Shown here: piece by piece, positions 1-64,000 of the stretch
Layout: each line of letters starts with the position of its first letter
Numbering within the stretch: position 1 is the first letter of the stretch
Assembly (NCBI GenBank): GCA_036381415.1
Contig: DASVCV010000003.1
Span: 4,162 to 68,161, forward strand
DNA length: 64,000 nt
Reading direction: 5' to 3'
Source: Patescibacteria group bacterium
GTDB taxonomy: Bacteria > Patescibacteriota > Microgenomatia > UBA8517
Made by a program: the position numbers and the translations under genes
The notes under the pieces: generated by a model
Seen by the model: the letters and a program-made list of their open reading frames with translations, nothing else
What the model was told of the DNA's origin: nothing
Databases searched by the model: none

Positions 1-250
1 TCTTTTTCAAGCTGCTTAACTATTGGGTAGGATATTCCACAAGCTGGGCACTGAAAATCTCCGAATTCTACTAATGTAACTTTAGCTTTATCTGGACTTG
101 TTTGATGGCTGTCTTTTTTTACAAGAAGAGAGGTGTCTGAGATTACTTGGGGAGGAATGGGAGCTGGAGGTTTTGATCCAAAATAAATGAAAGCTAAAAA
201 GATTAAAAAGAAAAATGCTCCAATTGCAATTATTATTTTTGTTTCTTTAT
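1..250 (-). CDS. DsbA/BdbD-like thiol:disulfide oxidoreductase (partial, C-terminus outside window)
   Basis: Reverse translation of 1..250 starts MNKETKIIIAIGAFFFLIFLAF (TM/signal) and contains VEFGDFQCPACG with a thioredoxin CxxC. It lies immediately downstream of the DsbB-like gene. Confidence 0.55.
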
Positions 251-715
251 TCATTTTTTATTCTTTCTTTTTGGTAAGGCTTTGGCTCCCCTATTATACC
301 TTTTTGCCAGGAACATGCAGATATTTACCACTGTAAAGGCAGTTAATGAAAGAAGAGGGATTGTGATAATTCCAAACCAGGCAAAGAAACGAGTGGTACA
401 AGGAACATTTAAGCTACAGGGGGTAAGATTTTCTGAAACTATATGATAGTAGAGTAGGTTGTGATAGAAAGCTATCACCCAACCTACTATTGTTAAGGGT
501 AAAACATAGTAAGGAAGGTTTTTATCTTTTCTATAAATTCCAACTGCAATTATGAAAACTTGAGGATACATAAAAATACGCTGGTACCAACAAAGAACAC
601 AAGGGGTGTATTTTAAAACTTCACTAAAATAAAGACTTCCTAAAGTTGCAACAAGGACTTGTACCCAGGCAATGTAGTAAATGTTTTCCTTTAAATATTT
701 CTTCAGACTTAACAT
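251..715 (-). CDS. DsbB/BdbC-like disulfide bond formation membrane protein
   Basis: 154 aa with 4 TM helices and the CVLCWYQR CxxC motif in the first loop, typical of the Bacillus BdbC/DsbB family. Adjacent to the DsbA-like gene. Confidence 0.6.
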   Translation of the reverse strand: MLSLKKYLKENIYYIAWVQVLVATLGSLYFSEVLKYTPCVLCWYQRIFMYPQVFIIAVGIYRKDKNLPYYVLPLTIVGWVIAFYHNLLYYHIVSENLTPCSLNVPCTTRFFAWFGIITIPLLSLTAFTVVNICMFLAKRYNRGAKALPKRKNKK

Positions 716-761
716 GCTCTTTATATTATCAGATTAGAAAGAAGAGTTGAAATAGAGGATT

Positions 762-1715
762 CTAACGAGCAAAAATAATTGCATTGGGAATATTTCTTCC
801 AGGACCTGCAAGATAGCTTCCATTGTAGTAGAGGGCAGTGGAGCCTCCGGTATCTAAGTTTAATGCACCATCTGCACTTAAACTTTTGAAAACAAAGGCG
901 AACTCCTGCATGTTTACATTGTAGGCTACAACAATCATTACATTCTTACTTCCTCTTACTCCAATCCCTACTTTTGTTCCTTTTGCTTTTTGTTTATCAG
1001 CAAGTCCTGATTGATTGTCATCAATCTGTACATTTCCACCATTTACAAGTCCAGGATAATTTACAATCCCTGCAGTTAGTCCACCACTAAATCCATTGGC
1101 ATTTTGAATATAGTGAGCACCTGATCCGTCTACGTATACCATTGATCTACTGTTCCAAGATAAATTTCCTCCATTAATCCATTTTCCGAGTCTTGTGTTA
1201 TAGACTGGAAAATCATATGAATTTTTCTTACTGCTACATTCTGGATACTCAGCTGGACAAAAATATGTACCGTTTACTCCTGCAAAACCTCCATCTCTAG
1301 TTACATAATCTTTTAAAGGAGACACTGTACAGTTATCAGTGCATTCTGAATCGTTACCGGTGTCTGTAATCATTCTTGCAGAATTTAAATCGATTGAGAG
1401 AACACTAGCTGCAAAGTCACCTTTTTCAGTGTGAACTGTAATATAGCTATACCCTGCTCCTGGAGGACCTGTAACAGGTGCAGGGGTTGGCTTAAATGTA
1501 GGCGTAGCTGTTGCAACAATGGTCGGGGTTGGAGTTAGTGTGGGAGTCGGGACAGGTGTGGGAGAGGAAGTTGGGGTGGAAGTTGATGTTGGTGTAGGAG
1601 AAGAAAGATTTATATTAAAAGGAATTACCTTTTTTTGAATCAATATTGCTAAAACAATAATAATGCCTACTATTAAAAGTAAGGGAAGAATTTGTATAAA
1701 TCCCCTTTTTCTCAT
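762..1715 (-). CDS. secreted/membrane-anchored protein with Pro/Thr-rich linker, possibly phosphodiester-glycosidase (DUF2233)-like
   Basis: N-terminal TM (ILPLLLIVGIIIVLAIL), a PTPTSTSTPTSSPTPVPTPTLTPTPT linker, and a C-terminal globular domain ending YYNGSYLAGPGRNIPNAIIFAR. Confidence 0.35.
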   Translation of the reverse strand: MRKRGFIQILPLLLIVGIIIVLAILIQKKVIPFNINLSSPTPTSTSTPTSSPTPVPTPTLTPTPTIVATATPTFKPTPAPVTGPPGAGYSYITVHTEKGDFAASVLSIDLNSARMITDTGNDSECTDNCTVSPLKDYVTRDGGFAGVNGTYFCPAEYPECSSKKNSYDFPVYNTRLGKWINGGNLSWNSRSMVYVDGSGAHYIQNANGFSGGLTAGIVNYPGLVNGGNVQIDDNQSGLADKQKAKGTKVGIGVRGSKNVMIVVAYNVNMQEFAFVFKSLSADGALNLDTGGSTALYYNGSYLAGPGRNIPNAIIFAR

Positions 1716-2114
1716 ATATATTATTTATACTATATTTGAAGTTTGAAACCTAAAGTTGAATTGATATGAAACAGGTGTCTTTGTAAAGCTTTTCCTTTAT
1801 ATATTATTTTTAGATTGCTCTTTTATATATCTTTCAATCTCAGTTGGAGTTGGAACTCTTGTTGTACCGTGGAGTGTCGGTGTTGTTTTTGAAAAGGTGC
1901 TTCCACTACCATTACCATTGTATTTGTTCTTTTTGTTGAATCCATATACTCTTTTTATTTCTTCAAGAAAATCATTTTCTTTCATACTTATTATTTATGG
2001 TTTACCTGGAAGCTAATTTCAATTCTGTATTTATATCAGGAACTTAATGTAGAATGGTGCTAGCCCACTTTTTTTAACCTTCTTATTTGACTGGTACAGC
2101 AGATAACCATATAA

Positions 2115-2837
2115 TTGCCCACAATGGAAAGACTTAATAGAGTAATACTTAAATTAAGTGGAGAATTATTTGGAGAGAATGGAAATCATATTGATTTTCA
2201 AAAATATGATGATGTTGCTAATAGGCTTATTGAGATTAAACAAAAGTCAGGCACTCAACTTGCAATAGTAGTAGGCGGAGGAAATATCTTCAGAGGCAGA
2301 CAGGCTGACATAGAAGTTGACCACACTGAGGCAGACTTCATGGGAATGCTAGCAACTGTAATTAATGGGGTTGGCTTAAGAGAAGCACTAGTTAGAAATG
2401 GAGAGGCAGACACACGACTTATGACTGCTTTTAATTTGCCTGAGATGGCAGAACCATATATTAAGCACAAAGCAAGACACCATTTGCAAAATGGAAGAAT
2501 GGTTATTATTGCAGGAGGATTAGGAATTCCTAACTTCTCAACAGATTCAGCAATAGCACAGTATGCAGATGAACTTATGTGCCAAATGGTTTTAAAAGCA
2601 AGTACTGTGGATGGAGTTTATGATTCTGATCCTAGGAAAAATCCAGATGCTAAAAGATTTGCTGAAATAAGCTACCAGGAAGCTTTACAAAAAAGACTTG
2701 CTGTAATGGATGCAACAGCATTTGCAATGTGCATGAGATCTGATATTCCTATCTTTGTATTTAATATTAAGGATTTAGATAGAGTTCCTGATGCAATTGA
2801 AGGAGATCTTTCTTTTGGAACTGTAGTAAAAGGCTGA
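2115..2837 (+). CDS. pyrH: UMP kinase
   Basis: Start KLSGELFG..., IVVGGGNIFRG, amino-acid-kinase fold motifs, 240 aa. Confidence 0.9.
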   Translation: MPTMERLNRVILKLSGELFGENGNHIDFQKYDDVANRLIEIKQKSGTQLAIVVGGGNIFRGRQADIEVDHTEADFMGMLATVINGVGLREALVRNGEADTRLMTAFNLPEMAEPYIKHKARHHLQNGRMVIIAGGLGIPNFSTDSAIAQYADELMCQMVLKASTVDGVYDSDPRKNPDAKRFAEISYQEALQKRLAVMDATAFAMCMRSDIPIFVFNIKDLDRVPDAIEGDLSFGTVVKG

Positions 2838-2841
2838 CTTC

Positions 2842-3324
2842 TTAGGCTGTTTTGCTAAAGGTATTTAAAGCATCAATCTGATTTTGGCTTAAATGAATGA
2901 CAGGACGTTTTGATTTTAGGTAATTAATTGCTTCATCTGGCTTCATACCTTTTTTAATTAGATAGGCTATAAAAAGAGTTGGAGCTCTTCCGTGTCCATT
3001 TTTACAATGGATATAAATCTTGATATTTTTATTTATTAAACTCTCTAGGACTTCTACCCCAAAGGATAATTTATCAGGACTTGGAGCCTCATGGTCAAAT
3101 GTTGGCAGCCAAATAAAATAGTCTACTCCAAGAGGTGTGTCTATTCTTTCATCTTCCAAACTAATGTCTGCACGGACATTTTTGGCAAGCAACTCTTTAT
3201 TAAATCCAAACTGACAACACATATTTGTACCGAGAAAAACATTTTCATCAATTTTTGTGTAGTCAAAGCCGGGACGGCCTGAGATGTGGTTAAATTTATC
3301 AACTAGAAGATTGGGCATGTACAC
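2842..3324 (-). CDS. dual-specificity / tyrosine protein phosphatase
   Basis: HCKNGHGRAPT matches the CX5R catalytic P-loop. 160 aa. Confidence 0.7.
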   Translation of the reverse strand: MYMPNLLVDKFNHISGRPGFDYTKIDENVFLGTNMCCQFGFNKELLAKNVRADISLEDERIDTPLGVDYFIWLPTFDHEAPSPDKLSFGVEVLESLINKNIKIYIHCKNGHGRAPTLFIAYLIKKGMKPDEAINYLKSKRPVIHLSQNQIDALNTFSKTA

Positions 3325-3363
3325 GTAAAGTATAGCAGAGGAAGATGCGAAAGAAGAAAAAAA

Positions 3364-4560
3364 TTAGTCTATAAAGGTATAGGCTTTACCTTTTTTACCA
3401 GCACGGCCTGTACGGCCAATTCTATGAACATAATCTTCATATGATTCTGGAAGATCATAGTTAATTACATGGGTGACATTATTAATATCAAGGCCACGAG
3501 AGGCAATGTCTGTTGCAAGCAATATTTGAATGTAGTCATTTTTAAAGTCAGTGATTGCACGTTGTCTTTGACCTTGAGTTTTATTTCCATGAATGGAAGC
3601 TGCTCTAAATCCCCTATATGAGAGTTCACGGGATAGATTTTCAACTCCATATTTGGTTCTACCAAAAATTAGAACTTTTTTAAATTCATCTTTAATGAGC
3701 ATTTCATGGAGAACTTCAACTTTAGGTTTTCCATTTAATCTAATAATGTCCTGGTCAACATTTGCAGTTGGGGCATTTGAGGCAATTTGAATTATGACCG
3801 GGTTTCTTAATAATCTAGCCATGACTGATTGGATTTTAGGATTAAGGGTAGCTGAAAAGAATAATGACTGACGAGAAGAGGAAAGCTTTCCTACAATATC
3901 ATTAACATCATCAATAAATCCCATATCAAGCATGTGGTCTACTTCGTCAAGAACTATGTTCTTAAATTCACTAAAGTTTAGCTTTCTTTGTCTTTCTAGG
4001 TCTTTTAACCTTCCTGGTGTTCCAATTACAAATTGTGGACGACGGGAAAGGATTTTGATCTGTCCATACATACTTACTCCCCCAATACAAAGAACAGAAT
4101 ACATATTTAATCCACGGCTAAATTTTTCAAATTCATCTCTAATTTGAACTGCAAGCTCACGGGTTGGAGCTAAGATAAGGACTCTTTCCTGTGGGTTTTT
4201 AATGAGTTTATTAATTAAAGGAATTAAAAATGCAGCAGTTTTACCTGTTCCAGTTTTTGCAATTCCTACCAAATCGCGTCCATTAAGAAGCTCAGGAATT
4301 GCCTGGTCTTGGATAGGAGTTGGGGTTACATAGCCACAAGAGACTATATTGGCCTTTAATTTATCTGAAATGGCAAATCCAGCAAAGGTGTTTTTTGCTA
4401 CATATTCTTGATCTGCAACTGGCTTTTCTTCATGGGCTGATCTTTGGATTAGGACAGTTGGGTCAAATGATCTTTGACGCCTTCCTCCTCCACGACGAGG
4501 CCTTCCGAAGCCTCTTTGGCCACGGAAATTAGAATTAGAACGAAAATTTCTGTTATACAT
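3364..4560 (-). CDS. DEAD-box ATP-dependent RNA helicase with N-terminal RGG-rich tail
   Basis: Q-motif region, Walker A AKTGTGKTAAF, PTRELA, DEVD box (LDEVDHMLDMGF), SAT, HRIGRTGR. The N-terminus is Arg/Gly-rich (GRPRRGGGRRQR). Confidence 0.9.
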   Translation of the reverse strand: MYNRNFRSNSNFRGQRGFGRPRRGGGRRQRSFDPTVLIQRSAHEEKPVADQEYVAKNTFAGFAISDKLKANIVSCGYVTPTPIQDQAIPELLNGRDLVGIAKTGTGKTAAFLIPLINKLIKNPQERVLILAPTRELAVQIRDEFEKFSRGLNMYSVLCIGGVSMYGQIKILSRRPQFVIGTPGRLKDLERQRKLNFSEFKNIVLDEVDHMLDMGFIDDVNDIVGKLSSSRQSLFFSATLNPKIQSVMARLLRNPVIIQIASNAPTANVDQDIIRLNGKPKVEVLHEMLIKDEFKKVLIFGRTKYGVENLSRELSYRGFRAASIHGNKTQGQRQRAITDFKNDYIQILLATDIASRGLDINNVTHVINYDLPESYEDYVHRIGRTGRAGKKGKAYTFID

Positions 4561-4727
4561 ATCTTTTATTTTTTGGCTGCTTAACTAAATACGTATCTAA
4601 TTTGGAGAAAAGATACAATTAAAAAAACTGGGGTACCTTTATCTATCAAACTCAAATATTACTTAACAAATTAAGCAGTGGAAGGAGTATATCAGTAGAG
4701 GTCCAAAAAAGCAATTTTTAGGGCTTT

Positions 4728-5282
4728 TTAAGCTTTTCCAGTTAAAAGAGCATCAATAACATCATGGGGTAAGGAGGCTGCATTTAGGAGCGCTTTTCTA
4801 ACTAAGCTACCTGCATCGCTTCCTACTTCATCAGCTGCTTTAAGGGTTCCAACTACTGCACTTTTGGCAAGGTCACCTGAGTTAGCTCCAACGTCCCCTG
4901 CTGCTTTAATTGCTCCTGTTACTGCTGAAACTGCTACTTCTCCTAAATCTGCTCCTACTCCTGCTGCACTTTTTACTACATTGTGTGAAGCTTGGGTTGC
5001 TGTTGTACCTAAATCTCCTCCAACTTCCTTTACTCCACCAATTACTCCTGCTACTAAACCTGTAGCTGCTTGAGAAACAGAGACTCCTGTTTCTGAGGCA
5101 ACTTTAACTCCTTCTGAGACTACTTTTCCAACAGTTTCCACTGATTGGGAAGCAACTTCACCTCCTGCTTCTAGTGTTTTTACAATTAACTCTTTGGCAA
5201 CATCACGGGTGGTAGTAACTACATCGCCTGCTCCTGCTACTAAAGAAGTATAGGTCTTTTTAAAATCTTCAACGATGTCCAT
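4728..5282 (-). CDS. Ala/Gly/Val-rich repeat protein (amphipathic 11-mer-like repeats), function unknown
   Basis: 184 aa of low complexity with recurring (A/V)xxAGxVG(A/S)D(L/A)G-type periodicity. No TM segments. Confidence 0.4.
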   Translation of the reverse strand: MDIVEDFKKTYTSLVAGAGDVVTTTRDVAKELIVKTLEAGGEVASQSVETVGKVVSEGVKVASETGVSVSQAATGLVAGVIGGVKEVGGDLGTTATQASHNVVKSAAGVGADLGEVAVSAVTGAIKAAGDVGANSGDLAKSAVVGTLKAADEVGSDAGSLVRKALLNAASLPHDVIDALLTGKA

Positions 5283-5323
5283 GTACTTTTAAAAGTACAT
5301 GTTTAGAAAAGTCCTGTCAATTA

Positions 5324-6673
5324 TTAAATTTCTATTTCCTGGTTTAGTTTAGGTAGAGCTACATCTTCAATTCTTAATTCTTGGGAGATTTTTTTGGAAA
5401 GAGCTGTTCTTGAAACATCTTCCCCATGGGTCAAAAACACTTTTTTGACATTCTTAATGTGGCTAAGCCAGCCTAGAAGCTGCTTTTGGTCGGCATGAGA
5501 ACTCATGGCTTGAGTGTCACTTACAGTTGCCATTACATTAACTTTTTGTCCTTCAATTACAATTTTTTTGCTTCCTTCAAAAAGCTGCCTTCCTAAAGTC
5601 CCCTCTCCTTGGAACCCAACGATTAAAAGACGGGTAGAGGCAAGAGGCAGATAATAGGCAGCATGATTTAAGATTCTTCCTCCAACCATCATTCCGCTTC
5701 CTGCAATAATTACTTTTGGTCCTGGTTGTTTGTGCAAAGACTCACTTTCCTGAGGGCTTTGTATTACCTTTAAACCCGTAAATTCAAAAGGATTTCTTTT
5801 TTGTAAATCAGCTTGAATATGACTGTTAAGAAGTTCTTTATAATCCAAATAGAAAACAGTTGCTTTTTTGGCCATTGGGCTGTCCATATAGATGGGAGTA
5901 GTGGGTGCTACTTTTTTTTCTTCTTTTAAGTGCATTATCATATGCAAAAGTTCCTGAGTTCTTTCTAAAGAGAAGGCTGGAATAAGAAGTGTACCTCCTG
6001 ATTTTTCAATGCTATTAATTTCAGATTGGATAGCATCGGACGGGTTAAGATGAGGGTGAAGACGGTCCCCGTAAGTTGATTCTAGAACGACTGCATCGGA
6101 AGTACTAACTAATTCTGTTTCTTTTTCTAAAGGCTCTGGAGAGTTGCCTAAGTCTCCACTAAAAACAATCTTTCGGATTTGAGAGTTAGGATGTTTGTCT
6201 TCTATTTCAAGACTTGCAGAGCCTAGAATGTGGCCTGCATCAATTGCATTAATGGTAAAGTCACCAATTGTTATTGGTGCGTGATAATTGAAAGTTTTAA
6301 ATTTAGATATTGCTTTTAGAGCAAGATTTTCATCATATAAAACCTCATGATCTCCATTTTTTGCAATTTTTGCACTATCAAGAAGAGACAATTGAGTTAG
6401 ATCGCGTGTTGCCGGAGTCATCCAGATACTTTCTTTAAAGCCTTTGGATAAAAGGATTGGAAGCCTGCCACAATGATCAAGGTGGGCATGAGTTAAAACC
6501 ATTCCAGATAGGTTTCTTACATCATAGTCAAATGGTTCATAGTTTAGCTTTTCCACTTCGGGAGTGCCTTGAAACATTCCTAAATCTATAATAATGGAAG
6601 ATCCTGCCCCTGATGTGAGGACATAACTTGAACCTGTAACAGTTCCTGCCGCTCCAAGAAATTTGATTAACAT
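5324..6673 (-). CDS. MBL-fold metallo-hydrolase, beta-CASP RNA-metabolising nuclease (RNase J/CPSF-like)
   Basis: HAHLDHCG metallo-beta-lactamase motif 2, downstream beta-CASP region, C-terminal H motifs (LTHGE). 449 aa. Confidence 0.75.
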   Translation of the reverse strand: MLIKFLGAAGTVTGSSYVLTSGAGSSIIIDLGMFQGTPEVEKLNYEPFDYDVRNLSGMVLTHAHLDHCGRLPILLSKGFKESIWMTPATRDLTQLSLLDSAKIAKNGDHEVLYDENLALKAISKFKTFNYHAPITIGDFTINAIDAGHILGSASLEIEDKHPNSQIRKIVFSGDLGNSPEPLEKETELVSTSDAVVLESTYGDRLHPHLNPSDAIQSEINSIEKSGGTLLIPAFSLERTQELLHMIMHLKEEKKVAPTTPIYMDSPMAKKATVFYLDYKELLNSHIQADLQKRNPFEFTGLKVIQSPQESESLHKQPGPKVIIAGSGMMVGGRILNHAAYYLPLASTRLLIVGFQGEGTLGRQLFEGSKKIVIEGQKVNVMATVSDTQAMSSHADQKQLLGWLSHIKNVKKVFLTHGEDVSRTALSKKISQELRIEDVALPKLNQEIEI

Positions 6674-6732
6674 TTAAGTAACTTTACAGTATCTTTCGTA
6701 TAATTGTCATTATAGAAAACTGGGAGCAAAGA

Positions 6733-7092
6733 TTATTCTTTCCAAGGAGTTACAAGCTGGAAGTAATTTCCGTCTGGGTCGGCAAAGGTTGCAATCCAAG
6801 CACCCCCCATTTCATATGGCTTGGCAATAACTTTGGCACCTGTTTTTTCTATTCTTTCAGATTCCTCCTTCACCTCGGTGGTTTCTAGATTAAACATGAA
6901 ACGTTCTGGGGTTTTATTTTTGCCTTTTACTTTGTCATGGGGGCCGATAGTTAAGAAGGTTTTTCCTACTAGAAATCCATAATAGCCATTGTCATCTGCC
7001 ATTTCTGGATCTTTTTGAAAGACTTTTTGATAGAAGCTACTTAAAGCTTTTGGATTACTAGATGAAAGTAGGATTGAGTTTAGGTTTAACAT
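6733..7092 (-). CDS. VOC (glyoxalase/bleomycin-resistance fold) family protein
   Basis: 119 aa. Size and residue pattern (GYYGFLV, GAWIATFADPDGNYFQL) fit a glyoxalase-fold domain. Confidence 0.45.
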   Translation of the reverse strand: MLNLNSILLSSSNPKALSSFYQKVFQKDPEMADDNGYYGFLVGKTFLTIGPHDKVKGKNKTPERFMFNLETTEVKEESERIEKTGAKVIAKPYEMGGAWIATFADPDGNYFQLVTPWKE

Positions 7093-7104
7093 AATTTTTT
7101 AAGA

Positions 7105-7590
7105 TTATCCTTCATATGCTTCTTTTAGCTTTTGGGTGTCAATTTTCTTCATCTTTAACATTGCAGTCATTACTCTCTTAGATTTTTCAGGATCTTTATC
7201 GGCGAGCAGTTCATTTAGAAGAGTAGGAACTATTTGCCAGGAAACTCCGTATTTATCTTTTAACCATCCACATTGGCTTTCTTGTCCTCCATTTTCAGTA
7301 AGCTTCTGCCATAATTCATCTACTTCTTCCTGGGTCTCACATTTAACAACAAAAGATATTGCTTCAGTAAACTTAAAGACAGGTCCGCCATTAAGAGCCG
7401 TAAACTCCTGGCCTTCTAAAACAAAGGCAACTGTCATTGCTGTTCCCTCTTTCATTCCTGCAGCTTTAGCTGCCTCACTATCATACTTATTTACACTTAC
7501 TATTTTGGAGTTTTTAAAGACAGAAACATAGAAGTTGGCTGCTTCTTCTGCTTGGTTATCAAACCAGAGAAATGGAGTAATTTTTTGCAT
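7105..7590 (-). CDS. VOC family protein, PhnB-like (3-demethylubiquinone-9 3-methyltransferase domain)
   Basis: The N-terminus [25 protein letters not shown] and the central [15 protein letters not shown] are typical of PhnB-type glyoxalase-fold proteins. Confidence 0.6.
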
Positions 7591-7654
7591 TTTTAAATGA
7601 TACCAGAAAAAATAAATTTATACTAATGAGCTTGGATTTTATTGAAATTAGGAC

Positions 7655-8011
7655 TTATTCTTTGCCCCTACTCTCATTTATCTTTACTCTTGCCTTTACC
7701 AGTTTTTCAATGAGTTTAATTGGCAACTTCTGACTAAGAGGAAACTGGACAGTTGATTTAGCAGTGACATATCCTTTCAATTCATCTTTATGTTCCTCAA
7801 TGACAGGAGGAGGAATATAAAGGCCAATGTGCTTTTTGGCAAGCCTAAAGTAGGCTAGTCTGCCTTTGTAGCCGTAATACGGCATGCCATAACTAATTTT
7901 TTCTTCTGCTTTTGGAGCTGCCTTTTTTATAACTGATCTAATTTTTTTAAGACTAGATTGAACATCACTAGGACAACTAGCTATATATTCATCAACATCC
8001 TTTGGCTTCAT
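7655..8011 (-). CDS. DUF1801 (YdhG-like) domain protein
   Basis: 118 aa with the pattern DVDEYIASCP...KKIRSVIKKAAPKAEEKISYGMPYY. Confidence 0.5.
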   Translation of the reverse strand: MKPKDVDEYIASCPSDVQSSLKKIRSVIKKAAPKAEEKISYGMPYYGYKGRLAYFRLAKKHIGLYIPPPVIEEHKDELKGYVTAKSTVQFPLSQKLPIKLIEKLVKARVKINESRGKE

Positions 8012-8028
8012 TTAAACATTATATCTTG

Positions 8029-8439
8029 CTATTTACTTTTAGCCAAAATGAATCCAGCAATATATGCTGCGATAAATCCTTCAACAGTCCAGACTCCAAC
8101 CATTAAGGCCGATACATTAAAACTAGTGTATGTAACAAACATGCCTGGAATTGTTGCTATCAAGAAATAAAGGATGGCAAAATTTAGAGCTTTTTGAGAA
8201 ACTTTCTTTCCTTCAATGTGACTACCTAATTTGTTCCAGAAATAAGCTAATACAAATCCAACAATAAAGGGATGTAAAAAGAAAAGCATCATTAATGGAT
8301 CTGTCCAAGGTCTAAAAAGACCACTTTGATACTGACTCCCCAGACTAGGTATTAGAAAACTTAAACCTTGAGAAAGGATAAAAGTAACTATTAAATTTAT
8401 TACTCCAATAATTAATCCTTGTTTTATGATCTTACCCAT
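8029..8439 (-). CDS. integral membrane protein (4 TM), unknown function
   Basis: Hydrophobic helices throughout 136 aa. Confidence 0.4.
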   Translation of the reverse strand: MGKIIKQGLIIGVINLIVTFILSQGLSFLIPSLGSQYQSGLFRPWTDPLMMLFFLHPFIVGFVLAYFWNKLGSHIEGKKVSQKALNFAILYFLIATIPGMFVTYTSFNVSALMVGVWTVEGFIAAYIAGFILAKSK

Positions 8440-8524
8440 TTTCTCACCTTCTTTACTCTAATTTGATAATGGAACAACTAAGGAATGTTTTCAAGTTTTA
8501 AAGAATTACTACTTTGTAAAGATC

Positions 8525-8677
8525 TTATTTTTCTTTATCAATCAATTCTTGGAGTTTAGGAGGAATTGGACGGCAATCACAATTTTTAGCATGAGAAATG
8601 TGCCATTTAATCCTTTCTTTAATAGTAGGGTTTTTTGGCATTTTATTTTTAAGATGCCAGTTTTTATTTATAGGCAT
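8525..8677 (-). CDS. unannotated small Cys/His-containing protein (50 aa)
   Basis: Manually read ORF: MPINKNWHLKNKMPKNPTIKERIKWHISHAKNCDCRPIPPKLQELIDKEK. It has a clean ATG, sits below the 60-aa ORF-track cutoff, and lies in an otherwise empty 270-bp gap. Confidence 0.3.
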   Translation of the reverse strand: MPINKNWHLKNKMPKNPTIKERIKWHISHAKNCDCRPIPPKLQELIDKEK

Positions 8678-8713
8678 AATTAATGACAGCACTAGAATCT
8701 AGGAATAAAGGGC

Positions 8714-9718
8714 TTAAGAATCTTTAATTAAACTCCAAGTTGCATATTCTTCAGGAGTAAGAGAGAGCTTTTTGGCTGATTTTCTACTGTAGGATCTTTC
8801 AAAATGCGGAACTAAAATATTTTTCTCGTAAGAAGTAATAATTACTGGGTGGATATAGTAGGTACGACAGACTTTCTTGGTATTTCCTAAATGATCTGCT
8901 ACTTCAGATACAACTTCTACGATATTTCTCTTAAGGTCAGTTGGTGTGGGGGCATTTCCTTTCTTGTACAAAGAATCTCCTGCTAAAACACTTCCTCCCC
9001 AGGTACGGAAATCTTTTGCAGAAAAGTCAGCTCCTGTGTGGACTTGCAAATAATTATTAACATCTTGGGAATCTACAACTTTTTTATTGTTGTCATCATC
9101 TACATATTGGAAGAGCTCATAACCTGGAAGTTCAATACATTCTTTTATTGTTTTGGCAATACGAGGGTAGGTAACATCAATGTCATGGAAGACACCACTT
9201 TTTCCTTTAAAGCTAAAAGTTACCGTGTTGCCTTCTACTTCTACATGTTTTTCCCGCATGGTTGTTAGACCATATGATTCATTCTCCTTGGCATATGTTT
9301 TATTGCCTACTCTAATGAAGGTGTGCTCTAACAACCAAACAACAGTTGCTACTACTCTATTCTGAGTTAGAGAACGTTCACTCATGTGAGCCTTAACTGC
9401 TTTTCGAAGAGTGGGAAGGCGCTCACCAAAGAGGACCATTTGGTCAAATTTACGTTCCTGGCTTTTTTTGACCCATTCTGGGTGATATATGTACTGCTTT
9501 CTGCCTGCAGCATCTATTCCTATTGCTTGAATATAATTCTTGGGATCTTTACTAATTTGAACATCTTTCCAGGCAGGAGGAATGACAAGACCTTTTATAC
9601 GGCTTGCTGCATTTTTAGAAACAGGTTTTCCACTTTCTGTTACAAACCTAAAGCCACTCTCCTTTTTAACTCTTTTCCAGGCAAGTTCTGTATCTTTACC
9701 ATAATGAATATGGGTCAT
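8714..9718 (-). CDS. DNA topoisomerase IB (poxvirus-type)
   Basis: 334 aa. Start MTHIHYGKDTELAWKRV..., core FRGKSG..., C-terminal CRTYYIHP...SYxK region with the active-site Tyr motif of bacterial TopIB. Confidence 0.8.
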   Translation of the reverse strand: MTHIHYGKDTELAWKRVKKESGFRFVTESGKPVSKNAASRIKGLVIPPAWKDVQISKDPKNYIQAIGIDAAGRKQYIYHPEWVKKSQERKFDQMVLFGERLPTLRKAVKAHMSERSLTQNRVVATVVWLLEHTFIRVGNKTYAKENESYGLTTMREKHVEVEGNTVTFSFKGKSGVFHDIDVTYPRIAKTIKECIELPGYELFQYVDDDNNKKVVDSQDVNNYLQVHTGADFSAKDFRTWGGSVLAGDSLYKKGNAPTPTDLKRNIVEVVSEVADHLGNTKKVCRTYYIHPVIITSYEKNILVPHFERSYSRKSAKKLSLTPEEYATWSLIKDS

Positions 9719-9793
9719 TACTTATTGTAGTTCAGTTTGGTTTTGTTAAGAAGAAGAAATTATATTTTTGATTTATCTTTTATGTGGAGGGTG

Positions 9794-10336
9794 TTATTCA
9801 AGGGAATTTACGTTGTTAACATAATAGTCTTTGATTTTCTCATTCTTACCAAACAGAAAACTTGCTTTCACTAAAGATCCTGACAAAACTTTAGGCAACC
9901 AGAACTTATCATCTGGCCACATTTTATTATATGGAATGTCTTTTACTTTAAACCATTGAGGCTTCATTTCCTCAGATTCAACTGGTTCTCCTTGCCACTT
10001 GGTTGCAGTAAATACATGAACTTGCTGGTGTTCACCCTTATCATGAGAGGAATAGAAACTTAATACTGCTACTTTTTTTGGTTCTAAAGGGATAACATCA
10101 ATTTCTTCTTTTGATTCTCTAATTGCTGTTTGTTCTATTTTTTCACCGGGATTTGGCTTTCCCCCTACCCCATTCCACTTATTAACTCCAAAACCTCTTT
10201 TCTTCATTGCAAGTAAAATTTCATCACCTTTTAAAAGAAAAACAATGGTAGCTTGTCTTAGTGGAGCCTCTAGACTTTGTTCATATTCAACGAGTTTCAT
10301 TTGAGGCATTCTATTCCAAAAATTAAAAGGAAACAA
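9794..10336 (-). CDS. NUDIX hydrolase (MutT-like)
   Basis: Nudix box GGKPNPGEKIEQTAIRESKEEIDV (GX5EX7REUXEEXGU). Paralogous to 15277..15780. Confidence 0.8.
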   Translation of the reverse strand: MFPFNFWNRMPQMKLVEYEQSLEAPLRQATIVFLLKGDEILLAMKKRGFGVNKWNGVGGKPNPGEKIEQTAIRESKEEIDVIPLEPKKVAVLSFYSSHDKGEHQQVHVFTATKWQGEPVESEEMKPQWFKVKDIPYNKMWPDDKFWLPKVLSGSLVKASFLFGKNEKIKDYYVNNVNSLE

Positions 10337-10344
10337 TACTTTTT

Positions 10345-10662
10345 TTAATTTGTACTGCGAGCTTTTTTCTTTTTACTGAGCACATACTTCACTGAGGAGC
10401 TTATTGGTTTATCCTTACGATGAATGCATCCTATCCAACAACATGGCCTTCGCATTCCTTCCTTGAGTTCACTAACTGTTCTTTTAACATGCTCCTTCCT
10501 TGTTTCATCTTTCTTAACGAAGGTAACCCAGCAGATCCACTCATTACGAGCAAGAGGTGTAATGTCTTCCCAAATTGCAAGTGCTTTTGTATCAGCAGTG
10601 AGGGCTTTTCTTAAATCTGCTGGTAATTGGTGTACTACTCCAGCTGATATTTCTTTGGCCAT
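10345..10662 (-). CDS. YdeI/OmpD-associated family-like small protein
   Basis: 105 aa with the WICWVTFVKKDETRKEHVKRTVSELKEG pattern. The start overlaps the Nudix stop. Confidence 0.4.
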   Translation of the reverse strand: MAKEISAGVVHQLPADLRKALTADTKALAIWEDITPLARNEWICWVTFVKKDETRKEHVKRTVSELKEGMRRPCCWIGCIHRKDKPISSSVKYVLSKKKKARSTN

Positions 10663-10709
10663 AATATTTAAATTATTAATTCCTTCTAATTATTTTAGAA
10701 CTTATTTTA

Positions 10710-11306
10710 CTAAAATGAACCTGTTTTAACTTTTCCAGCACGTTTGTAGTTTGCAAATATTACTCCACTTGGAGAAGTTTTAGTTTCTATTAGTTTAAAT
10801 GCTTTGGGAATTGTTCCATCTTGGAATAAATGTTTTCCTTTTCCAAGAGTTATTGGGAAAATTTTTAACCAAAGTTCATCAACTAAATCATTTTTAAGGA
10901 GTGTTTGAACTAAATTTCCACTACCATAGACTTGCATGTCTGGACCATTTCCTTTTTTAAGCTTTTTTAGTTTCTCAACAACATTGTTATTTATGAATAC
11001 AGAGTTATTCCACTCATGTTTTTTTAGAGAACTTGAAACAACATACTTTGTAGCAGCATTAACTCCTGGCCACTCTTCTTCATGCTTAGGCCAATATGAA
11101 GCAAAAATTTCAAATGTTTTTCTTCCAAGAAGCAGGCTAAAAGGCTCTTTCATTTGCTTGCCCATCTCTTTTCCTGCAAAATCATCAAAATAAGGAGCAG
11201 TCCAACCTCCATATTTAAAACCACCCGATGTGTCTTCTTTGGGTCCGCCAGGAGCTTGCATTACTCCATCCAGGGTAATAAATTCAAGAACGAGAATTTT
11301 TCTCAT
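10710..11306 (-). CDS. dihydrofolate-reductase-like protein (RibD C-terminal domain family)
   Basis: MRKILVLEFITLDGVMQAPGGP..., followed by GRKTFE and a C-terminal YKR pattern. Confidence 0.7.
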   Translation of the reverse strand: MRKILVLEFITLDGVMQAPGGPKEDTSGGFKYGGWTAPYFDDFAGKEMGKQMKEPFSLLLGRKTFEIFASYWPKHEEEWPGVNAATKYVVSSSLKKHEWNNSVFINNNVVEKLKKLKKGNGPDMQVYGSGNLVQTLLKNDLVDELWLKIFPITLGKGKHLFQDGTIPKAFKLIETKTSPSGVIFANYKRAGKVKTGSF

Positions 11307-11491
11307 TCGTTATTATATCATGTGATTTTGAAGCTAATTTGCTCCAGCTGGCGGATGAAGTTAGAATTCATTTTGATAATCTTTAATTACTTCTAATCTA
11401 CAAATATCAAATTCGCAATTTATTTCATGTCTAATATTGATCACCTTGACTTATAAAATTGAAAGGATGATGCTTCTTAGTAAGAAAGAGG

Positions 11492-11923
11492 GTGATTTAT
11501 ATGGCAGAAACACAACAAGTGATTCGGGAAAAACAATCTGGGGTAACTCCAAGTGGTAAACAAGTGGTATCTGAAAAAACTCAAGTTTCATCATCAAGTG
11601 CTGAAAAATACGAGACTGTAGGTGTTATTACTAATTTGGTTCTTTATGGTGCTGGTGTTATAGAAATCTTACTTTTGTTCCGATTTATTTTAAAAATATT
11701 AGGAGCTAATCCAGGAAGCATGTTTGTATCATTTATCTATACAGTATCTGGAATCTTTGAAATGCCTTTCCGAGGAATATTTCATTCAACAGCAACTCAA
11801 GGAATTGAAACATCGTCAATTCTTGAGCCATCTACTGTAGTAGCTTTGTTTGTATATTTAGTAATTGCAGTAGGGATAACACAACTAATAAGGTTGCTTA
11901 CAGCAACAAATAAAGGAGATTAA
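11492..11923 (+). CDS. membrane protein, possibly YggT-like
   Basis: Hydrophilic N-terminus followed by 2-3 TM segments (LLLFRFILKILGANPGS...). Confidence 0.3.
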   Translation: MIYMAETQQVIREKQSGVTPSGKQVVSEKTQVSSSSAEKYETVGVITNLVLYGAGVIEILLLFRFILKILGANPGSMFVSFIYTVSGIFEMPFRGIFHSTATQGIETSSILEPSTVVALFVYLVIAVGITQLIRLLTATNKGD

Positions 11924-12059
11924 TTTATTTTACTTACTAGGAGCATTTTAGAACGTGGTTCTTGCTGGGACGATTTTGGACTAACCCTTGTTCAATCAAT
12001 CCCCTATCTGTACCACAGTATCAGCCTCAAATAAGAATGCTTATTAGTAAAAGTAAATC

Positions 12060-12440
12060 TTATTTTTTGTTCGGCACTAACATATAAATGACGCTGCTAA
12101 TAAGTGACAGCACTATGCCAAAGACGAGCGCCCAAAGTATTCCATCTACCTTAAACCCTGGGACAATGGCTGCAACTAGCATTATCATAAGAGCATTTAT
12201 AACTAAACTAAAAAGCCCTAAAGATAGAATATTTATTGGAAGTGTCAAAAGCGAAACTAAAGGCTTTATAAAAGTATTAACAACAGCTAACAATACGGCT
12301 ACAATCAGTGCTGTAACAAATCCATCAACCTTTATACCTGGCAATATATAAGCACTAATAAAAACTGCAACCCCACTTAGTATTAAGTTAATTAAAATTT
12401 GCAAATTTATCACCCCCTCACGGATTTGATTGTTGAACAT
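12060..12440 (-). CDS. phage-holin-family (DUF360/YvlD-like) membrane protein
   Basis: 126 aa with 4 TM helices and the ILPGIKVDGF...GFKVDG pattern. Confidence 0.5.
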   Translation of the reverse strand: MFNNQIREGVINLQILINLILSGVAVFISAYILPGIKVDGFVTALIVAVLLAVVNTFIKPLVSLLTLPINILSLGLFSLVINALMIMLVAAIVPGFKVDGILWALVFGIVLSLISSVIYMLVPNKK

Positions 12441-12621
12441 TTACATCAATTTTACTAGGTACATTAATAGTCGGAGTTCCCAATTGCACATTTTTAAGTG
12501 CAGGGAGTCCGTATACGAAAAATAGATATCCCACAACAACAAGGACAACAAGAACAATGATTAAGGTTATGGGTCCGCTTGAATTATCTGAGGATTGTGG
12601 ATTGTTTATAATAGTTGCCAT
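12418..12621 (-). CDS. small single-TM protein
   Basis: 67 aa with one TM (ITLIIVLVVLVVVGYLFFVYGL). Overlaps the downstream holin-like gene start. Confidence 0.3.
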   Translation of the reverse strand: MATIINNPQSSDNSSGPITLIIVLVVLVVVGYLFFVYGLPALKNVQLGTPTINVPSKIDVNVQQSNP

Positions 12622-12722
12622 ATTTCAATCACCCCCATCCCTGATAAGCTTCTCATATATAAAATATGTGGTCAAATTTTATGCTGAAGTTGTGCTTTGT
12701 CTGGTGGATGAAGTTAGATGTA

Positions 12723-13229
12723 TTACCGGTGTTCCCAATCTTCTGGAACTGGGTGTATTTCTAAATTTCTTCTTCTATAGTCTGATTCAATTTGCTTTAA
12801 GATTAGTAATCCATTTTGAGCATCATTTAATGACGGAAGCGTAGCAGGTACTATCATTCCATTGCTGTCAAGACTAACTGTAAATTGAGAACTGCCTTCT
12901 TTGTCTTTGAAATTAATACCTATTGTGCTAATTCTTCCATATTTGTCATAGACTTTACCAACAACACGGGCAACAAGATTTATTAAAACAGATCGTCCGT
13001 CTGGGGAAGTAAATTCCATTTCTGGTGTAGCGGCAACTCCACAAGGCAATTCTCTATATTTTTGCTTATGGTCTATTTGAACGTATTCTGTAGGACCGTA
13101 ATCTAGCATAATCTTTTTTGCATTACTAACAAATGTTTCAGCAGTTTCTTGTCTTTTTAATTGTTCTTGTTCTTGAAGAATTAAAAATGATACTTGGTCA
13201 AGGTGAGATCCTGTTCTATCAGTTATCAT
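12723..13229 (-). CDS. hypothetical protein
   Basis: 168-aa ORF with coding-like composition. Confidence 0.4.
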   Translation of the reverse strand: MITDRTGSHLDQVSFLILQEQEQLKRQETAETFVSNAKKIMLDYGPTEYVQIDHKQKYRELPCGVAATPEMEFTSPDGRSVLINLVARVVGKVYDKYGRISTIGINFKDKEGSSQFTVSLDSNGMIVPATLPSLNDAQNGLLILKQIESDYRRRNLEIHPVPEDWEHR

Positions 13230-13277
13230 TTGGCTGAATAATATCTATTTGTTGAAGTTGTGTCAATGTTAAAAAAA

Positions 13278-13303
13278 GCTCGCTTACTGGGAAGATTTTA
13301 GAA
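13278..13303. repeat. 26-bp direct repeat, copy 1 (second copy at 13683..13708)
   Basis: gctcgcttactgggaAgattttagaa versus gctcgcttactgggaTgattttagaa. Each copy lies at the 3' end of a consecutive minus-strand gene. Confidence 0.5.
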
Positions 13304-13634
13304 AAGTTGATTTATAAAAGTCAGAATCTGTTATCTCTTGTGCAATCCTCTTCATTTCTTCTGTAACTTCATCAGAGCCTGCCAGCACCCATTTGTTTTT
13401 GTCTAAATGAGCAAGAACTTCAGGATACATGAGCATGATACCTATTGGAATCCAATTAACACCCTGGCTACTTACTAAAGGGGAATGTCCCTCAACGCAA
13501 AAGTACTCACCATAAGTATGTTCAGGATATTTTTTGATCAGTTCTTTCCCCCAACTTCCTTCAAAAGGAACAACTTTTCTTAATGCTCTATATGGAGAGT
13601 GGTCTGCGTCAGGTTGAAATTCTGTATTTGACAT
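13284..13634 (-). CDS. hypothetical protein
   Basis: 116-aa ORF. Its 3' end lies within a 26-bp repeat. Confidence 0.4.
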   Translation of the reverse strand: MSNTEFQPDADHSPYRALRKVVPFEGSWGKELIKKYPEHTYGEYFCVEGHSPLVSSQGVNWIPIGIMLMYPEVLAHLDKNKWVLAGSDEVTEEMKRIAQEITDSDFYKSTFLKSSQ

Positions 13635-13710
13635 GAGGTATTTTAATACAAGTTTACAATACTATCAATGTAAAATAAGTTGGCTCGCTTACTGGGATGA
13701 TTTTAGAACT

Positions 13711-14349
13711 TTATGAAAATGGATCTCTAACGTCTTTCCAATCTGTGAACTGAAATTGTGTTCCAAATATTTTACCAATATAATCTCCTATATAATTAAT
13801 TATCTTAGGAATATCTTTAATCCCTTGTTGTCTTGCTTCTTTTGCTCCTACTCTCATTGCATTACCAATAACTTGTTGAGACATACTCTTATCTCCAAAT
13901 TCTCCTTCTGTTTTTGGTCCTCGATTTTCAGCCGGCCAAAAAGCAATTCTGCCGAAGGTATTAAAAATATAATTGATTTCTGCTCCACTTGATTTGGAGG
14001 TTAAATCACTTGTCGAAGGCAGACTTGAGAAAAACTTAGATTTTTCTTCACTACCTTCGTTTGCAGGTATATGAGTATGAGCTATCAAGATTACTTTTCC
14101 TACTTGTTCCTTGAATCTTTCAAATTCGTAGCCTTCTTCCCATTTTGTTGAATATTTCTTATTATCCTCGGTAACAATAAATATTACTTCAAATGGATTT
14201 GAAGCTATCTTGATAATTTCTTCTTTAGTAGGTAAACGGTCAATTTCTACTAGTTGGTTAACGAGCTGATCTTTCAATTTCGAATGGAAAACTTCAAAAG
14301 TCATGGTGGATGGGGTTGTAACTTGTGGATCCTTTTTATCTTCAGTCAT
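13711..14349 (-). CDS. hypothetical protein
   Basis: 212-aa ORF. Confidence 0.4.
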   Translation of the reverse strand: MTEDKKDPQVTTPSTMTFEVFHSKLKDQLVNQLVEIDRLPTKEEIIKIASNPFEVIFIVTEDNKKYSTKWEEGYEFERFKEQVGKVILIAHTHIPANEGSEEKSKFFSSLPSTSDLTSKSSGAEINYIFNTFGRIAFWPAENRGPKTEGEFGDKSMSQQVIGNAMRVGAKEARQQGIKDIPKIINYIGDYIGKIFGTQFQFTDWKDVRDPFS

Positions 14350-14548
14350 ATCGTAAGAATTATATCAAAGAAGTTCTGAAATCGTCCCGCTTACACTAGT
14401 CTTAGCTCCCTAGTCCTGAGATTCTAATTTCATCTTCAGAAGCCATAATCCGAGCATTCTCTAACCCAGTTCAGCTCGAAGCAATCAAGCATAAGTGGGA
14501 GGAAATAAAGAAACTTAACATGTTTAATGAAAAATTGTGTACAAACTT

Positions 14549-14585
14549 GCTGCCAAGACGGGGTCATTCCCCGTCTTTCGGCAGC
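14549..14585. other. long near-perfect inverted repeat (15-bp stem) just downstream of hsp20
   Basis: gctgccaagacgggg-tcatt-ccccgtctttcggcagc. Possibly the hsp20 terminator, but no adjacent T-tract. Confidence 0.4.
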
Positions 14586-14598
14586 AACTCATAAACCC

Positions 14599-15063
14599 TT
14601 ATTGTTTTTTGACGCTTATCTTTTTAGGCTGAGCCTCTTGAGATTTAGCAAAAGTAACTGTCATTACACCATTCTTGCATACTGCCTCTGGCTCAACATT
14701 GTGATCAACGTCTGAAGGGATAGCGACTCTATACGAAAAAGACTGAGCTGATTGGCGGTAATACTTCCTCTTCTTGTCTTTTTCTTCCTCCTTGGTCTCG
14801 CCGTGAATCCAGACATAACCATCCTGATATGTTACTTCTATATTATCTGGATCAATTCCGGGAACAGCCGCCTCAACATACACACTCTTGTCGTCTTCCG
14901 AAACAGAAAGACCAGAATTTGTCATTGCTGGTGCTGTTAACCAATTGTCATCATCGTCCCAAAATGAAGAAATACTTGGGACTGAAAAAAATCTTTTTGG
15001 TACAAGATCAGTGATCATACTTTCTTCACCTCCTTTCCTGTATTTAGCACTCATAATAATCAA
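14599..15063 (-). CDS. Hsp20/alpha-crystallin small heat-shock protein
   Basis: Alpha-crystallin domain DDKSVYVEAAVPGIDPDNIEVTYQDGYVWIHGE...SFSYRVAIP...NGVMTVTFAK. The true start may be an internal Met (MITDLVPK). Confidence 0.85.
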   Translation of the reverse strand: MIIMSAKYRKGGEESMITDLVPKRFFSVPSISSFWDDDDNWLTAPAMTNSGLSVSEDDKSVYVEAAVPGIDPDNIEVTYQDGYVWIHGETKEEEKDKKRKYYRQSAQSFSYRVAIPSDVDHNVEPEAVCKNGVMTVTFAKSQEAQPKKISVKKQ

Positions 15064-15115
15064 GTGCTAAACGTTTGTCAAGAGTCTTTTGCTAGTCTAG
15101 GAAGGTTACCAAGGG

Positions 15116-15151
15116 CTTCCAAATCCGAAGAAATCCGTAGAAAATGCTCCC
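15116..15151. promoter_or_regulatory. 36-bp conserved element, copy A, upstream of hsp20
   Basis: cttccaaatccgaagaaatccgtagaaaatgctccc is near-identical to 15824..15860. The copy sits 53-88 nt upstream of the hsp20 start on the minus strand. Confidence 0.45.
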
Positions 15152-15276
15152 AAGTTCTGAAATACTAATTCGTATAACTCAGTCTATTATAACAGCATTT
15201 TCAGATTCAGTTTCTTTTGAATCAATGAAAATAAAATGGAAAGAAATTAAGAAAATTCAATTTACAAGCCGAACCG

Positions 15277-15780
15277 TTAATCAAGAGATTGCACTTCTGT
15301 AATGTAATAATCGTCGATACTGTCATTCTCCCCAAACATAAAGCTTCCAGTTAATAACTTTCCTGCAAAAACTTTAGGCATCCAGACTTCGTCATCAACC
15401 CACATCTCCTTAAACGGAATCTCATCCAATTTGAACCACTTGGGTCTCATTTCTTCTGTTTCTACAGGTTCGCCATGCCATTCGGTTGTAGTAAACACCC
15501 ACACTTTCATACCAAAATTATTGTGTGGAAAATGATACTTGAAAACAGCTACATTTTTAAGATTTGATGGAGTAATTCCGATTTCTTCTTGAGATTCTCT
15601 TATTGCAGTGCTTTCGATATCTTCATTGGGATTTGGTTTACCACCAACACCATTCCACTTACCAACGCCAAAGCCTCTTTTTTTCATTGCCAATAAGACT
15701 TCGTCGCCTTTCAGTAAAAGTAATACGGTTGCCTCTTTTAGAGGAATCGTTAATGTCTGCTCATATTCCCTAACTCCCAT
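15277..15780 (-). CDS. NUDIX hydrolase (paralog of 9794..10336)
   Basis: Nudix box GGKPNPNEDIESTAIRESQEEIGI. About half of its residues are identical to the other copy, including C-terminal LTGSFMFGENDSIDDYY. Confidence 0.8.
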   Translation of the reverse strand: MGVREYEQTLTIPLKEATVLLLLKGDEVLLAMKKRGFGVGKWNGVGGKPNPNEDIESTAIRESQEEIGITPSNLKNVAVFKYHFPHNNFGMKVWVFTTTEWHGEPVETEEMRPKWFKLDEIPFKEMWVDDEVWMPKVFAGKLLTGSFMFGENDSIDDYYITEVQSLD

Positions 15781-15823
15781 TGATAAATATTTTACACCTT
15801 AAAAGTAATAACACCATTGAAGG

Positions 15824-15860
15824 CTTACAAATCCGAAGAAATCCGAAGAAAATGCTCCCC
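15824..15860. promoter_or_regulatory. 36-bp conserved element, copy B, upstream of the Nudix paralog
   Basis: cttacaaatccgaagaaatccgaagaaaatgctcccc, 44-80 nt upstream of the CDS start at 15780. Confidence 0.45.
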
Positions 15861-15949
15861 CTAAAGGACTTATTCATCAACAGAGTAATTGAATTTGATA
15901 TTGATTTAGAGGGACTAAAAATATTATTCAAACATCTAAATTTAGAGAT

Positions 15950-16714
15950 CTAAACAGTTGGCAAATGTAAATATTCTGTTCCAAATACTTGTTTAAAATC
16001 AAGATCGTTTAGTGCTAAGGGGAATAAATTAGGCTTGTTATAAAAATTGTGGAACGCTAGAGCTTTGCGCTTAAGAACCAGTTGAGTCTCGGTTAATTTA
16101 TAGCTATATTCAATTTCTTTGTTTAGCAAACCAAACTCCTTTGACCAATACTCTAGTTGAGGAATTAAATCTGGATTTAGTCTCTTTTTTGCGCCTGCTA
16201 ACCAATTAGACATCGCGTCTCTGTTAATAGTAATTTCTGATAGAAAGATTTGTTCTGGATATTTATTTTTGAGATGTCTTCCCACTAGATGAATTACTTT
16301 GTGGTCTTTGTTTCCATATCCCCCATTTTTGTCGTAGGACACAAGTGAAATTGGCAGTTTGATATTATTCTTTCCAAGCGCTTCAAGAAGTTCATTACCT
16401 ACATCTTCTATTTTTTGGTTCATAAGAGGAAAAACGTTTGTCCCCTGATACTTTGGCTCACTATATTTTAAGAAAATAACCGAACTTATTCCTAATATTG
16501 AACAAGCCTCGATTGTTTGTTGTTGACGTATAATTGTTTTTTCTTCTCCCTTAACTGAAGCTGCTGCCCCATATATGGCTACACATTTTCTTTTTTTTCT
16601 GGAAAGCTCATTTAATAAACCAGCAGATAAAAAAGATTCATCGTCGCAGTGAGCATGAAAGAATACGACAGGACGATTCTTTGGAAAAATTTCATCTATT
16701 TTTGTATTACTCAT
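15950..16714 (-). CDS. PIG-L/LmbE-family N-acetylglucosaminyl deacetylase
   Basis: VVFFHAHCDDESF (the HxDD zinc-binding motif of the LmbE/MshB/BshB family). The start overlaps the GT4 stop. Confidence 0.8.
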   Translation of the reverse strand: MSNTKIDEIFPKNRPVVFFHAHCDDESFLSAGLLNELSRKKRKCVAIYGAAASVKGEEKTIIRQQQTIEACSILGISSVIFLKYSEPKYQGTNVFPLMNQKIEDVGNELLEALGKNNIKLPISLVSYDKNGGYGNKDHKVIHLVGRHLKNKYPEQIFLSEITINRDAMSNWLAGAKKRLNPDLIPQLEYWSKEFGLLNKEIEYSYKLTETQLVLKRKALAFHNFYNKPNLFPLALNDLDFKQVFGTEYLHLPTV

Positions 16715-17891
16715 TTTTACTTAGATTTTCAAACAATTTAGTATCTAATCTAGATACTTCTTTTACAGATTTAAATGATTTAATAAAGTTAAGAGCTTGG
16801 GTAGAGAGGATATTCCTTTCTTTTAGAGATTCTACTGCTAGATTTGCGAATTTCTGGAAGTTTAATAGCTTAACTTTTTTAACCGCATTTGTAGCTGAAT
16901 AATTAAGTTTGGAAAAAGGAACACTCCATGTAATGACAGGTAATCCAAGGGCCAATGCTTCATTCACTACAGTTGGATAATTGTCATAATGAGAGGGATA
17001 CAGGAAAACACCACAGGAAGGCAGTATAGAATTTTTAGTTGAATCATCAGCCCACCCTTCATAATCTGCCTCAAAGTGTTTACTTTTATTTGAAACAAGC
17101 TTAGCTAAGGCTTGTTTACTAAAAGAATCGTCTGCCCTACCTAAAATAACTATTTTTACTTTTCTTCCAATCTTTATAGATATTCTTTTCAAAATATCCT
17201 CTAAATATTCCACACCTTTACCTTTTTCCATTCTAGCCATATAGGCAAAGTCATATTTTAAGTTGCTACTGATTTTGTAAGATTTATCCGCCTCAACTAC
17301 AGATGAAGCAGGCAAAACTAAAATTGGTAAATTTTTGAAATAAGTATTGAAGTAAAAAGCAACTGTTTTGTTGTTTGCTATTATTCTTACATTTTTAAAC
17401 ACTTCTTCAACTTCTTGATAGTGATTTAAAAGATAGTCTTTACGGTAAGTTGATATTCCTGAATTTGCATATTTTTCAACATCTTTTTTGAAATCTCCGC
17501 TAGGATTAGTAGGTGAAACCAAAAATGGCATAGCGTGCACTACTGTTGCGAAAGGTACTTTTCCCTTTAGGTTTTTGCCTAATTCTCTCATTAAGTCCCA
17601 TATTTCCATCTGCAGTATTACTGCGTCGGGCTTAAATTGGGTAATAAAGCTATTTATGTTTTCAACTACCTTACTCTGATCTTTAACTTCCCAACCATTA
17701 AATTCAACTGGATAATGAAAAAAGGTAATATTTTCGTAATTCTTCTTTGTGTTTTCATCATCAGGATTTTTGCCTAAACATACAATACTAATTTCATTTA
17801 ATTGAGAGAGGTATTTTAATTCTCTTGATAAACGAGCTAGGTGGCCTGCATTAGAAGATAAAGTTGAAAACGTAAGAAACATCAATCTCAT
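16707..17891 (-). CDS. glycosyltransferase family 4 (GT-B)
   Basis: 394 aa. C-terminal GT1/GT4 pattern (E...E motif region, DNYPTVVNEALALGLPVI). Confidence 0.75.
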   Translation of the reverse strand: MRLMFLTFSTLSSNAGHLARLSRELKYLSQLNEISIVCLGKNPDDENTKKNYENITFFHYPVEFNGWEVKDQSKVVENINSFITQFKPDAVILQMEIWDLMRELGKNLKGKVPFATVVHAMPFLVSPTNPSGDFKKDVEKYANSGISTYRKDYLLNHYQEVEEVFKNVRIIANNKTVAFYFNTYFKNLPILVLPASSVVEADKSYKISSNLKYDFAYMARMEKGKGVEYLEDILKRISIKIGRKVKIVILGRADDSFSKQALAKLVSNKSKHFEADYEGWADDSTKNSILPSCGVFLYPSHYDNYPTVVNEALALGLPVITWSVPFSKLNYSATNAVKKVKLLNFQKFANLAVESLKERNILSTQALNFIKSFKSVKEVSRLDTKLFENLSKNE

Positions 17892-18544
17892 AGCTGAGAC
17901 TTATTATTTTCATTAAAAATATAGATGGTTCCTACTTTTTCCTCCATTTTTCCTTCAGAATCCAAAATCATACCTGAATCTTCAGGTAGGGCTAGAACTT
18001 CAGATTTTGTCTTTTTAATTGTTTTATATACGTTTTTGTCGGCCTCTTCCTTGTAGTGACAAATTACAGACTTACCACCAAGCAGATTAAGTCCTTCGTA
18101 ATATGAATAGTTGCTATCATTTTCCTCTTCAACTGTTCTTATATCTTTGCCCAATATTATTGCTCCTGCACTTCCTCCATATACAATTCCACCATTTTTG
18201 ATAAATGTTTTGATTTTTTCATCCAATCCACTTTTTTTAATGTAATTTAGAAGTTTATAAGTGTTTCCACCACCCATATATATGGAATCATATAGCTTAA
18301 GATCTGGGATTTCGTCATCTTCCAAAAGCATTGTAAAATCTATATCTTTTTGGTTTGAGTGCTTTACAATAACTGTAGAAAACCAATCGTAGCTAGCTTC
18401 AAATCCAGTTTTGGTTCTGTTTAGTGCTATTGGAATATAGAGTATTTTTGAGTTGTTTTTAAGTAGAGAGAAATATTTTTTATCAATTCCAACACTAATA
18501 TCTATGTCTCCTCCACCTCCTAGGATAATTTTTCCCTTCTTCAT
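17888..18544 (-). CDS. peptidase S51 (dipeptidase E / cyanophycinase-like) family protein
   Basis: YMGGGNTYKLL...IVYGGSAGAIILG places the S51 catalytic Ser in GGSAG context. Overlaps neighbours on both sides. Confidence 0.6.
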   Translation of the reverse strand: MKKGKIILGGGGDIDISVGIDKKYFSLLKNNSKILYIPIALNRTKTGFEASYDWFSTVIVKHSNQKDIDFTMLLEDDEIPDLKLYDSIYMGGGNTYKLLNYIKKSGLDEKIKTFIKNGGIVYGGSAGAIILGKDIRTVEEENDSNYSYYEGLNLLGGKSVICHYKEEADKNVYKTIKKTKSEVLALPEDSGMILDSEGKMEEKVGTIYIFNENNKSQL

Positions 18545-19704
18545 GCTATTTTTTTAACTATCTCATCTATCTTATCTTTTGGCAACGAAAAACCAACTTG
18601 TTTTAAAAAGTCTTGAGTTGGCTGATTTATATCAACATAAATTTCGGTTGTTCCCTCTCTACCCAAGGTCTCTAAAAACAAACCATTATAATTCCTATCA
18701 TTTTCTAAAGATACAACCTTTAGCACCTCTTCTTTACTTACGGTCGGCTTATATCCCCATTTTTTCCAGAACTCGTAAGATGTATCTACTAATTCTGCTA
18801 CATTAGTATTTGTCCCTATGCTTCTTTGAACAAACCGTTTTGAAAGTTGTCTTAATCTATATCCGTGATCGTGAGAGGAAGGTTTTGTTCCTTCACCTGC
18901 TATTAAGACCATTGTTCTAATGGGGTCTATTATGGAAGCAATTTTATCTGCATCTGCTTGATCGTATAGTTCGTCAAATTCAGTAAAATAATGTTTAGTG
19001 GCGTTGATTGCCCAATTTAGCCTTTCTATTCCAAAACCTATATCAACAATTGATATTTTTTTGTCTTCTGTAACAGGATAATCATGAATATACACACACT
19101 CGCCTAATTCAATTCCGCCTGCATATATTGTAAATTGTGTCTTTGTGAACTTTCTACTACCCCATCTGTCGGGCACATTTTCTACTTGGAATCTTAAACT
19201 GCTTGCACTTACACCCAAACTTGTAATAAGTTTTATAAATTGATTAGACAGTTTTATAAAGTCATCGGGTTTTGCATCTACTGATTCTACTGAAAAATTG
19301 ATGAAAGATGATGAAGTTCCTTCTTTTATTTTATCCATAAACTGGCTCCTTATAACTGGCTGACTTACAACGAATGCTTCTCGTTTTAAATCACTACCTG
19401 TTCTTAGTACTGTTTCTATATGCTGAACTCCTGCTGAAGTAAAAAATGTCGTATCGCCTTTGGGCCTACAAACGGCATCAGGCTCTATTGACTTAACTCC
19501 ATCAAAATATTGGAATATATCTTCTGGTTTTTCCAATGGTTTTCTTTCGCTTGTTACTTGGGGTTTTTCATAATGAGTTGAGGGTGATAGCCTTAGAAAA
19601 TCTTGCCTTTCTTCATCTGCGACTAATCCTAAGTTTTGTGCGATAAAATCCTTGTTTAATTCAGTTTCTTGTGGGTATTTATTTTTAACCCTATCCATGT
19701 TCAT
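18541..19704 (-). CDS. stand-alone alanyl-tRNA-synthetase catalytic-core paralog (class II aaRS-like ligase)
   Basis: FFTSAGVQHIE matches AlaRS LLFTNAGMNQFK, VLRTGSDL matches CVRAGGKHNDL, and VDIGFGIERL matches VDTGMGLERI. It is only 387 aa, with no editing or C-Ala domains. Confidence 0.55.
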   Translation of the reverse strand: MNMDRVKNKYPQETELNKDFIAQNLGLVADEERQDFLRLSPSTHYEKPQVTSERKPLEKPEDIFQYFDGVKSIEPDAVCRPKGDTTFFTSAGVQHIETVLRTGSDLKREAFVVSQPVIRSQFMDKIKEGTSSSFINFSVESVDAKPDDFIKLSNQFIKLITSLGVSASSLRFQVENVPDRWGSRKFTKTQFTIYAGGIELGECVYIHDYPVTEDKKISIVDIGFGIERLNWAINATKHYFTEFDELYDQADADKIASIIDPIRTMVLIAGEGTKPSSHDHGYRLRQLSKRFVQRSIGTNTNVAELVDTSYEFWKKWGYKPTVSKEEVLKVVSLENDRNYNGLFLETLGREGTTEIYVDINQPTQDFLKQVGFSLPKDKIDEIVKKIA

Positions 19705-19707
19705 TAT

Positions 19708-20931
19708 TTAATAAAGTTGAATTTTTTCTTGTAACAGCAATTTTGTAATTTCAGGAATAGATTTAACTTCCTTTTCAACTAGTTTTTTAACGCCATCTTT
19801 GTCTTTGAAATCTTCTGGAAGTGTTATAAATATTGCCCAAGGATCAAGTAAGTCTCTACCACTTTGGCTAATTAAGGCAACTTCGTTAGGAACTTTAAAT
19901 TCTTCATATATTTTTTTACTTATTTCATTAGCAGTCACATAATAAACTTTTCCAATATGATAAACAGGGTTTTTACCACATGCTCCTTCCATGCTCATTG
20001 GTCTAGTTGGTGAAATAACTCCATTTATTCTATTTCCTCTACCAACCAATCCTTCATCTCCACTTTCAATGGAAGAACCTATTGCCGTAAGGTAGAGCTC
20101 CATTGTGTTGAAATTGTCTCTGGTGTTGAAGTTAAGTTCTAAATCTTTTATTCCTAAATCTTTGGAAATTTTAAATATTACTTTCCTTGCCTTTTCCATA
20201 TTAGTTTTATATTCACCAGCAGATTTAACATGGTCTGCTATTTGAGGGATGCACATGGTAATTCCAAACTGGTCATGGTTTCTGTAACCCATTATTTTTA
20301 TGTCTGAACCAATCCAGGGATTTTCCTTTTTAAATTCTTCAGAATTTAAGGTGTTTTCAATTTTTAGTACTAGCTGCTCTAAGATTGTATGTGGTGCATA
20401 GCCTACCCCAAGAGATGTGTCATTTGAAACTAATTTCTTGGTTTCAGGTAAATCTTGTAGTGTTCTAGGTTCAAACCAATGCTTTCTTGGAGCATTTGTA
20501 GATTCAAATTCTTCTGTTTTTCCTGGACTACTTTGGCTACTTAAATTGTAATGAAACTCTAAATCCTTGTCTGGATTTATCATTGGAAATCTAGATTTAA
20601 GAAACTCTTTTGCCCAAGAAATTAACATTTCTTTAACAGGTATTTCTTCATCCCCAAACTTGGTTGATGCACGACCATTTAGTAAAACTCTAATTGGCTT
20701 AATCAGATAACCTTTACCAAACGTTACAAAAGAAGCTCCACCTAGAAGTCCCACTTTGTCAAAATTGTGATGTAAAACTGCTCCAAATTTTTCAAGGGTA
20801 TAGTTAGAGTATTTGACAGATAAAACCTCTGCTAATGCATCTGATAGGGTGTCTGGATGTCCAATCCCCTTTCTTTCAACAAACTCATAATCTGGGCTGT
20901 CTTTAGGCTTTTTAGTAATATAGATATTCAT
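19708..20931 (-). CDS. archaeal-type S-adenosylmethionine synthetase
   Basis: MNIYITKK...[18 protein letters not shown] is the N-terminal signature of archaeal-type MAT. 407 aa. Confidence 0.85.
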
Positions 20932-21104
20932 AGGAGCTCAATTATAGCAGTACTCATCTGTAAAACCCAAATAATAGGGTCATTTTAAAGTAGATCTAGC
21001 TTTAAAGAACCGTAATCTCTTATTCTCCTCTGGAATTAAGGATGAGTTTGTGATATTATCTTTACCCAAAGGGTGAAGAAAAACTTGATTCCAATTACTA
21101 AACA

Positions 21105-21422
21105 ATGTATATTGAATTTGTTAACAGTAAAATTCGAAAGGTGTGTGAAAAGCGTTCAATTGCCATTAAAAAATTAGGTTTGAGAAATGCAGACTTGGTG
21201 GTTCAAAGAATAATGGAAATGGAAGCGGCAGCAAGTTTACAAGATTTAAGGATTTTACCAGGCCCAAGATGTCATCCTTTGAGCGGAGATAGAAAGGGAC
21301 AATATGCTGTTGACCTTGTTCATCCCAAAAGATTAGTTTTTTTGCCAGTAACTAAACTAAACGAAATTGCAGAAAGTTTGATTACAGAAATAATGGTTAT
21401 CGAAATAGTAGATTATCATTAA
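21105..21422 (+). CDS. higB: HigB-like (plasmid-maintenance killer, RelE superfamily) toxin
   Basis: 105 aa. The pattern ...NADLVVQRI...LQDLRILPGPRCHPLSGDRKGQYAVDL is typical of the HigB killer family. It lies immediately upstream of HigA. Confidence 0.7.
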   Translation: MYIEFVNSKIRKVCEKRSIAIKKLGLRNADLVVQRIMEMEAAASLQDLRILPGPRCHPLSGDRKGQYAVDLVHPKRLVFLPVTKLNEIAESLITEIMVIEIVDYH

Positions 21423-21424
21423 CT

Positions 21425-22510
21425 ATGATTAAGCAAAAAATAAATAATTACACACCAGATTTTATTGTTCACCCAGGTGTCACTTTGTCTGAAACGCTGG
21501 GTGCTATTGGTATGAGTCAAACCGAATTGTCCAAAAGAATTTCCCGACCAGAAACGGCAATTAGTGAAATTATAAACGGTTCCAAATCACTTACTCCCGA
21601 GACAGCAATCCAATTAGAAAGAGCTCTGGGCATCCCAGCTTCATTTTGGAATAATCTTGAGAAGAATTATCAGGAACTTAAAGCTAAATCTGAGTCTAAA
21701 AAAGCTTTACTTAAACAATCCGACCTAGCTGCAAATTATCCTTATGCTGAAATGGCAAAAAATGGCTGGGTGCAACAGACCAACAGTCTAGAAGAAAAAA
21801 TTGAAAATTTGTTGTCCTTCTTTGCAGTGGATAAATTATCTGTAATACCTGAAGTCATGCCTACTGCTTTTAGACAGCATAATGGGCGTTCTATATCCCA
21901 CTACTCTATACAAGCATGGCTGAGGAAGGGACTTATAGACAGTCAAATGGTAGATACAAAACCGTTTAATAAACAAAAATTAAACAATTTACTTGACGAG
22001 TTTAGAACGCTTTCAGTTGAAACCCCCAATATTATAGTGGACAAATTAACAAGATCCCTTGCAGAGTGCGGGATTGCTCTTGTATTCACAAAGGATTTAC
22101 CAAACACTTATGTCTGTGGAGCTTCTCGTTGGATAACACCTAACAAGGCAATCCTACAACTTTCATTAAGAGGACTTTATGCAGATATAATGTGGTTTAC
22201 TTTTTATCATGAATTAGGACACTTGTTGTTGCATAGCAAAAAGAAATATTTTGTAGATTTAAATCACACGACAAATAACACTGAGGAGGAAAAAGAAGCA
22301 GACAATTTTGCTTCGGAACACATTATCCCTGAACAAAAATTGTCTGAATTTATTTCAAAGAATGAAATTAGCGTCACATCAATTACAAATTTTGCTAACG
22401 AATTAGGTATCCATCCAGGAATTATTGTAGGTAGGCTCCAACACAAAAAGAAAATAGAATACAAGGATTTTAATCACCTAAGAGCTAAATATTATTTTGT
22501 AAAATCATAA
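21425..22510 (+). CDS. higA: HigA-type HTH antitoxin fused to an ImmA/IrrE-family metallopeptidase domain
   Basis: N-terminal HigA HTH (GVTLSETLGAIGMSQTELSKRISRPETAISEIINGSKSLTPETAIQLERALGIPASFW). C-terminal HEXXH (FYHELGHLLLH) with a downstream acidic residue, as in ImmA/IrrE. Confidence 0.7.
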   Translation: MIKQKINNYTPDFIVHPGVTLSETLGAIGMSQTELSKRISRPETAISEIINGSKSLTPETAIQLERALGIPASFWNNLEKNYQELKAKSESKKALLKQSDLAANYPYAEMAKNGWVQQTNSLEEKIENLLSFFAVDKLSVIPEVMPTAFRQHNGRSISHYSIQAWLRKGLIDSQMVDTKPFNKQKLNNLLDEFRTLSVETPNIIVDKLTRSLAECGIALVFTKDLPNTYVCGASRWITPNKAILQLSLRGLYADIMWFTFYHELGHLLLHSKKKYFVDLNHTTNNTEEEKEADNFASEHIIPEQKLSEFISKNEISVTSITNFANELGIHPGIIVGRLQHKKKIEYKDFNHLRAKYYFVKS

Positions 22511-22535
22511 AATTATTCTGAAGATGTAATGAATT

Positions 22536-23519
22536 ATGATGACTGGAAAAGAAAAACTCTATTTTCTTCTTGATACTATTGATGATGCAAGGTCTGTATC
22601 ACCTTCTGGCCAACCCTTAATTATTGATCCTGCGAATGACCTAAACGACAGACTTAGAGGTGTTGAATTAGAACAACTATTCACAAAGCTAGAAAAAGAC
22701 GAACAAGTCTTGAAAATTTTGCAAATCCCGAGCGGAATAAAAACTATTAGCATAGTTGAAGATGCTGATCCTTACGATCAGCTTTATGAAAATGACGATG
22801 GGTGTTGGCACATAGAACTTTTGCCTGCTTTTGATGACTATTTTTTAAAAATTCAAAATGAGCTTGAATATCAAGAGTTTACAGGCAAAAAACCGAGTTT
22901 TGAAACAGACATCCAAAGATTGTATGAAAAAATTCAGAAAGTAGATGAGCAAATCAGCATAAGAAGAGAGGCATGGGCTAAAGCTCAATCTACGATAAGC
23001 GACAATTCTTATTATTCTGAAGCAACAAGGACTGGACACCTTGCAAAACTTGAGCAACAAGCACAAACGGATATTGGTAATTTCATTAAACAAAAGGAAA
23101 CATACTTAGTAGAACTTAATCTTAGAAAAACAGATGTTCCAAAAAGCTCCCAAGCAAAACCTTTCAACGAAGAAGATAAATCAAACTCGGACAAGGTGTA
23201 TGAAATCACGTATATCTCAAGAGATATACTGCTTAATAATACTTTTCATTTAGCTAAACCAGATTTTGATAGCGAAAATGAGGTAGTTTTTTCATTTCTG
23301 TTTAATAATCCAAATCAGACTTTTAGTCGAACTGAAATAGAGGTGGAGATCCGAAGGAAAATAGCTAAGTCGCTTCATAAAATTGTAGAGAATCTGGGAT
23401 TTGTAGGTGATCTGAAAAAAGTTTTTTTTAACGTAAGCAAGGATTCTATCTGTTTCAAGAATCCTGTAACTAGACCTGATTTAGACAAGCTAGGGGTTGT
23501 CCACATTAAACTCCCCTAG
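22536..23519 (+). CDS. hypothetical protein
   Basis: 327-aa acidic protein with no recognisable motifs. Confidence 0.4.
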   Translation: MMTGKEKLYFLLDTIDDARSVSPSGQPLIIDPANDLNDRLRGVELEQLFTKLEKDEQVLKILQIPSGIKTISIVEDADPYDQLYENDDGCWHIELLPAFDDYFLKIQNELEYQEFTGKKPSFETDIQRLYEKIQKVDEQISIRREAWAKAQSTISDNSYYSEATRTGHLAKLEQQAQTDIGNFIKQKETYLVELNLRKTDVPKSSQAKPFNEEDKSNSDKVYEITYISRDILLNNTFHLAKPDFDSENEVVFSFLFNNPNQTFSRTEIEVEIRRKIAKSLHKIVENLGFVGDLKKVFFNVSKDSICFKNPVTRPDLDKLGVVHIKLP

Positions 23520-23847
23520 CGGTTGATAGGCATACGCTCCTTTTTGTACCTAAGTTTCCCTACCACGACGACAAACTACCAAATCGTCCTTATTCTCCTT
23601 TTATGGAAACAAAAAAAGCGGAACAAACCCAAGAGGAAACAGACAGGCACAAAGATCGTTTGGCCAAATTTTTTAATCTTTTGATTGAAATTGACCAGAA
23701 GAACAAGAGGAAAGAGGTGAATAAAGATGTATAAGAAATCAAATTTTCAAAAGAAACTACAGGAATTACTAGCAAAAGAATACAAGCGAATGCTAAGCGA
23801 AAACATAAAAAAAGGTTTCAAGTTGGCTATAGAAAGGAAAAATAAAA

Positions 23848-24135
23848 ATGAGAATAAGTGAAATTCAGATTATTCCGATCAAACCGCAAAACGGCCTTGT
23901 TGCCTTTGTGAGCTTTGTTTTAGACAGTAACCTTTATCTTAGTTCAATTGGTGTAATCACAAGACCACAAGGTGGTTACAGACTTACCTACCCTACTAAA
24001 AGAGTGGGTGTAAAAGACTTAAATATTTTCTATCCGATAAATAAAACTTTTGCAGAAGAAATAGAAAAGGAGGTGTCAGCAAAGCTTGAAGAAGTAATGA
24101 ATAATTATGATAGATACAATAAAACTAGTGCTTGA
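23848..24135 (+). CDS. SpoVG-family protein
   Basis: MRISEIQIIPIKPQNGLVAFVSFVLDSNLYLSSIGVITRPQGGYRLTYPTKRV... matches the SpoVG fold pattern (MxITDVRI..., G.Y.IS.P). Confidence 0.55.
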   Translation: MRISEIQIIPIKPQNGLVAFVSFVLDSNLYLSSIGVITRPQGGYRLTYPTKRVGVKDLNIFYPINKTFAEEIEKEVSAKLEEVMNNYDRYNKTSA

Positions 24136-25243
24136 TAGCAGTATGTATACAATTTTAGGTATGAATTTTTTTGAAAAAGGTAAAACAAATATGAGTCGTG
24201 GTTATTCAACATTTGTTCAAAATCCTACACAGAGTGAGTTGAAACGAGGTATATATAGACCGAGATTAACTGAGACTCATAGATATAATTGTTCTGGCCG
24301 TTCAGGTAAGACTTTAACTATTGAACTTTCTCTTCCCAAACTTATGTATGGAAATAATTTTGATGAATTAAAAGATGAAGATTTTCCTGTCGTATTTGAA
24401 AAGCTAAGACAGGTGTTAAAAGATGTGTCTGTTCGTGTTTATGAAAAGAGTTTAGAAAATGCACCTGTTTCTGCGGCTCACTATTCAAAAAACATTCCTT
24501 TAACTGATGGTTTAACTCCTCACTTTCTTATAAGTAAAATTAAAGAAGCGAATATTAAGCTTTCTCTTGATATTAGCGAGACTAGTTACAGTAATGATGG
24601 CCACATCTACAAATGGCACAGCAATTCCTATGAAGTTACTTTTTATGACAAAATTCATGATTTAGGAAAAGCTAAGGTTAGTGACAAAAGAGCAATAGAA
24701 AGAGACAATGCAATTCAGCTTGGTCTATTTGATAACTTTAAAAATAGAAAAATGTTTGAGGTTTTGCGAATGGAGATACGTTTAAAAAGGCCAAAGATGC
24801 GTAAATTATTTAGCGAATTGGGTATAGAAAAAGAATTCACATTTAAGAAACTGTTTAGCTCTCAAATCTCACAAAAAGTATTGCTACATTACCTTAATGA
24901 GATTGAACAGCAACGACTCCCCCTTCTTGACTATTCAACTTCAGACAAAGCTTTGTTGGCTGATTTAGTTATCAATAATCCTTCACTAGGAATAAAAAGA
25001 ACCCTGCAATTATATGGGTTTAAACAAGCGTTAAATAACGTGAGTATTCGTGAATTAAGGACGATGTTTGGGAAATGCAGTTCAAATAGCTGGTATAGAT
25101 TGATGTCTGATGCTAATAAAGTTAAGCCTCTTCCCCATCCAAGTCCTTTTAAAGTTATTAGAGATAATTTAGAAAGATTTGAACCGCTAAACATTGTTGA
25201 CTTTCAAGATGACAAGATGTTAAATAATGATAAATATAACTGA
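24107..25243 (+). CDS. hypothetical protein, possibly a replication-initiation (Rep_trans/phage CRI-like) factor
   Basis: 378 aa. N-terminal MIDTIKLVLDS resembles the IDxL start of Rep_trans proteins. Embedded among recombinase and excisionase genes. Confidence 0.3.
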   Translation: MIDTIKLVLDSSMYTILGMNFFEKGKTNMSRGYSTFVQNPTQSELKRGIYRPRLTETHRYNCSGRSGKTLTIELSLPKLMYGNNFDELKDEDFPVVFEKLRQVLKDVSVRVYEKSLENAPVSAAHYSKNIPLTDGLTPHFLISKIKEANIKLSLDISETSYSNDGHIYKWHSNSYEVTFYDKIHDLGKAKVSDKRAIERDNAIQLGLFDNFKNRKMFEVLRMEIRLKRPKMRKLFSELGIEKEFTFKKLFSSQISQKVLLHYLNEIEQQRLPLLDYSTSDKALLADLVINNPSLGIKRTLQLYGFKQALNNVSIRELRTMFGKCSSNSWYRLMSDANKVKPLPHPSPFKVIRDNLERFEPLNIVDFQDDKMLNNDKYN

Positions 25244-25418
25244 TATGGCACAGGAGTATTACTACTCTATCGAGGAGGTAGCAAAAACGTTAAAAGTTGC
25301 CTACCTTACTGTTTATCGATGGGTACAAGCAAAAAAATTAGCAGCCTTCAAAGCAGGCAAGCAGTACAGGATTAGGAAAGAAGACTTAGATCTGTTCTTA
25401 AAAGGTTATGAAGAATAA
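25227..25418 (+). CDS. excisionase/MerR-like HTH DNA-binding protein
   Basis: 63 aa. YYSIEEVAKTLKVAYLTVYRWVQAKKLAAFKAGKQYRIRKEDLDLFL has the shape of excisionase-family HTH_17 proteins. Confidence 0.55.
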   Translation: MINITDMAQEYYYSIEEVAKTLKVAYLTVYRWVQAKKLAAFKAGKQYRIRKEDLDLFLKGYEE

Positions 25419-26223
25419 AGGTATGAATAACTCATTTAAAATTCCAATTGAACAAGAGGATTATGACTATTGTTCTCAATTAGTAAGAAAAGAAATCAGT
25501 AAAATAATTCAAACAGCTATTGAAAAAGGTGATAACAAAATATTTATTCATACAAATCTACGCAGAGGGCTACCATTAGAAAATATAAACAAAGTTGCAG
25601 GTCCTTTTGTGGAAGCATGGGCATTGGAAAAGTTTGAAAAAATAGCTGAAAATCCTTTAAACGAATATAACTTAGTTAATGTTGAACCTGGTGTGCGTTT
25701 GGCACCATACGATATTATTCTTCAGTTTAAGAAGAAAAAGAGTAATGCTTCAGAAGTAGCGACTGCAAATGTGGATGTGAAAGCTACCTCAGACGATATT
25801 CCAACCTCTGGCCGAAGTCCAAACATAACTTCCTTTGGCAGGATACGAACAGAATATATTAACGATCCAGATTACATTTTTATTATTTTGTCATTGAAAC
25901 ATAAAGTCTATGGTGAAAGAAATGACAAAACTGGGATGACAAATGGAATTATGGAAGTTACAACCTACTCAGTTTACGATTTAAAATATGTAGATGAAAA
26001 AGATATTAGTTATAATCCAGCTCTCGGAACAGGTCAATTGCAAATACGAGACATTCATTATGTGTCTGAGACAAAAAGAACTACTTGGGAATTTCTCCAA
26101 ATATTGGATAGGAAGTTTATACGCTCAAAAGGCCAATCTGCTTGGGACAAGTTGGCAAAAATACATGGTTGGTTAATCGGAACAGAACCAAAAGTAGAAG
26201 TTACCGCAGAAGAAGTTCTATGA
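25408..26223 (+). CDS. putative type II restriction endonuclease
   Basis: Stop overlaps the MTase start (ATGA). Possible PD-(D/E)xK elements (PYDIIL ... NVDVKAT). Confidence 0.35.
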   Translation: MKNKGMNNSFKIPIEQEDYDYCSQLVRKEISKIIQTAIEKGDNKIFIHTNLRRGLPLENINKVAGPFVEAWALEKFEKIAENPLNEYNLVNVEPGVRLAPYDIILQFKKKKSNASEVATANVDVKATSDDIPTSGRSPNITSFGRIRTEYINDPDYIFIILSLKHKVYGERNDKTGMTNGIMEVTTYSVYDLKYVDEKDISYNPALGTGQLQIRDIHYVSETKRTTWEFLQILDRKFIRSKGQSAWDKLAKIHGWLIGTEPKVEVTAEEVL

Positions 26224-27014
26224 AGACTAATTATTTCATTGTTGGTGATGCCATTGAAAAAATGCAAAGACTCCCGAACGAGTCTATTGATTTAGTGGCA
26301 ACTGATCCACCTTATAATCTAGGGAAGAATTACGGCAATAACATCGACTACAAGGAGTGGCATGATTACCAACTGTTTACAGAAAGATGGCTGTCTGAGG
26401 CTGTGAGAGTTTTGAAATCATCAGGTAGTATTTATGTGTTTATGGGGGTAAGGTTTATTTCTAAGCTATTTACTTTAATGGAAGAAAAAGGCTTATTATT
26501 CAATGGTTGGATCACCTGGCACTACACTCAAGGTATGGGTAGAACACTTGGATTTTCCCCACGACATGAAGATCTTTTGTATTTTACCAAATCATCTAAT
26601 TTTACTTTTAATTTAGATGATATAAGAGTTCCACAAAAATACTTCCGAGAAAGAAATAACATGAAGGGTGCAAACCCTGGTGACGTTTGGCTGTTTTCTC
26701 ATGTTCATTACTCAAATCCAGAAAGGCAACCTCACCCTACACAAAAACCCTTGGCTGTAATGGAAAGGATAATTAAAGCAAGTTCAAATAAAGGTGATCT
26801 CGTTTTAGATCCGTTTGTAGGAAGTGGAAGTACATGCGTTGCTGCAAATGCACTAGATCGAAAATGGATAGGAATTGATACTAATCCAGATTATATTAAA
26901 ATGTCTAAAAAAAGAATATCGGAAATTTATTCTCCTGACTCCTTTGACCCTCGTCAAAGCAGAACTCCCCGAGATCTTAAAAAAAATGTTAATCAGAAAG
27001 GTTTACTTTTTTGA
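26220..27014 (+). CDS. DNA methyltransferase, beta-class amino-MTase (N4-C or N6-A)
   Basis: Motif IV VATDPPYNL precedes motif I LDPFVGSGST. The ORF track started it at an upstream alternative codon (26142). Confidence 0.85.
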   Translation: MKTNYFIVGDAIEKMQRLPNESIDLVATDPPYNLGKNYGNNIDYKEWHDYQLFTERWLSEAVRVLKSSGSIYVFMGVRFISKLFTLMEEKGLLFNGWITWHYTQGMGRTLGFSPRHEDLLYFTKSSNFTFNLDDIRVPQKYFRERNNMKGANPGDVWLFSHVHYSNPERQPHPTQKPLAVMERIIKASSNKGDLVLDPFVGSGSTCVAANALDRKWIGIDTNPDYIKMSKKRISEIYSPDSFDPRQSRTPRDLKKNVNQKGLLF

Positions 27015-27016
27015 CA

Positions 27017-28480
27017 ATGAAAGCAATAATCCTAGCTAGAGTATCTACTGAAGAACAAAAAGAGGCTGGAAATTCTTTACCTGCTCAACAAGCTAGGCTA
27101 AGAGCCTACATAGATAGAAAGTCCGATTTTCAATTAGTAAAAGAGTTTATATTTGATGAGTCAGCATATCAAGATAAAGAAAGGAAAAAATTTCAGCAGG
27201 TTGTTGATTATATTAGCAACCAAAAAGAAACAATTGCAGTTTGTTGCGATAAAGTAGATAGATTAAGCAGAGATTTTTTACTTGGTTTGCCTGCCTTAGA
27301 AAAGCTTAGAAGAATTGGTAAGATTGAATTGCACTTTCCTTCTGATAACTTAGTTATTCATAAAGATTCTCCTGCAACTGATCTATTTCACTACAATATT
27401 GCTTTGAGTTTGGCTCAATATTTTTCAAACGCTATTAGCGATAACGTCAAAAGAGCAATTGAACAAAAGCTCCGCAATGGTGAGTGGCCAGGTAAAGCTC
27501 CTTATGGATATAAAAATATAAGTATAAGCGAAGATAAAAAGGATATTATAGTGGATGAATTTACTTCAAGAGTTGTAAAGAAAATGTATGAGTGGTATTC
27601 AACGGGTGCCTATTCCCTACTCATTATTAGAAAGAAACTTAAAGAAGATCATAACATAGATTTTTCAAAGGGTTATATTGATGCAATTCTTAAAAATCCT
27701 TTCTATTGTGGTTTAATGCGTTTCAAAGGCGACCTTTACCCTCATAAATATGAACCTTTAATTTCTAAAGAGCTGTTTGATAAGGTGCAACAAATAAAGG
27801 CTGGGTATAACAAGAAGCATCATAAGTTTGCAGGGCTTCCCTACGCATATAGGGGCTTAATTCGCTGTGCTGTGTGCGGTTGTATGATAACCCCTGAGAA
27901 GCATAAAGGTCATATTTACTATCACTGCACACAATACAAAGGTAAGCATAAGATGGAATGGCTTAGAGAAGAAGATATAACCGAACAGTTTGCACAGTTA
28001 TTTAAAAAGCTACAGATACCACAAGAAATATTGGAAGATATCACAAACTCGCTTAAAAGCGTTCATAAGGGAAAAATTGAATACAGAGAGGAAGAGTTTA
28101 AAGCATTAAATGCGGAAAAGAATAAATACGCGAAAAGAATTGAACACTCATACGAGGATAGACTTGATGGGCGTATTACTGTAAATGAATATGACAAATA
28201 TCACACTGAGTTTAGAAATAAGATAAACGAAATTGATAGTAAATTAGCAAACTTACAGAAAGCAGAAGATGACTATTATTTGAGCGCAAAATACCTTCTG
28301 GAATTGGCAAACAGAGCTTCTGATTTATTCAAAAGTTCTGAAATTGAGGAAAGACGCCAACTTTTGAAGCTTACACTTCAGAACCTTACCTTGGATGGTA
28401 AAAAAGTCCGATTCCAAGCTCAAAAACCCTTTGATACAATCTTAAATTTCGCAGATAGTCCTTCTTGGCTCCCCCGGTAG
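27017..28480 (+). CDS. large serine recombinase (resolvase/invertase N-domain plus recombinase and zinc-ribbon domains)
   Basis: KAIILARVSTEEQ (catalytic Ser), C-terminal CAVCGC...CTQYKG zinc ribbon and a coiled-coil tail. Its stop codon lies inside the tRNA-Asn 3' exon on the opposite strand. Confidence 0.85.
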   Translation: MKAIILARVSTEEQKEAGNSLPAQQARLRAYIDRKSDFQLVKEFIFDESAYQDKERKKFQQVVDYISNQKETIAVCCDKVDRLSRDFLLGLPALEKLRRIGKIELHFPSDNLVIHKDSPATDLFHYNIALSLAQYFSNAISDNVKRAIEQKLRNGEWPGKAPYGYKNISISEDKKDIIVDEFTSRVVKKMYEWYSTGAYSLLIIRKKLKEDHNIDFSKGYIDAILKNPFYCGLMRFKGDLYPHKYEPLISKELFDKVQQIKAGYNKKHHKFAGLPYAYRGLIRCAVCGCMITPEKHKGHIYYHCTQYKGKHKMEWLREEDITEQFAQLFKKLQIPQEILEDITNSLKSVHKGKIEYREEEFKALNAEKNKYAKRIEHSYEDRLDGRITVNEYDKYHTEFRNKINEIDSKLANLQKAEDDYYLSAKYLLELANRASDLFKSSEIEERRQLLKLTLQNLTLDGKKVRFQAQKPFDTILNFADSPSWLPR

Positions 28481-28727
28481 GATTCGAACCTACAACCTTA
28501 TTCTTACAGTACCCCTTCTGTTACCAAAAGGACTGGACTATCTCATCTCCCTTAATGGGAGTCGGGTATATAGTCTCTACACATTTACTCTATTTAAAAA
28601 TAGAGATTTAGCTCGGGATTATCCTTTTTACAGGATTTCCCCGAATTAGCCCGATTTTACATTCTGCATTACTACAGAACGCTGCCTAACTTGACAGGAA
28701 TCTGCTCTGCCGTTGAGCTACAGGGGA
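28469..28727 (-). tRNA. tRNA-Asn(GUU) gene interrupted by a group I intron
   Basis: The 5' exon 28694..28727 reads TCCCCTG-TA-GCTC-AACGGCA-GAGC-A-GATTC-CUGU and ends in U. The 3' exon 28469..28506 reads UAA-GAAUA-AGGUU-GUAGG-UUCGAAU-CCUAC-CGGGGGA-G and follows an intronic G. Spliced, the anticodon loop is CUGUUAA, the acceptor stem pairs with one G-U, and CCA is encoded at 28466..28468. Confidence 0.6.
28507..28693 (-). ncRNA. group I intron (Azoarcus tRNA-Ile intron-like, ~187 nt) in the anticodon loop of tRNA-Asn
   Basis: P, Q, R and S elements are present. AAUUCGGGGAAAUCC (P) pairs with AAUCCCGAGC (Q). GUGUAGAGACUAUAUACC (R) and GAGAUAGUCCAG (S) form the P7 GACUA/UAGUC pairing and closely resemble the Azoarcus GUGUAGAGACUAGACGG. 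There is a U-G pair at the 5' splice site (exon CUGU with intron GGCAG) and a terminal omega-G. Confidence 0.6.
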
Positions 28728-28809
28728 ATGTTAATGAACAGGCTTATTATATCAGATTTTAGTTAAACTGCTATTGCTTTTAACTCATCTATGATACTAA
28801 AATGAATTT

Positions 28810-28840
28810 CCAGAGCATAGTAAAAGCTCTGGGTTTTTTG
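28810..28840 (+). terminator. hairpin plus T-tract (rho-independent-terminator-like)
   Basis: ccagagc-atagtaaaa-gctctgg followed by gttttttg. Confidence 0.3.
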
Positions 28841-29008
28841 TGCATTGAAAGGAGGTGAAAAATGGAGAGACAAGATTTGATTTTTGAGCCGTCTGGATTG
28901 GTTAAGGATCCTAATAACAAAGAGGAACTTGAGTTTTGGGGGCATGATGGAGGTGAATTTGTTCCTAAAAAGAGCGAAGAAGAGTCTGGGTCTAATAAAG
29001 AAAAAAAG

Positions 29009-29911
29009 TTAGAAACCGTAGGCGCTTAAAGGAGCATTGCCTATTCTAATTCTTGGAAGAGTAAATCTTTTCTGTTTACACATAGTAGAACCTGGAACAG
29101 TTGTAAAAGCTAGTTTGTAATTTAAAGACTGCAATATACTAATTGCATAATCTGCATAATTTCCATATGGATAGGCAAAAACAAGACCCTGATTTAAACC
29201 ATGCTCCTTAAGCTGAGTATCTGCTGTTTCTATTTCTTTTTTGTCTACATCAAATGATACTGCTACAGAGTGATGACTCCAGGTATGATTGGCAATGTAT
29301 ACAAGTCCTGAGTTTGCAGCTTCTTGTACTTGGTCCCAGGTGAGAAATTCTTGATTGTTTACTAATCCAGTGGGTAGAAACAAAGTTGCTTTAAAACCAA
29401 ATTCTTTTAAGACGGGAAGGGCATTTGCTGCAAAGTCATCATACCCATCATCAAAAGTAATAAGTATTGAGTTGCTTGGAACAGATGCTCCACTATCAAA
29501 GAAGCTGGTAAGTACTTCAGGAGAAACAGGAGTGTAGCCTTTGTCTTTAAGATACTGCATTTGGCTTCTAAAATCTCCTGGGTCTACTGAAAGACCTAGG
29601 TCCCCTTTTGATCTAGCTACATCCAAGTTTCTAATGTGGTGATACATAATGGTTGGTAAATGAACACAAGGTCCATATAGTTTATTTCGTTCTTCAAAAG
29701 TAAGAGGCTTAGGGGTAGGAGTCGGAGTTGGGACAGAGGTTGGTGTGGGAGATGGTGTAGAAAGATTTGCATCACTTTTTTGAAGGAAGGGTGGCAATTC
29801 TAACCTTCCTGCTTTTGTAAGAGCCACTCCTCCAAAGCCTAAAAAGAGACCTATTACTACAAGAATAACTACATGCTGAGAGATGATGATATTTTTTAAT
29901 TTTGGCAACAT
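29009..29911 (-). CDS. polysaccharide deacetylase (NodB/CE4) family, membrane-anchored with Pro/Thr linker
   Basis: N-terminal TM, PTPTSVPTPTPTPKP linker, NodB motifs ITFDDGYDDF and HTWSHH. Confidence 0.75.
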   Translation of the reverse strand: MLPKLKNIIISQHVVILVVIGLFLGFGGVALTKAGRLELPPFLQKSDANLSTPSPTPTSVPTPTPTPKPLTFEERNKLYGPCVHLPTIMYHHIRNLDVARSKGDLGLSVDPGDFRSQMQYLKDKGYTPVSPEVLTSFFDSGASVPSNSILITFDDGYDDFAANALPVLKEFGFKATLFLPTGLVNNQEFLTWDQVQEAANSGLVYIANHTWSHHSVAVSFDVDKKEIETADTQLKEHGLNQGLVFAYPYGNYADYAISILQSLNYKLAFTTVPGSTMCKQKRFTLPRIRIGNAPLSAYGF

Positions 29912-29944
29912 TTTGTCTACTTAACAGTATATATTATTTTCTCT

Positions 29945-31075
29945 TTACTCTGCTAAATAATCTTGAAGCTTTCTTCTTCTTGAAGGGTGTCTTAATTTTC
30001 TTAGCGCCTTTGCTTCAATTTGTCTTATTCTTTCCCTTGTTACACCAAATACTTTACCTACATCTTCCAAGGTCTTTGGATCTCCACCTTCAAGACCAAA
30101 CCTATAGATAAGAACTTTGGCTTCTCTTTCTGAAAGAGTAGAAAGAATTTCATTAAGGTGGTCTTTAAGAAGCTGGCGGGAAGCTGCTTCAACTGGGGAA
30201 ACCTGGGATTCATCTTCAATGAAATCTCCAAGAGAGCTTTCTTCATCTTCACCAACTGGTGTTTGGAGTGAAGTAGTTTCTTGAGAGATCTTAAAGATTT
30301 CTCTTACTCTATCTCCACTTATTCCTAATTCTTCTCCAATTTCTTCAGGAGTTGCTTCACGGCCAAGATCCTGCATAAGTCTTTGGGAAGTCCTATAGAG
30401 CTTATTTATGGTTTCCACCATGTGGACTGGAATACGGATGGTGCGAGCCTGATCAGCAATTGCACGAGTTATTGCCTGCCTAATCCACCAGGTAGCATAG
30501 GTTGAAAACTTATACCCTCTTCTCCAGTCATACTTCTCAACTGCTCTTATAAGTCCTTGGTTTCCTTCTTGTATAAGATCAAGAAGAGATAGACCACGGC
30601 CTATATACTTTTTAGCAATGGAAACAACTAAACGAAGGTTTGACTCTGTAAGCTTGTCTTTTGCTCTTTTGTCAGCTTTTTCAAATCTCTTGGCAAGTTC
30701 TACTTCTTCTTCTGCATCAAGAAGAGCAAACTTACCAATTTCTCTTAAGTACTGCCTAACAGGATCTGTTGACTCTGGGCCTTCAATTTTGGAAAGAATT
30801 TCAATTTCTTGTTCAAGGTTGGCTTGGGCTCCTTCTTCATCTTCTTGTGGAGTGACTGATTCAAAGACATCTACACCTTCATCTAGAAGCTGGCCATACA
30901 GAAGATCTAATTCCTCTATTCTTTTTTCAGCATCGGGAAATGCAACCAGGATATCTTCCTGAGTAAGAAAGCCTTGGTCTTTTCCTTTTTTAATTAGGTC
31001 TTGGGTAATTTTTCTAAGCATAAGTTTCCTTCCTTGCTTATTAGCATTATTTACGCAAGAAAAGCGAGAGCACAC
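29945..31075 (-). CDS. rpoD: RNA polymerase sigma-70 primary sigma factor
   Basis: Region 1.2 [16 protein letters not shown], regions 2-4 ([55 protein letters not shown]). The probable true start is the internal MLRKITQ. Confidence 0.9.
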
Positions 31076-31081
31076 TCTCGC

Positions 31082-32869
31082 CTACTTGGTTTTCCCTATT
31101 ATACGCTCAAAATCAACGTCTTTAAAGCCCTTTAACTTTGCAGACAGATTTTCATACTCTTTTTGAGCTTTAGGGTCATTGTTTTCGGCTATACGCCGTA
31201 AGACTTTTTTAAGCCTTTGCTTGGTATCAAGGGTAAAAAGTTCTTTAAAAGTGAGCTTTAGCTCCTTTTGACAATCAACACCATCTTCTACCCCTTTAAA
31301 CACTAATACGCCAAATCCTTCAAAAAGTTCCACTGGAAGGCTTTCAGAAAAGCTTTTAAGGTTAAATTCAGAGTGAGATGAGAGAAATAAAGAGGCTTCT
31401 TGGACTATTCTTTTTATGAGAGGAGTTGTAAAAAATGAACTAATTTCTTCATTTTGAAAGATATGAGGATCATACTGAAAAATAAGACTGGCAAAGCGCT
31501 CTTCAATAAGTTCTCTTCTTGTTTTTGATTTTTCAACTTCAGGTACAGGAAGTGTTTTTTCATCTTTTTTAGCATCATTTGCCTCTTTGGGAGTATGTCT
31601 TACAAGTTCTTCTACTACTGCTTCATCTGGAATATCAAGTCTTTTTGCTACTAAATCAATGTAGTGAGCTTGAACAATTTTATCTGGAATGGAGGCAAGA
31701 ATAGGAGTTACTTCCCTACTAATTTTTGCTACATCTGCATCTTCTTTTCCTTCATGCTTTGAAAATACTAAGTCTAAAAGGAAATCCCAAATTCCGATTG
31801 TTTTTTTAAGTGCATCTTTATAACCTGCAGGGTCTGCACGAGCTGCATCATCTGGATCTTTATATTTAGTAAGTCTTAAAACTTTAATATCAAATCCAAA
31901 TTCATTAAGAATAGTAATTCCACGCCTTGCTGCTTCTCCTCCTGCAAAATCAGAATCTAGTGCCAAGACCACTTCTTTTGCAAAACGGGAAAGGATTCTT
32001 CCTTGGTCAGCAGTAACTGCAGATCCTTTAATTGCAACAACATTTCTAATTCCAATTTGCCAGGAAGAAATTAAATCAAGCTCTCCTTCAACAATCAATG
32101 CAGTGCCACTTTTTTTAATGTCAGGACGAGTAATGTTGAGTCCATATAATGTGGCACCTTTGTGATAAATAGGAGTTTCTGGGGAATTTATGTACTTGGC
32201 TGAATCTGGTCTTTCATAGTTAGGTAAAATGCGTCCGGCAAGAGCAAGAGTGTTGCCACGGTAATCAAGAATTGGAAAGATTGCTCTTCCTCTAAATCTG
32301 TCTAAGTAACTTCCTCTTACTTTAATAGCAAGGCCTGCTTTTTCAACATCAGCGGGTTTAAATTTCTTTTTGTTTACTAGGAAATTAAAAAGAGTGGAAG
32401 GATTATTAGGGGCAAAACCTAAATTAAAAGTTTCAATTGTTTCTTTTTTTAGTCCCCTTTTCTCACTTAAATAAGCTAGAGCATCAGTTCCAATTTTATG
32501 TTTAGTTAAAAGAAAATTATAGAATTTGGCTGCAAGAGCATTAAGTTCATATAACACTTCTTTTCCTGACTTATCCTGAAAAGAAGACCTTTCAAGTTTA
32601 ATACCGGCTCTATCTGCTAAATACTTTAAAGCTTCTCCAAAATCCATTCCTTCCTGTTTTTCAAGAAAAGAAAAAACGTCCCCACCCTCACCACATCCAA
32701 AACATTTATAAATTTGAAGTTCTGGAGAGACCATGAAGGAAGGAGACTTTTCAGAATGGAATGGACAGAGTCCTTTAAAGTTAGATCCAGCTTTTTTTAA
32801 GACAACATGCTCTCCAATAATTGCAACAATGTCTGTTTTTTGTTTTATTTCTTCAATCTGATCTGCCAT
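31082..32869 (-). CDS. dnaG: DNA primase
   Basis: Zinc-binding CPFHSEKSPSF...CFGCGEGGD, TOPRIM EGELDLIS...DSDFAGG. It lies immediately upstream of rpoD in the classic dnaG-rpoD arrangement. Confidence 0.9.
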   Translation of the reverse strand: MADQIEEIKQKTDIVAIIGEHVVLKKAGSNFKGLCPFHSEKSPSFMVSPELQIYKCFGCGEGGDVFSFLEKQEGMDFGEALKYLADRAGIKLERSSFQDKSGKEVLYELNALAAKFYNFLLTKHKIGTDALAYLSEKRGLKKETIETFNLGFAPNNPSTLFNFLVNKKKFKPADVEKAGLAIKVRGSYLDRFRGRAIFPILDYRGNTLALAGRILPNYERPDSAKYINSPETPIYHKGATLYGLNITRPDIKKSGTALIVEGELDLISSWQIGIRNVVAIKGSAVTADQGRILSRFAKEVVLALDSDFAGGEAARRGITILNEFGFDIKVLRLTKYKDPDDAARADPAGYKDALKKTIGIWDFLLDLVFSKHEGKEDADVAKISREVTPILASIPDKIVQAHYIDLVAKRLDIPDEAVVEELVRHTPKEANDAKKDEKTLPVPEVEKSKTRRELIEERFASLIFQYDPHIFQNEEISSFFTTPLIKRIVQEASLFLSSHSEFNLKSFSESLPVELFEGFGVLVFKGVEDGVDCQKELKLTFKELFTLDTKQRLKKVLRRIAENNDPKAQKEYENLSAKLKGFKDVDFERIIGKTK

Positions 32870-32948
32870 GGAGTTAGGTTGATTTTAGCACAAATACCGA
32901 AAAAATAATGAAGCTCTAGTGAAATTATAAAAATGTGGAGTAGAATAC

Positions 32949-33713
32949 TTGGAAAAGATGAACGAGAGAAAAGACCGCGCACAAACTAACTTGCTTAAGG
33001 ATTACTTTATAAGAAATGGAGTAGAACTTGTACTTTTTGACTTGGATGATACGCTTTTAAAAACCCACCAAGTTTTTGTTGACCAGATTTCAGCTTATTA
33101 TAAACATATTGCTTCATGCATTCCTGATATAGACATGGCACGTCTTATCCAAATTTTTGAAAAGGCAAACATAGATGTTTTTAGCATAAGTAGTGTTAAT
33201 CCAAATAGATGGGAGCATGTGGTTTATAGACTAAAAAGTTATTTTCCTTCAAATCCAGCTCCATTTGAATCTGGCAGGGATATCTTAATGCAGATATACA
33301 ATGTTGTTCCTGAATTGGAAGAAGGAGCAATTGAAACCCTTGAAGTTTTTTCAGAGACTGGAATACCTTTAGAATTAGTAACTCATGCAAACGAAGCTTG
33401 GACATATTTTAAACTTGATAATACAGGGCTTAGGAAATATTTTAGAGAACCTAATGTTATCAGTCAGGATGGATATAAAACTTCTGAAGAGTGGAGAAGG
33501 GTAATATCAAGAAGAAAAGTAAATCCAAATTCAGTTATGGTGATTGGAGATAACATTGAAGGAGATATTATTTCTTCAAACAAGGCAGGTGTAACAAAGC
33601 TAGTGTGGGTGAATTGTAAAGACGGGTGGAGCCGTTTTAAACAAGGAGAGGTGCCAGAAGGAACAATTAAGATTAAAGGGGTAAATGAATTAGTTAATAC
33701 CTTATTGAAGTGA
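32949..33713 (+). CDS. HAD-superfamily hydrolase
   Basis: Motif I LVLFDLDDTLL and motif IV VIGDNIEGDI. Confidence 0.6.
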   Translation: MEKMNERKDRAQTNLLKDYFIRNGVELVLFDLDDTLLKTHQVFVDQISAYYKHIASCIPDIDMARLIQIFEKANIDVFSISSVNPNRWEHVVYRLKSYFPSNPAPFESGRDILMQIYNVVPELEEGAIETLEVFSETGIPLELVTHANEAWTYFKLDNTGLRKYFREPNVISQDGYKTSEEWRRVISRRKVNPNSVMVIGDNIEGDIISSNKAGVTKLVWVNCKDGWSRFKQGEVPEGTIKIKGVNELVNTLLK

Positions 33714-33715
33714 GC

Positions 33716-33798
33716 GGAAGGGACAGGATTCGAACCTGCGAGGGCTTGCGCCCACACGCTCTCCAAGCGTGCGCCTTGAACCGCTCGGCCACCCTTCC
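33716..33798 (-). tRNA. tRNA-Ser(GGA)
   Basis: Reverse complement GGAAGGG-UG-GCC-GAGCGGUUCAA-GGC..., anticodon loop UUGGAGA, long variable arm, T-loop GGUUCGAAUCC, acceptor CCCUUCC-G. Confidence 0.75.
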
Positions 33799-34239
33799 CT
33801 ATTTTTTCTTTTTCTTTTTTTCTGCCTCTAATTTTTTAAGAAGGTCACGAGCTCCCCTTAACATGGCTTGGTCTCTTTTGGTGGTAAGCTTTTTAATAGC
33901 TTTTCCATATTCAAACCAATCATATGCAGCAAAACCTAGTACTTCTTTTCCTTCTTTATTAATCATTAAGTAATAAAGATACCTTTGAGGAACGGTGCGC
34001 CCTCCAAGCATTGCAGCTCCTCCACCACGGCCTACTTCTTCAAGGACTTTTGCTCTCATTCCACCTTGCTCACCCATGGCTCTAATTACTGCTCTAACTG
34101 AAGACTCTCCCCTTCTTGCAGTGGTTTTGGGAAGTTCCCAATCAGAATCTTCTTTTTGTTTTACAAGAAACCAAGTTGTTTTACCATTTGCCTTGCGGTA
34201 AACAACTGCTGCTCCTACTAATAATATTTTTTCTTTCAT
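33799..34239 (-). CDS. hypothetical protein, weakly NUDIX-like, Lys-rich C-tail
   Basis: 146 aa. WELPKTTARRGESSVRAVIRAMGEQGG resembles a degenerate Nudix box. The C-terminus is KKKKKK. Confidence 0.35.
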   Translation of the reverse strand: MKEKILLVGAAVVYRKANGKTTWFLVKQKEDSDWELPKTTARRGESSVRAVIRAMGEQGGMRAKVLEEVGRGGGAAMLGGRTVPQRYLYYLMINKEGKEVLGFAAYDWFEYGKAIKKLTTKRDQAMLRGARDLLKKLEAEKKKKKK

Positions 34240-34252
34240 TTTTTCAATTATG

Positions 34253-34324
34253 TGTCCCTGGTCAGAATTGAACTGACATCAAAGGTTCCGGAAACCTTTA
34301 CTTTATCCATTAAGCTACAGGGAC
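34253..34324 (-). tRNA. tRNA-Arg(CCG)
   Basis: Reverse complement GUCCCUG-UA-GCUU-AAUGGAUA-AAGU-A-AAGGU-UUCCGGA-ACCUU-UGAU-GUCAG-UUCAAUU-CUGAC-CAGGGAC-A. Confidence 0.75.
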
Positions 34325-34352
34325 TTATTATACTCTACTTTGTAGCCTAATG

Positions 34353-34435
34353 CGGAGAGGACAGGACTCGAACCTGCAAGGGCTTACGCCCGCCGGTTTT
34401 CGAAACCGGTACCTTACCATTCGGTACACCTCTCC
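34353..34435 (-). tRNA. tRNA-Ser(CGA)
   Basis: Reverse complement GGAGAGG..., anticodon stem CCGGU/ACCGG with loop UUCGAAA, long variable arm GCGGGCGUAAGCCCUUGC, T-loop GGUUCGAGUCC, acceptor CCUCUCC-G. Confidence 0.75.
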
Positions 34436-34449
34436 TTAATTTTAATTTG

Positions 34450-34521
34450 TGCACCCGCCCAGAGTCGAACTGGGATCAAAAGCTCCGCAAGCTTGTACTC
34501 TATCCATTGAGCTACGGGTGC
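34450..34521 (-). tRNA. tRNA with anticodon GCG (Arg, unusual G34)
   Basis: Reverse complement GCACCCG-UA-GCUC-AAUGGAUA-GAGU-A-CAAGC-UUGCGGA-GCUUU-UGAU-CCCAG-UUCGACU-CUGGG-CGGGUGC-A. There is a C27-U43 mismatch in the anticodon stem. Confidence 0.6.
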
Positions 34522-34524
34522 AAG

Positions 34525-35076
34525 TTATTTATTACCCGGCATCCTTTTTGAAACCCAGATGGTTGCTTTATCTATATATGAAGGTGGAATTTCTTCATGT
34601 ACTAAGTACTCTGAAATTTCCTTTTTAATTTCATCCTTCACACTAGAATTAACAACCACTTCTAGACGGCCAGGCAGAGTTACTGTTTCTACAACCAAAA
34701 GTTCACTGTCAAACCTTTTAGTAAACCAAAATCTTCCCATTACATCCCAAGATGTGGTCTTACCTGCCACATTTATTCCTTTATTAGTAATTTTGTACTG
34801 GATGTTTTCAGGCTCTACAGTACTCATTACATAGAAAAGAAATACAAGAGAAATTATTAGAATTACAGGTAAAAAGCCTTCTATTAAAAAAAGAACAAAT
34901 CCGGCAACAGCTGCCATTGCTATCACTGTTACAAAAAACTCTTTGTTTCTTCTTTTAAAAGGCCTTGCTGGCGCGGTCCAAGTTACCAAGTCTTTTTCAG
35001 GCTCAGATTTCATCACTTCTGGCTTTGTATTTTGGTTTTCTGGTAATGTGCTACTTTCTTTTTCAATGGCAGGCAT
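34525..35076 (-). CDS. membrane protein with bacterial PH (bPH_2/YdbS-like) domain
   Basis: Two TM helices followed by a PH-like domain (KITNKGINVAGKTTSWDVMGRFWFTKRFDSELLVV). Confidence 0.45.
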   Translation of the reverse strand: MPAIEKESSTLPENQNTKPEVMKSEPEKDLVTWTAPARPFKRRNKEFFVTVIAMAAVAGFVLFLIEGFLPVILIISLVFLFYVMSTVEPENIQYKITNKGINVAGKTTSWDVMGRFWFTKRFDSELLVVETVTLPGRLEVVVNSSVKDEIKKEISEYLVHEEIPPSYIDKATIWVSKRMPGNK

Positions 35077-35144
35077 ATTAACCCATATTATACGCTAGTT
35101 TAGGGTACGTTCCAAGCTTACAATCTGATATAATGTGCTTGTTT

Positions 35145-35230
35145 GGAGGGTATCCCGAACGGCTCAGGGAATGGTTTGCTAAACCATAACGTTTAATTGC
35201 GTTAGGTGGGTTCGACTCCCGCACCCTCCG
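35145..35230 (+). tRNA. tRNA-Ser(GCU)
   Basis: GGAGGGU-AU-CCC-GAACGGCUCA-GGG-AA-UGGUU-UGCUAAA-ACCAU with long variable arm AACGUUUAAUUGCGUUAG, then GUGGG-UUCGACU-CCCGC-ACCCUCC-G. This parse is a 5-bp stem with a UGCUAAA loop (the working notes used AUGGU/UUGCUAA/ACCAU); under either parse the anticodon is GCU. Confidence 0.75.
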
Positions 35231-35262
35231 CACTAAGCCAAATTTGCTATAATCTACTATAG

Positions 35263-35353
35263 GGTGAGGTGTCCGAGAGGCCGATGGAGTTAGTCTTGAA
35301 AACTAATGTAGCGAATTTCGTTACCGTGGGTTCGAATCCCACCCTCACCGCCA
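35263..35353 (+). tRNA. tRNA-Ser(UGA), CCA encoded
   Basis: GGUGAGG-UG-UCC-GAGAGGCCGAU-GGA-G-UUAGU-CUUGAAA-ACUAA with long variable arm, then GUGGG-UUCGAAU-CCCAC-CCUCACC-G-CCA. Confidence 0.75.
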
Positions 35354-35355
35354 AC

Positions 35356-35967
35356 TTACGAGGCCATAGTTAAACCTATTGTTTCTTTTGCTCCATTTTC
35401 TTTTAATACTTTTTCTACTTCTTTAATTGTTGAACCAGTTGTAGCTACATCATCAAATATAACGTAGAAAAAATCAGGCTCAATTTTTTCTTTCCAGGCG
35501 TGATTTACCGCAAATTTACCGCGTAAATTCCGCAGCCTTTCTTCCTTTGCCAGTTCAACTTGAGGCTGACTGGCTTCAGTTTTTGCTATGAGGTCTGGGT
35601 TGAATTTCCAACCAAAATCTTTAGCTATCTTTTTTCCCATCATTTCAGCCTGATTAAAACCTCTCCAGTTTTGTCTTTGTTTGTGGAGTGGGACTGGAAC
35701 TAGAATTAGGTTTTTTGGAAATGAGAAGTTTTTCCTTTTAAGTTCTAGAATGGTTAGTTTTGCTAATTCTTCCCCTACTTCAAAGGCAAACTTGTATTTT
35801 AAGGCTAGAATGGCCTGTTTAATGACTCCTTCATAATTCCAAATGGAGATTATATTTTCTTGGTTTTGAGAATACCTTACTTTAGATAGACAGCTGCCAC
35901 AGATATACTTCCCTTCTTTTTTACAGGTTAAGCATCTTTTGGGAAATACTATATCTAGGACAGACAC
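35356..35967 (-). CDS. ComF-family protein (double zinc ribbon plus phosphoribosyltransferase domain)
   Basis: N-terminal CLTCKKEGKYICGSCLSKV zinc ribbon. C-terminal PRTase motif VIFDDVATTGSTI. Confidence 0.7.
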   Translation of the reverse strand: MSVLDIVFPKRCLTCKKEGKYICGSCLSKVRYSQNQENIISIWNYEGVIKQAILALKYKFAFEVGEELAKLTILELKRKNFSFPKNLILVPVPLHKQRQNWRGFNQAEMMGKKIAKDFGWKFNPDLIAKTEASQPQVELAKEERLRNLRGKFAVNHAWKEKIEPDFFYVIFDDVATTGSTIKEVEKVLKENGAKETIGLTMAS

Positions 35968-35970
35968 CTC

Positions 35971-36447
35971 ATGTACAATATACCTAATATGAAAACTAAC
36001 AGCAAAGCTAAGCCAGTAAGACTATTTAACAAGAGGGCTAAGTTTAACTATGAGCTTGGGAAGAAATATGAGGCTGGAATAGTACTTTCCGGAGGGGAGG
36101 CTAAATCAGTGCGTACTGGGCACTGTGATCTGTCCCGCTCATACGTTAAGATCATGAATAATGAGGCTTATTTAATTAATGCCAATATTCCTGTAGCTGG
36201 GGCTTTAAACTATGACTCAACAAGAACCCGCAAGCTCCTTTTACATAGGTCAGAAATATCAGATATTGAGACTAATCTGAAGCAGAAAAAATTGACTATT
36301 GTGCCTATCAGTGTGTATACTAAGGGACGCTTAATTAAGGCTGAAATAGCCTTGGGTAAGCCCAAAAAGACGTTTGAGAAAAAAGCCTCTATAAAGCAAA
36401 AAGATATCAAAAGGGATATTGAGCGGGAGGCAAGAGTTAAAGAGTAG
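35971..36447 (+). CDS. smpB: SsrA-binding protein
   Basis: NKRAKFNYELGKKYEAGIVLSGGEAKSV... is the SmpB signature. The tmRNA gene follows directly. Confidence 0.9.
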   Translation: MYNIPNMKTNSKAKPVRLFNKRAKFNYELGKKYEAGIVLSGGEAKSVRTGHCDLSRSYVKIMNNEAYLINANIPVAGALNYDSTRTRKLLLHRSEISDIETNLKQKKLTIVPISVYTKGRLIKAEIALGKPKKTFEKKASIKQKDIKRDIEREARVKE

Positions 36448-36452
36448 TTCAT

Positions 36453-36815
36453 GGGGACGATCGGTTTCGACGAGAAGCACTTTAAAAAAACTGCAAGCCA
36501 AGTTTGATTCACACTTGTAAAAAGGGGTCAAAAAATAACAGCTAAATCTAACGATTCAGCTTCAGTTAATCAAAACTTTGTTTTTGCTTAACTGACATCC
36601 TGAGATTTGATTCTCGACCGAATTGAATGGGTGTAAGAAAGATCGAGATATATATTAGTTTTCTGGCTTAGAAACTAATAATGAAAAAATTAAGCCTTAC
36701 TCTAAATTATCCTGTTAGCTGGTAAGATTTAGAGGAAATAAATAATAACTAAACAAGCTTGTAGAGGTTTTTCGAAGCACTTTTACGGACGAGGGTTCAA
36801 TTCCCTCCGTCTCCA
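36453..36815 (+). ncRNA. ssrA: tmRNA (ssrA)
   Basis: 5' GGGGACGAUCGGUUUCGACG and 3' GGACGAGGGUUCAAUUCCCUCCGUCUCCA form a tRNA-like domain. The internal reading frame after AAAAAAUAACA reads GCU AAA UCU AAC GAU UCA GCU UCA GUU AAU CAA AAC UUU GUU UUU GCU UAA, giving tag AKSNDSASVNQNFVFA. Confidence 0.8.
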
Positions 36816-36839
36816 CTAGATTTAAGAAATATTAATTAA

Positions 36840-36867
36840 GAAGCCTAATGGTTGGGCTTCTTTTTTG
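36840..36867 (+). terminator. rho-independent terminator after ssrA
   Basis: gaagcc-uaaugguug-ggcuuc followed by uuuuuug. Confidence 0.5.
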
Positions 36868-37426
36868 TATTTTAGAAATGTTAGAAATAAACTCTTGTCT
36901 TGCCCAGAATGGTCTTTTGACCCCTGATTTGGTGCCTTACAAACACACTCCTATTTTTTCACTTAAAATTAAGGCAGACTGTAAAAAAAGAAACTGTCTG
37001 CCTTCTATTATTGAGGCTTTGGACCTTAGCTATTCTGATCACCCTGTTGCTAAAGATTTACTTTTTAGTCTAAAAAATCCTCAAAATTATGCTTTTAGAG
37101 CTTTCATAAGATCAAACAAAGCCTTGAGGGCAGTAGCTGAATCAGAAGTTGTAAAAGATAATTTAAACAAATTTGGAATTGAAGTGCCACTTACAGAAAT
37201 ATATCAAGGGGATGTGTTTATGCAGATAGGAGGAACTGATTACCTTCCTGATTATTTATGTCCTAAGTGCGATTGTTCTTTAGAAGCCAAAAAGAAAAAG
37301 TCATACCTTGTTGTCTATCACAATAATGGGCTTGAATATAATGGACATGCCTCAGCAGTTAAAATAACTGATGGAGAATCTTTAAAAGATAAAGTATTAG
37401 GTGCTATAGAAGTAATTTGGTCTTAA
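36848..37426 (+). CDS. hypothetical protein (true start probably the internal Met at ~36878)
   Basis: 192-aa ORF. The first 10 codons overlap the ssrA terminator hairpin. Confidence 0.4.
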   Translation: MVGLLFCILEMLEINSCLAQNGLLTPDLVPYKHTPIFSLKIKADCKKRNCLPSIIEALDLSYSDHPVAKDLLFSLKNPQNYAFRAFIRSNKALRAVAESEVVKDNLNKFGIEVPLTEIYQGDVFMQIGGTDYLPDYLCPKCDCSLEAKKKKSYLVVYHNNGLEYNGHASAVKITDGESLKDKVLGAIEVIWS

Positions 37427-37432
37427 ATTAGA

Positions 37433-39361
37433 TCAAAGGTGTTTTATATCAAGGTAAAACAGTTTTGTTCCTGTAAGAAATATAATCTTTTTGTCTTCTT
37501 CTGAAACAACAATTCTTTTTGCTTCCTTTAGCTTGTCAGAAATATACTGGGCTTTAAATACTCCATTTTTATCTACAACTACTACTCTTCCATTTTGACT
37601 ATCTAGGATATAAATATCCTGGGTTTCATCATTGGTAAAAATATCAGTTGGACTGGCAACTGGATTATCCATATTTGAAATAGTAAATTCCTGGGGAGAT
37701 CCAAGAGAAAACTTAAGAACTCTTCCAGAATTAGTAAGCATCCAGATTGATCCATCAATTGCCATTCCCTTAACATTTGATAGATCTGGACTGACTCCGG
37801 CTCCAAACCAGTTTTGCTTGGTTCCAAATGTTCCTCCATCCCCTGCAAATCTCCAAACTATATTTTTTCCTTTTTCTAAAACATAAATATTTCCAGAGTA
37901 AGCAGCTACTAAAGTATCACCATCCCAATCTTTTTTAACTGCTATTTCTGCTTTGTCCCCTACAGTCCAGATTCCATCATCTGAAACAACAAAGTTTCTG
38001 TCTGAATAAACTGCAAGAGCAAGAGCAGTTGGCATGGTGTCAGGACCTGCTGCAATTTCAGCTTTTTTGGTGTCTACTTTAATGCTAATGATAACTTTTT
38101 TACTTTTATCTAGAGCTGCAATTCTTCCTTCTGAAATTCCAATGTCATCTCCAATAAACCCACTGGTTTGAAGAGATAAATCAAAATAAAAATTAGAATC
38201 CTGTCTATAAATACCTGCAATTTTTCCTAACCCACTTGCTATATCTTGTGAGAGAGCTACTAACCTTTCATCTTTTACTCCTTGAGCATTTAAATCATCA
38301 ACTGCTGTTTTTGCTCCAAGAACTAAGTCTCTTGCACGGGATGGATTAAGTGAGGATAAAGAAAGAGATTTTGCTTCTTCAAAATCATGCTGGGCTTGAA
38401 TTAACTTTCCTTCATATTTTGATTTTGAGAATTTTGATGCATTTTGCTTTGCTCCAAAAGCAATGCTTACTGCTAGTAATACAAGAAGTACAAGACCAAT
38501 GGAAACTGCCATTTTCTTTTTGTGAGTGGGAGCAAAATCATTTTCACCTCTTACAAAAATCCTTCTTTCAGGCAGGATTGCAATTGCTTTATCTAAGACT
38601 TTAGCAAGAGATCTTCTAACAGGAGATATTGCTATAGTTGTTGGCTGATATGAATTAATTTTGGGTGAAGGCGGAGCATTTATTTGAAGAGCAGGATTAA
38701 TAGCTACTTTTTGGGAAACAGCTTGTGGCTTTATTTTTACAAGATAAGTGCCAAGGGTTGCAAAATTAGAAGATGAGTGGACTTTGGGTGCTAAGTTTTC
38801 TACAAAAGACTGGTGAGAAGGATTGGCAAGAGAGGCTTGCACAACTTTTAAGGGTGCAAGTTCAAAGAGATTGGTTGTTGTAAAAAGGTATGAATCTTGG
38901 TGGGATATTTTTCCAGATGCTGCAACAACTTTTTCAAAATTTCCTTTAAGTATTTGTCCGAAAGATCCTTTTCTTGAAACAAATGCTGCAACATTTCCTG
39001 AAGCTGCAAGAAAAACTGCATCATCAAGAAAAACTACAGCAAGAAGGCTTAGTTTTTCTTTTTGAGATCCAAATTCTTTAACTACTTGAGAGACTGCATC
39101 TTTTAGTGAAGTAAATGCAGGGCCGGTTTTACCAAAATATTCCTGATTTAATCTTCCTAGAATATTTCTTGCCTCAATTACTTCTTTTGCAAGTCCTGGC
39201 TGAGAGGGAGCTAAACTTTGTCTTTCCATTGAAACAACTGCTATTAAGTGGCCATGGCTTTTAACTAAATTACCTTGAGCTGGTGTGAAATCATGGATTT
39301 GCGCCCAACCACCATTGTTTGGGTGTCCTGTTAGTTTATTTGAGGCAAGTTCAAAGTTCAC
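37433..39361 (-). CDS. single-pass membrane protein with a large C-terminal repeat (beta-propeller-like) ectodomain
   Basis: 642 aa. One central TM (VSIGLVLLVLLAVSIAF). The C-terminal region has repeated hydrophobic/Gly/Asp-rich blocks. Confidence 0.4.
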   Translation of the reverse strand: MNFELASNKLTGHPNNGGWAQIHDFTPAQGNLVKSHGHLIAVVSMERQSLAPSQPGLAKEVIEARNILGRLNQEYFGKTGPAFTSLKDAVSQVVKEFGSQKEKLSLLAVVFLDDAVFLAASGNVAAFVSRKGSFGQILKGNFEKVVAASGKISHQDSYLFTTTNLFELAPLKVVQASLANPSHQSFVENLAPKVHSSSNFATLGTYLVKIKPQAVSQKVAINPALQINAPPSPKINSYQPTTIAISPVRRSLAKVLDKAIAILPERRIFVRGENDFAPTHKKKMAVSIGLVLLVLLAVSIAFGAKQNASKFSKSKYEGKLIQAQHDFEEAKSLSLSSLNPSRARDLVLGAKTAVDDLNAQGVKDERLVALSQDIASGLGKIAGIYRQDSNFYFDLSLQTSGFIGDDIGISEGRIAALDKSKKVIISIKVDTKKAEIAAGPDTMPTALALAVYSDRNFVVSDDGIWTVGDKAEIAVKKDWDGDTLVAAYSGNIYVLEKGKNIVWRFAGDGGTFGTKQNWFGAGVSPDLSNVKGMAIDGSIWMLTNSGRVLKFSLGSPQEFTISNMDNPVASPTDIFTNDETQDIYILDSQNGRVVVVDKNGVFKAQYISDKLKEAKRIVVSEEDKKIIFLTGTKLFYLDIKHL

Positions 39362-39591
39362 AATATTAGAAAAGCAATTACTAGAACGCCAAGAGCAAAA
39401 AGGAAATGCAGGTAGGCAAGAACTTTTACTGGAATTTCAAAACTTAAATCAAGAGTGTCAGTCATAATATTTACCTGCTTAATTACAACAAGGGCAAAAA
39501 TAAGGTATATAACTAAGGCAATCAAGAAAAAGATTTTGACTATTATCCAAATGGATGTACCTATTAAAGGAATTGTTTCCATATTATTCAA
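39358..39591 (-). CDS. small two-TM membrane protein
   Basis: 77 aa, strongly hydrophobic. Confidence 0.3.
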   Translation of the reverse strand: MNNMETIPLIGTSIWIIVKIFFLIALVIYLIFALVVIKQVNIMTDTLDLSFEIPVKVLAYLHFLFALGVLVIAFLIL

Positions 39592-40270
39592 CCTTCATTC
39601 TAAGCTCAGAAAGGATTCTTCCAATCCTGTCTGGGTGCGGTACTGCATCAAAAGTTACTTCTGGGATTTCAGCAGCTGTTTGAATTATTAAATCTCCATA
39701 ATCAAAAAGAGTTCTAATGACAGATCCCATTTGGACTGTTGCATCTTCAATATGAGTAATTTCTGCATCTGTTATTTTTCTGTATATTAAATTTTCAAAA
39801 TCAACATCCACTACCCTTTTGGTTGTAATTATATTTACTGTAAAAAACCAAGTTAAAAATCCCTGGATGAAAATAACAAGGTCAAGAAGGTACCAACCAA
39901 GAATTGCAACTTCTTGAAATCTAAATGGTAAAAAATCAAGAAGTGGAAAAGAAGAAAGGACTAAAGGAGCAAATGCCATGACTATTACTAATAAAATCCA
40001 AGGAATGTTTGTAATTGGATGACGGCGCACAAGAAGAATTACTTTTTCATCAGGCTCTTGTTCACTAAAAGAAACTCCATGAGGGTAGAAAGAAAATGCT
40101 GCAAAAGGGTTATGAGTGTGACCTTTTAAATCCTCAAGATGATCAGGGTGAGATGGATCAGGTGGAACAATACTTTCAGGACCATTTGTCTTTAAAGAGA
40201 CTTTTGGTTCAGCAACTGTCGGAGCAGAAGATTTTTTCTTGGGTTTTTTGGATATAAAAACATCTGGCAT
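39584..40270 (-). CDS. YdbT/DUF304-like membrane protein with bacterial PH domain
   Basis: 2 TM helices plus ...IITTKRVVDVDFENLIYRKITDAEITHIEDATVQMGSVIRTLFDYGDLIIQTAAE, matching the bPH_2 pattern. Confidence 0.5.
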   Translation of the reverse strand: MPDVFISKKPKKKSSAPTVAEPKVSLKTNGPESIVPPDPSHPDHLEDLKGHTHNPFAAFSFYPHGVSFSEQEPDEKVILLVRRHPITNIPWILLVIVMAFAPLVLSSFPLLDFLPFRFQEVAILGWYLLDLVIFIQGFLTWFFTVNIITTKRVVDVDFENLIYRKITDAEITHIEDATVQMGSVIRTLFDYGDLIIQTAAEIPEVTFDAVPHPDRIGRILSELRMKVE

Positions 40271-40357
40271 TTCACAATGATTGTATCATTTTGAACTTAA
40301 ATTTTAAATGAGTGTACAAAAATTAATGCAACACTTCAAAGAGTACAAACTGAGCAA

Positions 40358-42049
40358 TTAAAGTTTTTCTATATTAAAAAGAGAACTTTTTAAACCAATA
40401 TATCCTGGAGCTCTTAAATTGAATGCTTTTTTAAAGTCATCTCCTGATATAGTTACGCTTCCTTTATTGGTTGAAAAGGTAACTGATTGAGTTGATCCAT
40501 CATTTCCATATATAACTGAGACTCCACTTACACTGGTAAACCCGCCTAATCCTGACAACTCAGAGACAGAATATGGATTTCCTCCCCAACAATCAGTGTC
40601 AGTTGGAGAAATACGGCTTTGATCTCCCCCTCCCTGGGTCAAAACAACATTGGCATTTAGAATATCTGCCAATTGTTCTGATGTTAACCAAGGATTGCTT
40701 TTACCGCAGGTGGCACCTGAACGAGATTTATACCAGCCTTTGTAAAACCAAGGAGATCCACCTACTTTTTCATATGCAGTGTCTGGCCAAGAACCTGGTG
40801 CGTCTTTAATTCCAGACCAGCCCCATTGGGAAATTGTCCAACCCCCTGCAGTTGAAGCATAAAAAGCGGGTGCAGGAGATCCACCTTTAAGAAGAACTAC
40901 TCCTCTTGTTGCATTTACTGCATCTTTCCATTTGCCTGTTTTTAGAGCTGGCTTATAGACTTGGCAGGATTCATCGGTACAAATTGATCTTGCTCCATTT
41001 CCTGTTGCATACAAAGAATAGGTGCGGGCTGCAATTGCCTGGGCTTTAAGAGCTTCAAAACCACCTGAATCTCCCCAGGATTCAGGAATTTCATATATTC
41101 CCATTAAATAGTTGTCTTCAAAAGAAACTGTTCCAATCCCTGCAACAGTTATGTTTGCAGGTTCTGCATACCCTGTTGCAAGCTGAGATCCCTGATAGTA
41201 GGCAGAAAGAATATCTTGATATGATTGGCCGGCTTTACTTCTTCCATATGCTCCATATTGGCTCATACCGGTTCTATGAGGAGCTCCAAAAGAAAAGGCT
41301 GCAAAGGCAGGACGAAATCCTGGATCACAAAAGTTTGAAGAGTTTGGAGATCCTGAACAGGGCTCTAAAGTATCAGGAGTTTCTCCAACTGAAGTTTGAA
41401 ATCCTCCTGCTTTTAAGGCTGCTAGTTCCTGCTGCTTTGCTGACAGCTCACCAAGGTAACTATCCACTTTTGCTACCTCACTTGCTAGAAACTTTGCTCT
41501 TTCATCTACTTTTGATTGAAGAGAGGCTAAACTAGCTTTATTTTTTTCTAAATTGTCTTTATCTTTTTTAAGATTACTTAAATCAACAGCGTATTTATCA
41601 ATTGCAAGTCTGTCTTCATCAGCAGCACGCTGCCTAAAAATTAACTCTCTAAAGACAGTTGATGCATCACTTGCTGAGAAAAATGGAGCAATGGGATCAT
41701 ATGTACGAAGGAATTTGTAATGGTTTGCAGTTTTTTCTTCAAAGATTTTTCGGGTAAAAGCTAAATCCTCTTCCCTACCCTCAATCTGGGAGGCAAGATC
41801 ATCTAATTGACTAGAAAGACCTAAAATTCTATTTTTAAGATCTGCAAGTTGGGAGTTAAGGCCTGATAATTCTTTTTTGTTATTTTCTTGAGCAGGAGTT
41901 AAGGCATCTATTTCTCTTTGGATTTTTTGGATTTGACAGTCTAGGTCTGCCCCACAATCTTGTGCTTTAACTAAAGAAATGGAGAAAAAAAGTATTAAAG
42001 AAAATGAGAGCAAAAAAAGAAATAAACGTATGGGCTTAGGAAATTTCAT
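40358..42049 (-). CDS. SpoIID/LytB-domain protein with N-terminal signal peptide and long coiled coil
   Basis: Signal/TM, ~200 aa of heptad-rich coiled coil (similar in layout to PcsB/CwlO), C-terminal SpoIID/LytB block (ALKAQAIAARTYSLYA..., GWTISQWGW). Confidence 0.7.
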   Translation of the reverse strand: MKFPKPIRLFLFLLSFSLILFFSISLVKAQDCGADLDCQIQKIQREIDALTPAQENNKKELSGLNSQLADLKNRILGLSSQLDDLASQIEGREEDLAFTRKIFEEKTANHYKFLRTYDPIAPFFSASDASTVFRELIFRQRAADEDRLAIDKYAVDLSNLKKDKDNLEKNKASLASLQSKVDERAKFLASEVAKVDSYLGELSAKQQELAALKAGGFQTSVGETPDTLEPCSGSPNSSNFCDPGFRPAFAAFSFGAPHRTGMSQYGAYGRSKAGQSYQDILSAYYQGSQLATGYAEPANITVAGIGTVSFEDNYLMGIYEIPESWGDSGGFEALKAQAIAARTYSLYATGNGARSICTDESCQVYKPALKTGKWKDAVNATRGVVLLKGGSPAPAFYASTAGGWTISQWGWSGIKDAPGSWPDTAYEKVGGSPWFYKGWYKSRSGATCGKSNPWLTSEQLADILNANVVLTQGGGDQSRISPTDTDCWGGNPYSVSELSGLGGFTSVSGVSVIYGNDGSTQSVTFSTNKGSVTISGDDFKKAFNLRAPGYIGLKSSLFNIEKL

Positions 42050-42103
42050 TGCTTTTACATTATACCAGTCATTTTCTCTATTGGTTGTGATAAAATTTAA
42101 TGA

Positions 42104-42706
42104 ATGAGAAAATTTTTTTGGTTGGGTTTTGTTTTTTTGCTTTTGGGCCTAATATTTCCCCTCAGCGTAAGAGCTGCAGACTGTTATGAGTCTAACGTTC
42201 AACCTGGCTACAATGCCTGTATTAATTCATCAGGCCATAATAGTTGCGGGAAGGGAGCTGATGGTTTAGATGTATGCTGCAATCCTGGCATAATTGTTTG
42301 CCCGCCCGATACAGCTAAAGGCAAAACACAGGATCCACACCAAACTGTTGGTACAGAATACACAGGCATAACTTGTGGAACAGATGGAGAAGGAATAAAC
42401 ACAGCCATTGGTTGCATCCCATTTGGTGATTCAACTAAATTGATTTCATTTTTCCTTGGATGGGGTATGGGAATTGCAGGAGGAATTGCATTTTTATTGA
42501 TACTTTTTGCAGGTTTTCAAATTATGACATCTAGGGGAGATCCCAACAGACTTAAGGCTGGACAAGAGCTACTTACTTCTGCAATTGCCGGACTAATTTT
42601 ACTAATATTTTCTATATTTATACTAAGAGTGATTGGAGTTGATATACTACAAATAAAGGAAATAAGTACAAGTACATCAACACAAACAACAGGAGGTAAA
42701 CAGTAA
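42104..42706 (+). CDS. Cys-rich extracellular domain fused to a VirB2/TrbC-like pilin module
   Basis: Signal peptide, about 12 Cys in the first 100 aa, then FFLGWGMGIAGGIAFLLILFAGFQIMTSRGDPNRLKAGQELLTSAIAGLILLIFSIFIL. This helix-loop(GDP)-helix unit is shared with the seven downstream small genes. Confidence 0.5.
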   Translation: MRKFFWLGFVFLLLGLIFPLSVRAADCYESNVQPGYNACINSSGHNSCGKGADGLDVCCNPGIIVCPPDTAKGKTQDPHQTVGTEYTGITCGTDGEGINTAIGCIPFGDSTKLISFFLGWGMGIAGGIAFLLILFAGFQIMTSRGDPNRLKAGQELLTSAIAGLILLIFSIFILRVIGVDILQIKEISTSTSTQTTGGKQ

Positions 42707-43029
42707 TGACCACAAAACTAGCACAAATTGACTTTAACGCACTACAAAATGCAAATGGAGGGACTTTTCAGCCAACTAGTATTGGAGACTTAATCTCCAG
42801 GCTTCTTCCGTATCTTTTTACAATAGCGGGGTTAGTACTGCTTCTTTATCTTATATTTGGGGGTCTTCAACTTATGCTTTCAGGCGGAGATCCTAAAGGA
42901 GCTGCTTCTGCAAAAGCACATATTACAAATGCGTTGATTGGCTTTGTAATAATTTTTATTGCTTTTTGGGCAGTACAGATATTTGGAGCAGTATTGGGAC
43001 TAAAAGGTATAACTGCAATATTTAGATAA
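42706..43029 (+). CDS. VirB2/TrbC-like pilin paralog 2
   Basis: 107 aa with two hydrophobic helices flanking LSGGDPKGAASAKAHITNALIGFVIIFIAFWAVQI. Confidence 0.5.
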   Translation: MTTKLAQIDFNALQNANGGTFQPTSIGDLISRLLPYLFTIAGLVLLLYLIFGGLQLMLSGGDPKGAASAKAHITNALIGFVIIFIAFWAVQIFGAVLGLKGITAIFR

Positions 43030-43078
43030 ATTAGGCTCTTTTCATTGCTATATAGTAGAGAGGTTGATAAAATAAGGT

Positions 43079-43384
43079 GTGAATTACTTAGCGGTTAACA
43101 TTGGAAGTCAGTTTGGCTCTCCATTTGGAGTTACAAACACACTTGGAGATCTTGTTTCACTTCTTTTAAAAGCATCTTTTACAATTGCAGGGCTTTTAAT
43201 TTTATTTTTTATAGCTTTTGCTGGATTTCAGATGATTGCTGGAGCAGGGAGTGGAAATCCAGAATCTGCTAAAAAAGGAAGAGAGGCAGCAACTGCAGCA
43301 GTTCTTGGATTTGTAATTATATTTGTGGCATACTGGATAGTAAGGATTATTGAGATCATTACAGGATTAAGATTAATATCATAA
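43079..43384 (+). CDS. VirB2/TrbC-like pilin paralog 3
   Basis: 101 aa. ...FQMIAGAGSGNPESAKKGREAATAAVLGFVIIFVAYWIVRII. Confidence 0.5.
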   Translation: MNYLAVNIGSQFGSPFGVTNTLGDLVSLLLKASFTIAGLLILFFIAFAGFQMIAGAGSGNPESAKKGREAATAAVLGFVIIFVAYWIVRIIEIITGLRLIS

Positions 43385-43386
43385 AA

Positions 43387-43746
43387 ATGAAATTTTTAGC
43401 ACAAGCTGATAACATCTTTGGAACAGTCACCCCACCTTCCCCACTTGCTGCTGGAGGTAAATTTGACTTATTAAATGGTGGAATTGGAAATTTTTTAAAT
43501 TTGATTTTAAAACTTTTAATTGTGGGTGGTGGAATTTATGCTCTATTTAATTTGGTTTTAGCTGGGTATGCATTTATGTCAGCTGGAGATGATCCTAAAA
43601 AGATGGAGGGGGCAACCGCTAAAATCTGGCAAACTGCAATTGGACTTGTTTTTATGGCAGGGGCTTTTGTACTGGCAGCAATATTTGGACTATTAATTTT
43701 TGGAAGGGCAGATGCGATACTTAATCCAAGTATTCCTACGATTTAA
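43387..43746 (+). CDS. VirB2/TrbC-like pilin paralog 4
   Basis: 119 aa. ...AFMSAGDDPKKMEGATAKIWQTAIGLVFMAGAFVLAAIFG. Confidence 0.5.
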   Translation: MKFLAQADNIFGTVTPPSPLAAGGKFDLLNGGIGNFLNLILKLLIVGGGIYALFNLVLAGYAFMSAGDDPKKMEGATAKIWQTAIGLVFMAGAFVLAAIFGLLIFGRADAILNPSIPTI

Positions 43747-43752
43747 TTAATT

Positions 43753-44109
43753 ATGAAAAACTTGCTATCTGATATAAATATAGGACCCCTTCAAGGGGTG
43801 GGTCCTCTTGGGACGGGAATTAGTGATGCTAATGCTGCAACTAAGTTTAACGATGTCATATCCAAAATAATTGGAGTTATGACAGTTGTTGCTTTTATAT
43901 GGTTTACTTTTCAAGTTGTAATGGGAGCCATAAGAATTGTTACATCTGGTGGAGATAAAGGAGCATTAGAGGGAGCAAGAAAACAAATTACAACAGGCAT
44001 CATCGGGTTGGTTGTAGTTGTTGCAGCAATATTTATAGTAAAGCTATTAGGAACACTTCTTGGAATTCCCGATATTCTTAACCCAACAACAATTTTAAAT
44101 ACAAAATGA
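43753..44109 (+). CDS. VirB2/TrbC-like pilin paralog 5
   Basis: 118 aa. ...IRIVTSGGDKGALEGARKQITTGIIGLVVVVAAIFIVKLLG. Confidence 0.5.
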   Translation: MKNLLSDINIGPLQGVGPLGTGISDANAATKFNDVISKIIGVMTVVAFIWFTFQVVMGAIRIVTSGGDKGALEGARKQITTGIIGLVVVVAAIFIVKLLGTLLGIPDILNPTTILNTK

Positions 44110-44450
44110 AAAACAAATTACTAGCTGCTGATTCCATAAGTAATCCCGCACTTGGCAATCTTAATACCAATTCTGGTGTTACTTTTTTCCAAAAACTTAT
44201 TCCCTCTTTAATAGGACTTGCTTTTGTTGCAGGAGTTTTAATATTTTTTTTCATGCTTTTATTGGGAGCAATTCAATGGATAACTTCAGGTGGAGATAAG
44301 GGAGCTTTAGAGGGAGCAAAAGGAAGACTAACCAATGCTTTGATAGGAATAATTGTGCTTTTTGCGGTTTTTGCTATAATAAAACTTATTGAAGGGTTTT
44401 TTGGCATATCAATATTGACACTTGACATAGGACCTTTGATAATTAAATAA
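44106..44450 (+). CDS. VirB2/TrbC-like pilin paralog 6
   Basis: 114 aa. ...IQWITSGGDKGALEGAKGRLTNALIGIIVLFAVFAIIKLIEG. The start overlaps the previous stop. Confidence 0.5.
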   Translation: MKNKLLAADSISNPALGNLNTNSGVTFFQKLIPSLIGLAFVAGVLIFFFMLLLGAIQWITSGGDKGALEGAKGRLTNALIGIIVLFAVFAIIKLIEGFFGISILTLDIGPLIIK

Positions 44451-44456
44451 TAAATT

Positions 44457-44849
44457 ATGTTGAATAGATTATTAGCAGCAACTAATCCAACCTCAGGTGC
44501 TGATAAAACCATAAACATTGCTCCTGGTGGTGGTGGAGAAGCTCAATTTGGTGCTTTAAAGGATATAACCATTGGAGGTCTTATTTCAGGGGCAATTTCA
44601 CTTGCCCTTTTGGTTGCAGCAGTTGTTTTCTTCTTCATGTTGGTAATTGGAGGCATTAAATGGATAACTTCAGGTGGAGATAAAGGACAAACTGAAGCTG
44701 CAAGAAGCCAAATTACAGCTGCATTGGTCGGGCTTGTAATAGTATTTGCTGCTTGGGCAATTGCACAGTTAATTTCAAGCTTGTTCGGTATTACAATCTT
44801 TAGCGGATCTTTCCAACTTCCCACTTTTACAAGTGGAGCTGCAAAATAA
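44457..44849 (+). CDS. VirB2/TrbC-like pilin paralog 7
   Basis: 130 aa. ...IKWITSGGDKGQTEAARSQITAALVGLVIVFAAWAIAQLISS. Confidence 0.5.
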   Translation: MLNRLLAATNPTSGADKTINIAPGGGGEAQFGALKDITIGGLISGAISLALLVAAVVFFFMLVIGGIKWITSGGDKGQTEAARSQITAALVGLVIVFAAWAIAQLISSLFGITIFSGSFQLPTFTSGAAK

Positions 44850-44893
44850 ATAATTGGTTGCTTCAAAGATTGTGTTGAGATAAACTTACATTA

Positions 44894-45211
44894 ATGGGTT
44901 TAGTTAAAACTGTTTATGCACAAGGTACTGGTGCTCCCCCGGCACAGCTATCTGGATTAGAAGGTATTTTTTCAAACATTATTTCTCTTGCAATTGGTTT
45001 TGCTGGAATTGCTTTTTTTGTAATGTTTCTTGTTGGAGGATTTCAATATCTAACTGCAGGTGGAAACCCTCAACAAGCAGAGGGGGCAAAGAAAACTTTA
45101 ACTTATGCAATTTTTGGGCTTGTCTTTATTGCACTTGCTTATCTTATATTAAGATTCATTGCATCTTTAACTGGAGTGGACAGCATTCTTAACTTTAAAA
45201 TTTCTCAATAA
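44894..45211 (+). CDS. VirB2/TrbC-like pilin paralog 8
   Basis: 105 aa. ...FQYLTAGGNPQQAEGAKKTLTYAIFGLVFIALAYLILRFIAS. Confidence 0.5.
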   Translation: MGLVKTVYAQGTGAPPAQLSGLEGIFSNIISLAIGFAGIAFFVMFLVGGFQYLTAGGNPQQAEGAKKTLTYAIFGLVFIALAYLILRFIASLTGVDSILNFKISQ

Positions 45212-45253
45212 CTACTATTCTGACACTTCTGCCTTTGCTATATAATTAAGATC

Positions 45254-48200
45254 ATGCTGAAGAAATCTTTCAAATTGTTTTTTATTTTAACGGTATTGTT
45301 TTCATTCCTTAGAATTGTTAATTCTAAAAGCAGTTTTGTATATGCACAGGCTGCTTGTAGTACAGCAGGTGCTACGTGCTGCAAAGATACTTCTAATAAA
45401 TATTTCTGCAATAACGGACTTAATCCCACCTCACAGACAGCACTTTGTACATGTAGTGGCAGCACACCTTCTACCCAAACTCCAACTCAAAATTCATCTA
45501 CCCCTGTGACTCAATCTCATGCAAATGGAGATAAGATTGGACCTGAACTTGCAGACCCGGCAGCTGGGGCAAATGTTGTAGATAGAAATGGATTCAAAGG
45601 AACAGTTGCTGTAATCAATAGCATTGGCGGTTCAGTCCAGAATACTGTTCCGAGCAAAAGTAGCAATCCGGTTGCCTTGAGGCTTCTTATGGATTCAGGT
45701 ACAACAATTGATTCAATGATACTTTATGCAAATCTGCTAAATGGATCGGGTCCTAGTCAATTTCCCAATGGGGCTATCATAATCCTTGGCAATGAGCTTA
45801 ATAACCTTAAGGGAGAATGGAAAGATACAAACTTTACACTTAGAGACGCAGGTGCAAGATATGCATTTATGTTTAACTCATTTGCGGACAATGTAACGCT
45901 TGATCGAGGAAAGTTTAAAGTGGCTCCAGCTCCACCTGATATGTACAATGGCGATTTTGATCCAGTGGAGTGGCTAAATGGATTTTTATACGGAGACGAA
46001 AAACACCGATATAGCTACGGCGTAGATTGTGACAGAATAGATACTTTAATTGCAAATGTTTTTCAAGTTCAGCCGGCGGCAAAAGTAGGAGGACAATGGG
46101 ATCAAACTTATATTTTTCTTCAAAATTATATAGGCAAAAAGTGTCCTGGAAAAACTGTGACTCATTTTGAAGGCTGGGGAGCTGATCCACATGCCTCTGT
46201 TTCAGATCAAGTAAACTTTTTAAACACACAGCCTTTGCCTGTTAACTCAGCTGCTACCTTAATAGTTGATAACTGTGATGGAAGTTTTGGAGGAAATGGC
46301 ATTAAACCGTGGCTTTACTATATTCCAAAAGCTCCTTTTGTTTACAAAGCTGATGGAACTCCCTTAGATCCTCAAACTTGTAGTGGAAGTTCAAATCTTG
46401 CAACAACTAAAAATCCTTATACTCCAAAAGACGTGCCATGTGATTCAAGAATTGGTGAATACTCTGATGAGTACCACTCACTTCGACCCTACCCTGCTTC
46501 TCCTTGTAAAAAAGAAGTGAGTGAAACAGCACTCATGTGTGGAAATGATTTAATTGTTAAAAAAACATTTAGTGATTTGGCTCCAAGTGGCGATTGTACA
46601 TCGCCGGGAGCTGATGGATCATTTTTCTGCAATTATAAATATTCAGGACTAACCGACAATGTAACCATAAATCTTAAAAATGCAGAGTTACCAATTCTTG
46701 GGAACACTGAGTTAGTACCAAATTCAACTGATAGAAACGGTGCTAAAAGAGCTTATATAACTTATGGTCAGAGAGTAAATGAATATGTCAGCTGGTACTT
46801 AAATGGAGCTATAGACAGAGCTGAGGAAAACTTTATTAAAATTCCATCTGATATTGACACTCTTCTTAACTACTCTGGACCTTTAAGGAAACTTTTTCCT
46901 TGGAGTGTTCAGATTAATCAAGGAATGAAAACAGTACAGCAGGTTTTTGATACGAGACACGATCAGACAGTTGGCTGCTATTCAAATGGCCAACCTGTTT
47001 CTTGTGCAACACCTGAAGCTTTAAAGGATACACAAGAAGTAAGGGCAAGTTTCTGGAAGAATGCATCTCCCCCATTAGAATCTGCATTTAGTGATTTTAG
47101 AGAATACTGGAAAGCTTATATGACTTGGAGAGGACAATTTTGCACTCCAAGCCTTTTAGGATTTTTTCTCTGTAGCCCAGATCTAACTGCTGGGCCAAAC
47201 TGGCTTGCTTCATTTTTCCCTTTTATTCCTCAATCCTCTACTGAAGATAGGACAGGGCAGGTTATTACTGACAACAATATTGTAGTGAATGGAAAGCAAC
47301 AACTTGAACATACTGTGCAACTTAAGGATGGACAAGGAAATGGAGGTACAGTGGAGAATGTTTCATTTACACCTGTAAGTGATAACCACAATCTGTATTT
47401 TGCACACACTGAAGAAGTAGCAACCTTGGGACAACTTTTACAAAGTACATTTGCTACTAAAAGTGATCCAATCAATGACTGGGAGACAAGACTTTCTCGA
47501 GATGTAGCAATTCATGATCCTGATGCAGTTGGAGGAATGCAAAAATACCAAACATATGGATGCAATACCCAGGATGTGCGTATAAATCCAGGAGACAATC
47601 TATATGGAGACTTGCCAAAAGATGGAAACCAGATAACTGGAAACTTGAACTATGATGCTACTTTTAGCTGCAAGTTTGAAAGGAAAACTGATCAAGCTTG
47701 TGTAGACAACTGTAAGGGAGATCAGACCTGTGCTGCAGCTTGTACACACACAAATGGGTGTAGTAAAGATATTTATGTTTCCCTGGCAATTTATACTAAA
47801 ACTCCCAAAGCACAAGAGATTTGGGACAGACTCGTTGACGGGGAAATGTCTGTTTTTAAAAAGATATTTCCTAAAGCTGGTCCAAACAGCCCTGTAGAAT
47901 CTATTAAAGACATTCCTGCTGCAAGCAAGGTTGTCTATACATCAACAACTGATGAAGCAAAAGCTGGAATGACTGGAAGAGGTGGAGCTGAGGCACAGCT
48001 ATTTTTCCCACATATAGGGAGCTTGGAAGAATATTTCTTAAAAGGTATACAACAGGCACTTAGACCGAAAGATGTAGGTGAAACTGCCATTGCTGGAAAG
48101 CCAGGAGCAATGTGTAGCCCAACAAACCCAACTAACAAATCAACATTTAGGGATACTGAAATTTCAGATGGAGTAATTGGACTTGCCCTACAAGTAAGCA

Positions 48201-48781
48201 GATACACTTGCACCCCAGCTGAACTTTTAATTGGAGTTTTGTCACAGGAAACCAGAGGAAGAACAGTTACTTCATTTAATCCCCTAACCCAAGAACCTAT
48301 TACTGGAGATCCTAATCAAAAGGTTGTAAGAACTGAGAGGTGTTTAAATGGAGATTTGAATGATCCAAATGGGTGTGGTCCCTATTCCTGGCATCCTTTT
48401 GTGACATATACAAACATGGCTGGCCAATGGCAAAAACAAGCTGCCGACTGCATTAACCACTTTGGTGTGTCATCCCCTCTTGACCAAAGAATTATTGCAC
48501 AGGCAATGTGCTACACTTCTGCTCATTTCTGGGGGTCAATTAGACTGAAGGATAGTTCTTTGCCTGATTGCACAGGAGAAAATCAAAAACCTTATACGCT
48601 TGACCAAGTTGATCCGGCTGGAGTGAGGCTTGCAACACTACAATTTTGCGGAGAAGCTGAAAATGGAGTTTTTACTCCAAGGTGTCAATCATATGCTGAT
48701 ACCTACAATACAATGATTGAGGGATACAAAGCTTCAGTTGGAATAGTAAGAGATCAGATGAAGGCATGTTTGACTCCATAA
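45254..48781 (+). CDS. large secreted Cys-rich protein (1175 aa), possible T4SS-associated surface/adhesin or cell-wall-active protein
   Basis: Signal peptide and many paired Cys (CSTAGATCCKD..., CVDNCKGDQTCAAACTHTNGC). The C-terminal region has ELLIGVLSQETRG, weakly reminiscent of lytic-transglycosylase catalytic-Glu context. Confidence 0.45.
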   Translation: MLKKSFKLFFILTVLFSFLRIVNSKSSFVYAQAACSTAGATCCKDTSNKYFCNNGLNPTSQTALCTCSGSTPSTQTPTQNSSTPVTQSHANGDKIGPELADPAAGANVVDRNGFKGTVAVINSIGGSVQNTVPSKSSNPVALRLLMDSGTTIDSMILYANLLNGSGPSQFPNGAIIILGNELNNLKGEWKDTNFTLRDAGARYAFMFNSFADNVTLDRGKFKVAPAPPDMYNGDFDPVEWLNGFLYGDEKHRYSYGVDCDRIDTLIANVFQVQPAAKVGGQWDQTYIFLQNYIGKKCPGKTVTHFEGWGADPHASVSDQVNFLNTQPLPVNSAATLIVDNCDGSFGGNGIKPWLYYIPKAPFVYKADGTPLDPQTCSGSSNLATTKNPYTPKDVPCDSRIGEYSDEYHSLRPYPASPCKKEVSETALMCGNDLIVKKTFSDLAPSGDCTSPGADGSFFCNYKYSGLTDNVTINLKNAELPILGNTELVPNSTDRNGAKRAYITYGQRVNEYVSWYLNGAIDRAEENFIKIPSDIDTLLNYSGPLRKLFPWSVQINQGMKTVQQVFDTRHDQTVGCYSNGQPVSCATPEALKDTQEVRASFWKNASPPLESAFSDFREYWKAYMTWRGQFCTPSLLGFFLCSPDLTAGPNWLASFFPFIPQSSTEDRTGQVITDNNIVVNGKQQLEHTVQLKDGQGNGGTVENVSFTPVSDNHNLYFAHTEEVATLGQLLQSTFATKSDPINDWETRLSRDVAIHDPDAVGGMQKYQTYGCNTQDVRINPGDNLYGDLPKDGNQITGNLNYDATFSCKFERKTDQACVDNCKGDQTCAAACTHTNGCSKDIYVSLAIYTKTPKAQEIWDRLVDGEMSVFKKIFPKAGPNSPVESIKDIPAASKVVYTSTTDEAKAGMTGRGGAEAQLFFPHIGSLEEYFLKGIQQALRPKDVGETAIAGKPGAMCSPTNPTNKSTFRDTEISDGVIGLALQVSRYTCTPAELLIGVLSQETRGRTVTSFNPLTQEPITGDPNQKVVRTERCLNGDLNDPNGCGPYSWHPFVTYTNMAGQWQKQAADCINHFGVSSPLDQRIIAQAMCYTSAHFWGSIRLKDSSLPDCTGENQKPYTLDQVDPAGVRLATLQFCGEAENGVFTPRCQSYADTYNTMIEGYKASVGIVRDQMKACLTP

Positions 48782-48833
48782 AAGAATCTAAACGGGACTT
48801 TAGTTTTTGGATCAAGTATAATATGATAAATCA

Positions 48834-50525
48834 ATGTCCAAACTATTCAAGAAATTTTTAGCTTCGTTTTTGGTTGCATTTTTTTTGCTCATAACGGTTG
48901 CAACACCTTTTGCTCATGCTCAATCAAATGGTACTTGGTATTCTCAGGGTTTTGACCAGTGGTATGCCAAGGTTTATGACACAAGTAATCCCCAAGAAAT
49001 TTTTGGAGAAAGGTATACTGCAGCACAAGTACAATGGGTTTTTTATGGAGCTGCTTCTTTTTTCTTAAATTTAGCCTTGGGAGGCAATACCGATTTAGTT
49101 CAGTGTTCAATTCTACATGACGTAGGAAAATGTAATGCAGCGGTTCAAAAAATGTTTTCATTTAGAGACAATGCCATACCTGTAGCTGAAAAAAATGAAA
49201 CTCTTTTATCACAAATATTTGCTGACCGTCCCCTTTCAGGCATTACTTATGTAAAAGATTTAGGACGAAAATTCCATCTTGTTCCTGAGGCAAAAGCTCA
49301 GTCTGTCGGGTTTGGATATCAGGCACTCTATATTATTCAGGATGCATGGAGGGCAGTACGAGATCTTTCATATGTGTTCTTTGTGATAGTAATTTTAGTT
49401 TTTGCCTTCATGATCATGTTTAGAGTAAAGATATCACCCCAAGTGGTAATTACTGTTCAATCAGCGCTTCCAAAGCTGGTTGTTGGACTTATTCTTGTTA
49501 CTTTTTCCTACGCTATTGCAGGGTTTTTAATAGACTTGATGTATGTGATTATTGGTTTTATCAGTATTATTTTCTCCCGAATCGATGTGATCGGGTTTTC
49601 TAAAAATGCGGTAGATTATTTTAATTTGTTTACCAAAGGACCGGCAATTGGGCCAGTACGAGGAGGGGTTGTACTGTTTTTAGTCTATTATTTCCTTTAT
49701 TTCTTGGTAGCCTGGGTTCTTACTTTTTTCTTTGGCTTAGTCAGCTCCCTAACAAGTTTAACAAATCAGAATCTTAGCGGATTTATAGGTGGAGAGAGTA
49801 TGAGTGCTTTAATACTTCTAGTAGGAATAATTTTGCTGATTGTACTTATAATATTAATCATCATAAATATTTTTAAAATTTTGTTGATGCTTGTAAAAGC
49901 TTTCGCATCGATACTTCTTTTGACGATATTTGCGCCTCTTCAGCTAACGGTAGGTATGGTTGTCCCAGGCCTAGGTTTTGGTTCGTGGCTCAAAAGTTTT
50001 GTCTCTAAACTTGCAGTGTTCCCTGTAACTGGAGCTCTTTTTATGCTGGCTTTCTGGTTTTTGAATCTTGCAGTTGGTATAGCATTTGATCAAACTCGTA
50101 TTAACCTGGCAAGCGGAGCTCTTTCTGGGCTTATTGTTAAGGTTGACCCCAATGTAATTAGTGGATTTAATGCAAGTTTTACTCAAGGTTGGCCTCCCCT
50201 TCTAGGCGGACTTCCCCAAATGGCAGCACTTGTAATGTTAGTTGTAAGTTTTATGGTTTTTGCAATGATACCTAAAGCAGGAGATATGGTAGAAGGACTT
50301 ATTTCAGGAAAGTTTGCATTTGGTAGTGCAATTGGAGATTCATTTAAGCCATTCACAGCTTTTGGTGGAGCAATCTATGGAACAGCCCAAAAAGCTGGTG
50401 CTGAAGGAGCTGTTGGCTATATAGGCGGCAGGCTTGCACAACAAGGAGGCTTAGTCGCTAGAGGAGGTAGATATCTAGAACAAGCCGTAAGAAGAGGTAG
50501 AACAGTGAAGGAGGAAGAAGCTTAA
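48834..50525 (+). CDS. polytopic membrane protein, VirB6/TrbL-like
   Basis: Signal peptide, ~150-aa extracytoplasmic segment, at least 7 TM helices, Gly-rich C-terminal tail. The layout and position next to the pilin genes fit a VirB6 analogue. Confidence 0.4.
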   Translation: MSKLFKKFLASFLVAFFLLITVATPFAHAQSNGTWYSQGFDQWYAKVYDTSNPQEIFGERYTAAQVQWVFYGAASFFLNLALGGNTDLVQCSILHDVGKCNAAVQKMFSFRDNAIPVAEKNETLLSQIFADRPLSGITYVKDLGRKFHLVPEAKAQSVGFGYQALYIIQDAWRAVRDLSYVFFVIVILVFAFMIMFRVKISPQVVITVQSALPKLVVGLILVTFSYAIAGFLIDLMYVIIGFISIIFSRIDVIGFSKNAVDYFNLFTKGPAIGPVRGGVVLFLVYYFLYFLVAWVLTFFFGLVSSLTSLTNQNLSGFIGGESMSALILLVGIILLIVLIILIIINIFKILLMLVKAFASILLLTIFAPLQLTVGMVVPGLGFGSWLKSFVSKLAVFPVTGALFMLAFWFLNLAVGIAFDQTRINLASGALSGLIVKVDPNVISGFNASFTQGWPPLLGGLPQMAALVMLVVSFMVFAMIPKAGDMVEGLISGKFAFGSAIGDSFKPFTAFGGAIYGTAQKAGAEGAVGYIGGRLAQQGGLVARGGRYLEQAVRRGRTVKEEEA

Positions 50526-50678
50526 CAGTATGAGAAAAAAAGCTTTCACTCCAAAGAATGTTGAAGATGGTGGGCAAAATGTGAGAAAGGGAAAAGTATC
50601 TCGTGAAATTTTAAAATGGATTAATATTGGAAAAAAGCAGAAAGATGTCTATGTCCCAACGAATGAATAAAAGATAGT

Positions 50679-52538
50679 TTACCCTCCTCTTGTACGTACG
50701 ATTTTCTCTAGTGTTGCTACGGCTGAGTTTATAGCCAAGCGCCTATAAGGGTGAACAATTTTTACAATCTTATCTATTTGTGTTGGGGTTATAAGCATAA
50801 AAGGTTGGCGTGTTTCTGGATCTATACCTACAGGTCTTTGCAACATATTAAGAAATGTTCCCATTTGGGGTGCATCCCAAGTAAGAAGAGTTGCTTGTCT
50901 TGTAGCTTCTTCAACTATGCCTAATGCAAGATAGTAACGAAGTCTAAAAATTTCTTTGGTTGGGTAGGCGGGTATATTGGCATCGGGGATATCAGGAGGA
51001 TCAGGGGTTTCTGTTGTATCTGCTCTCATAGCGGCTCCAATCCAGCTGACGGCGTTGTCTTCAGTTGTGTCACTTGGTTTATAGTCTGATTTCAACAAAT
51101 TCACCGAGGTATTAACAACCGATGGCAGATAGACAGCTAAATACACAGCATAACTCCCTCCTGGAAGGTTTTTGTAATTAGGTGCGGATGTGTCTAAATG
51201 AAAATCAGCGTAGGTTTGATCATCGGGTCTTCCTGTTTTACCCATTAGCTTTCGTATACAAGTTATTTTGTAGACTACGTCCATAGCGTCTCTCATTTTG
51301 TGCATTTTGTTTAATCTCCCTGCTTCTTGCCATTTTTGTTCATTAAAGAGGTGAGCTTTGTTTGCATAAGCAGCTCTTCTTAAATAGGAGGTTGCAAAAC
51401 CGTCAATAAGTTCGAGAGTGATAGCAGGCCCAAAATCCCCACCAGTTTTAAGCTCTGTTCTTCTGAACTCTGAAAAGTAGGCAGCTTTTGTAATTGGATC
51501 TTGAGCATTAACTTCTTTCCACAATGAATATTCAAACGTTGCATGAGCGAGTCGTTCTGCAAGCGTAACAGCTTTGCGTATTTCTGGAGTATCACCACCC
51601 AATTCGCTCCTAATAAATTCATCCATTCTTCCAGCTTGATCGCTAGACATCCTTCCTGCGTACCTTATCGGTTTCCCTTTATCATCTACTCCAACAGAGC
51701 GTGCTCCTTCAAAGGCTGTTCTTTCCAAAACAGCGTGAGCTCTGGATATTCCTAAGTCACTTTCTTTATATAGATACTCTAAATCTTCACCTTCTAAAAG
51801 CAGTCCTCTAACTGTCATTTCCTTAACTATATCTCTCATCGAATTTACGAAGTCTTCAGGCCTACCGCTTACTCTTTCTACCAGAGTGTAACATGCGTGC
51901 AACCGAAGTCTTGCCTGGACTTCTTTTGCAACTTCAGGAGATAAATGCTGATTCTTTAAAGCATCTGCTAACTGCTGATAGTTGTGTGCATTAATTTGGT
52001 GATCTAGAGGATAGGTATTTGCTTCTATTTTATCCAATACTTCTCTAACCTTTTGACGCTGTAGCTCCGGATTTCCCTTGTCTCTTTCTATTTCAGATAA
52101 GTTCAGTCCTCCAATTTGAGTTGCTGACTCACCTACAGCTTTTCTAACTTTCTTTAACTCTCTTACAACAGGGTCTTCATGGGGATTTTCTTGTCGAGCT
52201 TGTCTTATGCTTCCATGGCCGGAAGTTTGTGCGAGTCTTTCCTTTTCTTCACCTATTACACCTGCTAATTTTGCCCAGTCCTCAAGACTAATTCTTTTTG
52301 ATGGGTCTTTGTCCATGACCATATCATTACCCCTATCTAGGATTTGATCTAAAGTCTTTAAATTTTTACTAGAAGGAAGCAATGCTACTCTAGCAAGATG
52401 TTGGACATTCTCGTCTTTTATTTCAACTTCTTTGCCTTTTTCAGAGTAGATTAAACCCTTTACTTTCTCTTCAAAGGACTTCGGGGATGGCAATTCTGGT
52501 GTGCGATTATTTTCTACTGGCATATTTCCCTCGGGCAT
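50679..52538 (-). CDS. large soluble hypothetical protein (619 aa)
   Basis: Long ORF with no TM segments and no recognisable catalytic motifs. Antisense to the flanking T4SS-like genes. Confidence 0.4.
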   Translation of the reverse strand: MPEGNMPVENNRTPELPSPKSFEEKVKGLIYSEKGKEVEIKDENVQHLARVALLPSSKNLKTLDQILDRGNDMVMDKDPSKRISLEDWAKLAGVIGEEKERLAQTSGHGSIRQARQENPHEDPVVRELKKVRKAVGESATQIGGLNLSEIERDKGNPELQRQKVREVLDKIEANTYPLDHQINAHNYQQLADALKNQHLSPEVAKEVQARLRLHACYTLVERVSGRPEDFVNSMRDIVKEMTVRGLLLEGEDLEYLYKESDLGISRAHAVLERTAFEGARSVGVDDKGKPIRYAGRMSSDQAGRMDEFIRSELGGDTPEIRKAVTLAERLAHATFEYSLWKEVNAQDPITKAAYFSEFRRTELKTGGDFGPAITLELIDGFATSYLRRAAYANKAHLFNEQKWQEAGRLNKMHKMRDAMDVVYKITCIRKLMGKTGRPDDQTYADFHLDTSAPNYKNLPGGSYAVYLAVYLPSVVNTSVNLLKSDYKPSDTTEDNAVSWIGAAMRADTTETPDPPDIPDANIPAYPTKEIFRLRYYLALGIVEEATRQATLLTWDAPQMGTFLNMLQRPVGIDPETRQPFMLITPTQIDKIVKIVHPYRRLAINSAVATLEKIVRTRGG

Positions 52539-52665
52539 GGCCTATTTTAACATTTTGTAAACGGTTTATCTAATTAACTTCTTGTAGTTTCTTTATAATA
52601 CTAAACTCTTTTATGTTAAAGGTGTTTGAAATTGCTTAAAAAGGGATTTGAAAGAAATGTTTCTA

Positions 52666-53424
52666 TTATATATTTGGTATTGGTGTCACTAACGCAGCTA
52701 TTGCAAAAGATCGCCCAAGTGGATCTCTATTCTCTGATCTTATGTATAAATTGCCACTTTCATCAAAGGGGCCAACGGTGGCAAAGTTGTTTCGCATACT
52801 GCCTGCATCATCTGCAGGAGTGGAAGTTATTATATGTTGGTTTTGGTCAAATAGTTTTTCACCTGTTTTTTCTAGATGTAAGATTGCTAGCTCTGCATAT
52901 TGATTTACTCTGCCCATCACAGCGAATGCGCCTGTTTTTAAATTTATTTGTTCTGAAAAGTGAGATATTCTTTTGGGCCAATCCCACCAAGGCCAGGCGT
53001 TACTTCCCGGAAGAAGAAAGGTGTTTGGTTTTACTGCTACTTCAACAGCCTTTGAAACATCCTCAAAAAAGCTTTCACGAGAGTAGTCCCAACCAAACTT
53101 TTCACTGCTATTTTTTGCAGAATCAATAATTGGCTTACCTGCTTCCATTAATTCTGAGATGGATGAACCTGTTAGTGTATAAACAAAGAATCCAGCCTGT
53201 TCCAGTTTTTCTAGCGTTTCTGGATTAAATCTAGAGACATAAACTTTTTTCTCAGAACTTCCATAGCCAGTAACAGGAATGTCTTTCCCCCGCTGCTTCA
53301 AAATTTTATTGATAACATCGGCGTGGTTAGAGTCATCTAGATTTCCAGTAGATCTTAGCTCTTCTTCAATTCTTCTCAGCATAGCGAGATTATAATAACG
53401 GTGGCGTAGAAAATCAAATATCAA
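52666..53424 (-). CDS. hypothetical protein (252 aa)
   Basis: ORF with coding composition. The overlapping + strand ORF 52626..53129 is Leu-rich and low-complexity, and is treated as spurious. Confidence 0.35.
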   Translation of the reverse strand: MIFDFLRHRYYNLAMLRRIEEELRSTGNLDDSNHADVINKILKQRGKDIPVTGYGSSEKKVYVSRFNPETLEKLEQAGFFVYTLTGSSISELMEAGKPIIDSAKNSSEKFGWDYSRESFFEDVSKAVEVAVKPNTFLLPGSNAWPWWDWPKRISHFSEQINLKTGAFAVMGRVNQYAELAILHLEKTGEKLFDQNQHIITSTPADDAGSMRNNFATVGPFDESGNLYIRSENRDPLGRSFAIAALVTPIPNI

Positions 53425-53459
53425 TATGCGTATTAGTTGGCAGGGGGGTTATGGAATAT

Positions 53460-54428
53460 TTAACACTTAACATTTTCTCCACAGTGTTTGCAGTTAGATA
53501 GCAATTTATGAGGTTCTCTTGTGTTTATTCTATGGCAATATGGACACTCAAAATTTAATGATCCATATTCGTCTTCTTGTCTAACAATCTTTACCATTCC
53601 AAATAAACTTTTGTTTTGCATTGAAAGAAGATCTCTGTTTAATACACCACACCCACCCCGAGAGAGGTTCCATCCCCTCTCCTCCATTCCATTTTCAATT
53701 CTTGCACCTCTGTGCAACAGATCCTCCTTACTAACTTTGGCGTCATTTAATACTTTTTTGCTTTCTTCTCTTGCATCTTTAAGGGCCTTCATTTTTAAAT
53801 GGTGAGCTTCTCCATGGCTAATTTTTTCAAACAGGACTGACAGTTCTGGAAAAGTTGATGAAAGGAAATTAACCCAATTGGAGTTTTGAGGTGGCAAAAA
53901 GATAGAGATCTTATCTCTTAAGTCTTCTGGGGCTTTTATTTGCTGACTTGGTTTATCAGAAAACTCTTCAAGCATTAAGAATAACTTTTCACAATATTCT
54001 GGAGTTACATCTTTTAATGGGATCCCATATGATTGAAGTACTTTTACTCCTAATATTTCTCTAACTTTTCCAATTTCAAACCTACCTTCCTGATAATTAA
54101 ATTCTCCTCCGGGCGGACTGACCCAGGCTAAAACTGTTCCAGGTTCTTCATCAACTAAAGCTTGCCTTATTATTAACCCTGCAATTTTTTCTTTTTGAGT
54201 TTGAGGTGTTTCATCTGAATAAAAATCTTTGACATCTCTTGTCTTATCTAAGCTGGGATTAACTACTAGTCCATTCGACAGATGAGCAAGAAAAAAGCTG
54301 TGTATATTTCCTGAAGATTCTATGACTAAAGCTGCAGTATCTCTTTCAAGAGCCTTTCTATTAAAGCCTTCTGACTTTTGATACCTTGATAGATCAAATG
54401 CTTTGCGTGATTCTAATATTCTTTCCAT
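53460..54428 (-). CDS. hypothetical protein with C-terminal zinc ribbon
   Basis: 322 aa ending CPYCHRINTREPHKLLSNCKHCGENVKC (CxxC...CxxC). Confidence 0.4.
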   Translation of the reverse strand: MERILESRKAFDLSRYQKSEGFNRKALERDTAALVIESSGNIHSFFLAHLSNGLVVNPSLDKTRDVKDFYSDETPQTQKEKIAGLIIRQALVDEEPGTVLAWVSPPGGEFNYQEGRFEIGKVREILGVKVLQSYGIPLKDVTPEYCEKLFLMLEEFSDKPSQQIKAPEDLRDKISIFLPPQNSNWVNFLSSTFPELSVLFEKISHGEAHHLKMKALKDAREESKKVLNDAKVSKEDLLHRGARIENGMEERGWNLSRGGCGVLNRDLLSMQNKSLFGMVKIVRQEDEYGSLNFECPYCHRINTREPHKLLSNCKHCGENVKC

Positions 54429-54537
54429 ATTCCTGCTCGGGATATTAGATTGTTAGTTTTCTGGCTTTACAGTTGCGGCACAGCTAGGGATTTGCACCCT
54501 ATTCCTTAAACACAATCTTTAAGTCATCATAAAATCT

Positions 54538-55359
54538 TTGTGTTTATTTTCAATAGGCAAATTGACAATAAAACCTATAATATCTATAATCCAGACCATG
54601 AGTGATTTTGAAAGAGCAAGACATAGACTGCAACAAAAAGCAGAAGAATCACAGAGAAGAAAATTAGAAGAGACTGAGACAGAAAAAATCTTCCAAGAGA
54701 CAGAGCAGTCAAGGTTGAAAAATGAGGCTGAACAATTAAGATTAGACCAAGAAGGGCTAGAAGCAAGAAAAAAAATACTACCCGCAGCCCAATTAAAAAT
54801 ATCTGAATTTTTATCTGAAATTAATGCTAAGCTTTTTTTAAATAAAGGTGCAATATCAGGCTGGAGAGTAGTTGAAGATCTACATGATCACACTACTTAT
54901 TACGAAGAGGGCATGTATGATAACTATTGTAGCTGGTCAGAAACTGAGCACCATAAATCTAAACAACTTGTAACCAGCCTCCATCTGGACGCCAATCAAT
55001 CCCTCTTCTTTTCTATACCTGTAATGAGTTCTACATTGGTAGAGAAAGAAAAATTCATAGAAGAGAGAGACTGGTTGATGCGTAAAACTGGGGTTGTCTT
55101 TTCCGATGGTTATGAAAAATTGTGGGAAGACAGATTAGCTTTGGATAAACAGTTGGGTCAAGTATCTTTAGGTGGAGAAAAATGTTACAGAGAAACTGCA
55201 AGGGTTCCTATTAGTTATTATAATGAGGAAGAGAGGAAGAAACTCTTTATTGCAGGTGAACCAATAGTTTGCAGATTACCACTTAAGGGTGACGAGTGGA
55301 ATAAATTTAGAGAACTAGTTCTTTATTATATTGCCGAAGAGTTGAATCTTCCTGATTAA
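54538..55359 (+). CDS. hypothetical protein (start probably the internal Met at ~54599)
   Basis: 273-aa ORF. The N-terminal 60 aa are charged and coiled-coil-like. Confidence 0.35.
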   Translation: MCLFSIGKLTIKPIISIIQTMSDFERARHRLQQKAEESQRRKLEETETEKIFQETEQSRLKNEAEQLRLDQEGLEARKKILPAAQLKISEFLSEINAKLFLNKGAISGWRVVEDLHDHTTYYEEGMYDNYCSWSETEHHKSKQLVTSLHLDANQSLFFSIPVMSSTLVEKEKFIEERDWLMRKTGVVFSDGYEKLWEDRLALDKQLGQVSLGGEKCYRETARVPISYYNEEERKKLFIAGEPIVCRLPLKGDEWNKFRELVLYYIAEELNLPD

Positions 55360-55454
55360 TAATTTGTGAAAAGGGCAACTACTTGCAATAGACACTTCAC
55401 GCAGTAAGCTAAACATAGCCGTACAAAGTATTAATAATGTAATCACTGCCTATC

Positions 55455-56498
55455 ATGGAACAGCATCCAGTACCACAACAAATTTCATCCTATCAATTCC
55501 ATTTGGTAGGAGACATGACTCTAAAACAGTTCCTGCAGCTAGCAGGAGGTGTTGTTGTGGGAATAGTTTTCTATGCAACAGGGCTACCTGGAATTATTAA
55601 ATGGCCACTTATTCTAATTTCAGTAGCAATAGGTGGAGCAATGGCTTTTATTCCTTTTGAAGAAAGACCACTTGAACAATGGTTTATTGCATTTTTTAGA
55701 TCTATTTACTCCCCTACTATTTTTGTTTGGAGCCACCAAGCAGGTACTGCCAAGATTTTTCAGGATGAAACAGTAGTGGGTGAAGTAATTGAGGCAAAAT
55801 CAACAGGTCCAAAGATTCCATTTCTTTCTAATTTGGAAGATAGTGAAAATAAATTCCTCTCTAAGATTTCATCATTTTTTACACCATCTTCTGCACCTAC
55901 TCCACAGGTTCAATTTCATCCTACTCCTGTTGTCCAAGCCCAACCTCCTGCTCCTACTCCTCAAGCACCTGTTCAAACTTCCCCTTTTGGAGGAGTACCT
56001 ACTGAAGGAGTTCAGGCATTTAGGCCTGCAAGTGAAGTGCAAAATGTGCAGCAAGCTAAACCTAGTCTTGTAATAGAAGATAAAGTTACAACTCCTGGAG
56101 TGACTGCTGATATTGCACCTTTAAGGCAATCTATAACTACTCAACCTGCTATGAATTTACCACAGGCTGCATTTTCAACTCAGGCTGCTCCCCCTTCTCC
56201 TCCAACAATTCCTAACACTATTGTTGGACAAGTTATTGATCCTGATGGAAAAATCGTTGAAGGTGCAATACTTGAGATTCGGGATACCTTAGGAAGACCA
56301 GTCAGAGCTTTAAAAACTAACAAAGCCGGGCACTTTTTAATTGTTACACCTTTAATGGAAGGAAGGTATGAGCTTATCACTGAAAAAGATGGACTTTTGT
56401 TTGATTCAATGGCTTTTGAGGCACAGGGAGCAATTATTCCACCTATAGCAATTAAAGCAAAAGGAAGACAAGTTGCTCCAGAGGAGGTTAAAAATTAA
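55455..56498 (+). CDS. PrgI/VirB3-like membrane protein with Pro/Gln-rich extension
   Basis: N-terminal YQFHLVGDMTLKQFLQLAGGVVVGIVFYATGL plus a second TM matches the PrgI/VirB3 pattern found directly upstream of VirB4 in Gram-positive-type T4SS. The remainder is PAPTPQAP-rich. Confidence 0.45.
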   Translation: MEQHPVPQQISSYQFHLVGDMTLKQFLQLAGGVVVGIVFYATGLPGIIKWPLILISVAIGGAMAFIPFEERPLEQWFIAFFRSIYSPTIFVWSHQAGTAKIFQDETVVGEVIEAKSTGPKIPFLSNLEDSENKFLSKISSFFTPSSAPTPQVQFHPTPVVQAQPPAPTPQAPVQTSPFGGVPTEGVQAFRPASEVQNVQQAKPSLVIEDKVTTPGVTADIAPLRQSITTQPAMNLPQAAFSTQAAPPSPPTIPNTIVGQVIDPDGKIVEGAILEIRDTLGRPVRALKTNKAGHFLIVTPLMEGRYELITEKDGLLFDSMAFEAQGAIIPPIAIKAKGRQVAPEEVKN

Positions 56499-57215
56499 AT
56501 GAAAATCTCACCTCCAAAAACCAATCCTATAGGGAATGTGGTCAAGAATGTTCCTTTTTTAAGCTTGCCTGATAGGCCACTTGTTACTTCTACTCAAGAA
56601 CAAATGCCTATTGCTGATATTACAGATGAAGGCTTGGTTCTTTTTAAAGATGGAGGAGCTTCAGTAATACTTGAGTCAACTTCACTTAATTTTGGATTGT
56701 TGTCTGAGAAAGAACAGGAGGCAGTTATTTATGCATACGCAGCACTCCTTAATTCTCTTTCCTACACAATACAGATTGTTGTAAGGTCTCAAAGAAAGGA
56801 TATCTCAAACTACTTAACCTACTTAGATAGGTCATACCAAAAACTAACAAATCCTAAATTGAAGGAGTTGATGGCAGGATATAAAAGCTTTATCTCAGAA
56901 ACTATTAAAAAGAAAAATGTTTTGGGGAAAAGATTTTTTGTTGTAATTCCCTTTTCTCCACTGGAGCTTGGAGTAACTAAATCTTTTTTGTCAGTTACTA
57001 AAAGGAAAGGGCCTCTCCCCTTTCCTAAAAGCTACATTATTAAAAAAGCAGCAGTGGCTCTTTTTCCAAAAAGAGATCATTTAATAAGACAGGCAGGAAG
57101 ATTAGGAATAAAACTGACACAAGTGCAAAAAGAAGAAATCATTACACTTTTTTATGATGTATTTAATCCTAGTGCACCTGTTATTAGATCTAATGAGCAG
57201 GCAACAAAAGCTTAA
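56499..57215 (+). CDS. VirB4 N-terminal (CagE/TrbE/VirB) domain encoded as a separate ORF
   Basis: MPIADITDEGLVLFKDGGASVILESTSLNFGLLSEKEQEAVIYAYAALLNSL...TIQIVVRSQRKD matches the canonical VirB4 N-terminus. The ORF stops 17 nt before, and in a different frame from, the ATPase ORF. Confidence 0.5.
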   Translation: MKISPPKTNPIGNVVKNVPFLSLPDRPLVTSTQEQMPIADITDEGLVLFKDGGASVILESTSLNFGLLSEKEQEAVIYAYAALLNSLSYTIQIVVRSQRKDISNYLTYLDRSYQKLTNPKLKELMAGYKSFISETIKKKNVLGKRFFVVIPFSPLELGVTKSFLSVTKRKGPLPFPKSYIIKKAAVALFPKRDHLIRQAGRLGIKLTQVQKEEIITLFYDVFNPSAPVIRSNEQATKA

Positions 57216-57231
57216 GGAGTAATTTTAAAAT

Positions 57232-59073
57232 ATGGATAAACAAGGCTTAACTACACAAAAACAAGTATTTACAAGTGGCACTGTAAATCCAAGTACAGGA
57301 GCTGTTGTACAGACTACTACTAGCGAGCAAAAACCAAATGTGGCTAATCCTGCTGCTGCAATTAAAGAAGGCAAAATTGGAATACAGGATTTAATTTCTC
57401 CAAAGAGTATGGAGATTGATTTTGAATATTTAAAAATCGGAGATGTTTATCTTAGAACTCTTTTTGTAGCAGGATATCCCAGGTTTGTTTCTGCCGGATG
57501 GCTAGAACCTGTTATTAATTTTGACCACTCAATGGATATTTCTTTTTATGTATATCCAGTAGAGGGAAAATCAGTACTTGATGATCTTAGGCGAAAGATT
57601 GCTGAGATGGAAGCTGAGATTTCAACGGATATACAGCGTGGAAAAGTAGTTAATCCTTCCACTCAGGCAAAACTTGAGGATGCATTAGTACTGCAAGAGC
57701 AGCTTGTTAAAGGATCCGAGAGATTTTTTGAGTTTTCTTTTTACATAACAATACCTGCTGCAACTTTGGAAGAACTTGATCATGTAACAAGACAAATTAT
57801 TTCAACACTAGGTTCCCTTCTTATTGTTGGCAAGAAGGCAACACTTGATATGGAAAGCGGATTTTTATCCACTGCTCCATTTGGAGTGGATAGACTTTCC
57901 ATAACAAGGAATATGGATACAACTTCACTTGCCACTACTTTTCCATTTACATCAGCAGAGCTTTCAAGTGACACTGGAATTTTATATGGAATTAATCCTC
58001 AAAATGAATCTTTTATTATTTTTGATAGATTCTCTTTGGAAAACTACAACATGACAATATTTGCTACCTCTGGAGCTGGAAAATCATTCTTTGTGAAGCT
58101 TGAATCAATTAGATCTTTAATGCTTGGAAGCGATGTGATTATTCTTGATCCTGAGGCAGAATATAAACCTCTTGCAGAAGCTGCAGGAGGAGAATATATA
58201 TCTTTTTCATTTAACTCCCCTTCTAAAATAAATCCTTTTGATTTATCAGCAATACAGGAAGAAGGAGAAAATCAACTGGGACTAAAAATTCTTTCACTTC
58301 ATTCTTTGTTTAAAGTAATTATGGGGGAACTTAATGCAACCCAGGAGGCACTACTAGATAGAGCTTTGATTGGAACATATAGGGCAAAAGGAATTACACA
58401 AGACCCTGCAACTCAGACAAAAGAACCACCTTTAATAGAAGATCTATACAAAACTTTAATTGGAATGGAGGTGCCTGAGGCACTTGATTTGGCAGCTAGA
58501 ATAGAAAAATTTGTAAAAGGCTCATTTGTAGGAATATTTGACCAGCAAACAAATATTGATATTAAAAATCCTTTTACTGTTTTTAGCGTAAAGGATCTAC
58601 AAGATGTACTTAGGCCAATTGCAATGTTTATTATCCTAGATTTTATTTGGACCAAGGTTAAGAAAGACATTAAAAAGAGACTTCTAATAGTTGATGAGGC
58701 ATGGCACATGATGAGATATCCTGACTCAGCACAATTCTTGTGGTCTGTTGTGAAGAGGGCCCGCAAGTACTACCTAGGACTTACCACAATCACCCAGGAC
58801 GTGGAGGACTTCCTTGCACAGGACATTGGAAAGGCAATTGTTACTAACTCATCTTTGAGAGTGCTTTTAAAACAATCTCCTGCTGCAATTGATAAAATAG
58901 GAGAATTGTTTTATTTGTCTCAAGGAGAAAAACAATTATTACTTGCAGCTAATGTGGGTGAAGGAATATTTTTTGCAGGGCCACACCATGCACCAATTAG
59001 AGTTGTTGCATCACCTAGCGAATATCAATTAATTACAACCAAACCTGCTGACATTATTAATCAAAGACAATGA
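57232..59073 (+). CDS. VirB4/TrbE-family T4SS ATPase (C-terminal ATPase portion)
   Basis: Walker A FATSGAGKSFFVKL, Walker B with the VirB4-diagnostic LLIVDEAWHMM, and C-terminal motifs. 613 aa. Its own AAGGAG RBS lies upstream. Confidence 0.85.
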   Translation: MDKQGLTTQKQVFTSGTVNPSTGAVVQTTTSEQKPNVANPAAAIKEGKIGIQDLISPKSMEIDFEYLKIGDVYLRTLFVAGYPRFVSAGWLEPVINFDHSMDISFYVYPVEGKSVLDDLRRKIAEMEAEISTDIQRGKVVNPSTQAKLEDALVLQEQLVKGSERFFEFSFYITIPAATLEELDHVTRQIISTLGSLLIVGKKATLDMESGFLSTAPFGVDRLSITRNMDTTSLATTFPFTSAELSSDTGILYGINPQNESFIIFDRFSLENYNMTIFATSGAGKSFFVKLESIRSLMLGSDVIILDPEAEYKPLAEAAGGEYISFSFNSPSKINPFDLSAIQEEGENQLGLKILSLHSLFKVIMGELNATQEALLDRALIGTYRAKGITQDPATQTKEPPLIEDLYKTLIGMEVPEALDLAARIEKFVKGSFVGIFDQQTNIDIKNPFTVFSVKDLQDVLRPIAMFIILDFIWTKVKKDIKKRLLIVDEAWHMMRYPDSAQFLWSVVKRARKYYLGLTTITQDVEDFLAQDIGKAIVTNSSLRVLLKQSPAAIDKIGELFYLSQGEKQLLLAANVGEGIFFAGPHHAPIRVVASPSEYQLITTKPADIINQRQ

Positions 59074-60833
59074 ATAAATCTGTAGGAAATTTTTTATTTC
59101 AAGCTTCTCAGTTTTTTGCTACCAATCCTAGAGAAACTGCATATAAAGATATTTTTCCAAAAGACCACATGCTTTCTCTTTTTTTCAAGAGACAAGAGTT
59201 TAGGAAAAAGCTACTTGAGAAAAATGAAGATGTAGAGAAAAGAAAAGATAAACAGATGCAAAGGATCAAACAAACTTTGCAGACAATTTCATCTACCCCA
59301 GAAGAAATTCCTTCTGTCTCACCTGAAGCAGAAAATATAGTAAGTGAGTATGCAACTTTAACACAAGCTAAGGATTTGGGAGGAATAGACCAAGAACAAA
59401 TTAATGCAAGGAAAGGTCAGATAGATCAGAAGTTTAATGGCTTTATAGACAAAAATCCTGCACCACTTTCTGCATTAACTAATTTTGCATTACAAAAAGC
59501 TGGAGGAAAAATTGCAGAGGCAGCTGCAACAAAGGCAGTTGCTGCAGTTGCAACAGGAATCAATCCAGCATTGGGAGCTATTGTTACTTTTATAAGCAAA
59601 GAGGTAATTTCAAGAGTCATAACCTGGCTTGCAAAGAACAAAGAAAGGTTTTTTGAGGTATTGGGTGGAGGAATGATTTTAGGAGGAATACTTGTTGGAG
59701 GAACAGGAGGAAGCGTATTGGCTGTTGCAGGAGCAGGAGTTGGAGCAGCAGGAGTGATAAGTGCTGCAGGCGGAGTAAGTGCTGCGGCCGGAACTCTTGG
59801 AGCTGCTTTCTTCACTTTTGTTGGAGCAATTTTAGGAACAATTATTGCGGCAATTATAATTCCTTTAACAATTGCCTTTATTGCAATACCAATAATAACT
59901 GTTTTAATTCTTTTTATAATTAATTCAGGAGCTTATGTAGTACCACCTGCTCCATCTCTTTCTGGAACATCGGGCAGCAGTACTCTTGGAATTACTATTT
60001 CTTCTCCCTATATAGATGTTGTAAAGACAGCATCTCCTGCTGGACCATTTGAAAATAGTGCACTTACTAACGGTCTTACTATTAAATATGATGTTACAGT
60101 ACGTGCAAAAAAGGGTGCTTTATCTAACTTGAAATTCGAAAATACTTGCCAACAGGTTAAAAAGGGAGGGTCAGCTGTTTGTGATGCACAGATTCCAAGC
60201 AAAGATGCTATGCCTCAGTTTGTTGATCCCGGCAAACCTTATACATTTTCTTATTCTGAAACATACTTTTCACCTAGCTTTGAAGATTCTTTTGTAGTTG
60301 ACACATTTAAAGTTACCGCTGATGCTGTTCCGGAAAAAACAGGGGCAATAGCTGCAGCTAGTGCGGTAGTTAAAATTGGAAAGCCGCCTGAAGATTGCCC
60401 CTCGGGGTGGCCAGTGGATGGAGATATTGTTATTACCCAAGGACCAAACGGTTCCCTCTCCCATTACGGCTATCAAGCAATAGATATAAGTAAGCCTGCA
60501 CTGACTCCTATACATGCAACACATGCTGGCACTGTTATATCTCAGTACTGGGAAGTGTCCTATGGGCATCATGTCAGAATTGTTTCAAGCTGTAATGGAA
60601 AGACTTTTGAGTCAGTATATGGGCATATGGATACAATTGCAGTTAAGACGGGAGATTTTGTGGCACCTGGAGAAATTATAGGGACAATAGATAATACTGG
60701 CCGAAGCTCTGGGAACCATCTTCACTATGAATTCCGGCCAGTTACACCTGGGTCAAATGATGGTCCAGTTTTCCCACAATCTAATCAGCCTTTACTTATG
60801 AATCCGCCTTATATTCCAAAGTCGGTGCAGTAA
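59070..60833 (+). CDS. membrane-anchored M23 (LytM-type) metallopeptidase with Gly/Ala-rich TM region
   Basis: C-terminal M23 motifs HYGYQAIDI (HxxxD) and GNHLHYEF (HxH). The central region is extremely Gly/Ala-rich and hydrophobic. The start overlaps the VirB4 stop. Confidence 0.7.
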   Translation: MNKSVGNFLFQASQFFATNPRETAYKDIFPKDHMLSLFFKRQEFRKKLLEKNEDVEKRKDKQMQRIKQTLQTISSTPEEIPSVSPEAENIVSEYATLTQAKDLGGIDQEQINARKGQIDQKFNGFIDKNPAPLSALTNFALQKAGGKIAEAAATKAVAAVATGINPALGAIVTFISKEVISRVITWLAKNKERFFEVLGGGMILGGILVGGTGGSVLAVAGAGVGAAGVISAAGGVSAAAGTLGAAFFTFVGAILGTIIAAIIIPLTIAFIAIPIITVLILFIINSGAYVVPPAPSLSGTSGSSTLGITISSPYIDVVKTASPAGPFENSALTNGLTIKYDVTVRAKKGALSNLKFENTCQQVKKGGSAVCDAQIPSKDAMPQFVDPGKPYTFSYSETYFSPSFEDSFVVDTFKVTADAVPEKTGAIAAASAVVKIGKPPEDCPSGWPVDGDIVITQGPNGSLSHYGYQAIDISKPALTPIHATHAGTVISQYWEVSYGHHVRIVSSCNGKTFESVYGHMDTIAVKTGDFVAPGEIIGTIDNTGRSSGNHLHYEFRPVTPGSNDGPVFPQSNQPLLMNPPYIPKSVQ

Positions 60834-60859
60834 ACAGAGGTAAAGCAAAGTTGTAAAAT

Positions 60860-61873
60860 ATGTTTATGAATTTATCAAGCAGAAAAAGAATAATTATGTT
60901 TTTAGCAGCCTTTACTTTTTTTGTGGCTGTAATGGGATTTTTGTTCATAAGAGGAAGACAAAATGTTTCTCCTGCTAATCCACCTGCTCCTCCCCAGATT
61001 TCAACATATGTGAATCAGACTTTTCCTATAAAAGTACAGCTTACTAAAGATGATTTTAATTTCCCAACTTCCCTCCCCCTTTTATATAAAGGAGGTTCTA
61101 GTCCAATAACTTTAGCTGAAGCAAAAGAAATTGCACTAAAGTTTGGATTTACTGGAGAGGTGCAAGAGCTTAAGGATATTCAGGAAGGAATTGTCTACTC
61201 CTGGTCAAACGAGACGGCAGGGTTATCTATCAGACCTAATAGAAAGGAAATCAAATACACAGTAAATCAGGCTCTCTCAACTTCGATTAGAAAACTATCA
61301 GAACCTGAGCTTATAGAAAAAGCTGCTACATTCTTAGAGCAAAAAAATCTCTTGGGAAATGACCAGGCAAAAACAGCCTTTGTTTATTATTTTTCTACTC
61401 AGGCTAGTGGAACAGATGAATTAAAACTTACCACTATTGATAAAGCAGATTATGTTGAAGTTAATTTTTCAGTAAAAGCTTCAGACTATAAACTCCTTAC
61501 TTTGGATCCACTTTCTTCCCCTATTGGGGTTCGACTTTTGCCAGATGGGAATATCACAGAAGTTGATTTAGCTAAACTTCCAGAAATTACAAAAGGAGGA
61601 GATTTGTTTAAGATTAAGAACTATGATCAGTTTGTATCAACTATCAAGGAGGCAAAAATAGTCAGTCTTAATGAAGGTGAAATGTTAAGCACAGATCCAA
61701 ATGCCAATCCAATTAACAGTGTAAATGTAACTGAGGTTGAACTTGTATATTTAATTGATTCGTCATCTTCAAATTATTATCAACCTGTTTTTCTTATTAA
61801 AGGGACGGCTGATATTGAGGGTATTGGAAAATATATTAGTAGCTATATGTACCTTCCAGCAATTACGAAGTAA
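60860..61873 (+). CDS. hypothetical signal-anchored extracytoplasmic protein
   Basis: N-terminal TM, then a 300-aa soluble domain. The last gene of the cluster. Confidence 0.4.
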   Translation: MFMNLSSRKRIIMFLAAFTFFVAVMGFLFIRGRQNVSPANPPAPPQISTYVNQTFPIKVQLTKDDFNFPTSLPLLYKGGSSPITLAEAKEIALKFGFTGEVQELKDIQEGIVYSWSNETAGLSIRPNRKEIKYTVNQALSTSIRKLSEPELIEKAATFLEQKNLLGNDQAKTAFVYYFSTQASGTDELKLTTIDKADYVEVNFSVKASDYKLLTLDPLSSPIGVRLLPDGNITEVDLAKLPEITKGGDLFKIKNYDQFVSTIKEAKIVSLNEGEMLSTDPNANPINSVNVTEVELVYLIDSSSSNYYQPVFLIKGTADIEGIGKYISSYMYLPAITK

Positions 61874-62972
61874 CTTTTACAGGCATTATTAAGTGAAGAA
61901 AATCAGGGTCTTTTGAATCTCTAAATACCCCGGGAGAGGAAGTATCAACTAAGGCAATTTCTATTTCTTCTCCTTCTACTGCATTTGCTACTTCTTCAAT
62001 AAATTTCCAGTTAAAGGATATTTCAACAGATGGACCAACAACATTTGCATCTAGTTTTGTTTTCTGGTTTCCAACTGATGAGGATTCTGCACTTACGGTC
62101 AGACTCCCCTCACCTGTCGTGAGTTTAACAATATTTCCCTGATCTTTTGCAAAAACAGATGCAATTTTTACAGCTCTTACTAGATCTTCTCTTCCTACCT
62201 TTACTTTTGTATTTGAAACTTTGGGGATTATTTTTTCAAAATTAGGAAACTCCCCTTCTATAATTCTTGTAGCTAAAAATGCATCTGACTCCCCTATTCC
62301 AAAAACAACCTGGTTGGCTCCGGATTTTATTTGAAAAGAAAGAGAATCTGAACTGCTTGCAATTTTTACTAGTTCCATTAATGCAGGCTTTGGAATAACA
62401 ACTTTCCCCTCCCCTTTAAGTTTGGCTGGTATCTTTTTTTGAGAAAGACGAAAGCCATCGGATGCAACTAAAGTTAATGAGTCTGGTGAGAGTAAAAACA
62501 ACACTCCAGTTAAAACAGGTCTTGTTTCATCTTGGGAAACTGCAAAGGCGACTTTAGAAAGACTTTTAATTAGGTCATCTTTGGGAAGAGTCAAAATGTC
62601 CCCTTTTTCAAAAGATTGAGGAATTGAGGGGAAATCATTGGTATTCATTCCTGCAACATTTCCTAGAAATCCTTCTTGAGATATAGCAAGCTGCTCTTTG
62701 TTTTGAACAAGATCAACTGTTCCTTTAGAAAGATGGGAAACTAATTCAACTATTGTTTTTGCAGGAACTGCGACTTTGCCTTCTTTTTCTACTTTTGCTC
62801 CAATTGAAGTAGAAAGGGACATCTCAAGATTGGTTGAAAGAACATAGAGCTTTGTTTTATTTGCTTCTAAAAGAATATTTCCTAGAACTGGAAGCTGGGC
62901 GTGGGGGTTTACAAAGTGTGAGGCTTGGGAAAGGGCTTTGGAAAAGTTTTCTTGTAAAACAGCTGCCTTCAT
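61863..62972 (-). CDS. dnaN: DNA polymerase III beta subunit (sliding clamp)
   Basis: MKAAVLQENFSKALSQASHFVNPHAQLPVLGNILLEANKTKLYVLSTNLEMSL... 369 aa with three-domain clamp pattern. Confidence 0.9.
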   Translation of the reverse strand: MKAAVLQENFSKALSQASHFVNPHAQLPVLGNILLEANKTKLYVLSTNLEMSLSTSIGAKVEKEGKVAVPAKTIVELVSHLSKGTVDLVQNKEQLAISQEGFLGNVAGMNTNDFPSIPQSFEKGDILTLPKDDLIKSLSKVAFAVSQDETRPVLTGVLFLLSPDSLTLVASDGFRLSQKKIPAKLKGEGKVVIPKPALMELVKIASSSDSLSFQIKSGANQVVFGIGESDAFLATRIIEGEFPNFEKIIPKVSNTKVKVGREDLVRAVKIASVFAKDQGNIVKLTTGEGSLTVSAESSSVGNQKTKLDANVVGPSVEISFNWKFIEEVANAVEGEEIEIALVDTSSPGVFRDSKDPDFLHLIMPVKVTS

Positions 62973-63198
62973 TGTGGAAAGAGTATATGTAATATTAGGT
63001 TCTTTGTCAAAATGAGTGGATATTGTTATTTAAATAGTAGCAGTAGTAGTAGAGGTTGTGGATATGTTGATAGATGAGCTTAGTCAGGCATTAAATTTGT
63101 GTGGATAATCGTGCGTAGGTCTTTGTTGATAGAATTGTGGACAAGTGAGTTTTCATTGGGGATAAGTGGATAAATAAGGTTTTTTCCCCAATTTGACC
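62973..63198. promoter_or_regulatory. dnaA-dnaN intergenic region with DnaA-box cluster (candidate oriC/dnaN promoter)
   Basis: Perfect TTATCCACA (reverse complement of tgtggataa at 63100..63108). Near-consensus boxes at about 63016 (gtggatatt), 63057 (tgtggatat), 63146 (tgtggacaa) and 63165 (agtggataaat). AT-rich tract at 63030..63050. Confidence 0.5.
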
Positions 63199-64000
63199 TC
63201 AGAAAGAATTTTTTATCCCCACTAAATCTTCACGGATCTTCACATTTTCTGAAGCTAGGTGGGTAATAGTTTCCACAGCGTGCATTACTGTTGAATGGTC
63301 ACGGCCACCAATTAATCTTCCTACCTCTTGGAGTGGGAGCCCAAGCTCTTTTCTTAATAAATACATGAGAATTTGTCTGGGTCTTACAACAATTCTTGCT
63401 CTTTGGGGACCCATGAGAACTTTTTTATTAATTGAGAAGTGGGATGAGACTGCATCAATTACTTTGTCTGGAGTAACTGCTTTTTTGGTTTCTTCAAGCT
63501 GGCCAGCACCTTTACTAAGGAGCCCTTTTACTAATTCTTCAGTGATACTGACATTTTTAAGCTTTGCTTCTGAAGTAAGCCTTATTAGAAATCCTTCTAT
63601 TTCACGAGCTGTAACAATATTGCCTGCAACAAGCTGGACAAGACTGGTGTCTAGCTCAATCCCCTTTTCTTGGCATTTAATTTGAATAATTGCACAACGG
63701 AGTTCAAAGTCAGGCGGGGCAACGTCTACTATGAGACCAGCTTGAAATCTGCTTCTTAATCTTTCTGCTAGTTTAGCAATTTCATGAGGAGGCCTATCTG
63801 AGGTAAGAACCACCTGTCCTCCTGCTCCTGTAACGGCATTGAAGGTGTGGAAGAATTCATCTTGAACTGCATCTTTGCCTGCAATGAATTGAATATCATC
63901 TATAAAAAGAGCTTTTAGCTTTCTATATTTATCTCTAAAACCCTGAGTTGTTTTGTTTCTAATTCCTTCAACAATATCGTTTGTAAACTCCTCTGCTGAG
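63199..64000 (-). CDS. dnaA: chromosomal replication initiator DnaA (C-terminal ~270 aa; gene continues beyond window end)
   Basis: The frame stays open to position 64000 and reads ...LFIDDIQFIAGKDAVQDEFFHTFNAV...VVLTSDRPPHEI... (AAA+ box VII region), then domain IV HTH (RQILMYLLRKELGLPLQEVGRLIGGRDHSTVMHAVE). Confidence 0.9.
   Translation of the reverse strand, partial: SAEEFTNDIVEGIRNKTTQGFRDKYRKLKALFIDDIQFIAGKDAVQDEFFHTFNAVTGAGGQVVLTSDRPPHEIAKLAERLRSRFQAGLIVDVAPPDFELRCAIIQIKCQEKGIELDTSLVQLVAGNIVTAREIEGFLIRLTSEAKLKNVSITEELVKGLLSKGAGQLEETKKAVTPDKVIDAVSSHFSINKKVLMGPQRARIVVRPRQILMYLLRKELGLPLQEVGRLIGGRDHSTVMHAVETITHLASENVKIREDLVGIKNSF

Follow-up and report, generated by a model that had tools for sequence, protein, structure and literature searches.

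The minus strand of the window, by which we mean the whole stretch of 64,000 nucleotides that was analysed, carries two tRNA halves with a spacer between them, and together they very probably form a tRNA-Asn(GUU) gene of a member of the Patescibacteria (CPR) that is interrupted between U35 and U36 by a self-splicing group I intron (Table 1). A preliminary description had proposed such a gene, split between anticodon positions 35 and 36, and both in-silico splicing and an Rfam search bear the proposal out. The 5' half, with acceptor arm, D-arm and an anticodon stem followed by CUGU, lies on the minus strand where it had been placed, the spacer has exactly the length of 187 nt that had been given, and the 3' half comprises UAA, anticodon stem, variable loop, T-arm, acceptor strand and G73, followed by a CCA (28468..28466) that falls beyond the range of 28469-28727 originally assigned to the gene.

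Joining the exons in silico after U35 and after the terminal G of the intron yields a canonical 72-nt tRNA that ARAGORN calls as tRNA-Asn(gtt). In this product the ligated exons read CUGUUAA, the normal anticodon loop of tRNA-Asn, and the acceptor end consists of a U1-A72 pair, G73 and the encoded CCA. The tRNA-Asn of E. coli likewise has U1-A72 and G73. ARAGORN in default mode calls no tRNA on the unspliced locus, and the search for a separate intact tRNA-Asn gene found no other within the 64-kb window. A possible extended -10 promoter element (TGaTATAAT, 28746..28754, minus strand) was noticed by eye 19 nt upstream of tRNA position 1. A consensus scan for promoters and terminators gave nothing convincing, its one weak match, beside this candidate -10, being no better than those in shuffled sequences.

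Table 1. Coordinates of the split tRNA gene, the intron elements and the adjoining gene in the window.
Feature	Coordinates	Strand	Description and basis
tRNA-Asn 5' exon	28727..28694	minus	34 nt; tRNA positions 1-35 without position 17; acceptor UCCCCUG, D-arm, anticodon stem GAUUC, last nucleotides C32 U33 G34 U35; sequence
Group I intron	28693..28507	minus	187 nt; Rfam RF00028, covariation in 22 relatives, fold z-score
tRNA-Asn 3' exon	28506..28469 (with CCA 28506..28466)	minus	U36 A37 A38, anticodon stem GAAUA, variable loop AGGUU, T-arm, acceptor CGGGGGA, G73 (28469); sequence
P1 hairpin	28697..28682	minus	CUGU and intron C1 (28697..28693) with guide GGCAG (28686..28682); Rfam alignment
P10	28689..28687 with 28506..28504	minus	guide UUA in P1 loop AAGUUA with exon-2 UAA
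P2	28679..28662	minus	7 bp; GUAA (GNRA) tetraloop L2 at 28672..28669
P3	28654..28650 with 28566..28562	minus	UCGGG with CCCGA
P4-P6 domain	28644..28581	minus	Rfam alignment and covariation
P4	28644..28639 with 28618..28613	minus	
P5	28635..28632 with 28625..28622	minus	
P6	28612..28611 with 28582..28581	minus	
P6a	28605..28599 with 28594..28588	minus	
P7	28577..28571 with 28540..28535	minus	guanosine-binding helix; G-A(bulge)-GACUA with UAGUCC
P8 hairpin	28561..28547	minus	CUCCC-AUUAA-GGGAG; also in minimum-free-energy fold
J8/7 and P7 3' strand	28546..28535	minus	AUGAGA and UAGUCC; Rfam alignment, covariation
P9.0	28534..28532 with 28510..28508	minus	AGU with ACU
P9	28531..28525 with 28520..28514	minus	7 bp; GUAA tetraloop L9 at 28524..28521
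Large serine recombinase gene	27011..28480	plus	Pfam Resolvase, Recombinase and Zn_ribbon_recom

Identity and secondary structure of the intron

The Rfam model Intron_gpI (RF00028; gathering score 50 bits) matches the minus strand at 28703..28514 over its full length (model positions 1-253) with 89.4 bits and an E-value of 1.6e-21, and each of two composite patterns combining tRNA and intron-core elements occurs once in the window and in none of 100 shuffled sequences. Because of this score and E-value and the lack of matches in the shuffles, the intron stands far beyond chance. It begins with CAAGUUAGGCAGC and ends with GGGGUACUG, and the four strings that the preliminary description had quoted as core elements P, Q, R and S are all found in it (AAUUCGGGGAAAUCC at intron positions 47-61, AAUCCCGAGC at 74-83, GUGUAGAGACUAUAUACC at 112-129 and GAGAUAGUCCAG at 150-161). 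The two splice-site features named there are present as well: U35 (28694) forms a U-G pair with intron G9 (28685), conserved as such in 22/22 relatives, and the terminal omega-G lies at 28507. A terminal G is found in 93/93 split genes among the matches listed from public genomes, which is not independent evidence because the enumeration of splice sites tried only introns ending in G. There is no open reading frame on the intron's own strand, and no homing endonuclease is carried.

A model of P1 to P10 was built by hand and scored on a MAFFT alignment of 22 relatives. In these, 88.5% of cells are paired, as against 34-47% with slid partners, and both-sided changes occur in 38 of 60 pairs; none of 500 shuffles reaches the observed values. 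The fold from P1 to P9 can be drawn completely, with P3-P7 placed by the covariance model; P10 is drawable too, and covariation backs P1-P9 and P9.0 but not P10. A thermodynamic fold (z = -5.26) recovers P2, P3, P4, P5, P6a, P8, P9 and P9.0.

Exon CUGU and guide GCAGC occur unchanged in 22/22 relatives, while the pair formed by the first intron nucleotide with the guide covaries between CG, GC, AU and UA. P10 amounts to only 3 bp in the window, and many relatives have a weak P10 (44% paired). All seven pairs of P2 covary, P9 is paired in 95.5% of cells with compensation in 7/7 pairs, and both L2 and L9 are GNRA loops throughout. P3 is paired in 100% of cells, with compensatory changes in four of its five pairs; pairing reaches 99% in P4, 83% in P5, 100% in P6 and 86% in P6a, with compensatory changes in P4, P5 and P6a. 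P7 is nearly invariant (98.5% paired). The four outer pairs of P8 are paired in 92% of cells and three of them show compensatory changes, the fifth, loop-closing pair being paired in 50% and split off by the MAFFT alignment; P9.0 is paired in 78%, with covariation.

This degree of preservation makes it very unlikely that the locus is a decaying pseudogene whose intron splices poorly or not at all while an intact tRNA-Asn elsewhere does the work. Such decay would be consistent with a G27·A43 mismatch at the top of the anticodon stem, with the short P10 and with the mobile element that adjoins the 3' end of the tRNA, and the visible genome comprises 64 kb only. However, all core helices are intact, the locus ranks near the top of the 19 scored with Rfam, it retains every nearly invariant core column of its clade, and synteny with relatives is conserved. 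As for the mismatch, it is a lineage trait, because it is common to relatives, namely the loci L022 and L114 and 10 of 83 split tRNA-Asn genes among the matches listed.

Relatives, published class and subgroup

Group I introns of tRNA-Asn/Asp at 35/36 were catalogued by Williams 2020 as class 'Asn.4Ug' (bioRxiv 10.1101/2020.01.27.920355), and Nakagawa et al. (mSystems 2026; PMC13011429) characterised the 35/36 introns of Patescibacteria, where they are the commonest type of tRNA intron. The latter study demonstrated precise in-vitro self-splicing at 35/36 for one tRNA-Asn and one tRNA-Asp intron, using an omega-G to C change as control, and confirmed the junction by sequencing the ligated products of these two homologs. 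The expectation that a tRNA-Asn host and this lineage would both be unusual does not hold, as host and site are listed in Williams 2020 and Patescibacteria are the phylum in which the class is commonest. Synteny and protein similarity place the host of the window locus in this phylum, membership of which is an enrichment and not a strict requirement. We thus regard the locus as a real, intact-looking and ordinary further example of a described arrangement, and it is probably functional; we infer the activity of its intron from homologs with about 77-81% identity, which is the range of BLAST identity to the members of its clade.

One pattern scan of public genomes returned at least 120 loci. 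Among the matches listed, in-silico splicing at 35/36 yields tRNA-Asn from 82 other genes and tRNA-Asp from 9, and one locus (L043) is identical to the published, validated 196-nt tRNA-Asp intron of Woesebacteria. All 18 of the loci scored with Rfam Intron_gpI gave 60-109 bits. Sixteen of the 120 listed matches are intact tRNA-Asn or tRNA-Asp genes with a chance AATT..G.GAAA downstream and were set aside; the genera producing false positives in the scan are Citrobacter, Pectobacterium, Yersinia, Pantoea, Mesorhizobium and others. The scan shows that the 35/36 family, of which 28 cases had been counted in complete genomes (PMC13011429), is far commoner than that in public MAGs.

To position the intron among named systems, core segments were compared over 70 positions in place of a plain global alignment, which gives 53% identity to the Azoarcus intron and is not structure-aware. 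The nearest kin are compact introns of the Microgenomatia type, with 64/70 identical core positions in GCA_001029755.1 and 66/70 in GCA_030583725.1, both published members. The former, from the tRNA-Asp(GUC) gene of Woesebacteria GW2011_GWF1_31_35 (CP011214.1), is the intron of L043 for which splicing in vitro was demonstrated, and it belongs to the compact clade of the window intron. It shares with the window intron the phylum, the site after U35, the invariant P1 of exon CUGU with guide GCAG, a compact build with no P7.1/P7.2 and with GNRA loops at L2 and L9, and 100% identity over J5/4-P4'-P6 and J6/7-P7-J7/3. It differs in its host, where exon 2 starts with CAC instead of UAA and the P10 guide changes with it, in its length of 196 nt versus 187 nt, and in compensated changes in P2, P6a, P8 and P9.

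The tRNA-Asn(GUU) introns of Saccharimonadia and Paceibacteria (e.g. GCA_016700035.1, 234 nt, spliced in vitro) have the same host, site, P1 and phylum, and J8/7-P7' is identical in the window and the published Saccharimonadia tRNA-Asn intron (GAUGAGAUAGUCCA). In contrast to the window intron, they carry a P7.1-like hairpin insertion of 25-45 nt between P7 and P3' and are classed as IA; core identity to them is only 47-50/70. The tRNA-Ile intron of Azoarcus resembles the window intron as a compact anticodon-loop intron with no P5abc and no P7.1/7.2 and with GNRA loops on P2 and P9, and the two have the core strings GUGUAGAGACUA and AUAGUCCAG in common. It sits after position 36, however, with exon CAU and guide GUG, in a betaproteobacterial host, is GC-rich with longer P6a and P8, and at 50/70 core identity is no closer than other families. 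The cyanobacterial and plastid tRNA-Leu(UAA) intron (Nostoc PCC 7120, 249 nt, IC3) likewise lies in a tRNA anticodon loop with U at -1 and an omega-G, and usually has no homing endonuclease, but it is longer, occupies site 34/35 and shares 48/70 core positions with the window intron.

The label Azoarcus-like therefore fits the architecture only, the core sequence being no closer to Azoarcus (50/70) than to the Patescibacteria introns labelled IA (47-50/70). The layout is of the compact IC3 type: P2 is present, P2.1, P5abc and P7.1/7.2 are missing, and L2 and L9 are GNRA loops. Only UAUA (4 nt) lies between P7 and P3', and thus P7.1/P7.2, the classical mark of IA at this place, is absent from the window intron. 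Covariance models have put 25 of the 28 published 35/36 introns in IA and no Patescibacteria tRNA intron in subgroup IC (PMC13011429). Two further IC3 introns share 48-54/70 core positions with the window intron, which shows no clear subgroup preference.

The intron had also been described as among the smallest of its group. At 187 nt it is indeed small, but it is no record: the published minimum for the 35/36 family is 184 nt, and Rfam-positive relatives in the scan have predicted lengths of 174 nt (L092), 179 nt (L024) and 182 nt (L114). These show that the compact branch that lacks P7.1 extends down to about 174 nt.

Gene neighbourhood and inheritance

The order dnaG-rpoD-split tRNA-Asn is common to the window, the Patescibacteria MAG L092 and Woesebacteria L068. 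RpoD is 80% and DnaG 51% identical between the window and L092, and RpoD is 64% identical to that of L068. From these sequences the host would belong to the Patescibacteria (CPR), most likely of the Microgenomatia type, a placement at phylum level that leans on the MAG labels given by submitters, some of which look wrong. On the opposite strand, the last 12 nt of the large serine recombinase gene overlap the 3' end of the tRNA, and the same overlap geometry is seen at other split-tRNA loci. The recombinase gene ends a block of genes on one strand (21425..28480) resembling a small integrated element, and no repeat of the tRNA 3' end that would mark the far boundary of this element was found when searched for.

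The adjoining recombinase raises the question of whether a functional intron was gained recently by horizontal transfer, for instance together with this element or with a phage, which we consider very unlikely. The same intron core motifs do occur in tRNA genes on viral contigs, matches whose classification is ambiguous, and by BLAST the closest introns lie in tRNA-Asp genes of other MAGs. In a neighbour-joining tree, however, the window intron groups with tRNA-Asn introns of Woesebacteria and Gottesmanbacteria, that is, with Asn-hosted introns of related taxa of the Microgenomates type, and the intron lacks a homing endonuclease. The split gene moreover predates the recombinase element, because L092 has the same synteny without a recombinase. 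The intron appears to have been inherited vertically within its lineage.

Proposed splicing pathway and implications

Splicing of the tRNA-Asn precursor would proceed as follows. The gene would be transcribed as a precursor of roughly 260 nt, in which the intron is predicted by covariance model and covariation to fold into P1-P2, the P4-P6 stack, the P3-P8/P7 pseudoknot and P9/P9.0, with GNRA loops on P2 and P9. Pairing of the guide GGCAG with CUGU and intron C1 would set the U35·G wobble, invariant in relatives, at the 5' splice site. By the mechanism of the family, a free guanosine bound in P7 would attack after U35; the terminal G at 28507 would next take the same P7 site, and P10, formed by UUA with exon UAA, would align exon 2. 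Ligation would then give CUGUUAA, a product obtained here in silico, with splicing established experimentally only for homologs.

Other junctions yielding another tRNA, either tRNA-Thr(UGU) with the intron at 33/34, to which tFind/ARAGORN often shift the 35/36 class by two bases (PMC13011429), or tRNA-Asp(GUC), which ARAGORN with intron detection (-i) calls on the unspliced locus with a 166-nt intron at 37/38, are scarcely credible: the two-base shift would end the intron in C (..GGUAC before UGUAAG) and not G, and the ARAGORN -i model is rejected because removing the intron from its 262-nt span gives a 96-nt product, which is no tRNA. Both the covariance model and the covariation put the P1 U·G wobble at U35, and a tRNA of standard length arises from the 35/36 splice alone; this product has 87% identity to the spliced tRNA-Asn of L022. 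The ligated products sequenced from two homologs have the 35/36 junction (PMC13011429).

With a little less than even confidence, we suggest that the compact introns form a distinct sub-lineage of the 35/36 family that possibly includes its smallest active members and records a switch between Asn and Asp hosts. If active, the introns of L092 (174 nt), L024 (179 nt), L114 (182 nt) and the window (187 nt) would be the smallest natural self-splicing group I introns known, set against the published minimum of 184 nt and the 205 nt of the Azoarcus model, and the shortest could serve as minimal ribozyme scaffolds. The Asn clade and its Asp sister clade, with one invariant CUGU/GCAG P1 and P10 guides matched to the host, would on this proposal record a host switch by reverse splicing.

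The practical value of the window locus is modest and concerns annotation, as it extends a known family by another intact-looking member and raises no new biological question; the compact branch reaching down to about 174 nt could interest ribozyme engineers. Because standard tRNA finders miss or mis-call the gene, the genome would be scored as lacking tRNA-Asn, an annotation gap from missed split tRNAs that Nakagawa et al. have already raised (PMC13011429).

The split tRNA-Asn gene and its intron

The preliminary description, which had read this locus as a tRNA-Asn(GUU) gene split by a group I intron, is confirmed by a match to the full length of the Rfam model Intron_gpI at 28703..28514 on the minus strand (89.4 bits, gathering score 50, E = 1.6e-21), and by joining the exons in silico at the junctions it had proposed, upon which ARAGORN calls a 72-nt tRNA-Asn(gtt) whose cloverleaf is normal apart from a single mismatch, G27.A43. 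The intron contains each of the four core strings given there, and composite tRNA-plus-intron patterns have one match each in the window, against none in 100 shuffled sequences. Past G73, where the coordinates had originally ended, the gene also encodes CCA.

We drew the secondary structure of the intron in full, guided by the Rfam alignment. The U.G pair at the 5' splice site and the terminal omega-G, both claimed from the outset, are present, the former as U35.G9 in P1. Neither P5abc nor P2.1 is present in the drawn structure, and P7.1 and P7.2 are absent because the gap between P7 and P3' consists of UAUA only. No ORF was found on the intron's own strand, and therefore no homing endonuclease. 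A thermodynamic fold (-61.6 kcal/mol, z = -5.26) recovers P2, P3, P4, P5, P6a, P8, P9 and P9.0, the P7 pseudoknot being beyond what the method can represent.

Features of the window and structural elements of the intron
Feature	Position	Strand	Detail
tRNA 5' half, 34 nt	from 28727	minus	UCCCCUG-UA-GCUC-AACGGCA-GAGC-A-GAUUC-CUGU
Intron, 187 nt	28693..28507	minus
omega-G	28507	minus
tRNA 3' half	down to 28466	minus	UAA-GAAUA-AGGUU-GUAGG-UUCGAAU-CCUAC-CGGGGGA-G-CCA
Encoded CCA	28468..28466	minus
P1			exon CUGU + intron C1 with guide GGCAG; U35.G9 at splice site
P10			guide UUA (P1 loop) with exon-2 UAA
P2			7 bp, GUAA tetraloop cap
P3			UCGGG with CCCGA
P4			6 bp
P5			4 bp
P6 / P6a			2 bp / 7 bp
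P7			G-A(bulge)-GACUA with UAGUCC
P8			5 bp
J8/7			AUGAGA
P9.0			AGU with ACU
P9			7 bp, GUAA tetraloop cap
Large serine recombinase	27011..28480	plus	abuts 3' end of split tRNA-Asn
One-strand block	21425..28480	plus	about 7 kb, closed by recombinase
Bacterial type IB topoisomerase	8714..9718	minus
Archaeal-type S-adenosylmethionine synthetase	19708..20931	minus	PF01941
tRNA cluster, then tmRNA	33714..35353 and 36453..36818		tRNA-Ser x4 (GGA, CGA, GCU, UGA), tRNA-Arg x2 (CCG, GCG)
Large ORF, 642 aa	37433..39361	minus	zero Pfam matches
Large ORF, 1175 aa	45254..48781	plus	zero Pfam matches
AdoCbl-II (cobalamin) riboswitch aptamer	54447..54518	minus	41.2 bits, gathering score 36.5
ORF downstream of aptamer	53460..54428	minus

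Relatives and published introns at position 35/36

We scanned one genome per GTDB species for a GUN-type tRNA 5' half ending in CUGU and followed after 30-60 nt by AATTNNGNGAAA, which yielded at least 120 loci; as the pattern also requires GTAGYTCA in the D-arm, the scan counts are lower bounds. For the loci without an intact tRNA gene, we enumerated all splices in which the exon has U at -1 and the intron terminates in G, and used ARAGORN to see which of them yield a tRNA. Besides the window, this in-silico splicing predicts at least 82 tRNA-Asn(GUU) and at least nine tRNA-Asp(GUC) genes, all split between anticodon positions 35 and 36, with predicted intron lengths among the matches listed of 174-327 nt in Asn hosts and 183-229 nt in Asp hosts. 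Intron_gpI lies at the predicted position in all 18 loci checked with Rfam (60-109 bits). Sixteen of the matches listed have intact tRNA genes and were set aside as false positives.

In 14 viral contigs from IMG/VR (L121-L134), the core motifs GTAGAGACTA...GATAGTC occur directly 5' of a tRNA T-arm. When spliced in silico, one of these contigs (L123) gives a putative tRNA-Asn split at 35/36, and others give tRNA-Lys, Arg or Leu as candidate hosts; for six of the 14 it gave no clear tRNA.

For analysis of covariation, 22 compact relatives were aligned with MAFFT, the alignment not being fitted to structure, and pairs were then counted for the drawn structure. Standard pairs occur in 88.5% of cells, compared to 34-47% with partners slid by 1-3 columns, both-sided changes are seen in 38 of the 60 pairs, with covariation in P3, P9, P8, P6a and P2, and none of 500 shuffles attained any observed pairing measure. 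Across these relatives, exon CUGU and guide GCAGC are invariant, and intron nucleotide 1 covaries with the base 5' of the guide (CG, GC, AU, UA). P10 is weak (44% paired); its guide in tRNA-Asp hosts is usually GUG, pairing with exon CAC, rather than the UUA of the window.

The tFind software took the intron-bearing tRNA classes from four classical to 21 cases (Williams, bioRxiv 2020, 10.1101/2020.01.27.920355), and a passage in Nakagawa et al. (mSystems 2026, PMC13011429; preprint July 2025) names the 'Asn.4Ug' class of that work as the first report of a 35/36 intron. The latter authors describe 333 tRNA introns of 184-894 nt in 4,934 complete genomes, amongst them 28 at 35/36, 19 of these in Patescibacteria; classification by covariance models placed 25 of the 28 in IA and no Patescibacteria tRNA intron in IC. 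They also demonstrated precise in-vitro self-splicing of one tRNA-Asn and one tRNA-Asp intron by sequencing, with an omega-G to C control. The latter, from GCA_001029755.1 and 196 nt long, is the same intron as that of a Woesebacteria locus in our scan (L043, CP011214.1). The initial view that a tRNA-Asn host would be unusual is outdated in light of both reports, as is that of an unusual lineage, since this type is the typical tRNA intron of Patescibacteria, the window's phylum.

The window's intron was compared with reference introns over four core segments that add up to 70 nt. The core agrees at 66/70 positions with the tRNA-Asp intron of GCA_030583725.1 (184 nt) and at 64/70 with the validated one of GCA_001029755.1, in contrast to 50/70 for the Azoarcus tRNA-Ile intron (sequence from PMC8890501), 48/70 and 54/70 for two other IC3 introns, and 47/70 and 50/70 for P7.1-bearing tRNA-Asn introns of Saccharimonadia and Microgenomatia. 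The label 'Azoarcus-like' holds for the compact architecture, but not for the relationship. With its 187 nt, the intron falls below the length of the Azoarcus one (205 nt) and near the published minimum of 184 nt, in keeping with its placement among the smallest, but three Rfam-positive predicted 35/36 tRNA-Asn introns are shorter still and lie below that minimum, with 174 nt in the Patescibacteria MAG L092 (about 4042..4330; 66 bits), 179 nt in L024 (60.5 bits) and 182 nt in L114 (60.2 bits), each above the Rfam gathering score. These three, together with a 192-nt intron in which P6a is almost absent (L087), are predicted candidates for minimal natural group I ribozymes. LOOT RNA (RF03000) occurs a few kb from the split tRNA-Asn in L114 (7681..7801, plus strand, 77 bits) and L024 (1939..2060, minus strand, 65 bits), both Yanofskybacteria loci.

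Genomic context and proposed mechanism

One flank of the split gene carries polysaccharide deacetylase, rpoD and dnaG. A tblastn comparison of window ORFs with the fetched loci, which bear their submitters' taxon labels, finds the same gene order in L092 (DnaG 51% and RpoD 80% identical, split tRNA-Asn) and the same arrangement in Woesebacteria L068 (RpoD 64%). The mature tRNA-Asn is 87% identical to that of the Gottesmanbacteria locus L022, and a neighbour-joining tree (no bootstrap) built on the core columns of the introns places the window with L068 and L022, with Asp-hosted compact introns as sister group. Based on synteny, tRNA identity and intron tree, we assign the window to a Patescibacteria genome, which judging from these sequences is probably of Microgenomatia type. 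The same dnaG-rpoD-split-tRNA synteny is seen in three loci labelled 'uncultured Pseudomonadales' or 'Gammaproteobacteria' (L040, L058, L083), with RpoD 64-65% identical to the window's, the same level as in Woesebacteria; these labels are probably wrong, the MAGs resembling Patescibacteria, and five further loci (L041, L117, L056, L013, L029) are possibly mislabelled likewise.

On the opposite strand, the serine recombinase overlaps the tRNA-Asn 3' end by 11 nt, or 12 nt counting the stop codon. The block that it closes looks like an integrated element and contains an XRE+ImmA/IrrE-type regulator, unknowns, a SpoVG-like protein and an N6/N4 DNA methylase. Among the matches listed (93 loci searched, window included), recombinase homologs lie beside split tRNA-Asn/Asp in 11 others (L010, L077, L049, L082, L005, L024, L108, L058, L083, L114, L085), four of which show an overlap of 9-11 nt (11 in the window by the same measure), three of the four homologs being C-terminal fragments only. 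L092 shares the window's synteny without the recombinase, and a search for a tRNA-end repeat marking the far boundary of the element found none. These loci may represent a family of serine-integrase elements using the tRNA-Asn 3' end as attachment site in Patescibacteria, a matter separate from and without bearing on the intron.

The best explanation for the split gene is ordinary group I self-splicing: fold, splice-site geometry and product are seen in silico, and catalysis would follow by analogy with the validated homologs. The guide GGCAG would pick out CUGU of the anticodon loop, a sequence common to GUN-anticodon tRNAs, which explains why the hosts are tRNA-Asn, Asp and Tyr. Attack by exogenous guanosine would occur after U35; ligation to U36 would then be directed by omega-G together with P9.0 and P10. 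It is very unlikely that the locus is a decayed pseudogene. A recent horizontal arrival of the intron together with the neighbouring element is more improbable still, and shifted splice junctions are the least credible of these alternatives.

Elsewhere in the window, the AdoCbl-II aptamer lies directly upstream of a minus-strand ORF, and the tmRNA encodes the tag peptide AKSNDSASVNQNFVFA.

Follow-up and report, generated by a model that had tools for sequence, protein, structure and literature searches.

Eight consecutive genes in the 64 000 nt stretch of Patescibacteria DNA that we analysed (the window) probably encode a fixed, non-redundant set of VirB2-like (PF18895) subunits of a chromosomal, origin-proximal type IV secretion system (T4SS) in an ultrasmall bacterium of the Woesebacteria type (Microgenomatia). 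The array is not a new kind of locus: it is one more example of the pilin arrays of Patescibacteria, and GenBank already names part of it 'pilin'. What the analysis adds is comparative: the Woesebacteria-type array proves to be frozen, made up of eight distinct subunit types of which the first is specialized and head-bearing, and is not a variable gene family. The working hypothesis is thereby shifted from immune or host evasion by paralogue choice to a multi-subunit assembly, with types 1 to 8, an adjacent giant cysteine-rich protein and a polytopic protein as concrete targets for further study.

The eight pilin-like ORFs follow one another on the forward strand at positions 42104–45211, as originally predicted. 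Type 1 (42104–42706, 200 aa) scored 26.7 bits against PF18895 and is named 'pilin' in the public record of this metagenome-assembled genome (HEX6977126.1), as is type 8 (44894–45211, 105 aa, 47.2 bits; HEX6977133.1); PGAP called the same eight genes there. Type 2 (42706–43029, 107 aa, 41.9 bits), with two transmembrane (TM) segments and no signal peptide, shares 1 nt of its start with the stop of copy 1 and is preceded by a GGAGG Shine–Dalgarno sequence. The GTG start of type 3 (43079–43384, 101 aa, 35.3 bits) is in line with the Met of its orthologues, and type 4 (43387–43746, 119 aa, 19.8 bits) carries a conserved NPFGT motif in its N-tail. Type 5 (43753–44109, 118 aa, 27.4 bits) and type 6 (44106–44450, 114 aa, 27.1 bits) overlap by 4 nt, and type 7 (44457–44849, 130 aa, 38.6 bits) has the most conserved core of the eight (loop identity of 85 % among orthologues). 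The intergenic gaps, in order −1, 49, 2, 6, −4, 6 and 44 nt, are short enough to suggest that the array is probably co-transcribed; a promoter and terminator scan of the array gave signals at chance level. No PF18895-like ORF beyond the eight was found in the window.

PF18895 (T4SS_pilin) was the top Pfam match for all eight proteins, in support of the predicted T4SS pilin-like identity, and seven reached its curated gathering score of 26.6 bits. The exception, copy 4, is linked to the rest by its BLASTP matches with copies 2 and 8 (E 1e-10) and by forming an ortholog group of its own, with positional orthologues in 43 of 44 genomes. Every copy ends in the shared unit that had been described, a pair of hydrophobic helices with a short polar loop between them, as judged from hydropathy and alignment and, for copies 1 and 8, from AF2 models (helices 110–141 and 147–181 in copy 1, pLDDT 75–89; a helical hairpin 20–54/59–93 in copy 8). 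The loop motif SGGD(K/P)(K/G), quoted for all copies, fits only copies 2, 5, 6 and 7; copy 1 has SRGDPN, copy 3 GAGSGNPE, copy 4 AGDDPK and copy 8 AGGNPQ, and all eight agree in a single column only (G163 in copy 1). By hydropathy, copy 1 alone has an N-terminal signal sequence, and copies 2–8 begin with a short MxxxLLA-type stretch followed by a polar tail of 20–40 aa.

Comparison with the TrbC/VirB2 family PF04956, proposed with the original prediction, returned a sub-threshold echo: no copy reached the gathering score of 27.9 bits, the best being copy 3 (13.5 bits, E 0.086), and the other copies were absent from the matches at E up to 1. A match to PRK13871 was likewise weak and sub-threshold (E 0.046). 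When 462 family members were aligned by hhalign with eight plasmid VirB2/TrbC proteins, a 60-column alignment in register but weak was obtained (P 0.0046, probability 7.6 %); fold searches have no discriminating power for a helical hairpin. NF045849, a Mycoplasma ICE pilin-like family, was the best NCBIfam match for seven copies at 18.9–33.3 bits, below its cutoff of 40, and did not match copy 5. In the suggested comparison with PrgF, the 75 aa protein of pCF10 could be aligned over its whole length to the family HMM, its S-x-DDP-x-x-L-x-x-G loop included, but at only 5.2 bits, and a PF18895 search with PrgF gave no match. None of the eight copies matched Maff2 (PF12750).

The first subunit stands apart. 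A signal peptide, a beta-hairpin with two cysteines and a variable, cysteine-rich head are confined to type 1; copy 1 comprises a signal peptide (residues 1–24, ..SVRA|AD), a variable region with eight cysteines, the beta-hairpin with its conserved C91...INTAIGC104IP, and the TM1–loop–TM2 module (113–185). We counted eight cysteines in copy 1, not the 12 claimed for it, and C91 and C104 are the only two conserved in most type-1 orthologues. The AF2 model gave the cysteine-rich module no predictable fold (pLDDT about 40). Across species, the type-1 head ranges from 115 to 666 aa with 2–24 cysteines, and a few genomes (L034, L061, L062 and L075) carry extra type-1 duplicates with heads of differing size. 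Because a signal peptide precedes the module, and because its length and cysteine count vary between species, the extracellular location that had been proposed for it survives as a plausible one, and the module is a candidate head.

Arrays of exactly eight genes were found in 44 other species-representative genomes, giving 45 arrays with that of the window; homologues and related loci came from Woesebacteria, Microgenomates and Patescibacteria. The protein at each position was the best match of the protein at the same position in 96–100 % of 1980 ordered genome pairs, and type-specific HMMs returned the order 1-2-3-4-5-6-7-8 in 44 of the 45 arrays. Variant arrays are still collinear, and more distant lineages have a four-gene '1 6? 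7 8' array. Median identity between orthologues is 43–63 % depending on the type, compared with a pairwise range of 20–48 % between the paralogues of the window. All ORFs of the array are intact in the 44 genomes, and types 2–8 show neither pseudogenes nor recent duplicates, save for one extra type-7 gene and one type-4 doubling. In seven of the eight types, conservation is highest in the loop (54–85 % identity), whilst the N- and C-tails are the least conserved parts of each ortholog group. The reported variability of the N-termini thus holds for the tails (17–33 % identity in the N-tails), which evolve fast even among orthologues, as do the C-tails, but not for the TM–loop–TM core. Such a pattern points to purifying selection that has long maintained eight different roles, and not to ongoing diversification; the eight genes look like distinct parts of one machine, not interchangeable variants.

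The surroundings of the array agree with the predicted T4SS setting. A VirB4-type T4SS ATPase (57232–59073, forward strand; PF19044, PF12846 and PF01935) is encoded downstream, some 10 ORFs away when those of 100 aa or more are counted, with a Walker A motif at residue 278 and 27 % identity to pCF10 PrgJ over 558 aa (E 1e-44). A forward-strand gene (55455–56498; PF12666, 29.9 bits, cutoff 27) encodes a PrgI/VirB3-like membrane protein whose C-terminal domain is CarboxypepD_reg-like; 16 related loci likewise have it downstream of the array. Between the two is a 238 aa ORF (56499–57215, forward strand), possibly a detached N-terminal part of VirB4: the VirB4 of the window aligns only to PrgJ residues 241–782, and hhalign of the ORF to PrgJ was negative. 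A membrane-anchored M23 peptidase with TM segments (59070–60833, forward strand; PF01551, E 9e-23) may take the place of VirB1/PrgK as cell-wall hydrolase. The VirB3 and VirB4 genes are 10–12 kb downstream of the array, or 10–18 kb overall when dnaN and dnaA, which adjoin the PrgI, VirB4 and M23 genes, are included. The scanned ORFs of the window included no relaxase or coupling ATPase, and no second P-loop ATPase was found in the T4SS cluster. With VirB4, a PrgI/VirB3-like protein and a cell-wall hydrolase, the locus fits a monoderm-type (MPF-FATA-like) T4SS, a type that lacks the VirB7/9/10 outer-membrane core.

Several immediate neighbours are syntenic with the array. On the reverse strand, divergent from it and adjoining it in 58 related loci, is the gene for a 563 aa SpoIID-domain protein (40358–42049; PF08486, E 1.3e-13), a putative wall-remodelling enzyme; a signal peptide is predicted at its N-terminus, and its N-terminal part also gives weak Pfam matches of coiled-coil type. 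Beyond it on the same strand lie a syntenic gene for a 228 aa membrane protein (39584–40270; two to three TM segments and a weak bacterial PH-domain match) and one for a 642 aa protein with no Pfam match (37433–39361), which occurs in 53 related loci, always upstream and on the opposite strand. Directly downstream of the array, on the forward strand, is the gene for a 1175 aa protein (45254–48781) with 36 cysteines and an N-terminus predicted to be a signal peptide, found at the same position and strand in 44 related loci; Pfam and PDB sequence searches gave no match, and the protein is a candidate distal or host-contact component. It is followed on the forward strand by the gene for a 563 aa polytopic membrane protein (48834–50525), with a signal peptide and, by hydropathy, about six to seven TM segments, which is syntenic in 54 loci. 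This protein is a VirB6-like candidate: a UniRef homologue of 45 % identity is named 'Type IV secretion system protein', a Pfam search gave no TrbL/VirB6 match, and hhalign to PrgH was negative.

The original prediction called the array unusual, but arrays of this sort are frequent in Patescibacteria and have been described before. Quinonero-Coronel et al. (2025; PMC12102498) counted 441 VirB2 arrays of 2–11 genes there, mostly in Microgenomatia and Saccharimonadia, lying close to virB4 and dnaA; their copies share about 25 % identity on average and 54 % at most. Taken as at least two tandem VirB2/PF18895 genes of low identity within 20 genes of virB4 in a Patescibacteria genome, such arrays include that of the window, which shares with theirs the PF18895 family, the tandem arrangement on one strand, the low identity and the proximity to virB4 and dnaA/dnaN. 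There is no categorical difference from the published arrays. Those, however, were described as highly variable, with adaptation to host strains suggested (PMC12102498), whereas the array of the window belongs to a fixed, collinear eight-type set with a distinct signal-peptide and Cys-head type 1; in the papers that we read on patescibacterial VirB2 arrays, we did not find such a set stated. A series of pilins is essential in the Saccharibacterium Southlakia epibionticum ML1 (Wang et al. 2023, PMC10633639; PMC12857230). A patescibacterial T4SS pilus has never been seen, reviews treat it as a possibility only, and no pilus is known from a monoderm T4SS (PMC12857230). Because monoderm T4SSs are otherwise without pilins, pilin arrays are the most unusual feature of the patescibacterial T4SS.

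Two readings of the array sit poorly with these data. Antigenic or host-range variation, as originally predicted, would make the paralogues interchangeable alternative major pilins, diversified to evade recognition or to fit host strains. The 20–48 % identity between paralogues, the variability of the tails and the extra type-1 duplicates would suit such a role, and an analogy with the VirB2 paralogues of Bartonella and Anaplasma has been drawn (PMC12102498). The Rickettsiales and Bartonella systems are alike by description, with divergent tandem copies in a host-associated bacterium and a T4SS not used for conjugation (cited in PMC12102498 as refs 81–84), but their copies are true PF04956-type pilins of diderms that have been read as antigenic or host-range variants, whereas the window holds a fixed orthologous set. 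That the same eight types occur in the same number and order in 44 other species, each type being closer to its orthologue than to any paralogue and types 2–8 being nearly free of pseudogenes and recent duplicates, argues against paralogue switching and for eight non-redundant subunits. Positional orthology largely contradicts antigenic variation, which we regard as improbable. Far less credible still is that the proteins are unrelated small two-TM membrane proteins, holin-like or other, or that the array is a duplicated or collapsed assembly artefact. A two-TM hairpin is a simple architecture, and there were stray sub-threshold Pfam matches to other membrane families, but PF18895 is the top match for all eight, the same eight genes recur in 44 independent assemblies as well as in the PGAP calls, and the copies (20–48 % protein identity; DNA barely alignable, with only short stretches of 69–83 % similarity) are too divergent for assembly duplication. 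Both forms of this explanation were rejected.

An explanation that carries more weight, although we consider it unlikely, is that the proteins are membrane-resident subunits of a channel or assembly platform, two-TM accessories that stay in the cytoplasmic membrane, form or line the translocon with VirB3, VirB4 and VirB6 in the manner of PrgF or Maff2 and are never polymerized outside the cell. The T4SS of Patescibacteria goes back to the MPF-FATA class of monoderms, itself pilus-free, and 627 PrgF-profile matches were recorded in Patescibacteria (PMC12102498). Seven of the eight copies have no signal peptide, a constant eight would suit a stoichiometric membrane complex, and the sub-threshold NCBIfam matches are to a Mycoplasma ICE protein. 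The copies resemble PrgF, Maff2 and Mbov_0395 in size class, in their TM1–loop–TM2 plan, in a (S/G)-x-D-P...L-x-x-G/A loop and in a position upstream of VirB6, VirB3 and VirB4. Those proteins, however, are single-copy components of conjugative elements without N-terminal tails or Cys-rich heads, and the copies of the window fall below their family cutoffs (at most 33 bits against 40 for NF045849). The 5.2-bit PrgF alignment and the missing PF18895 and Maff2 cross-matches also speak against this explanation, the fast-evolving tails and the type-1 signal peptide with its large variable head suggest exposure to the outside or to a host, and structure-based annotation in print names these proteins VirB2-like pilins (PMC12857230, PMC10633639).

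In the model that we favour, that of eight non-redundant VirB2-like subunits, each protein would be inserted as a hairpin, its K/R-bearing loop, the most conserved part, facing the cytoplasm and its variable N- and C-tails facing outwards. Types 2–8 would enter the membrane without a cleavable signal peptide, like YidC-inserted hairpins, and type 1 via Sec; the lack in seven of eight proteins of the signal peptide of canonical VirB2/TrbC/TraA pilins counts against the model. The VirB4/VirB3 machine might then build from the eight a single hetero-oligomer that spans the envelope or sits on the surface, much as a major pilin is joined by a conserved set of minor pilins, whilst the SpoIID-like and M23 enzymes would open the cell wall. 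Type 1, with its disulfide-stapled beta-hairpin and variable Cys-rich head, would lie at the host-facing end, possibly together with the 1175 aa secreted protein. Co-assembly of the eight types, their stoichiometry and a tip role for type 1 are purely conjectural. More specifically, and only tentatively, the structure may be a heteropolymeric VirB2-type pilus or conduit of fixed order or stoichiometry, built by a monoderm T4SS and capped by type 1 and the 1175 aa protein, with which epibionts of the Woesebacteria type contact or tap their hosts. To our knowledge, the conjugative pili solved so far consist of a single major pilin species. Since this is so, and since no pilus is known from a monoderm T4SS, a heteropolymeric structure of eight subunits would, if true, add a new architecture to the T4SS pilin superfamily.

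Canonical TrbC, VirB2 and TraA pilins are likewise small helix–loop–helix hairpins with a short, polar, basic loop, encoded with VirB3 and VirB4. They differ in being usually encoded by one gene per system in diderms, compared with eight in a monoderm here, and in their long, cleaved signal peptide; the loop in the window is about 7 residues longer, and the copies score below the HMM thresholds. Pilins of the canonical kind are polymerized with phospholipid into an extracellular pilus and undergo processing of their termini or cyclization. Type IV pili and type II secretion pseudopili offer a functional analogy only: built on one N-terminal helix, and dependent on a prepilin peptidase and PilB-type ATPases, they have no homology to the proteins of the window, but they too are encoded in a conserved operon of non-redundant, distantly related small subunits that share a hydrophobic module, with variable exposed parts and one subunit bearing a larger head.

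Eight ORFs of 200, 107, 101, 119, 118, 114, 130 and 105 aa (copies 1 to 8) lie in tandem on the forward strand at 42104-45211 of the window, with successive intergenic distances of -1, 49, 2, 6, -4, 6 and 44 nt. At its C-terminal end every copy carries two strongly hydrophobic stretches with a short polar loop between them, and ORF calls, hydropathy and alignment together bear out the original prediction of eight consecutive same-strand genes with a hydrophobic two-helix end. The shared unit in the eight-copy alignment consists of TM1, then (S/A)GGD/N-P/K...(E/A)GA(K/R), then TM2 with (A/G)(L/I)(I/V)G(L/F)V; conservation is loose, with a single invariant column, and the loop motif initially proposed, SGGD(K/P)(K/G), fits four copies but not the other four. 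A family HMM searched against the ORFs of the 64 kb window matched exactly these eight genes and no other. Protein identity between pairs of copies is 20-48% and DNA likeness is confined to short patches of 69-83%, which excludes a duplicated or collapsed assembly, as does the presence of eight-gene arrays in other genomes. A scan for promoters and terminators across the array stayed at chance level, and thus gives no evidence for internal transcription units.

PF18895 (T4SS_pilin) was the top Pfam match for all eight copies, so that an unrelated small-membrane-protein family can be rejected and membership of the array in PF18895 is established. Its gathering score was reached or exceeded by seven copies; copy 4 scored 19.8 bits, under the required 26.6, and is tied to the other copies by BLASTP. 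The predicted VirB2/TrbC-like pilin identity is upheld in part, by PF18895; PF04956 (TrbC/VirB2) was only grazed, by copy 3 (E 0.086). Below threshold, NCBIfam linked seven of the eight copies to the 'Mbov_0395 pilin-like' family of a Mycoplasma ICE, and copy 2 to TrbC PRK13871. The AlphaFold model of copy 8 is a helical hairpin (helices 20-54 and 59-93), and that of copy 1 contains helices 110-141 and 147-181 (pLDDT 75-89) with a small beta-hairpin (97-106) in front; the Cys-rich region of copy 1 gave no usable fold (pLDDT about 40). When the eight paralogs were used for a sequence-profile search of the PDB, the only matches were to designed helical proteins, at E values above 0.02.

Arrays of this kind have been described. 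In a search of 3035 Patescibacteria genomes with PF18895, PF04956 and other profiles, 441 VirB2 arrays of 2-11 genes were reported from 383 assemblies, chiefly of Microgenomatia and Saccharimonadia, with a mean identity between array copies of 25% (maximum 54%), T4SS close to dnaA/dnaN and relaxases absent (Quinonero-Coronel et al. 2025, PMC12102498). The same authors drew a parallel with Bartonella and Anaplasma and suggested that the paralogs may help the bacteria to adapt to one host strain or another. In Southlakia epibionticum, the subunits of the T4SS cluster that are predicted to be pilins were found to be essential (Wang et al. 2023, PMC10633639), and a pilus has been put forward only as an intriguing possibility (PMC12857230). 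Because such arrays and essential pilins have been published, and because the present array is likewise tandem, low in identity, near dnaA/dnaN and without a relaxase among the ORFs scanned, it is one more case of a described kind rather than the unusual array first proposed. The papers and supplements that we searched contained no statement of fixed orthologous, collinear paralog sets. Our main new result is comparative: an eight-type positional orthology across genomes.

With the copy-1 family as query, a scan of GTDB species, each represented by a single genome, gave 80 loci, in which family members were counted by HMM. Exactly eight same-strand genes were present in 44 loci, making 45 arrays with the window, and eight-gene arrays accounted for 37/56 of the uncut loci longer than 15 kb, window included. 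The remaining loci had 1-4 family genes, apart from one with 9 and one with 11. Across the 1980 ordered genome pairs among the 45 arrays, the best match of a position was the same position in the other genome in 96-100% of cases, and the window copies were closer to their positional orthologs (median identity 43-63%) than to their own paralogs (20-48%). Position-specific HMM typing recovered the order 1-2-3-4-5-6-7-8 in 44/45 arrays. Variant arrays stay collinear; they differ by additional type-1 copies, a single additional type 7 or an insertion that separates types 2 and 3, and the more distant Levybacteria and Saccharimonadales have a four-gene '1 6? 7 8' array. In seven of the eight types, no segment is better conserved among orthologs than the loop (54-85% mean pairwise identity); TM1 and TM2 come next (47-76%), and the tails vary, the N-tails at 17-33% and the C-tails at 16-56%. 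With 2-3 K/R in each, the loops would by the positive-inside rule be cytoplasmic and both tails outside.

The meaningfully titled records among the 80 loci are mostly from Woesebacteria, Microgenomates, Roizmanbacteria, Levybacteria and Patescibacteria group. Many public MAG records with this Woesebacteria-type array (loci L001, L002, L004, L015, L017 and others) bear the title 'uncultured Gammaproteobacteria bacterium', and one each 'Alphaproteobacteria' and 'Chitinophagaceae'; they are most likely Patescibacteria bins with a wrong label.

Type 1 differs from the other types at its N terminus. The signal peptide of copy 1 (residues 1-24) is of the classical kind, and the protein contains eight cysteines, not the 12 originally counted, whereas types 2-8 have almost no cysteine and lack a signal peptide. 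The type-1 pilin module reaches up to 83% identity over more than 1500 database proteins and is preceded by a conserved C...INTAIGC-IP beta-hairpin. The region ahead of this hairpin varies widely in length, sequence and Cys count: the whole protein ranges from 115 to 666 aa, and the 45 type-1 orthologs contain two cysteines in 21 cases, eight in 10 and at most 24. Because the rare enlarged arrays mostly add type-1 genes with different heads (loci L034, L061, L062 and L075, the last with three type-1 genes of 296, 496 and 303 aa and a doubled type 7 among its 11 genes at 4996-11122), it seems to be mainly the head-bearing subunit that diversifies. Given this variability and these expansions, the type-1 sequences can reasonably be read as an otherwise conserved subunit whose head may face the host and diversify. 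Types 2-7 (window 42706-44849; orthologs in loci L001-L057) share a short conserved N terminus, MxxxLLA, often followed by N-P-x-(F/L)-G, and copy 8 begins with MGLVKTVYAQG, in which just the cleavage-site end of a signal peptide can be recognised; this may be a processing signal.

The window comes from the chromosome of a Patescibacteria MAG, and GenBank carries the exact proteins (HEX6977126-HEX6977135, locus tags VF185_020xx); among the seven copies looked up (all but copy 3), copies 1 and 8 are named 'pilin' and the other five 'hypothetical'. A divergent gene 54 nt upstream of copy 1 encodes a secreted SpoIID-domain protein. Downstream of the array on the forward strand are a PrgI/VirB3-like gene (55455-56498), a gene for a 613 aa VirB4 ATPase (57232-59073; 27% identity to pCF10 PrgJ over 558 aa, E 1e-44) and one for a membrane-anchored M23 peptidase (59070-60833), with dnaN and dnaA next; a truncated dnaA was rejected, as its reading frame simply runs off the window. 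The VirB4 homolog aligns only with PrgJ residues 241-782 and a 238-aa ORF (56499-57215, +) lies immediately upstream, and VirB4 may therefore be split into two genes, although no similarity was detected between this ORF and the PrgJ N terminus. No second P-loop ATPase was found in the T4SS cluster, and no relaxase domain among the window ORFs scanned.

Genes for the SpoIID-like, a 228-aa membrane and a 642-aa protein upstream of the array, and for a 1175-aa and a 563-aa protein downstream, keep their array-adjacent position in 44-58 of the 80 loci. The 1175-aa protein (45254-48781, +; position kept in 44 related loci), directly after copy 8, has a signal peptide, 36 cysteines and a Cys-rich N terminus (AACSTAGATCCKD..FCNNG..) like the type-1 head. 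The 563-aa polytopic membrane protein (48834-50525, +; signal peptide and about 6-7 TM), whose synteny with the array extends to 54 loci, has over 1300 homologs; one of them, 45% identical, is named 'Type IV secretion system protein' in UniRef. It could be the divergent VirB6, a component reported to be scarce in Microgenomatia (PMC12102498), but a TrbL/VirB6 Pfam match was absent from it and from ten homologs, and its hhalign comparison with PrgH was negative. The 1175-, 563-, 642-, 619-, 322-, 273-, 238- and 337-aa neighbour proteins had no significant Pfam match at E up to 5, nor had the 228-aa membrane protein, and the 1175-aa and 563-aa proteins matched no PDB sequence. Comparisons of neighbour families with pCF10 PrgH, PrgJ, PrgK, PrgL and PrgD by hhalign were negative or marginal, the best (642-aa protein against PrgL, P 0.002, 32 columns) likely reflecting a TM segment.

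Together with intact ORFs and conserved loops, the fixed number, order and orthology of the pilin genes speak for eight roles that are not redundant and have long been under purifying selection. The same features oppose paralog switching as a route to the antigenic variation originally suggested; variation is real in the exposed tails and the type-1 head, but not in the paralog repertoire. The eight types would most likely form a hetero-oligomeric assembly, which would comprise major and minor subunits with type 1 bearing the head and be driven by VirB4/VirB3, while the SpoIID-like and M23 enzymes would make the opening in the cell wall. The main rival explanation, which we regard as less likely but which the present data fit too, is that they are PrgF-like translocon subunits, resident in the membrane and never forming a filament. 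PrgF of pCF10, a small two-TM protein of the enterococcal monoderm T4SS, does align end to end, including an S-x-DDP...L-x-x-G loop, but with a score of only 5.2 bits. Aligning 462 family members with eight annotated plasmid VirB2/TrbC proteins by hhalign placed 60 columns in register, from the pre-TM1 helix through TM2, at weak significance (P 0.0046, probability 7.6%). On these alignments the family may plausibly be homologous to the VirB2 of diderms or to the PrgF-type proteins of monoderms.

Two further regions of the window stand apart. Between the 563-aa polytopic gene and the PrgI-like gene lie three reverse-strand genes (50679-54428; 619, 252 and 322 aa) with essentially no counterpart among the 80 related loci, and the array-to-PrgI distance is about 10.2 kb here versus about 6.8 kb elsewhere; the block looks like a lineage-specific insertion. 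Its three proteins had no Pfam matches; at the end of the 322-aa one is a zinc-ribbon-like CxxC...CxxC motif. Lastly, a forward-strand block at 21425-28480 encodes an HTH and M78 (ImmA/IrrE-like) protein (21425-22510), an N6/N4 DNA methyltransferase (26142-27014), a large serine recombinase (27011-28480) and several further ORFs without Pfam matches; GC and AT skew switch locally at this block, which may represent a mobile element that has integrated, or the remains of a prophage, with no relation to the T4SS locus.

Follow-up and report, generated by a model that had tools for sequence, protein, structure and literature searches.

A relaxase-less, pilus-encoding type IV secretion locus beside the replication origin of a Microgenomatia bacterium, probably serving interaction with host cells

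The window, a 64-kb stretch of a Woesebacteria-like Patescibacteria genome of the class Microgenomatia, harbors a pilus-encoding type IV secretion system (T4SS) locus without a relaxase at positions 42104-61873. All genes that a preliminary description had listed there are present at the same positions; its list lacked trsD. The locus and the adjoining replication genes are organized as follows.

42104..42706, plus strand: pilin 1, VirB2-like (PF18895 5.8e-6, 26.7 bits; NF045849 Mbov_0395 pilin-like 9e-4)
42706..45211, plus strand: pilins 2-8, seven tandem divergent VirB2-like genes (42706-43029, 43079-43384, 43387-43746, 43753-44109, 44106-44450, 44457-44849 and 44894-45211; PF18895 E 2e-12 to 9e-4)
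45254..48781, plus strand: secreted Cys-rich protein of 1175 aa
48834..50525, plus strand: VirB6-like polytopic channel protein of 563 aa, assigned by fold
50679..52538, minus strand: highly charged cytoplasmic-type protein of 619 aa
52666..53424, minus strand: slot ORF of 252 aa
53460..54428, minus strand: protein of 322 aa with a C-terminal CxxC...CxxC zinc ribbon
54426..54597, plus strand: conserved intergenic region with a candidate sigma-70-type promoter, TTGACA-17-TATAAT, at 54562-54590
54598..55359, plus strand: coiled-coil-rich ORF of 253 aa in the promoter-PrgI interval, part of the variable slot
55455..56498, plus strand: PrgI/VirB3-like membrane protein with a Pro-rich linker and a C-terminal CarboxypepD_reg beta-sandwich
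56499..57215, plus strand: TrsD, a stand-alone homolog of the extreme N-terminal VirB4 domain (NCBIfam NF041427 TrsD 5e-8)
57232..59073, plus strand: VirB4 ATPase (PF19044 6e-31; Walker A at aa 278, ATSGAGKS)
59070..60833, plus strand: membrane-anchored peptidoglycan hydrolase (Peptidase_M23, PF01551 9e-23)
60860..61873, plus strand: membrane-anchored extracytoplasmic protein with tandem PepSY/YpeB/YycI-like modules, a lineage-specific accessory
61863..62972, minus strand: dnaN, with three DNA_pol3_beta domains
63057..63221, no strand: cluster of six DnaA boxes in the dnaA-dnaN intergenic region, each with at most one mismatch to TTATCCACA
63199..64000, minus strand: dnaA, truncated at the window end (complete in related locus L002, 459 aa)

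The Pfam family PF18895 (T4SS_pilin) matches all eight tandem pilins, seven of them at the gathering score and the eighth with 19.8 bits, in agreement with the pilin array of the preliminary description. NF045849 is matched by pilin 1 and six of pilins 2-8. Pilins 2-8 share 20-31% identity with pilin 1, and in the alignment two hydrophobic helices flank an SGGDP/K loop. Pilin 1, possibly a minor or tip pilin, has a signal peptide, and its N-terminus is extended by about 90 aa rich in Cys. The 1175-aa protein was correctly described as Cys-rich and secreted, with 36 Cys and a signal peptide by eye. It has no match among Pfam or PDB sequences. Homologs are found in 11 loci, the core (aa ~400-950) is kept in relatives, and the C-terminal ~225 aa lie at the position of lysozyme-like domains in relatives, one of which matches PF18896 SLT_3 (1.4e-7). 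An SLT domain in the window copy is unsupported (hhalign probability 0.05).

The 563-aa protein has a signal peptide, an outer domain of ~130 aa and at least six transmembrane helices. Its fold agrees with the earlier VirB6-like reading, and on this evidence we assign it as the "missing" VirB6 of Microgenomatia.

The motor genes follow in the order prgI, trsD and virB4. PrgI matches PF12666 (8e-7, 29.9 bits; gathering score 27) and, at its C-terminus, PF13620 below the gathering score (7e-6, 26.7 bits against 32.3). TrsD matches positions 1-111 of CD1110 and 107-282 of Mbov_0397, and VirB4 covers positions 178-752 and 292-875, respectively. These ranges are complementary, so that the two products together span a canonical VirB4. 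VirB4 belongs to the CD1110 family (NCBIfam NF045971, 385.9 bits; cut-off 325). It shares 76-96% identity with thousands of Patescibacteria homologs, and its best relatives outside Patescibacteria are CD1110 family VirB4 proteins of Bacillota and Actinomycetota. Among 80 Microgenomatia loci, PrgI was found in 70 and TrsD in 74. The PrgI/VirB3-like protein and the VirB4 ATPase had thus been rightly named.

In the hydrolase, a conserved cytoplasmic and transmembrane anchor with a FIINSGAYVVPP motif carries an exchangeable outer catalytic domain, which is M23 here. The anchor shares 34% identity with that of locus L083, whose catalytic domain is CHAP; in locus L085 it is GDSL. A membrane M23 protein had been predicted correctly, but the statement that it stands in place of the usual VirB1 or CHAP hydrolase was a misreading, because the domains are interchangeable within this hydrolase family. 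M23 is the commonest variant at this position in the class: a domain census downstream of virB4 (47 ORFs scanned, 37 of them non-DnaA) gave M23 in 14 of the 37, CHAP in six, NAGPA in two and GDSL in one. The HxxxD motif of the M23 domain, HYGYQAID, is atypical by eye, and catalytic competence is therefore not certain.

The locus is interrupted: 50679-55359 carries four ORFs without a T4SS signature, three of them antisense. The 619-aa protein has no transmembrane segment, no Walker A and no match in Pfam, NCBIfam or PADLOC, and only 85 clusters among 1.84 billion representatives were found for it. Relatives carry large charged proteins at its position that are mutually unalignable. No homolog of the 252-aa ORF was found in related loci. 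The 322-aa protein has a fast-evolving positional ortholog in relatives, with weak homologs at this place in loci L006, L020 and L085 (27% identity). The intergenic region shares about 79% DNA identity with L083 and L085, whereas the genes flanking it are unalignable. It holds a 12/12 match to the sigma-70-type consensus, which is a candidate promoter of the PrgI-VirB4 operon. The 253-aa ORF probably starts at the ATG at 54598, not at the TTG at 54538; it is 26% identical to its positional counterpart in L085 and is absent in L083. Tight gene spacing and overlaps indicate two putative operons, 42104-50525 and about 54598-61873.

The locus is thus a mosaic. Compared with one relative, VirB4 is 95% and PrgI 85% identical, while the VirB6-like protein is only 32% identical. 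Among relatives the hydrolase domain is swapped and the slot genes between VirB6 and PrgI are unalignable, and surface-exposed parts are hypervariable among close relatives.

The position beside dnaN-dnaA/oriC was noted correctly. dnaN is convergent with the T4SS operon and overlaps it by 11 nt. Five DnaA boxes are intergenic and the sixth (63213-63221) lies just within the 3' end of dnaA; the cluster contains the only exact box of the window and is a candidate oriC. The order PrgI-TrsD-VirB4 with dnaN/dnaA within 10 kb recurs in 62 of the 64 Microgenomatia loci with enough flank, in line with the earlier view that this is not a conjugation element. High gene dosage due to origin proximity is an inference already found in the literature (Wang 2023; Quinonero-Coronel 2025). 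That argument leaves out of account that the operon, pointing toward the origin, is head-on to replication.

We did not find VirD4, VirB11 or a relaxase in the window or in about 5 kb beyond it, so that their reported absence from 20 kb extends to about 69 kb. The Pfam scan covered all window ORFs of at least 270 aa. Apart from VirB4, three window ORFs of 150 aa or more show a Walker A pattern: one encodes a DEAD-box helicase, one (34525-35076, 183 aa) lay outside the family scan, and in the third, the 1175-aa protein, the match is due to chance. A tblastn search with a Microgenomatia coupling protein (T4CP) gave nothing (E>0.3). The 5 kb past the window, where VirD4 and a relaxase might have been expected of an ordinary integrated element, encode dnaA, rnpA, yidD, yidC, jag, a Wzy_C protein and RNase H. 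Of 80 related loci, 6 have a T4CP directly adjoining PrgI. Patescibacteria genomes do encode VirD4-like T4CPs, 5,713 in 2,918 genomes, mostly distant from virB4 (PMC12102498), and this genome may likewise have one away from the locus.

Domain matches and window scans thus agree on a T4SS-derived locus with pilins and with no coupling ATPase or relaxase nearby. We consider it likely that the locus represents, for Microgenomatia, the T4SS that ultra-small Patescibacteria carry on the chromosome and inherit vertically, a system derived from monoderm (MPF-FATA/CD1110-type) conjugation machinery and serving host contact and transfer. The purpose of this origin-linked system is probably interaction with host cells. 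In brief, the cytoplasmic-membrane motor would consist of VirB4, PrgI/VirB3 and TrsD, the detached N-terminal domain of VirB4, and the VirB6-like protein would provide the membrane channel and the base of the stalk. Local opening of the cell wall may fall to the membrane-anchored M23 endopeptidase, which is probably restrained by its PepSY/YycI-like neighbour and assisted by the large secreted Cys-rich protein. The motor would polymerise one or several of the eight alternative pilins into an extracellular tube or fibre touching the host cell. We suggest a role in host contact and contact-dependent macromolecule transfer for episymbiotic life. Filament production, host attachment and DNA uptake, the options named in the preliminary description, look alike at the sequence level. 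With no relaxase and no local coupling protein, the machine would not conjugate DNA. A homologous cluster without coupling and relaxase proteins, SEML1_0006-0019 of S. epibionticum, is essential for epibiotic growth, and its pilins are essential (PMC10633639). T4SS pili may account for the tubular structures seen to run from a cultivated Patescibacterium to its host (bioRxiv 10.64898/2026.06.21.733656).

A possible, if unlikely, alternative is a machine importing DNA or other nucleic acids, like Helicobacter ComB or Sulfolobales Ced, that feeds a nucleotide-auxotrophic cell with host nucleic acids. As in ComB, relaxase and T4CP are absent; a comFC-like gene lies in the window (35356-35967), and import of DNA or other macromolecules, and feeding on host RNA, have been proposed in the literature. 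VirB4 also weakly matches the DNA-import ATPases CedB (1.5e-12) and CedD (4e-7), but far below its conjugative VirB4 matches, and the locus has no recognisable DNA-binding or nuclease component. In S. epibionticum, the one species tested in the literature, cells need the T4SS but not comEC, so ComEC-coupled DNA uptake is unlikely to be what makes the T4SS essential.

Export of effector proteins, with delivery to the interior or the surface of the host cell, is unlikely. Loading would then need no coupling protein, as is known for Bordetella Ptl and Brucella VirB, and protein export was suggested by Wang et al. (PMC10633639). Candidate cargo would be the Sec-exported 1175-aa protein or the charged slot proteins: nearly all related loci have a large hydrophilic, unalignable protein (28-34% charged residues) at the slot, in which no transmembrane segment, Walker A or family match is found. 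An N-terminal [MF][PS]P?x?E motif, defined post hoc, is present in 12 of 22 slot proteins and in 5% of other ORFs. However, the slot proteins lack a secretion signal of known type, are encoded antisense and may be regulators or products of unrelated genes that evolve fast, and there is no T4CP for recruiting cytoplasmic substrates.

Less probable again is a pure adhesion organelle, a variable pilus for host attachment that moves no cargo. The eight divergent pilins, the first with its Cys-rich extension, and the hypervariable surface-exposed parts would suit it, but type IV pili already serve adhesion in Patescibacteria, and a complete VirB4/VirB6 translocon exceeds the needs of adhesion, though it is required for pilus biogenesis.

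That the locus belongs to an integrated conjugative element, as a relic or a working part, with relaxase and VirD4 elsewhere, is highly improbable: the VirB4 family is of conjugative origin, six related loci have the adjoining T4CP, and a large serine recombinase and a DNA methylase are encoded at 26142-28480, but that island is 14 kb off with rpoD, dnaG and a tRNA/tmRNA cluster between, no integrase adjoins the locus, its GC content is that of the flanks, nothing conjugative follows in the 5 kb past the window, the dnaN/dnaA synteny is fixed across the class, and relaxases are reported from just 103 Patescibacteria genomes.

The locus can be compared with several known systems. The T4CP-less T4SSs, H. 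pylori ComB for DNA uptake and B. pertussis Ptl and Brucella VirB for protein export, likewise have no coupling ATPase and have VirB2/3/4/6-type parts. These are systems of diderms, have VirB7-10 core complexes and are related in sequence through shared T4SS families only, and the comparison concerns a possible working mode of the locus, not membership. The Mycoplasma ICE proteins Mbov_0395 and Mbov_0397 are alike in that seven of the eight window pilins match the Mbov_0395 pilin-like model.

The monoderm MPF-FATA conjugative T4SSs (pGO1/pSK41 Trs, pCF10 Prg, CD1110-type) share a VirB4 passing the CD1110 cut-off, TrsD and PrgI homologs, a membrane-anchored multidomain wall hydrolase and the lack of VirB7/9/10 outer-membrane parts. 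PrgK of pCF10 has LytM, SLT and CHAP domains. Unlike these systems, the locus lacks a relaxase, a T4CP and a PrgB-type surface adhesin, has VirB2-like pilins, and is chromosomal, vertically inherited and fixed at the origin. A locus in Pontibacillus sp. ALD_SL1 (NZ_CP062975.1, an 898-kb non-mobilizable replicon) has the same gene order: pilin-like gene(s), a large protein, small membrane proteins, TrsD-like (28%), VirB4 (38.7%) and an M23 DD-metalloendopeptidase. It differs in a single or double pilin-like gene against eight here, its location away from the origin and its free-living organism.

The Patescibacteria-clade T4SSs (PMC12102498; SEML1_0006-0019, PMC10633639) share the Patescibacteria-clade VirB4, TrsD and PrgI/VirB3, adjacent dnaA/dnaN, a peptidase encoded downstream of virB4 and the absence of relaxase and T4CP near virB4. 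They also have divergent VirB2-like pilins in tandem, 2-11 per array, and such arrays are frequent in Microgenomatia. The system and its interpretation, including relaxase absence, pilin arrays, origin proximity and gene dosage, are already published (Wang 2023; Quinonero-Coronel 2025), and the preliminary description agrees overall with these conclusions (PMC10633639), which a class-wide survey also reached (PMC12102498). What is added here is the fold evidence for VirB6, the complementarity of TrsD and VirB4, the mosaic nature of the locus and M23 as the commonest hydrolase variant. The locus differs from those described in its 4.9-kb block of fast-evolving non-T4SS genes and in the PepSY/YycI-like terminal protein, found in few relatives. 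VirB6 was called "scarce" in Microgenomatia (PMC12102498), whereas the 563-aa family, with >1300 members, is here assigned as VirB6 by fold.

The window is part of a 71.6-kb contig from a MAG named 'Patescibacteria group bacterium', and its G+C content is approximately 36%. The T4SS-like genes at 42104-61873 are encoded on the + strand as two closely packed gene sets, A and B, with an antisense block between them:

42104-50525, + strand: set A, eight pilins, then a 1175-aa protein (45254-48781), then a 563-aa polytopic protein (48834-50525)
50679-54428, - strand: inter-set block, three antisense ORFs of 619, 252 and 322 aa
from the conserved intergenic region, + strand: set B, a 253-aa ORF, PrgI/VirB3, a 238-aa TrsD, VirB4, an M23 peptidase (59070-60833) and a 337-aa protein (60860-61873)

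We looked for family matches of the three antisense ORFs at 50679-54428 and found none. The PrgI/VirB3 protein matches PF12666 with 29.9 bits (gathering score 27) and has a C-terminal CarboxypepD_reg domain, and both the M23 peptidase and the terminal 337-aa protein are membrane-anchored. The 3' end of the locus reaches 11 nt into the convergent dnaN. Six DnaA boxes, including the sole exact box of the window, are located at 63057-63221 in the dnaA-dnaN spacer, and this cluster likely marks oriC. The preliminary description, made from the sequence alone, placed T4SS-type genes beside dnaN-dnaA and the origin. This is borne out by the pilins, PrgI, TrsD, VirB4, hydrolase and six DnaA boxes that we identified; the genes it listed are all present, and TrsD has to be added to them.

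Set B opens with a perfect sigma-70 consensus promoter, TTGACA-17-TATAAT, at 54562-54590. The promoter ends 7 nt 5' of the ATG at 54598, which suggests that the first ORF of the operon has a leaderless or very-short-leader transcript. The TTG start at 54538 chosen by the ORF finder is probably wrong.

All eight tandem genes of set A match Pfam PF18895 (T4SS_pilin), with scores that reach the gathering threshold in seven, and so provide the VirB2-like pilin array by which Patescibacteria-clade T4SSs are recognized. Pilins 2-8 are 20-31% identical to the first, which has a signal peptide and a Cys-rich extension. They have in common two hydrophobic helices flanking an SGGDP/K loop, and seven match the NCBIfam model 'Mbov_0395 pilin-like conjugal transfer protein', under its cut-off.

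VirB4 scores 385.9 bits against NF045971 (CD1110; cut-off 325), and its closest homologs are thousands of Patescibacteria proteins with 76-96% identity. By sequence it would belong to the MPF-FATA-related Patescibacteria clade. TrsD matches NF041427 at 5e-8, under the curated cut-off of 200 bits, and complementary matches to N-terminal positions of VirB4 models support the assignment. In brief, TrsD covers positions 1-111 of the CD1110 VirB4 model and 107-282 of the Mbov_0397 model, and the VirB4 gene covers positions 178-752 and 292-875, respectively. The two proteins are therefore complementary pieces of a canonical VirB4, and we take them as evidence for a split VirB4. We compared the locus with 80 species-representative loci that have a VirB4 relative of 58-80% identity, from Woese-, Gottesman-, Curtiss-, Beckwith-, Shapiro-, Ames- and 'Pace'-bacteria, many of them from mislabelled MAGs. 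TrsD is kept beside virB4 in 74 of these loci, as in the window, and PrgI is found in 70.

The 563-aa protein is recognised by no profile, and PDB-sequence profile searches with the VirB6-like and big-protein (1175-aa) families gave no match. An AlphaFold2 model from 51 homologs (pLDDT 78.5) was searched against the PDB with Foldseek, and the R388 TrwI/VirB6 chains ranked first (probability 0.90-0.63, E about 0.4-1). Based on this ranking of the predicted fold, we accept the protein as VirB6-like, in agreement with the polytopic VirB6-like protein of the preliminary description; a protein of this type is a further feature of Patescibacteria-clade T4SSs. A published survey found VirB6 to be scarce in Microgenomatia and suspected extreme divergence (PMC12102498). 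The family of the 563-aa protein has 1309 matches, none of them annotated, and is likely the answer to this scarcity.

The 1175-aa protein carries a signal peptide, contains 36 cysteines and gave no family or PDB sequence match. An SLT/VirB1 domain at its C-terminus, prompted by an 'LSQET' motif, found no support in the window's copy, as there was no Pfam match at E<=10, no PDB sequence match and an hhalign probability of 0.05. Homologs of the big protein with lysozyme-like C-termini are found in relatives; one matches PF18896 (SLT_3) at 1.4e-7, and others have ES/GLFQIN-type motifs at the equivalent position, e.g. ES...GLFQIN. A lysozyme-like C-terminus in the window's own copy would be a positional analogy with these relatives only.

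M23 had been seen as replacing a usual VirB1 or CHAP hydrolase. This does not hold, since M23 is the most frequent domain in a census of 47 ORFs located 3' of virB4 (M23 14, CHAP 6, NAGPA 2, GDSL 1, DnaA 10). The other 14 ORFs comprise two DnaJ, one DUF4012 and the rest without a match identifying a hydrolase. The hydrolase proteins have a common anchor with the near-invariant motif FIINxGAxxxPP. The terminal 337-aa protein was modelled with a pLDDT of 78.3, and the model consists of tandem PepSY-type modules after a membrane anchor. An NTF2-like VirB8 fold after the N-terminal transmembrane helix was looked for in 60860-61873 and not found. PepSY domains are peptidase-inhibitory modules, and YpeB is the partner of a cortex-lytic enzyme; by this analogy it is reasonable to infer that the 337-aa protein may restrain the adjacent M23 enzyme. 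Directly 5' of the pilin array, 40358-42049 on the - strand encodes a secreted protein that has coiled coils and a SpoIID domain, a domain of peptidoglycan remodelling.

The genomic position is conserved. Among the 64 loci whose flanks are long enough, 62 have both dnaN and dnaA within 10 kb; these are convergent as in the window in 41, and on the same strand with dnaA right after virB4 in 20. Woesebacteria-like loci have the gene order of the window, namely pilins, big protein, VirB6-like, antisense gene(s), PrgI, TrsD, VirB4, hydrolase, dnaN and dnaA. Transcription of the T4SS operons runs toward dnaN/dnaA and the DnaA-box cluster, likewise in 61 of 62 related loci with dnaN nearby, and is thus head-on to a replication fork that leaves the candidate origin. 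Such an orientation is unusual for an operon that is conserved and presumably well expressed.

The genes of the locus differ widely in divergence. Compared with L083, a closely related locus, identity is 95% for VirB4, 92% for TrsD, 85% for PrgI, 91% for dnaN and 89% for dnaA, versus 32% for the VirB6-like protein, 47% for the big protein and 34% for the hydrolase anchor. L083 has CHAP in place of M23, a replaced terminal protein, and antisense genes unrelated to those of the window. In L085, another such locus with a 91% identical VirB4, the equivalent anchor carries a GDSL/SGNH domain. The VirB6-like proteins of the window and L083/L085 are 32-35% identical, and the terminal proteins are unrelated. 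Only four segments align at the DNA level: PrgI-VirB4 (83-85% with L083, 74-81% with L085), dnaN-dnaA (81% and 73%), the promoter region (79%) and pieces of the big-protein gene (65-69%). It should be noted that L083 and L085 both stem from GCA_040960095.1, on contigs of 688 and 749 kb. Each contig has its own dnaA-dnaN-T4SS region, and the assembly is therefore probably a mix of two related strains.

Between the VirB6-like gene and PrgI, in what we call the slot, nearly all Woesebacteria-like loci encode one large, highly charged antisense protein of 530-1240 aa that lacks transmembrane segments and a Walker A and matches no Pfam family. Such proteins are found at the equivalent position in loci L005-L019, L026, L030, L032 and L044-L049. 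Most are mutually unalignable, also with family profiles; a profile of the 619-aa family matched only 3 of approximately 20 slot proteins of other loci. The 619-aa protein itself has 85 related clusters among 1.84 billion representatives. Weak positional orthology was found for three pairs: the 322-aa ORF at 53460-54428 (-) and L085_403, the TTG-start version of 54598-55359 (+) and L085_219, and L083_708 and L085_651. An N-terminal motif, [MF][PS]P?x?E, defined post hoc, occurs in 12 of 22 slot proteins versus 5% of other ORFs. Taken together, these observations suggest that the slot holds resident genes that evolve very fast, and not foreign insertions; its proteins could be accessory factors or cargo. 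A defence island or foreign insertion at 50679-55359 was rejected, as there were no PADLOC hits and the weak positional orthologs point to resident genes. A degenerate T4CP was likewise rejected for the 619-aa protein, which lacks a Walker A and does not resemble the Microgenomatia T4CP.

One doubtful reading of this mosaic is a two-speed machine with a frozen motor, whose outer parts and slot proteins would determine host range or act as translocated effectors, in an arms race with host bacteria. The motor (PrgI N-terminus, TrsD and VirB4) would be nearly frozen, and the VirB6-like protein, large secreted protein, hydrolase catalytic domain, terminal protein and slot would have been replaced or have diverged past recognition, also between strains whose housekeeping proteins are approximately 90% identical. 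The head-on orientation may add to the fast evolution of the outer and slot parts.

A Pfam scan of all window ORFs of at least 270 aa, and of six shorter ones outside the locus, gave no MOB relaxase, nor was one found among the Pfam matches of the 5-kb right flank. Besides VirB4, three window ORFs of at least 150 aa have a Walker A pattern: a DEAD-box helicase, a chance match in the 1175-aa secreted protein, and a 183-aa ORF (34525-35076) that was outside the family scan and is far shorter than the T4CPs of related loci (724-733 aa). No T4CP (VirD4/TcpA), i.e. no second T4SS-type P-loop ORF, was found among window ORFs of at least 150 aa, and a tblastn search with the T4CP of L044, a Gottesmanbacteria-like locus, gave no match in the window (E>0.3 only). 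A 9-kb contig of the same sample overlaps the window and continues past its end; there it encodes dnaA, rnpA, yidD, yidC, jag, a Wzy_C protein and RNase H. Throughout the window and right flank, virB4 thus has no relaxase or T4CP near it and lies close to chromosomal dnaA/dnaN. This agrees with the reported absence of VirD4 and relaxase, and the finding that was to overturn it, both genes just beyond the window, was looked for in the right flank without success.

VirD4-like genes are common in Patescibacteria genomes, usually far from virB4 (PMC12102498). In six Gottesmanbacteria-like loci (L040, L044, L046, L049, L052 and L055) a T4CP with TrwB_AAD_bind and TraG-D_C domains and the Walker A sequence GKTGTGKS is encoded beside PrgI, divergently, in L044 at about 5.6-7.8 kb. 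As these are bona fide T4CPs adjoining PrgI, a T4CP is part of the system in certain lineages of the class; none is found beside PrgI in the locus of the window's lineage.

Elsewhere, a small mobile-element-like island at 21425-28480 (+) encodes a large serine recombinase, an N6/N4 DNA methyltransferase and an IrrE/HTH regulator, along with three ORFs that match no family. Its left edge coincides with the cumulative GC-skew minimum of the window and a gene-strand switch; GC skew tracks gene strand inside the window and was uninformative as an origin locator. Six tRNA genes, four for Ser and two for Arg, cluster at 33714-36816 together with a tmRNA gene (36453-36816) and a ComFC-like gene (35356-35967), the latter with a double zinc ribbon and a phosphoribosyltransferase domain. 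A bacterial type IB topoisomerase is encoded at 8714-9718 (-) and an archaeal-type S-adenosylmethionine synthetase (PF01941) at 19708-20931 (-).

The gene identities, the synteny and the local lack of conjugation genes are direct observations. The best-supported explanation is a non-conjugative T4SS in which PrgI, TrsD and VirB4 would constitute the motor and the VirB6-like protein the channel; for it we infer pilus formation, hydrolase regulation and transport direction. The alternative VirB2-like subunits would build the pilus, the anchored hydrolase would open the wall for its passage, and the machine would serve host-cell contact and contact-dependent macromolecule transfer. Three sub-variants are compatible with this explanation. 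Import of nucleic acids is possible, if somewhat unlikely; in S. epibionticum the T4SS is essential and comEC is dispensable, and ComEC-dependent uptake is thus not the essential function there. Protein export seems to us rather unlikely, and pure adhesion is to be doubted a little more. The T4SS and its pilins are essential in S. epibionticum (PMC10633639), and possible T4SS pili have been reported at the host interface of a cultivated Patescibacterium (bioRxiv 10.64898/2026.06.21.733656). We reject an integrated conjugative element as highly improbable, because the window and flank have no relaxase or T4CP, no integrase adjoins the locus and its distribution is not patchy, the nearest recombinase is 14 kb off behind housekeeping genes (rpoD, dnaG, six tRNAs and tmRNA part the 21.4-28.5 kb recombinase/methylase island from the locus), and the synteny fixed in the class and the ordinary composition exclude a recently integrated element.

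In the only species tested, epibiotic growth requires the Patescibacteria T4SS, which is one of few handles on host exploitation by a large share of uncultivated bacteria. The locus is a clean example from Microgenomatia; its VirB6 assignment, supported by the fold, applies to a family of more than 1300 unannotated proteins, and its fast-changing modules, the hydrolase domain and slot proteins, are candidate host-specificity factors. The kind of system and its preliminary interpretation are already published, including the absence of a relaxase, Microgenomatia pilin arrays, dnaA/dnaN proximity and the gene-dosage idea (PMC12102498; PMC10633639), and the locus adds no new kind. What it adds is modest: a VirB6 assigned by fold, a VirB4 read as split, a hydrolase whose catalytic domain is exchangeable, a hypervariable slot and operons oriented head-on to replication.

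Among 72,556 plasmid records, the best VirB4 match (38.7% identity) is from the Bacillota strain Pontibacillus sp. ALD_SL1 (NZ_CP062975.1, 351-361 kb), on a non-mobilizable replicon of 898 kb. Genes for chemotaxis and flagella surround the locus, and the annotation lists neither a T4CP nor a relaxase within 9 kb. The order of pilin-like genes, a TrsD-like protein, VirB4 and an M23 endopeptidase is that of the window. Based on this gene order, monoderm T4SS loci with pilins and M23 occur beyond Patescibacteria, and VirB2-like pilins are not unique to Patescibacteria among monoderm T4SSs.
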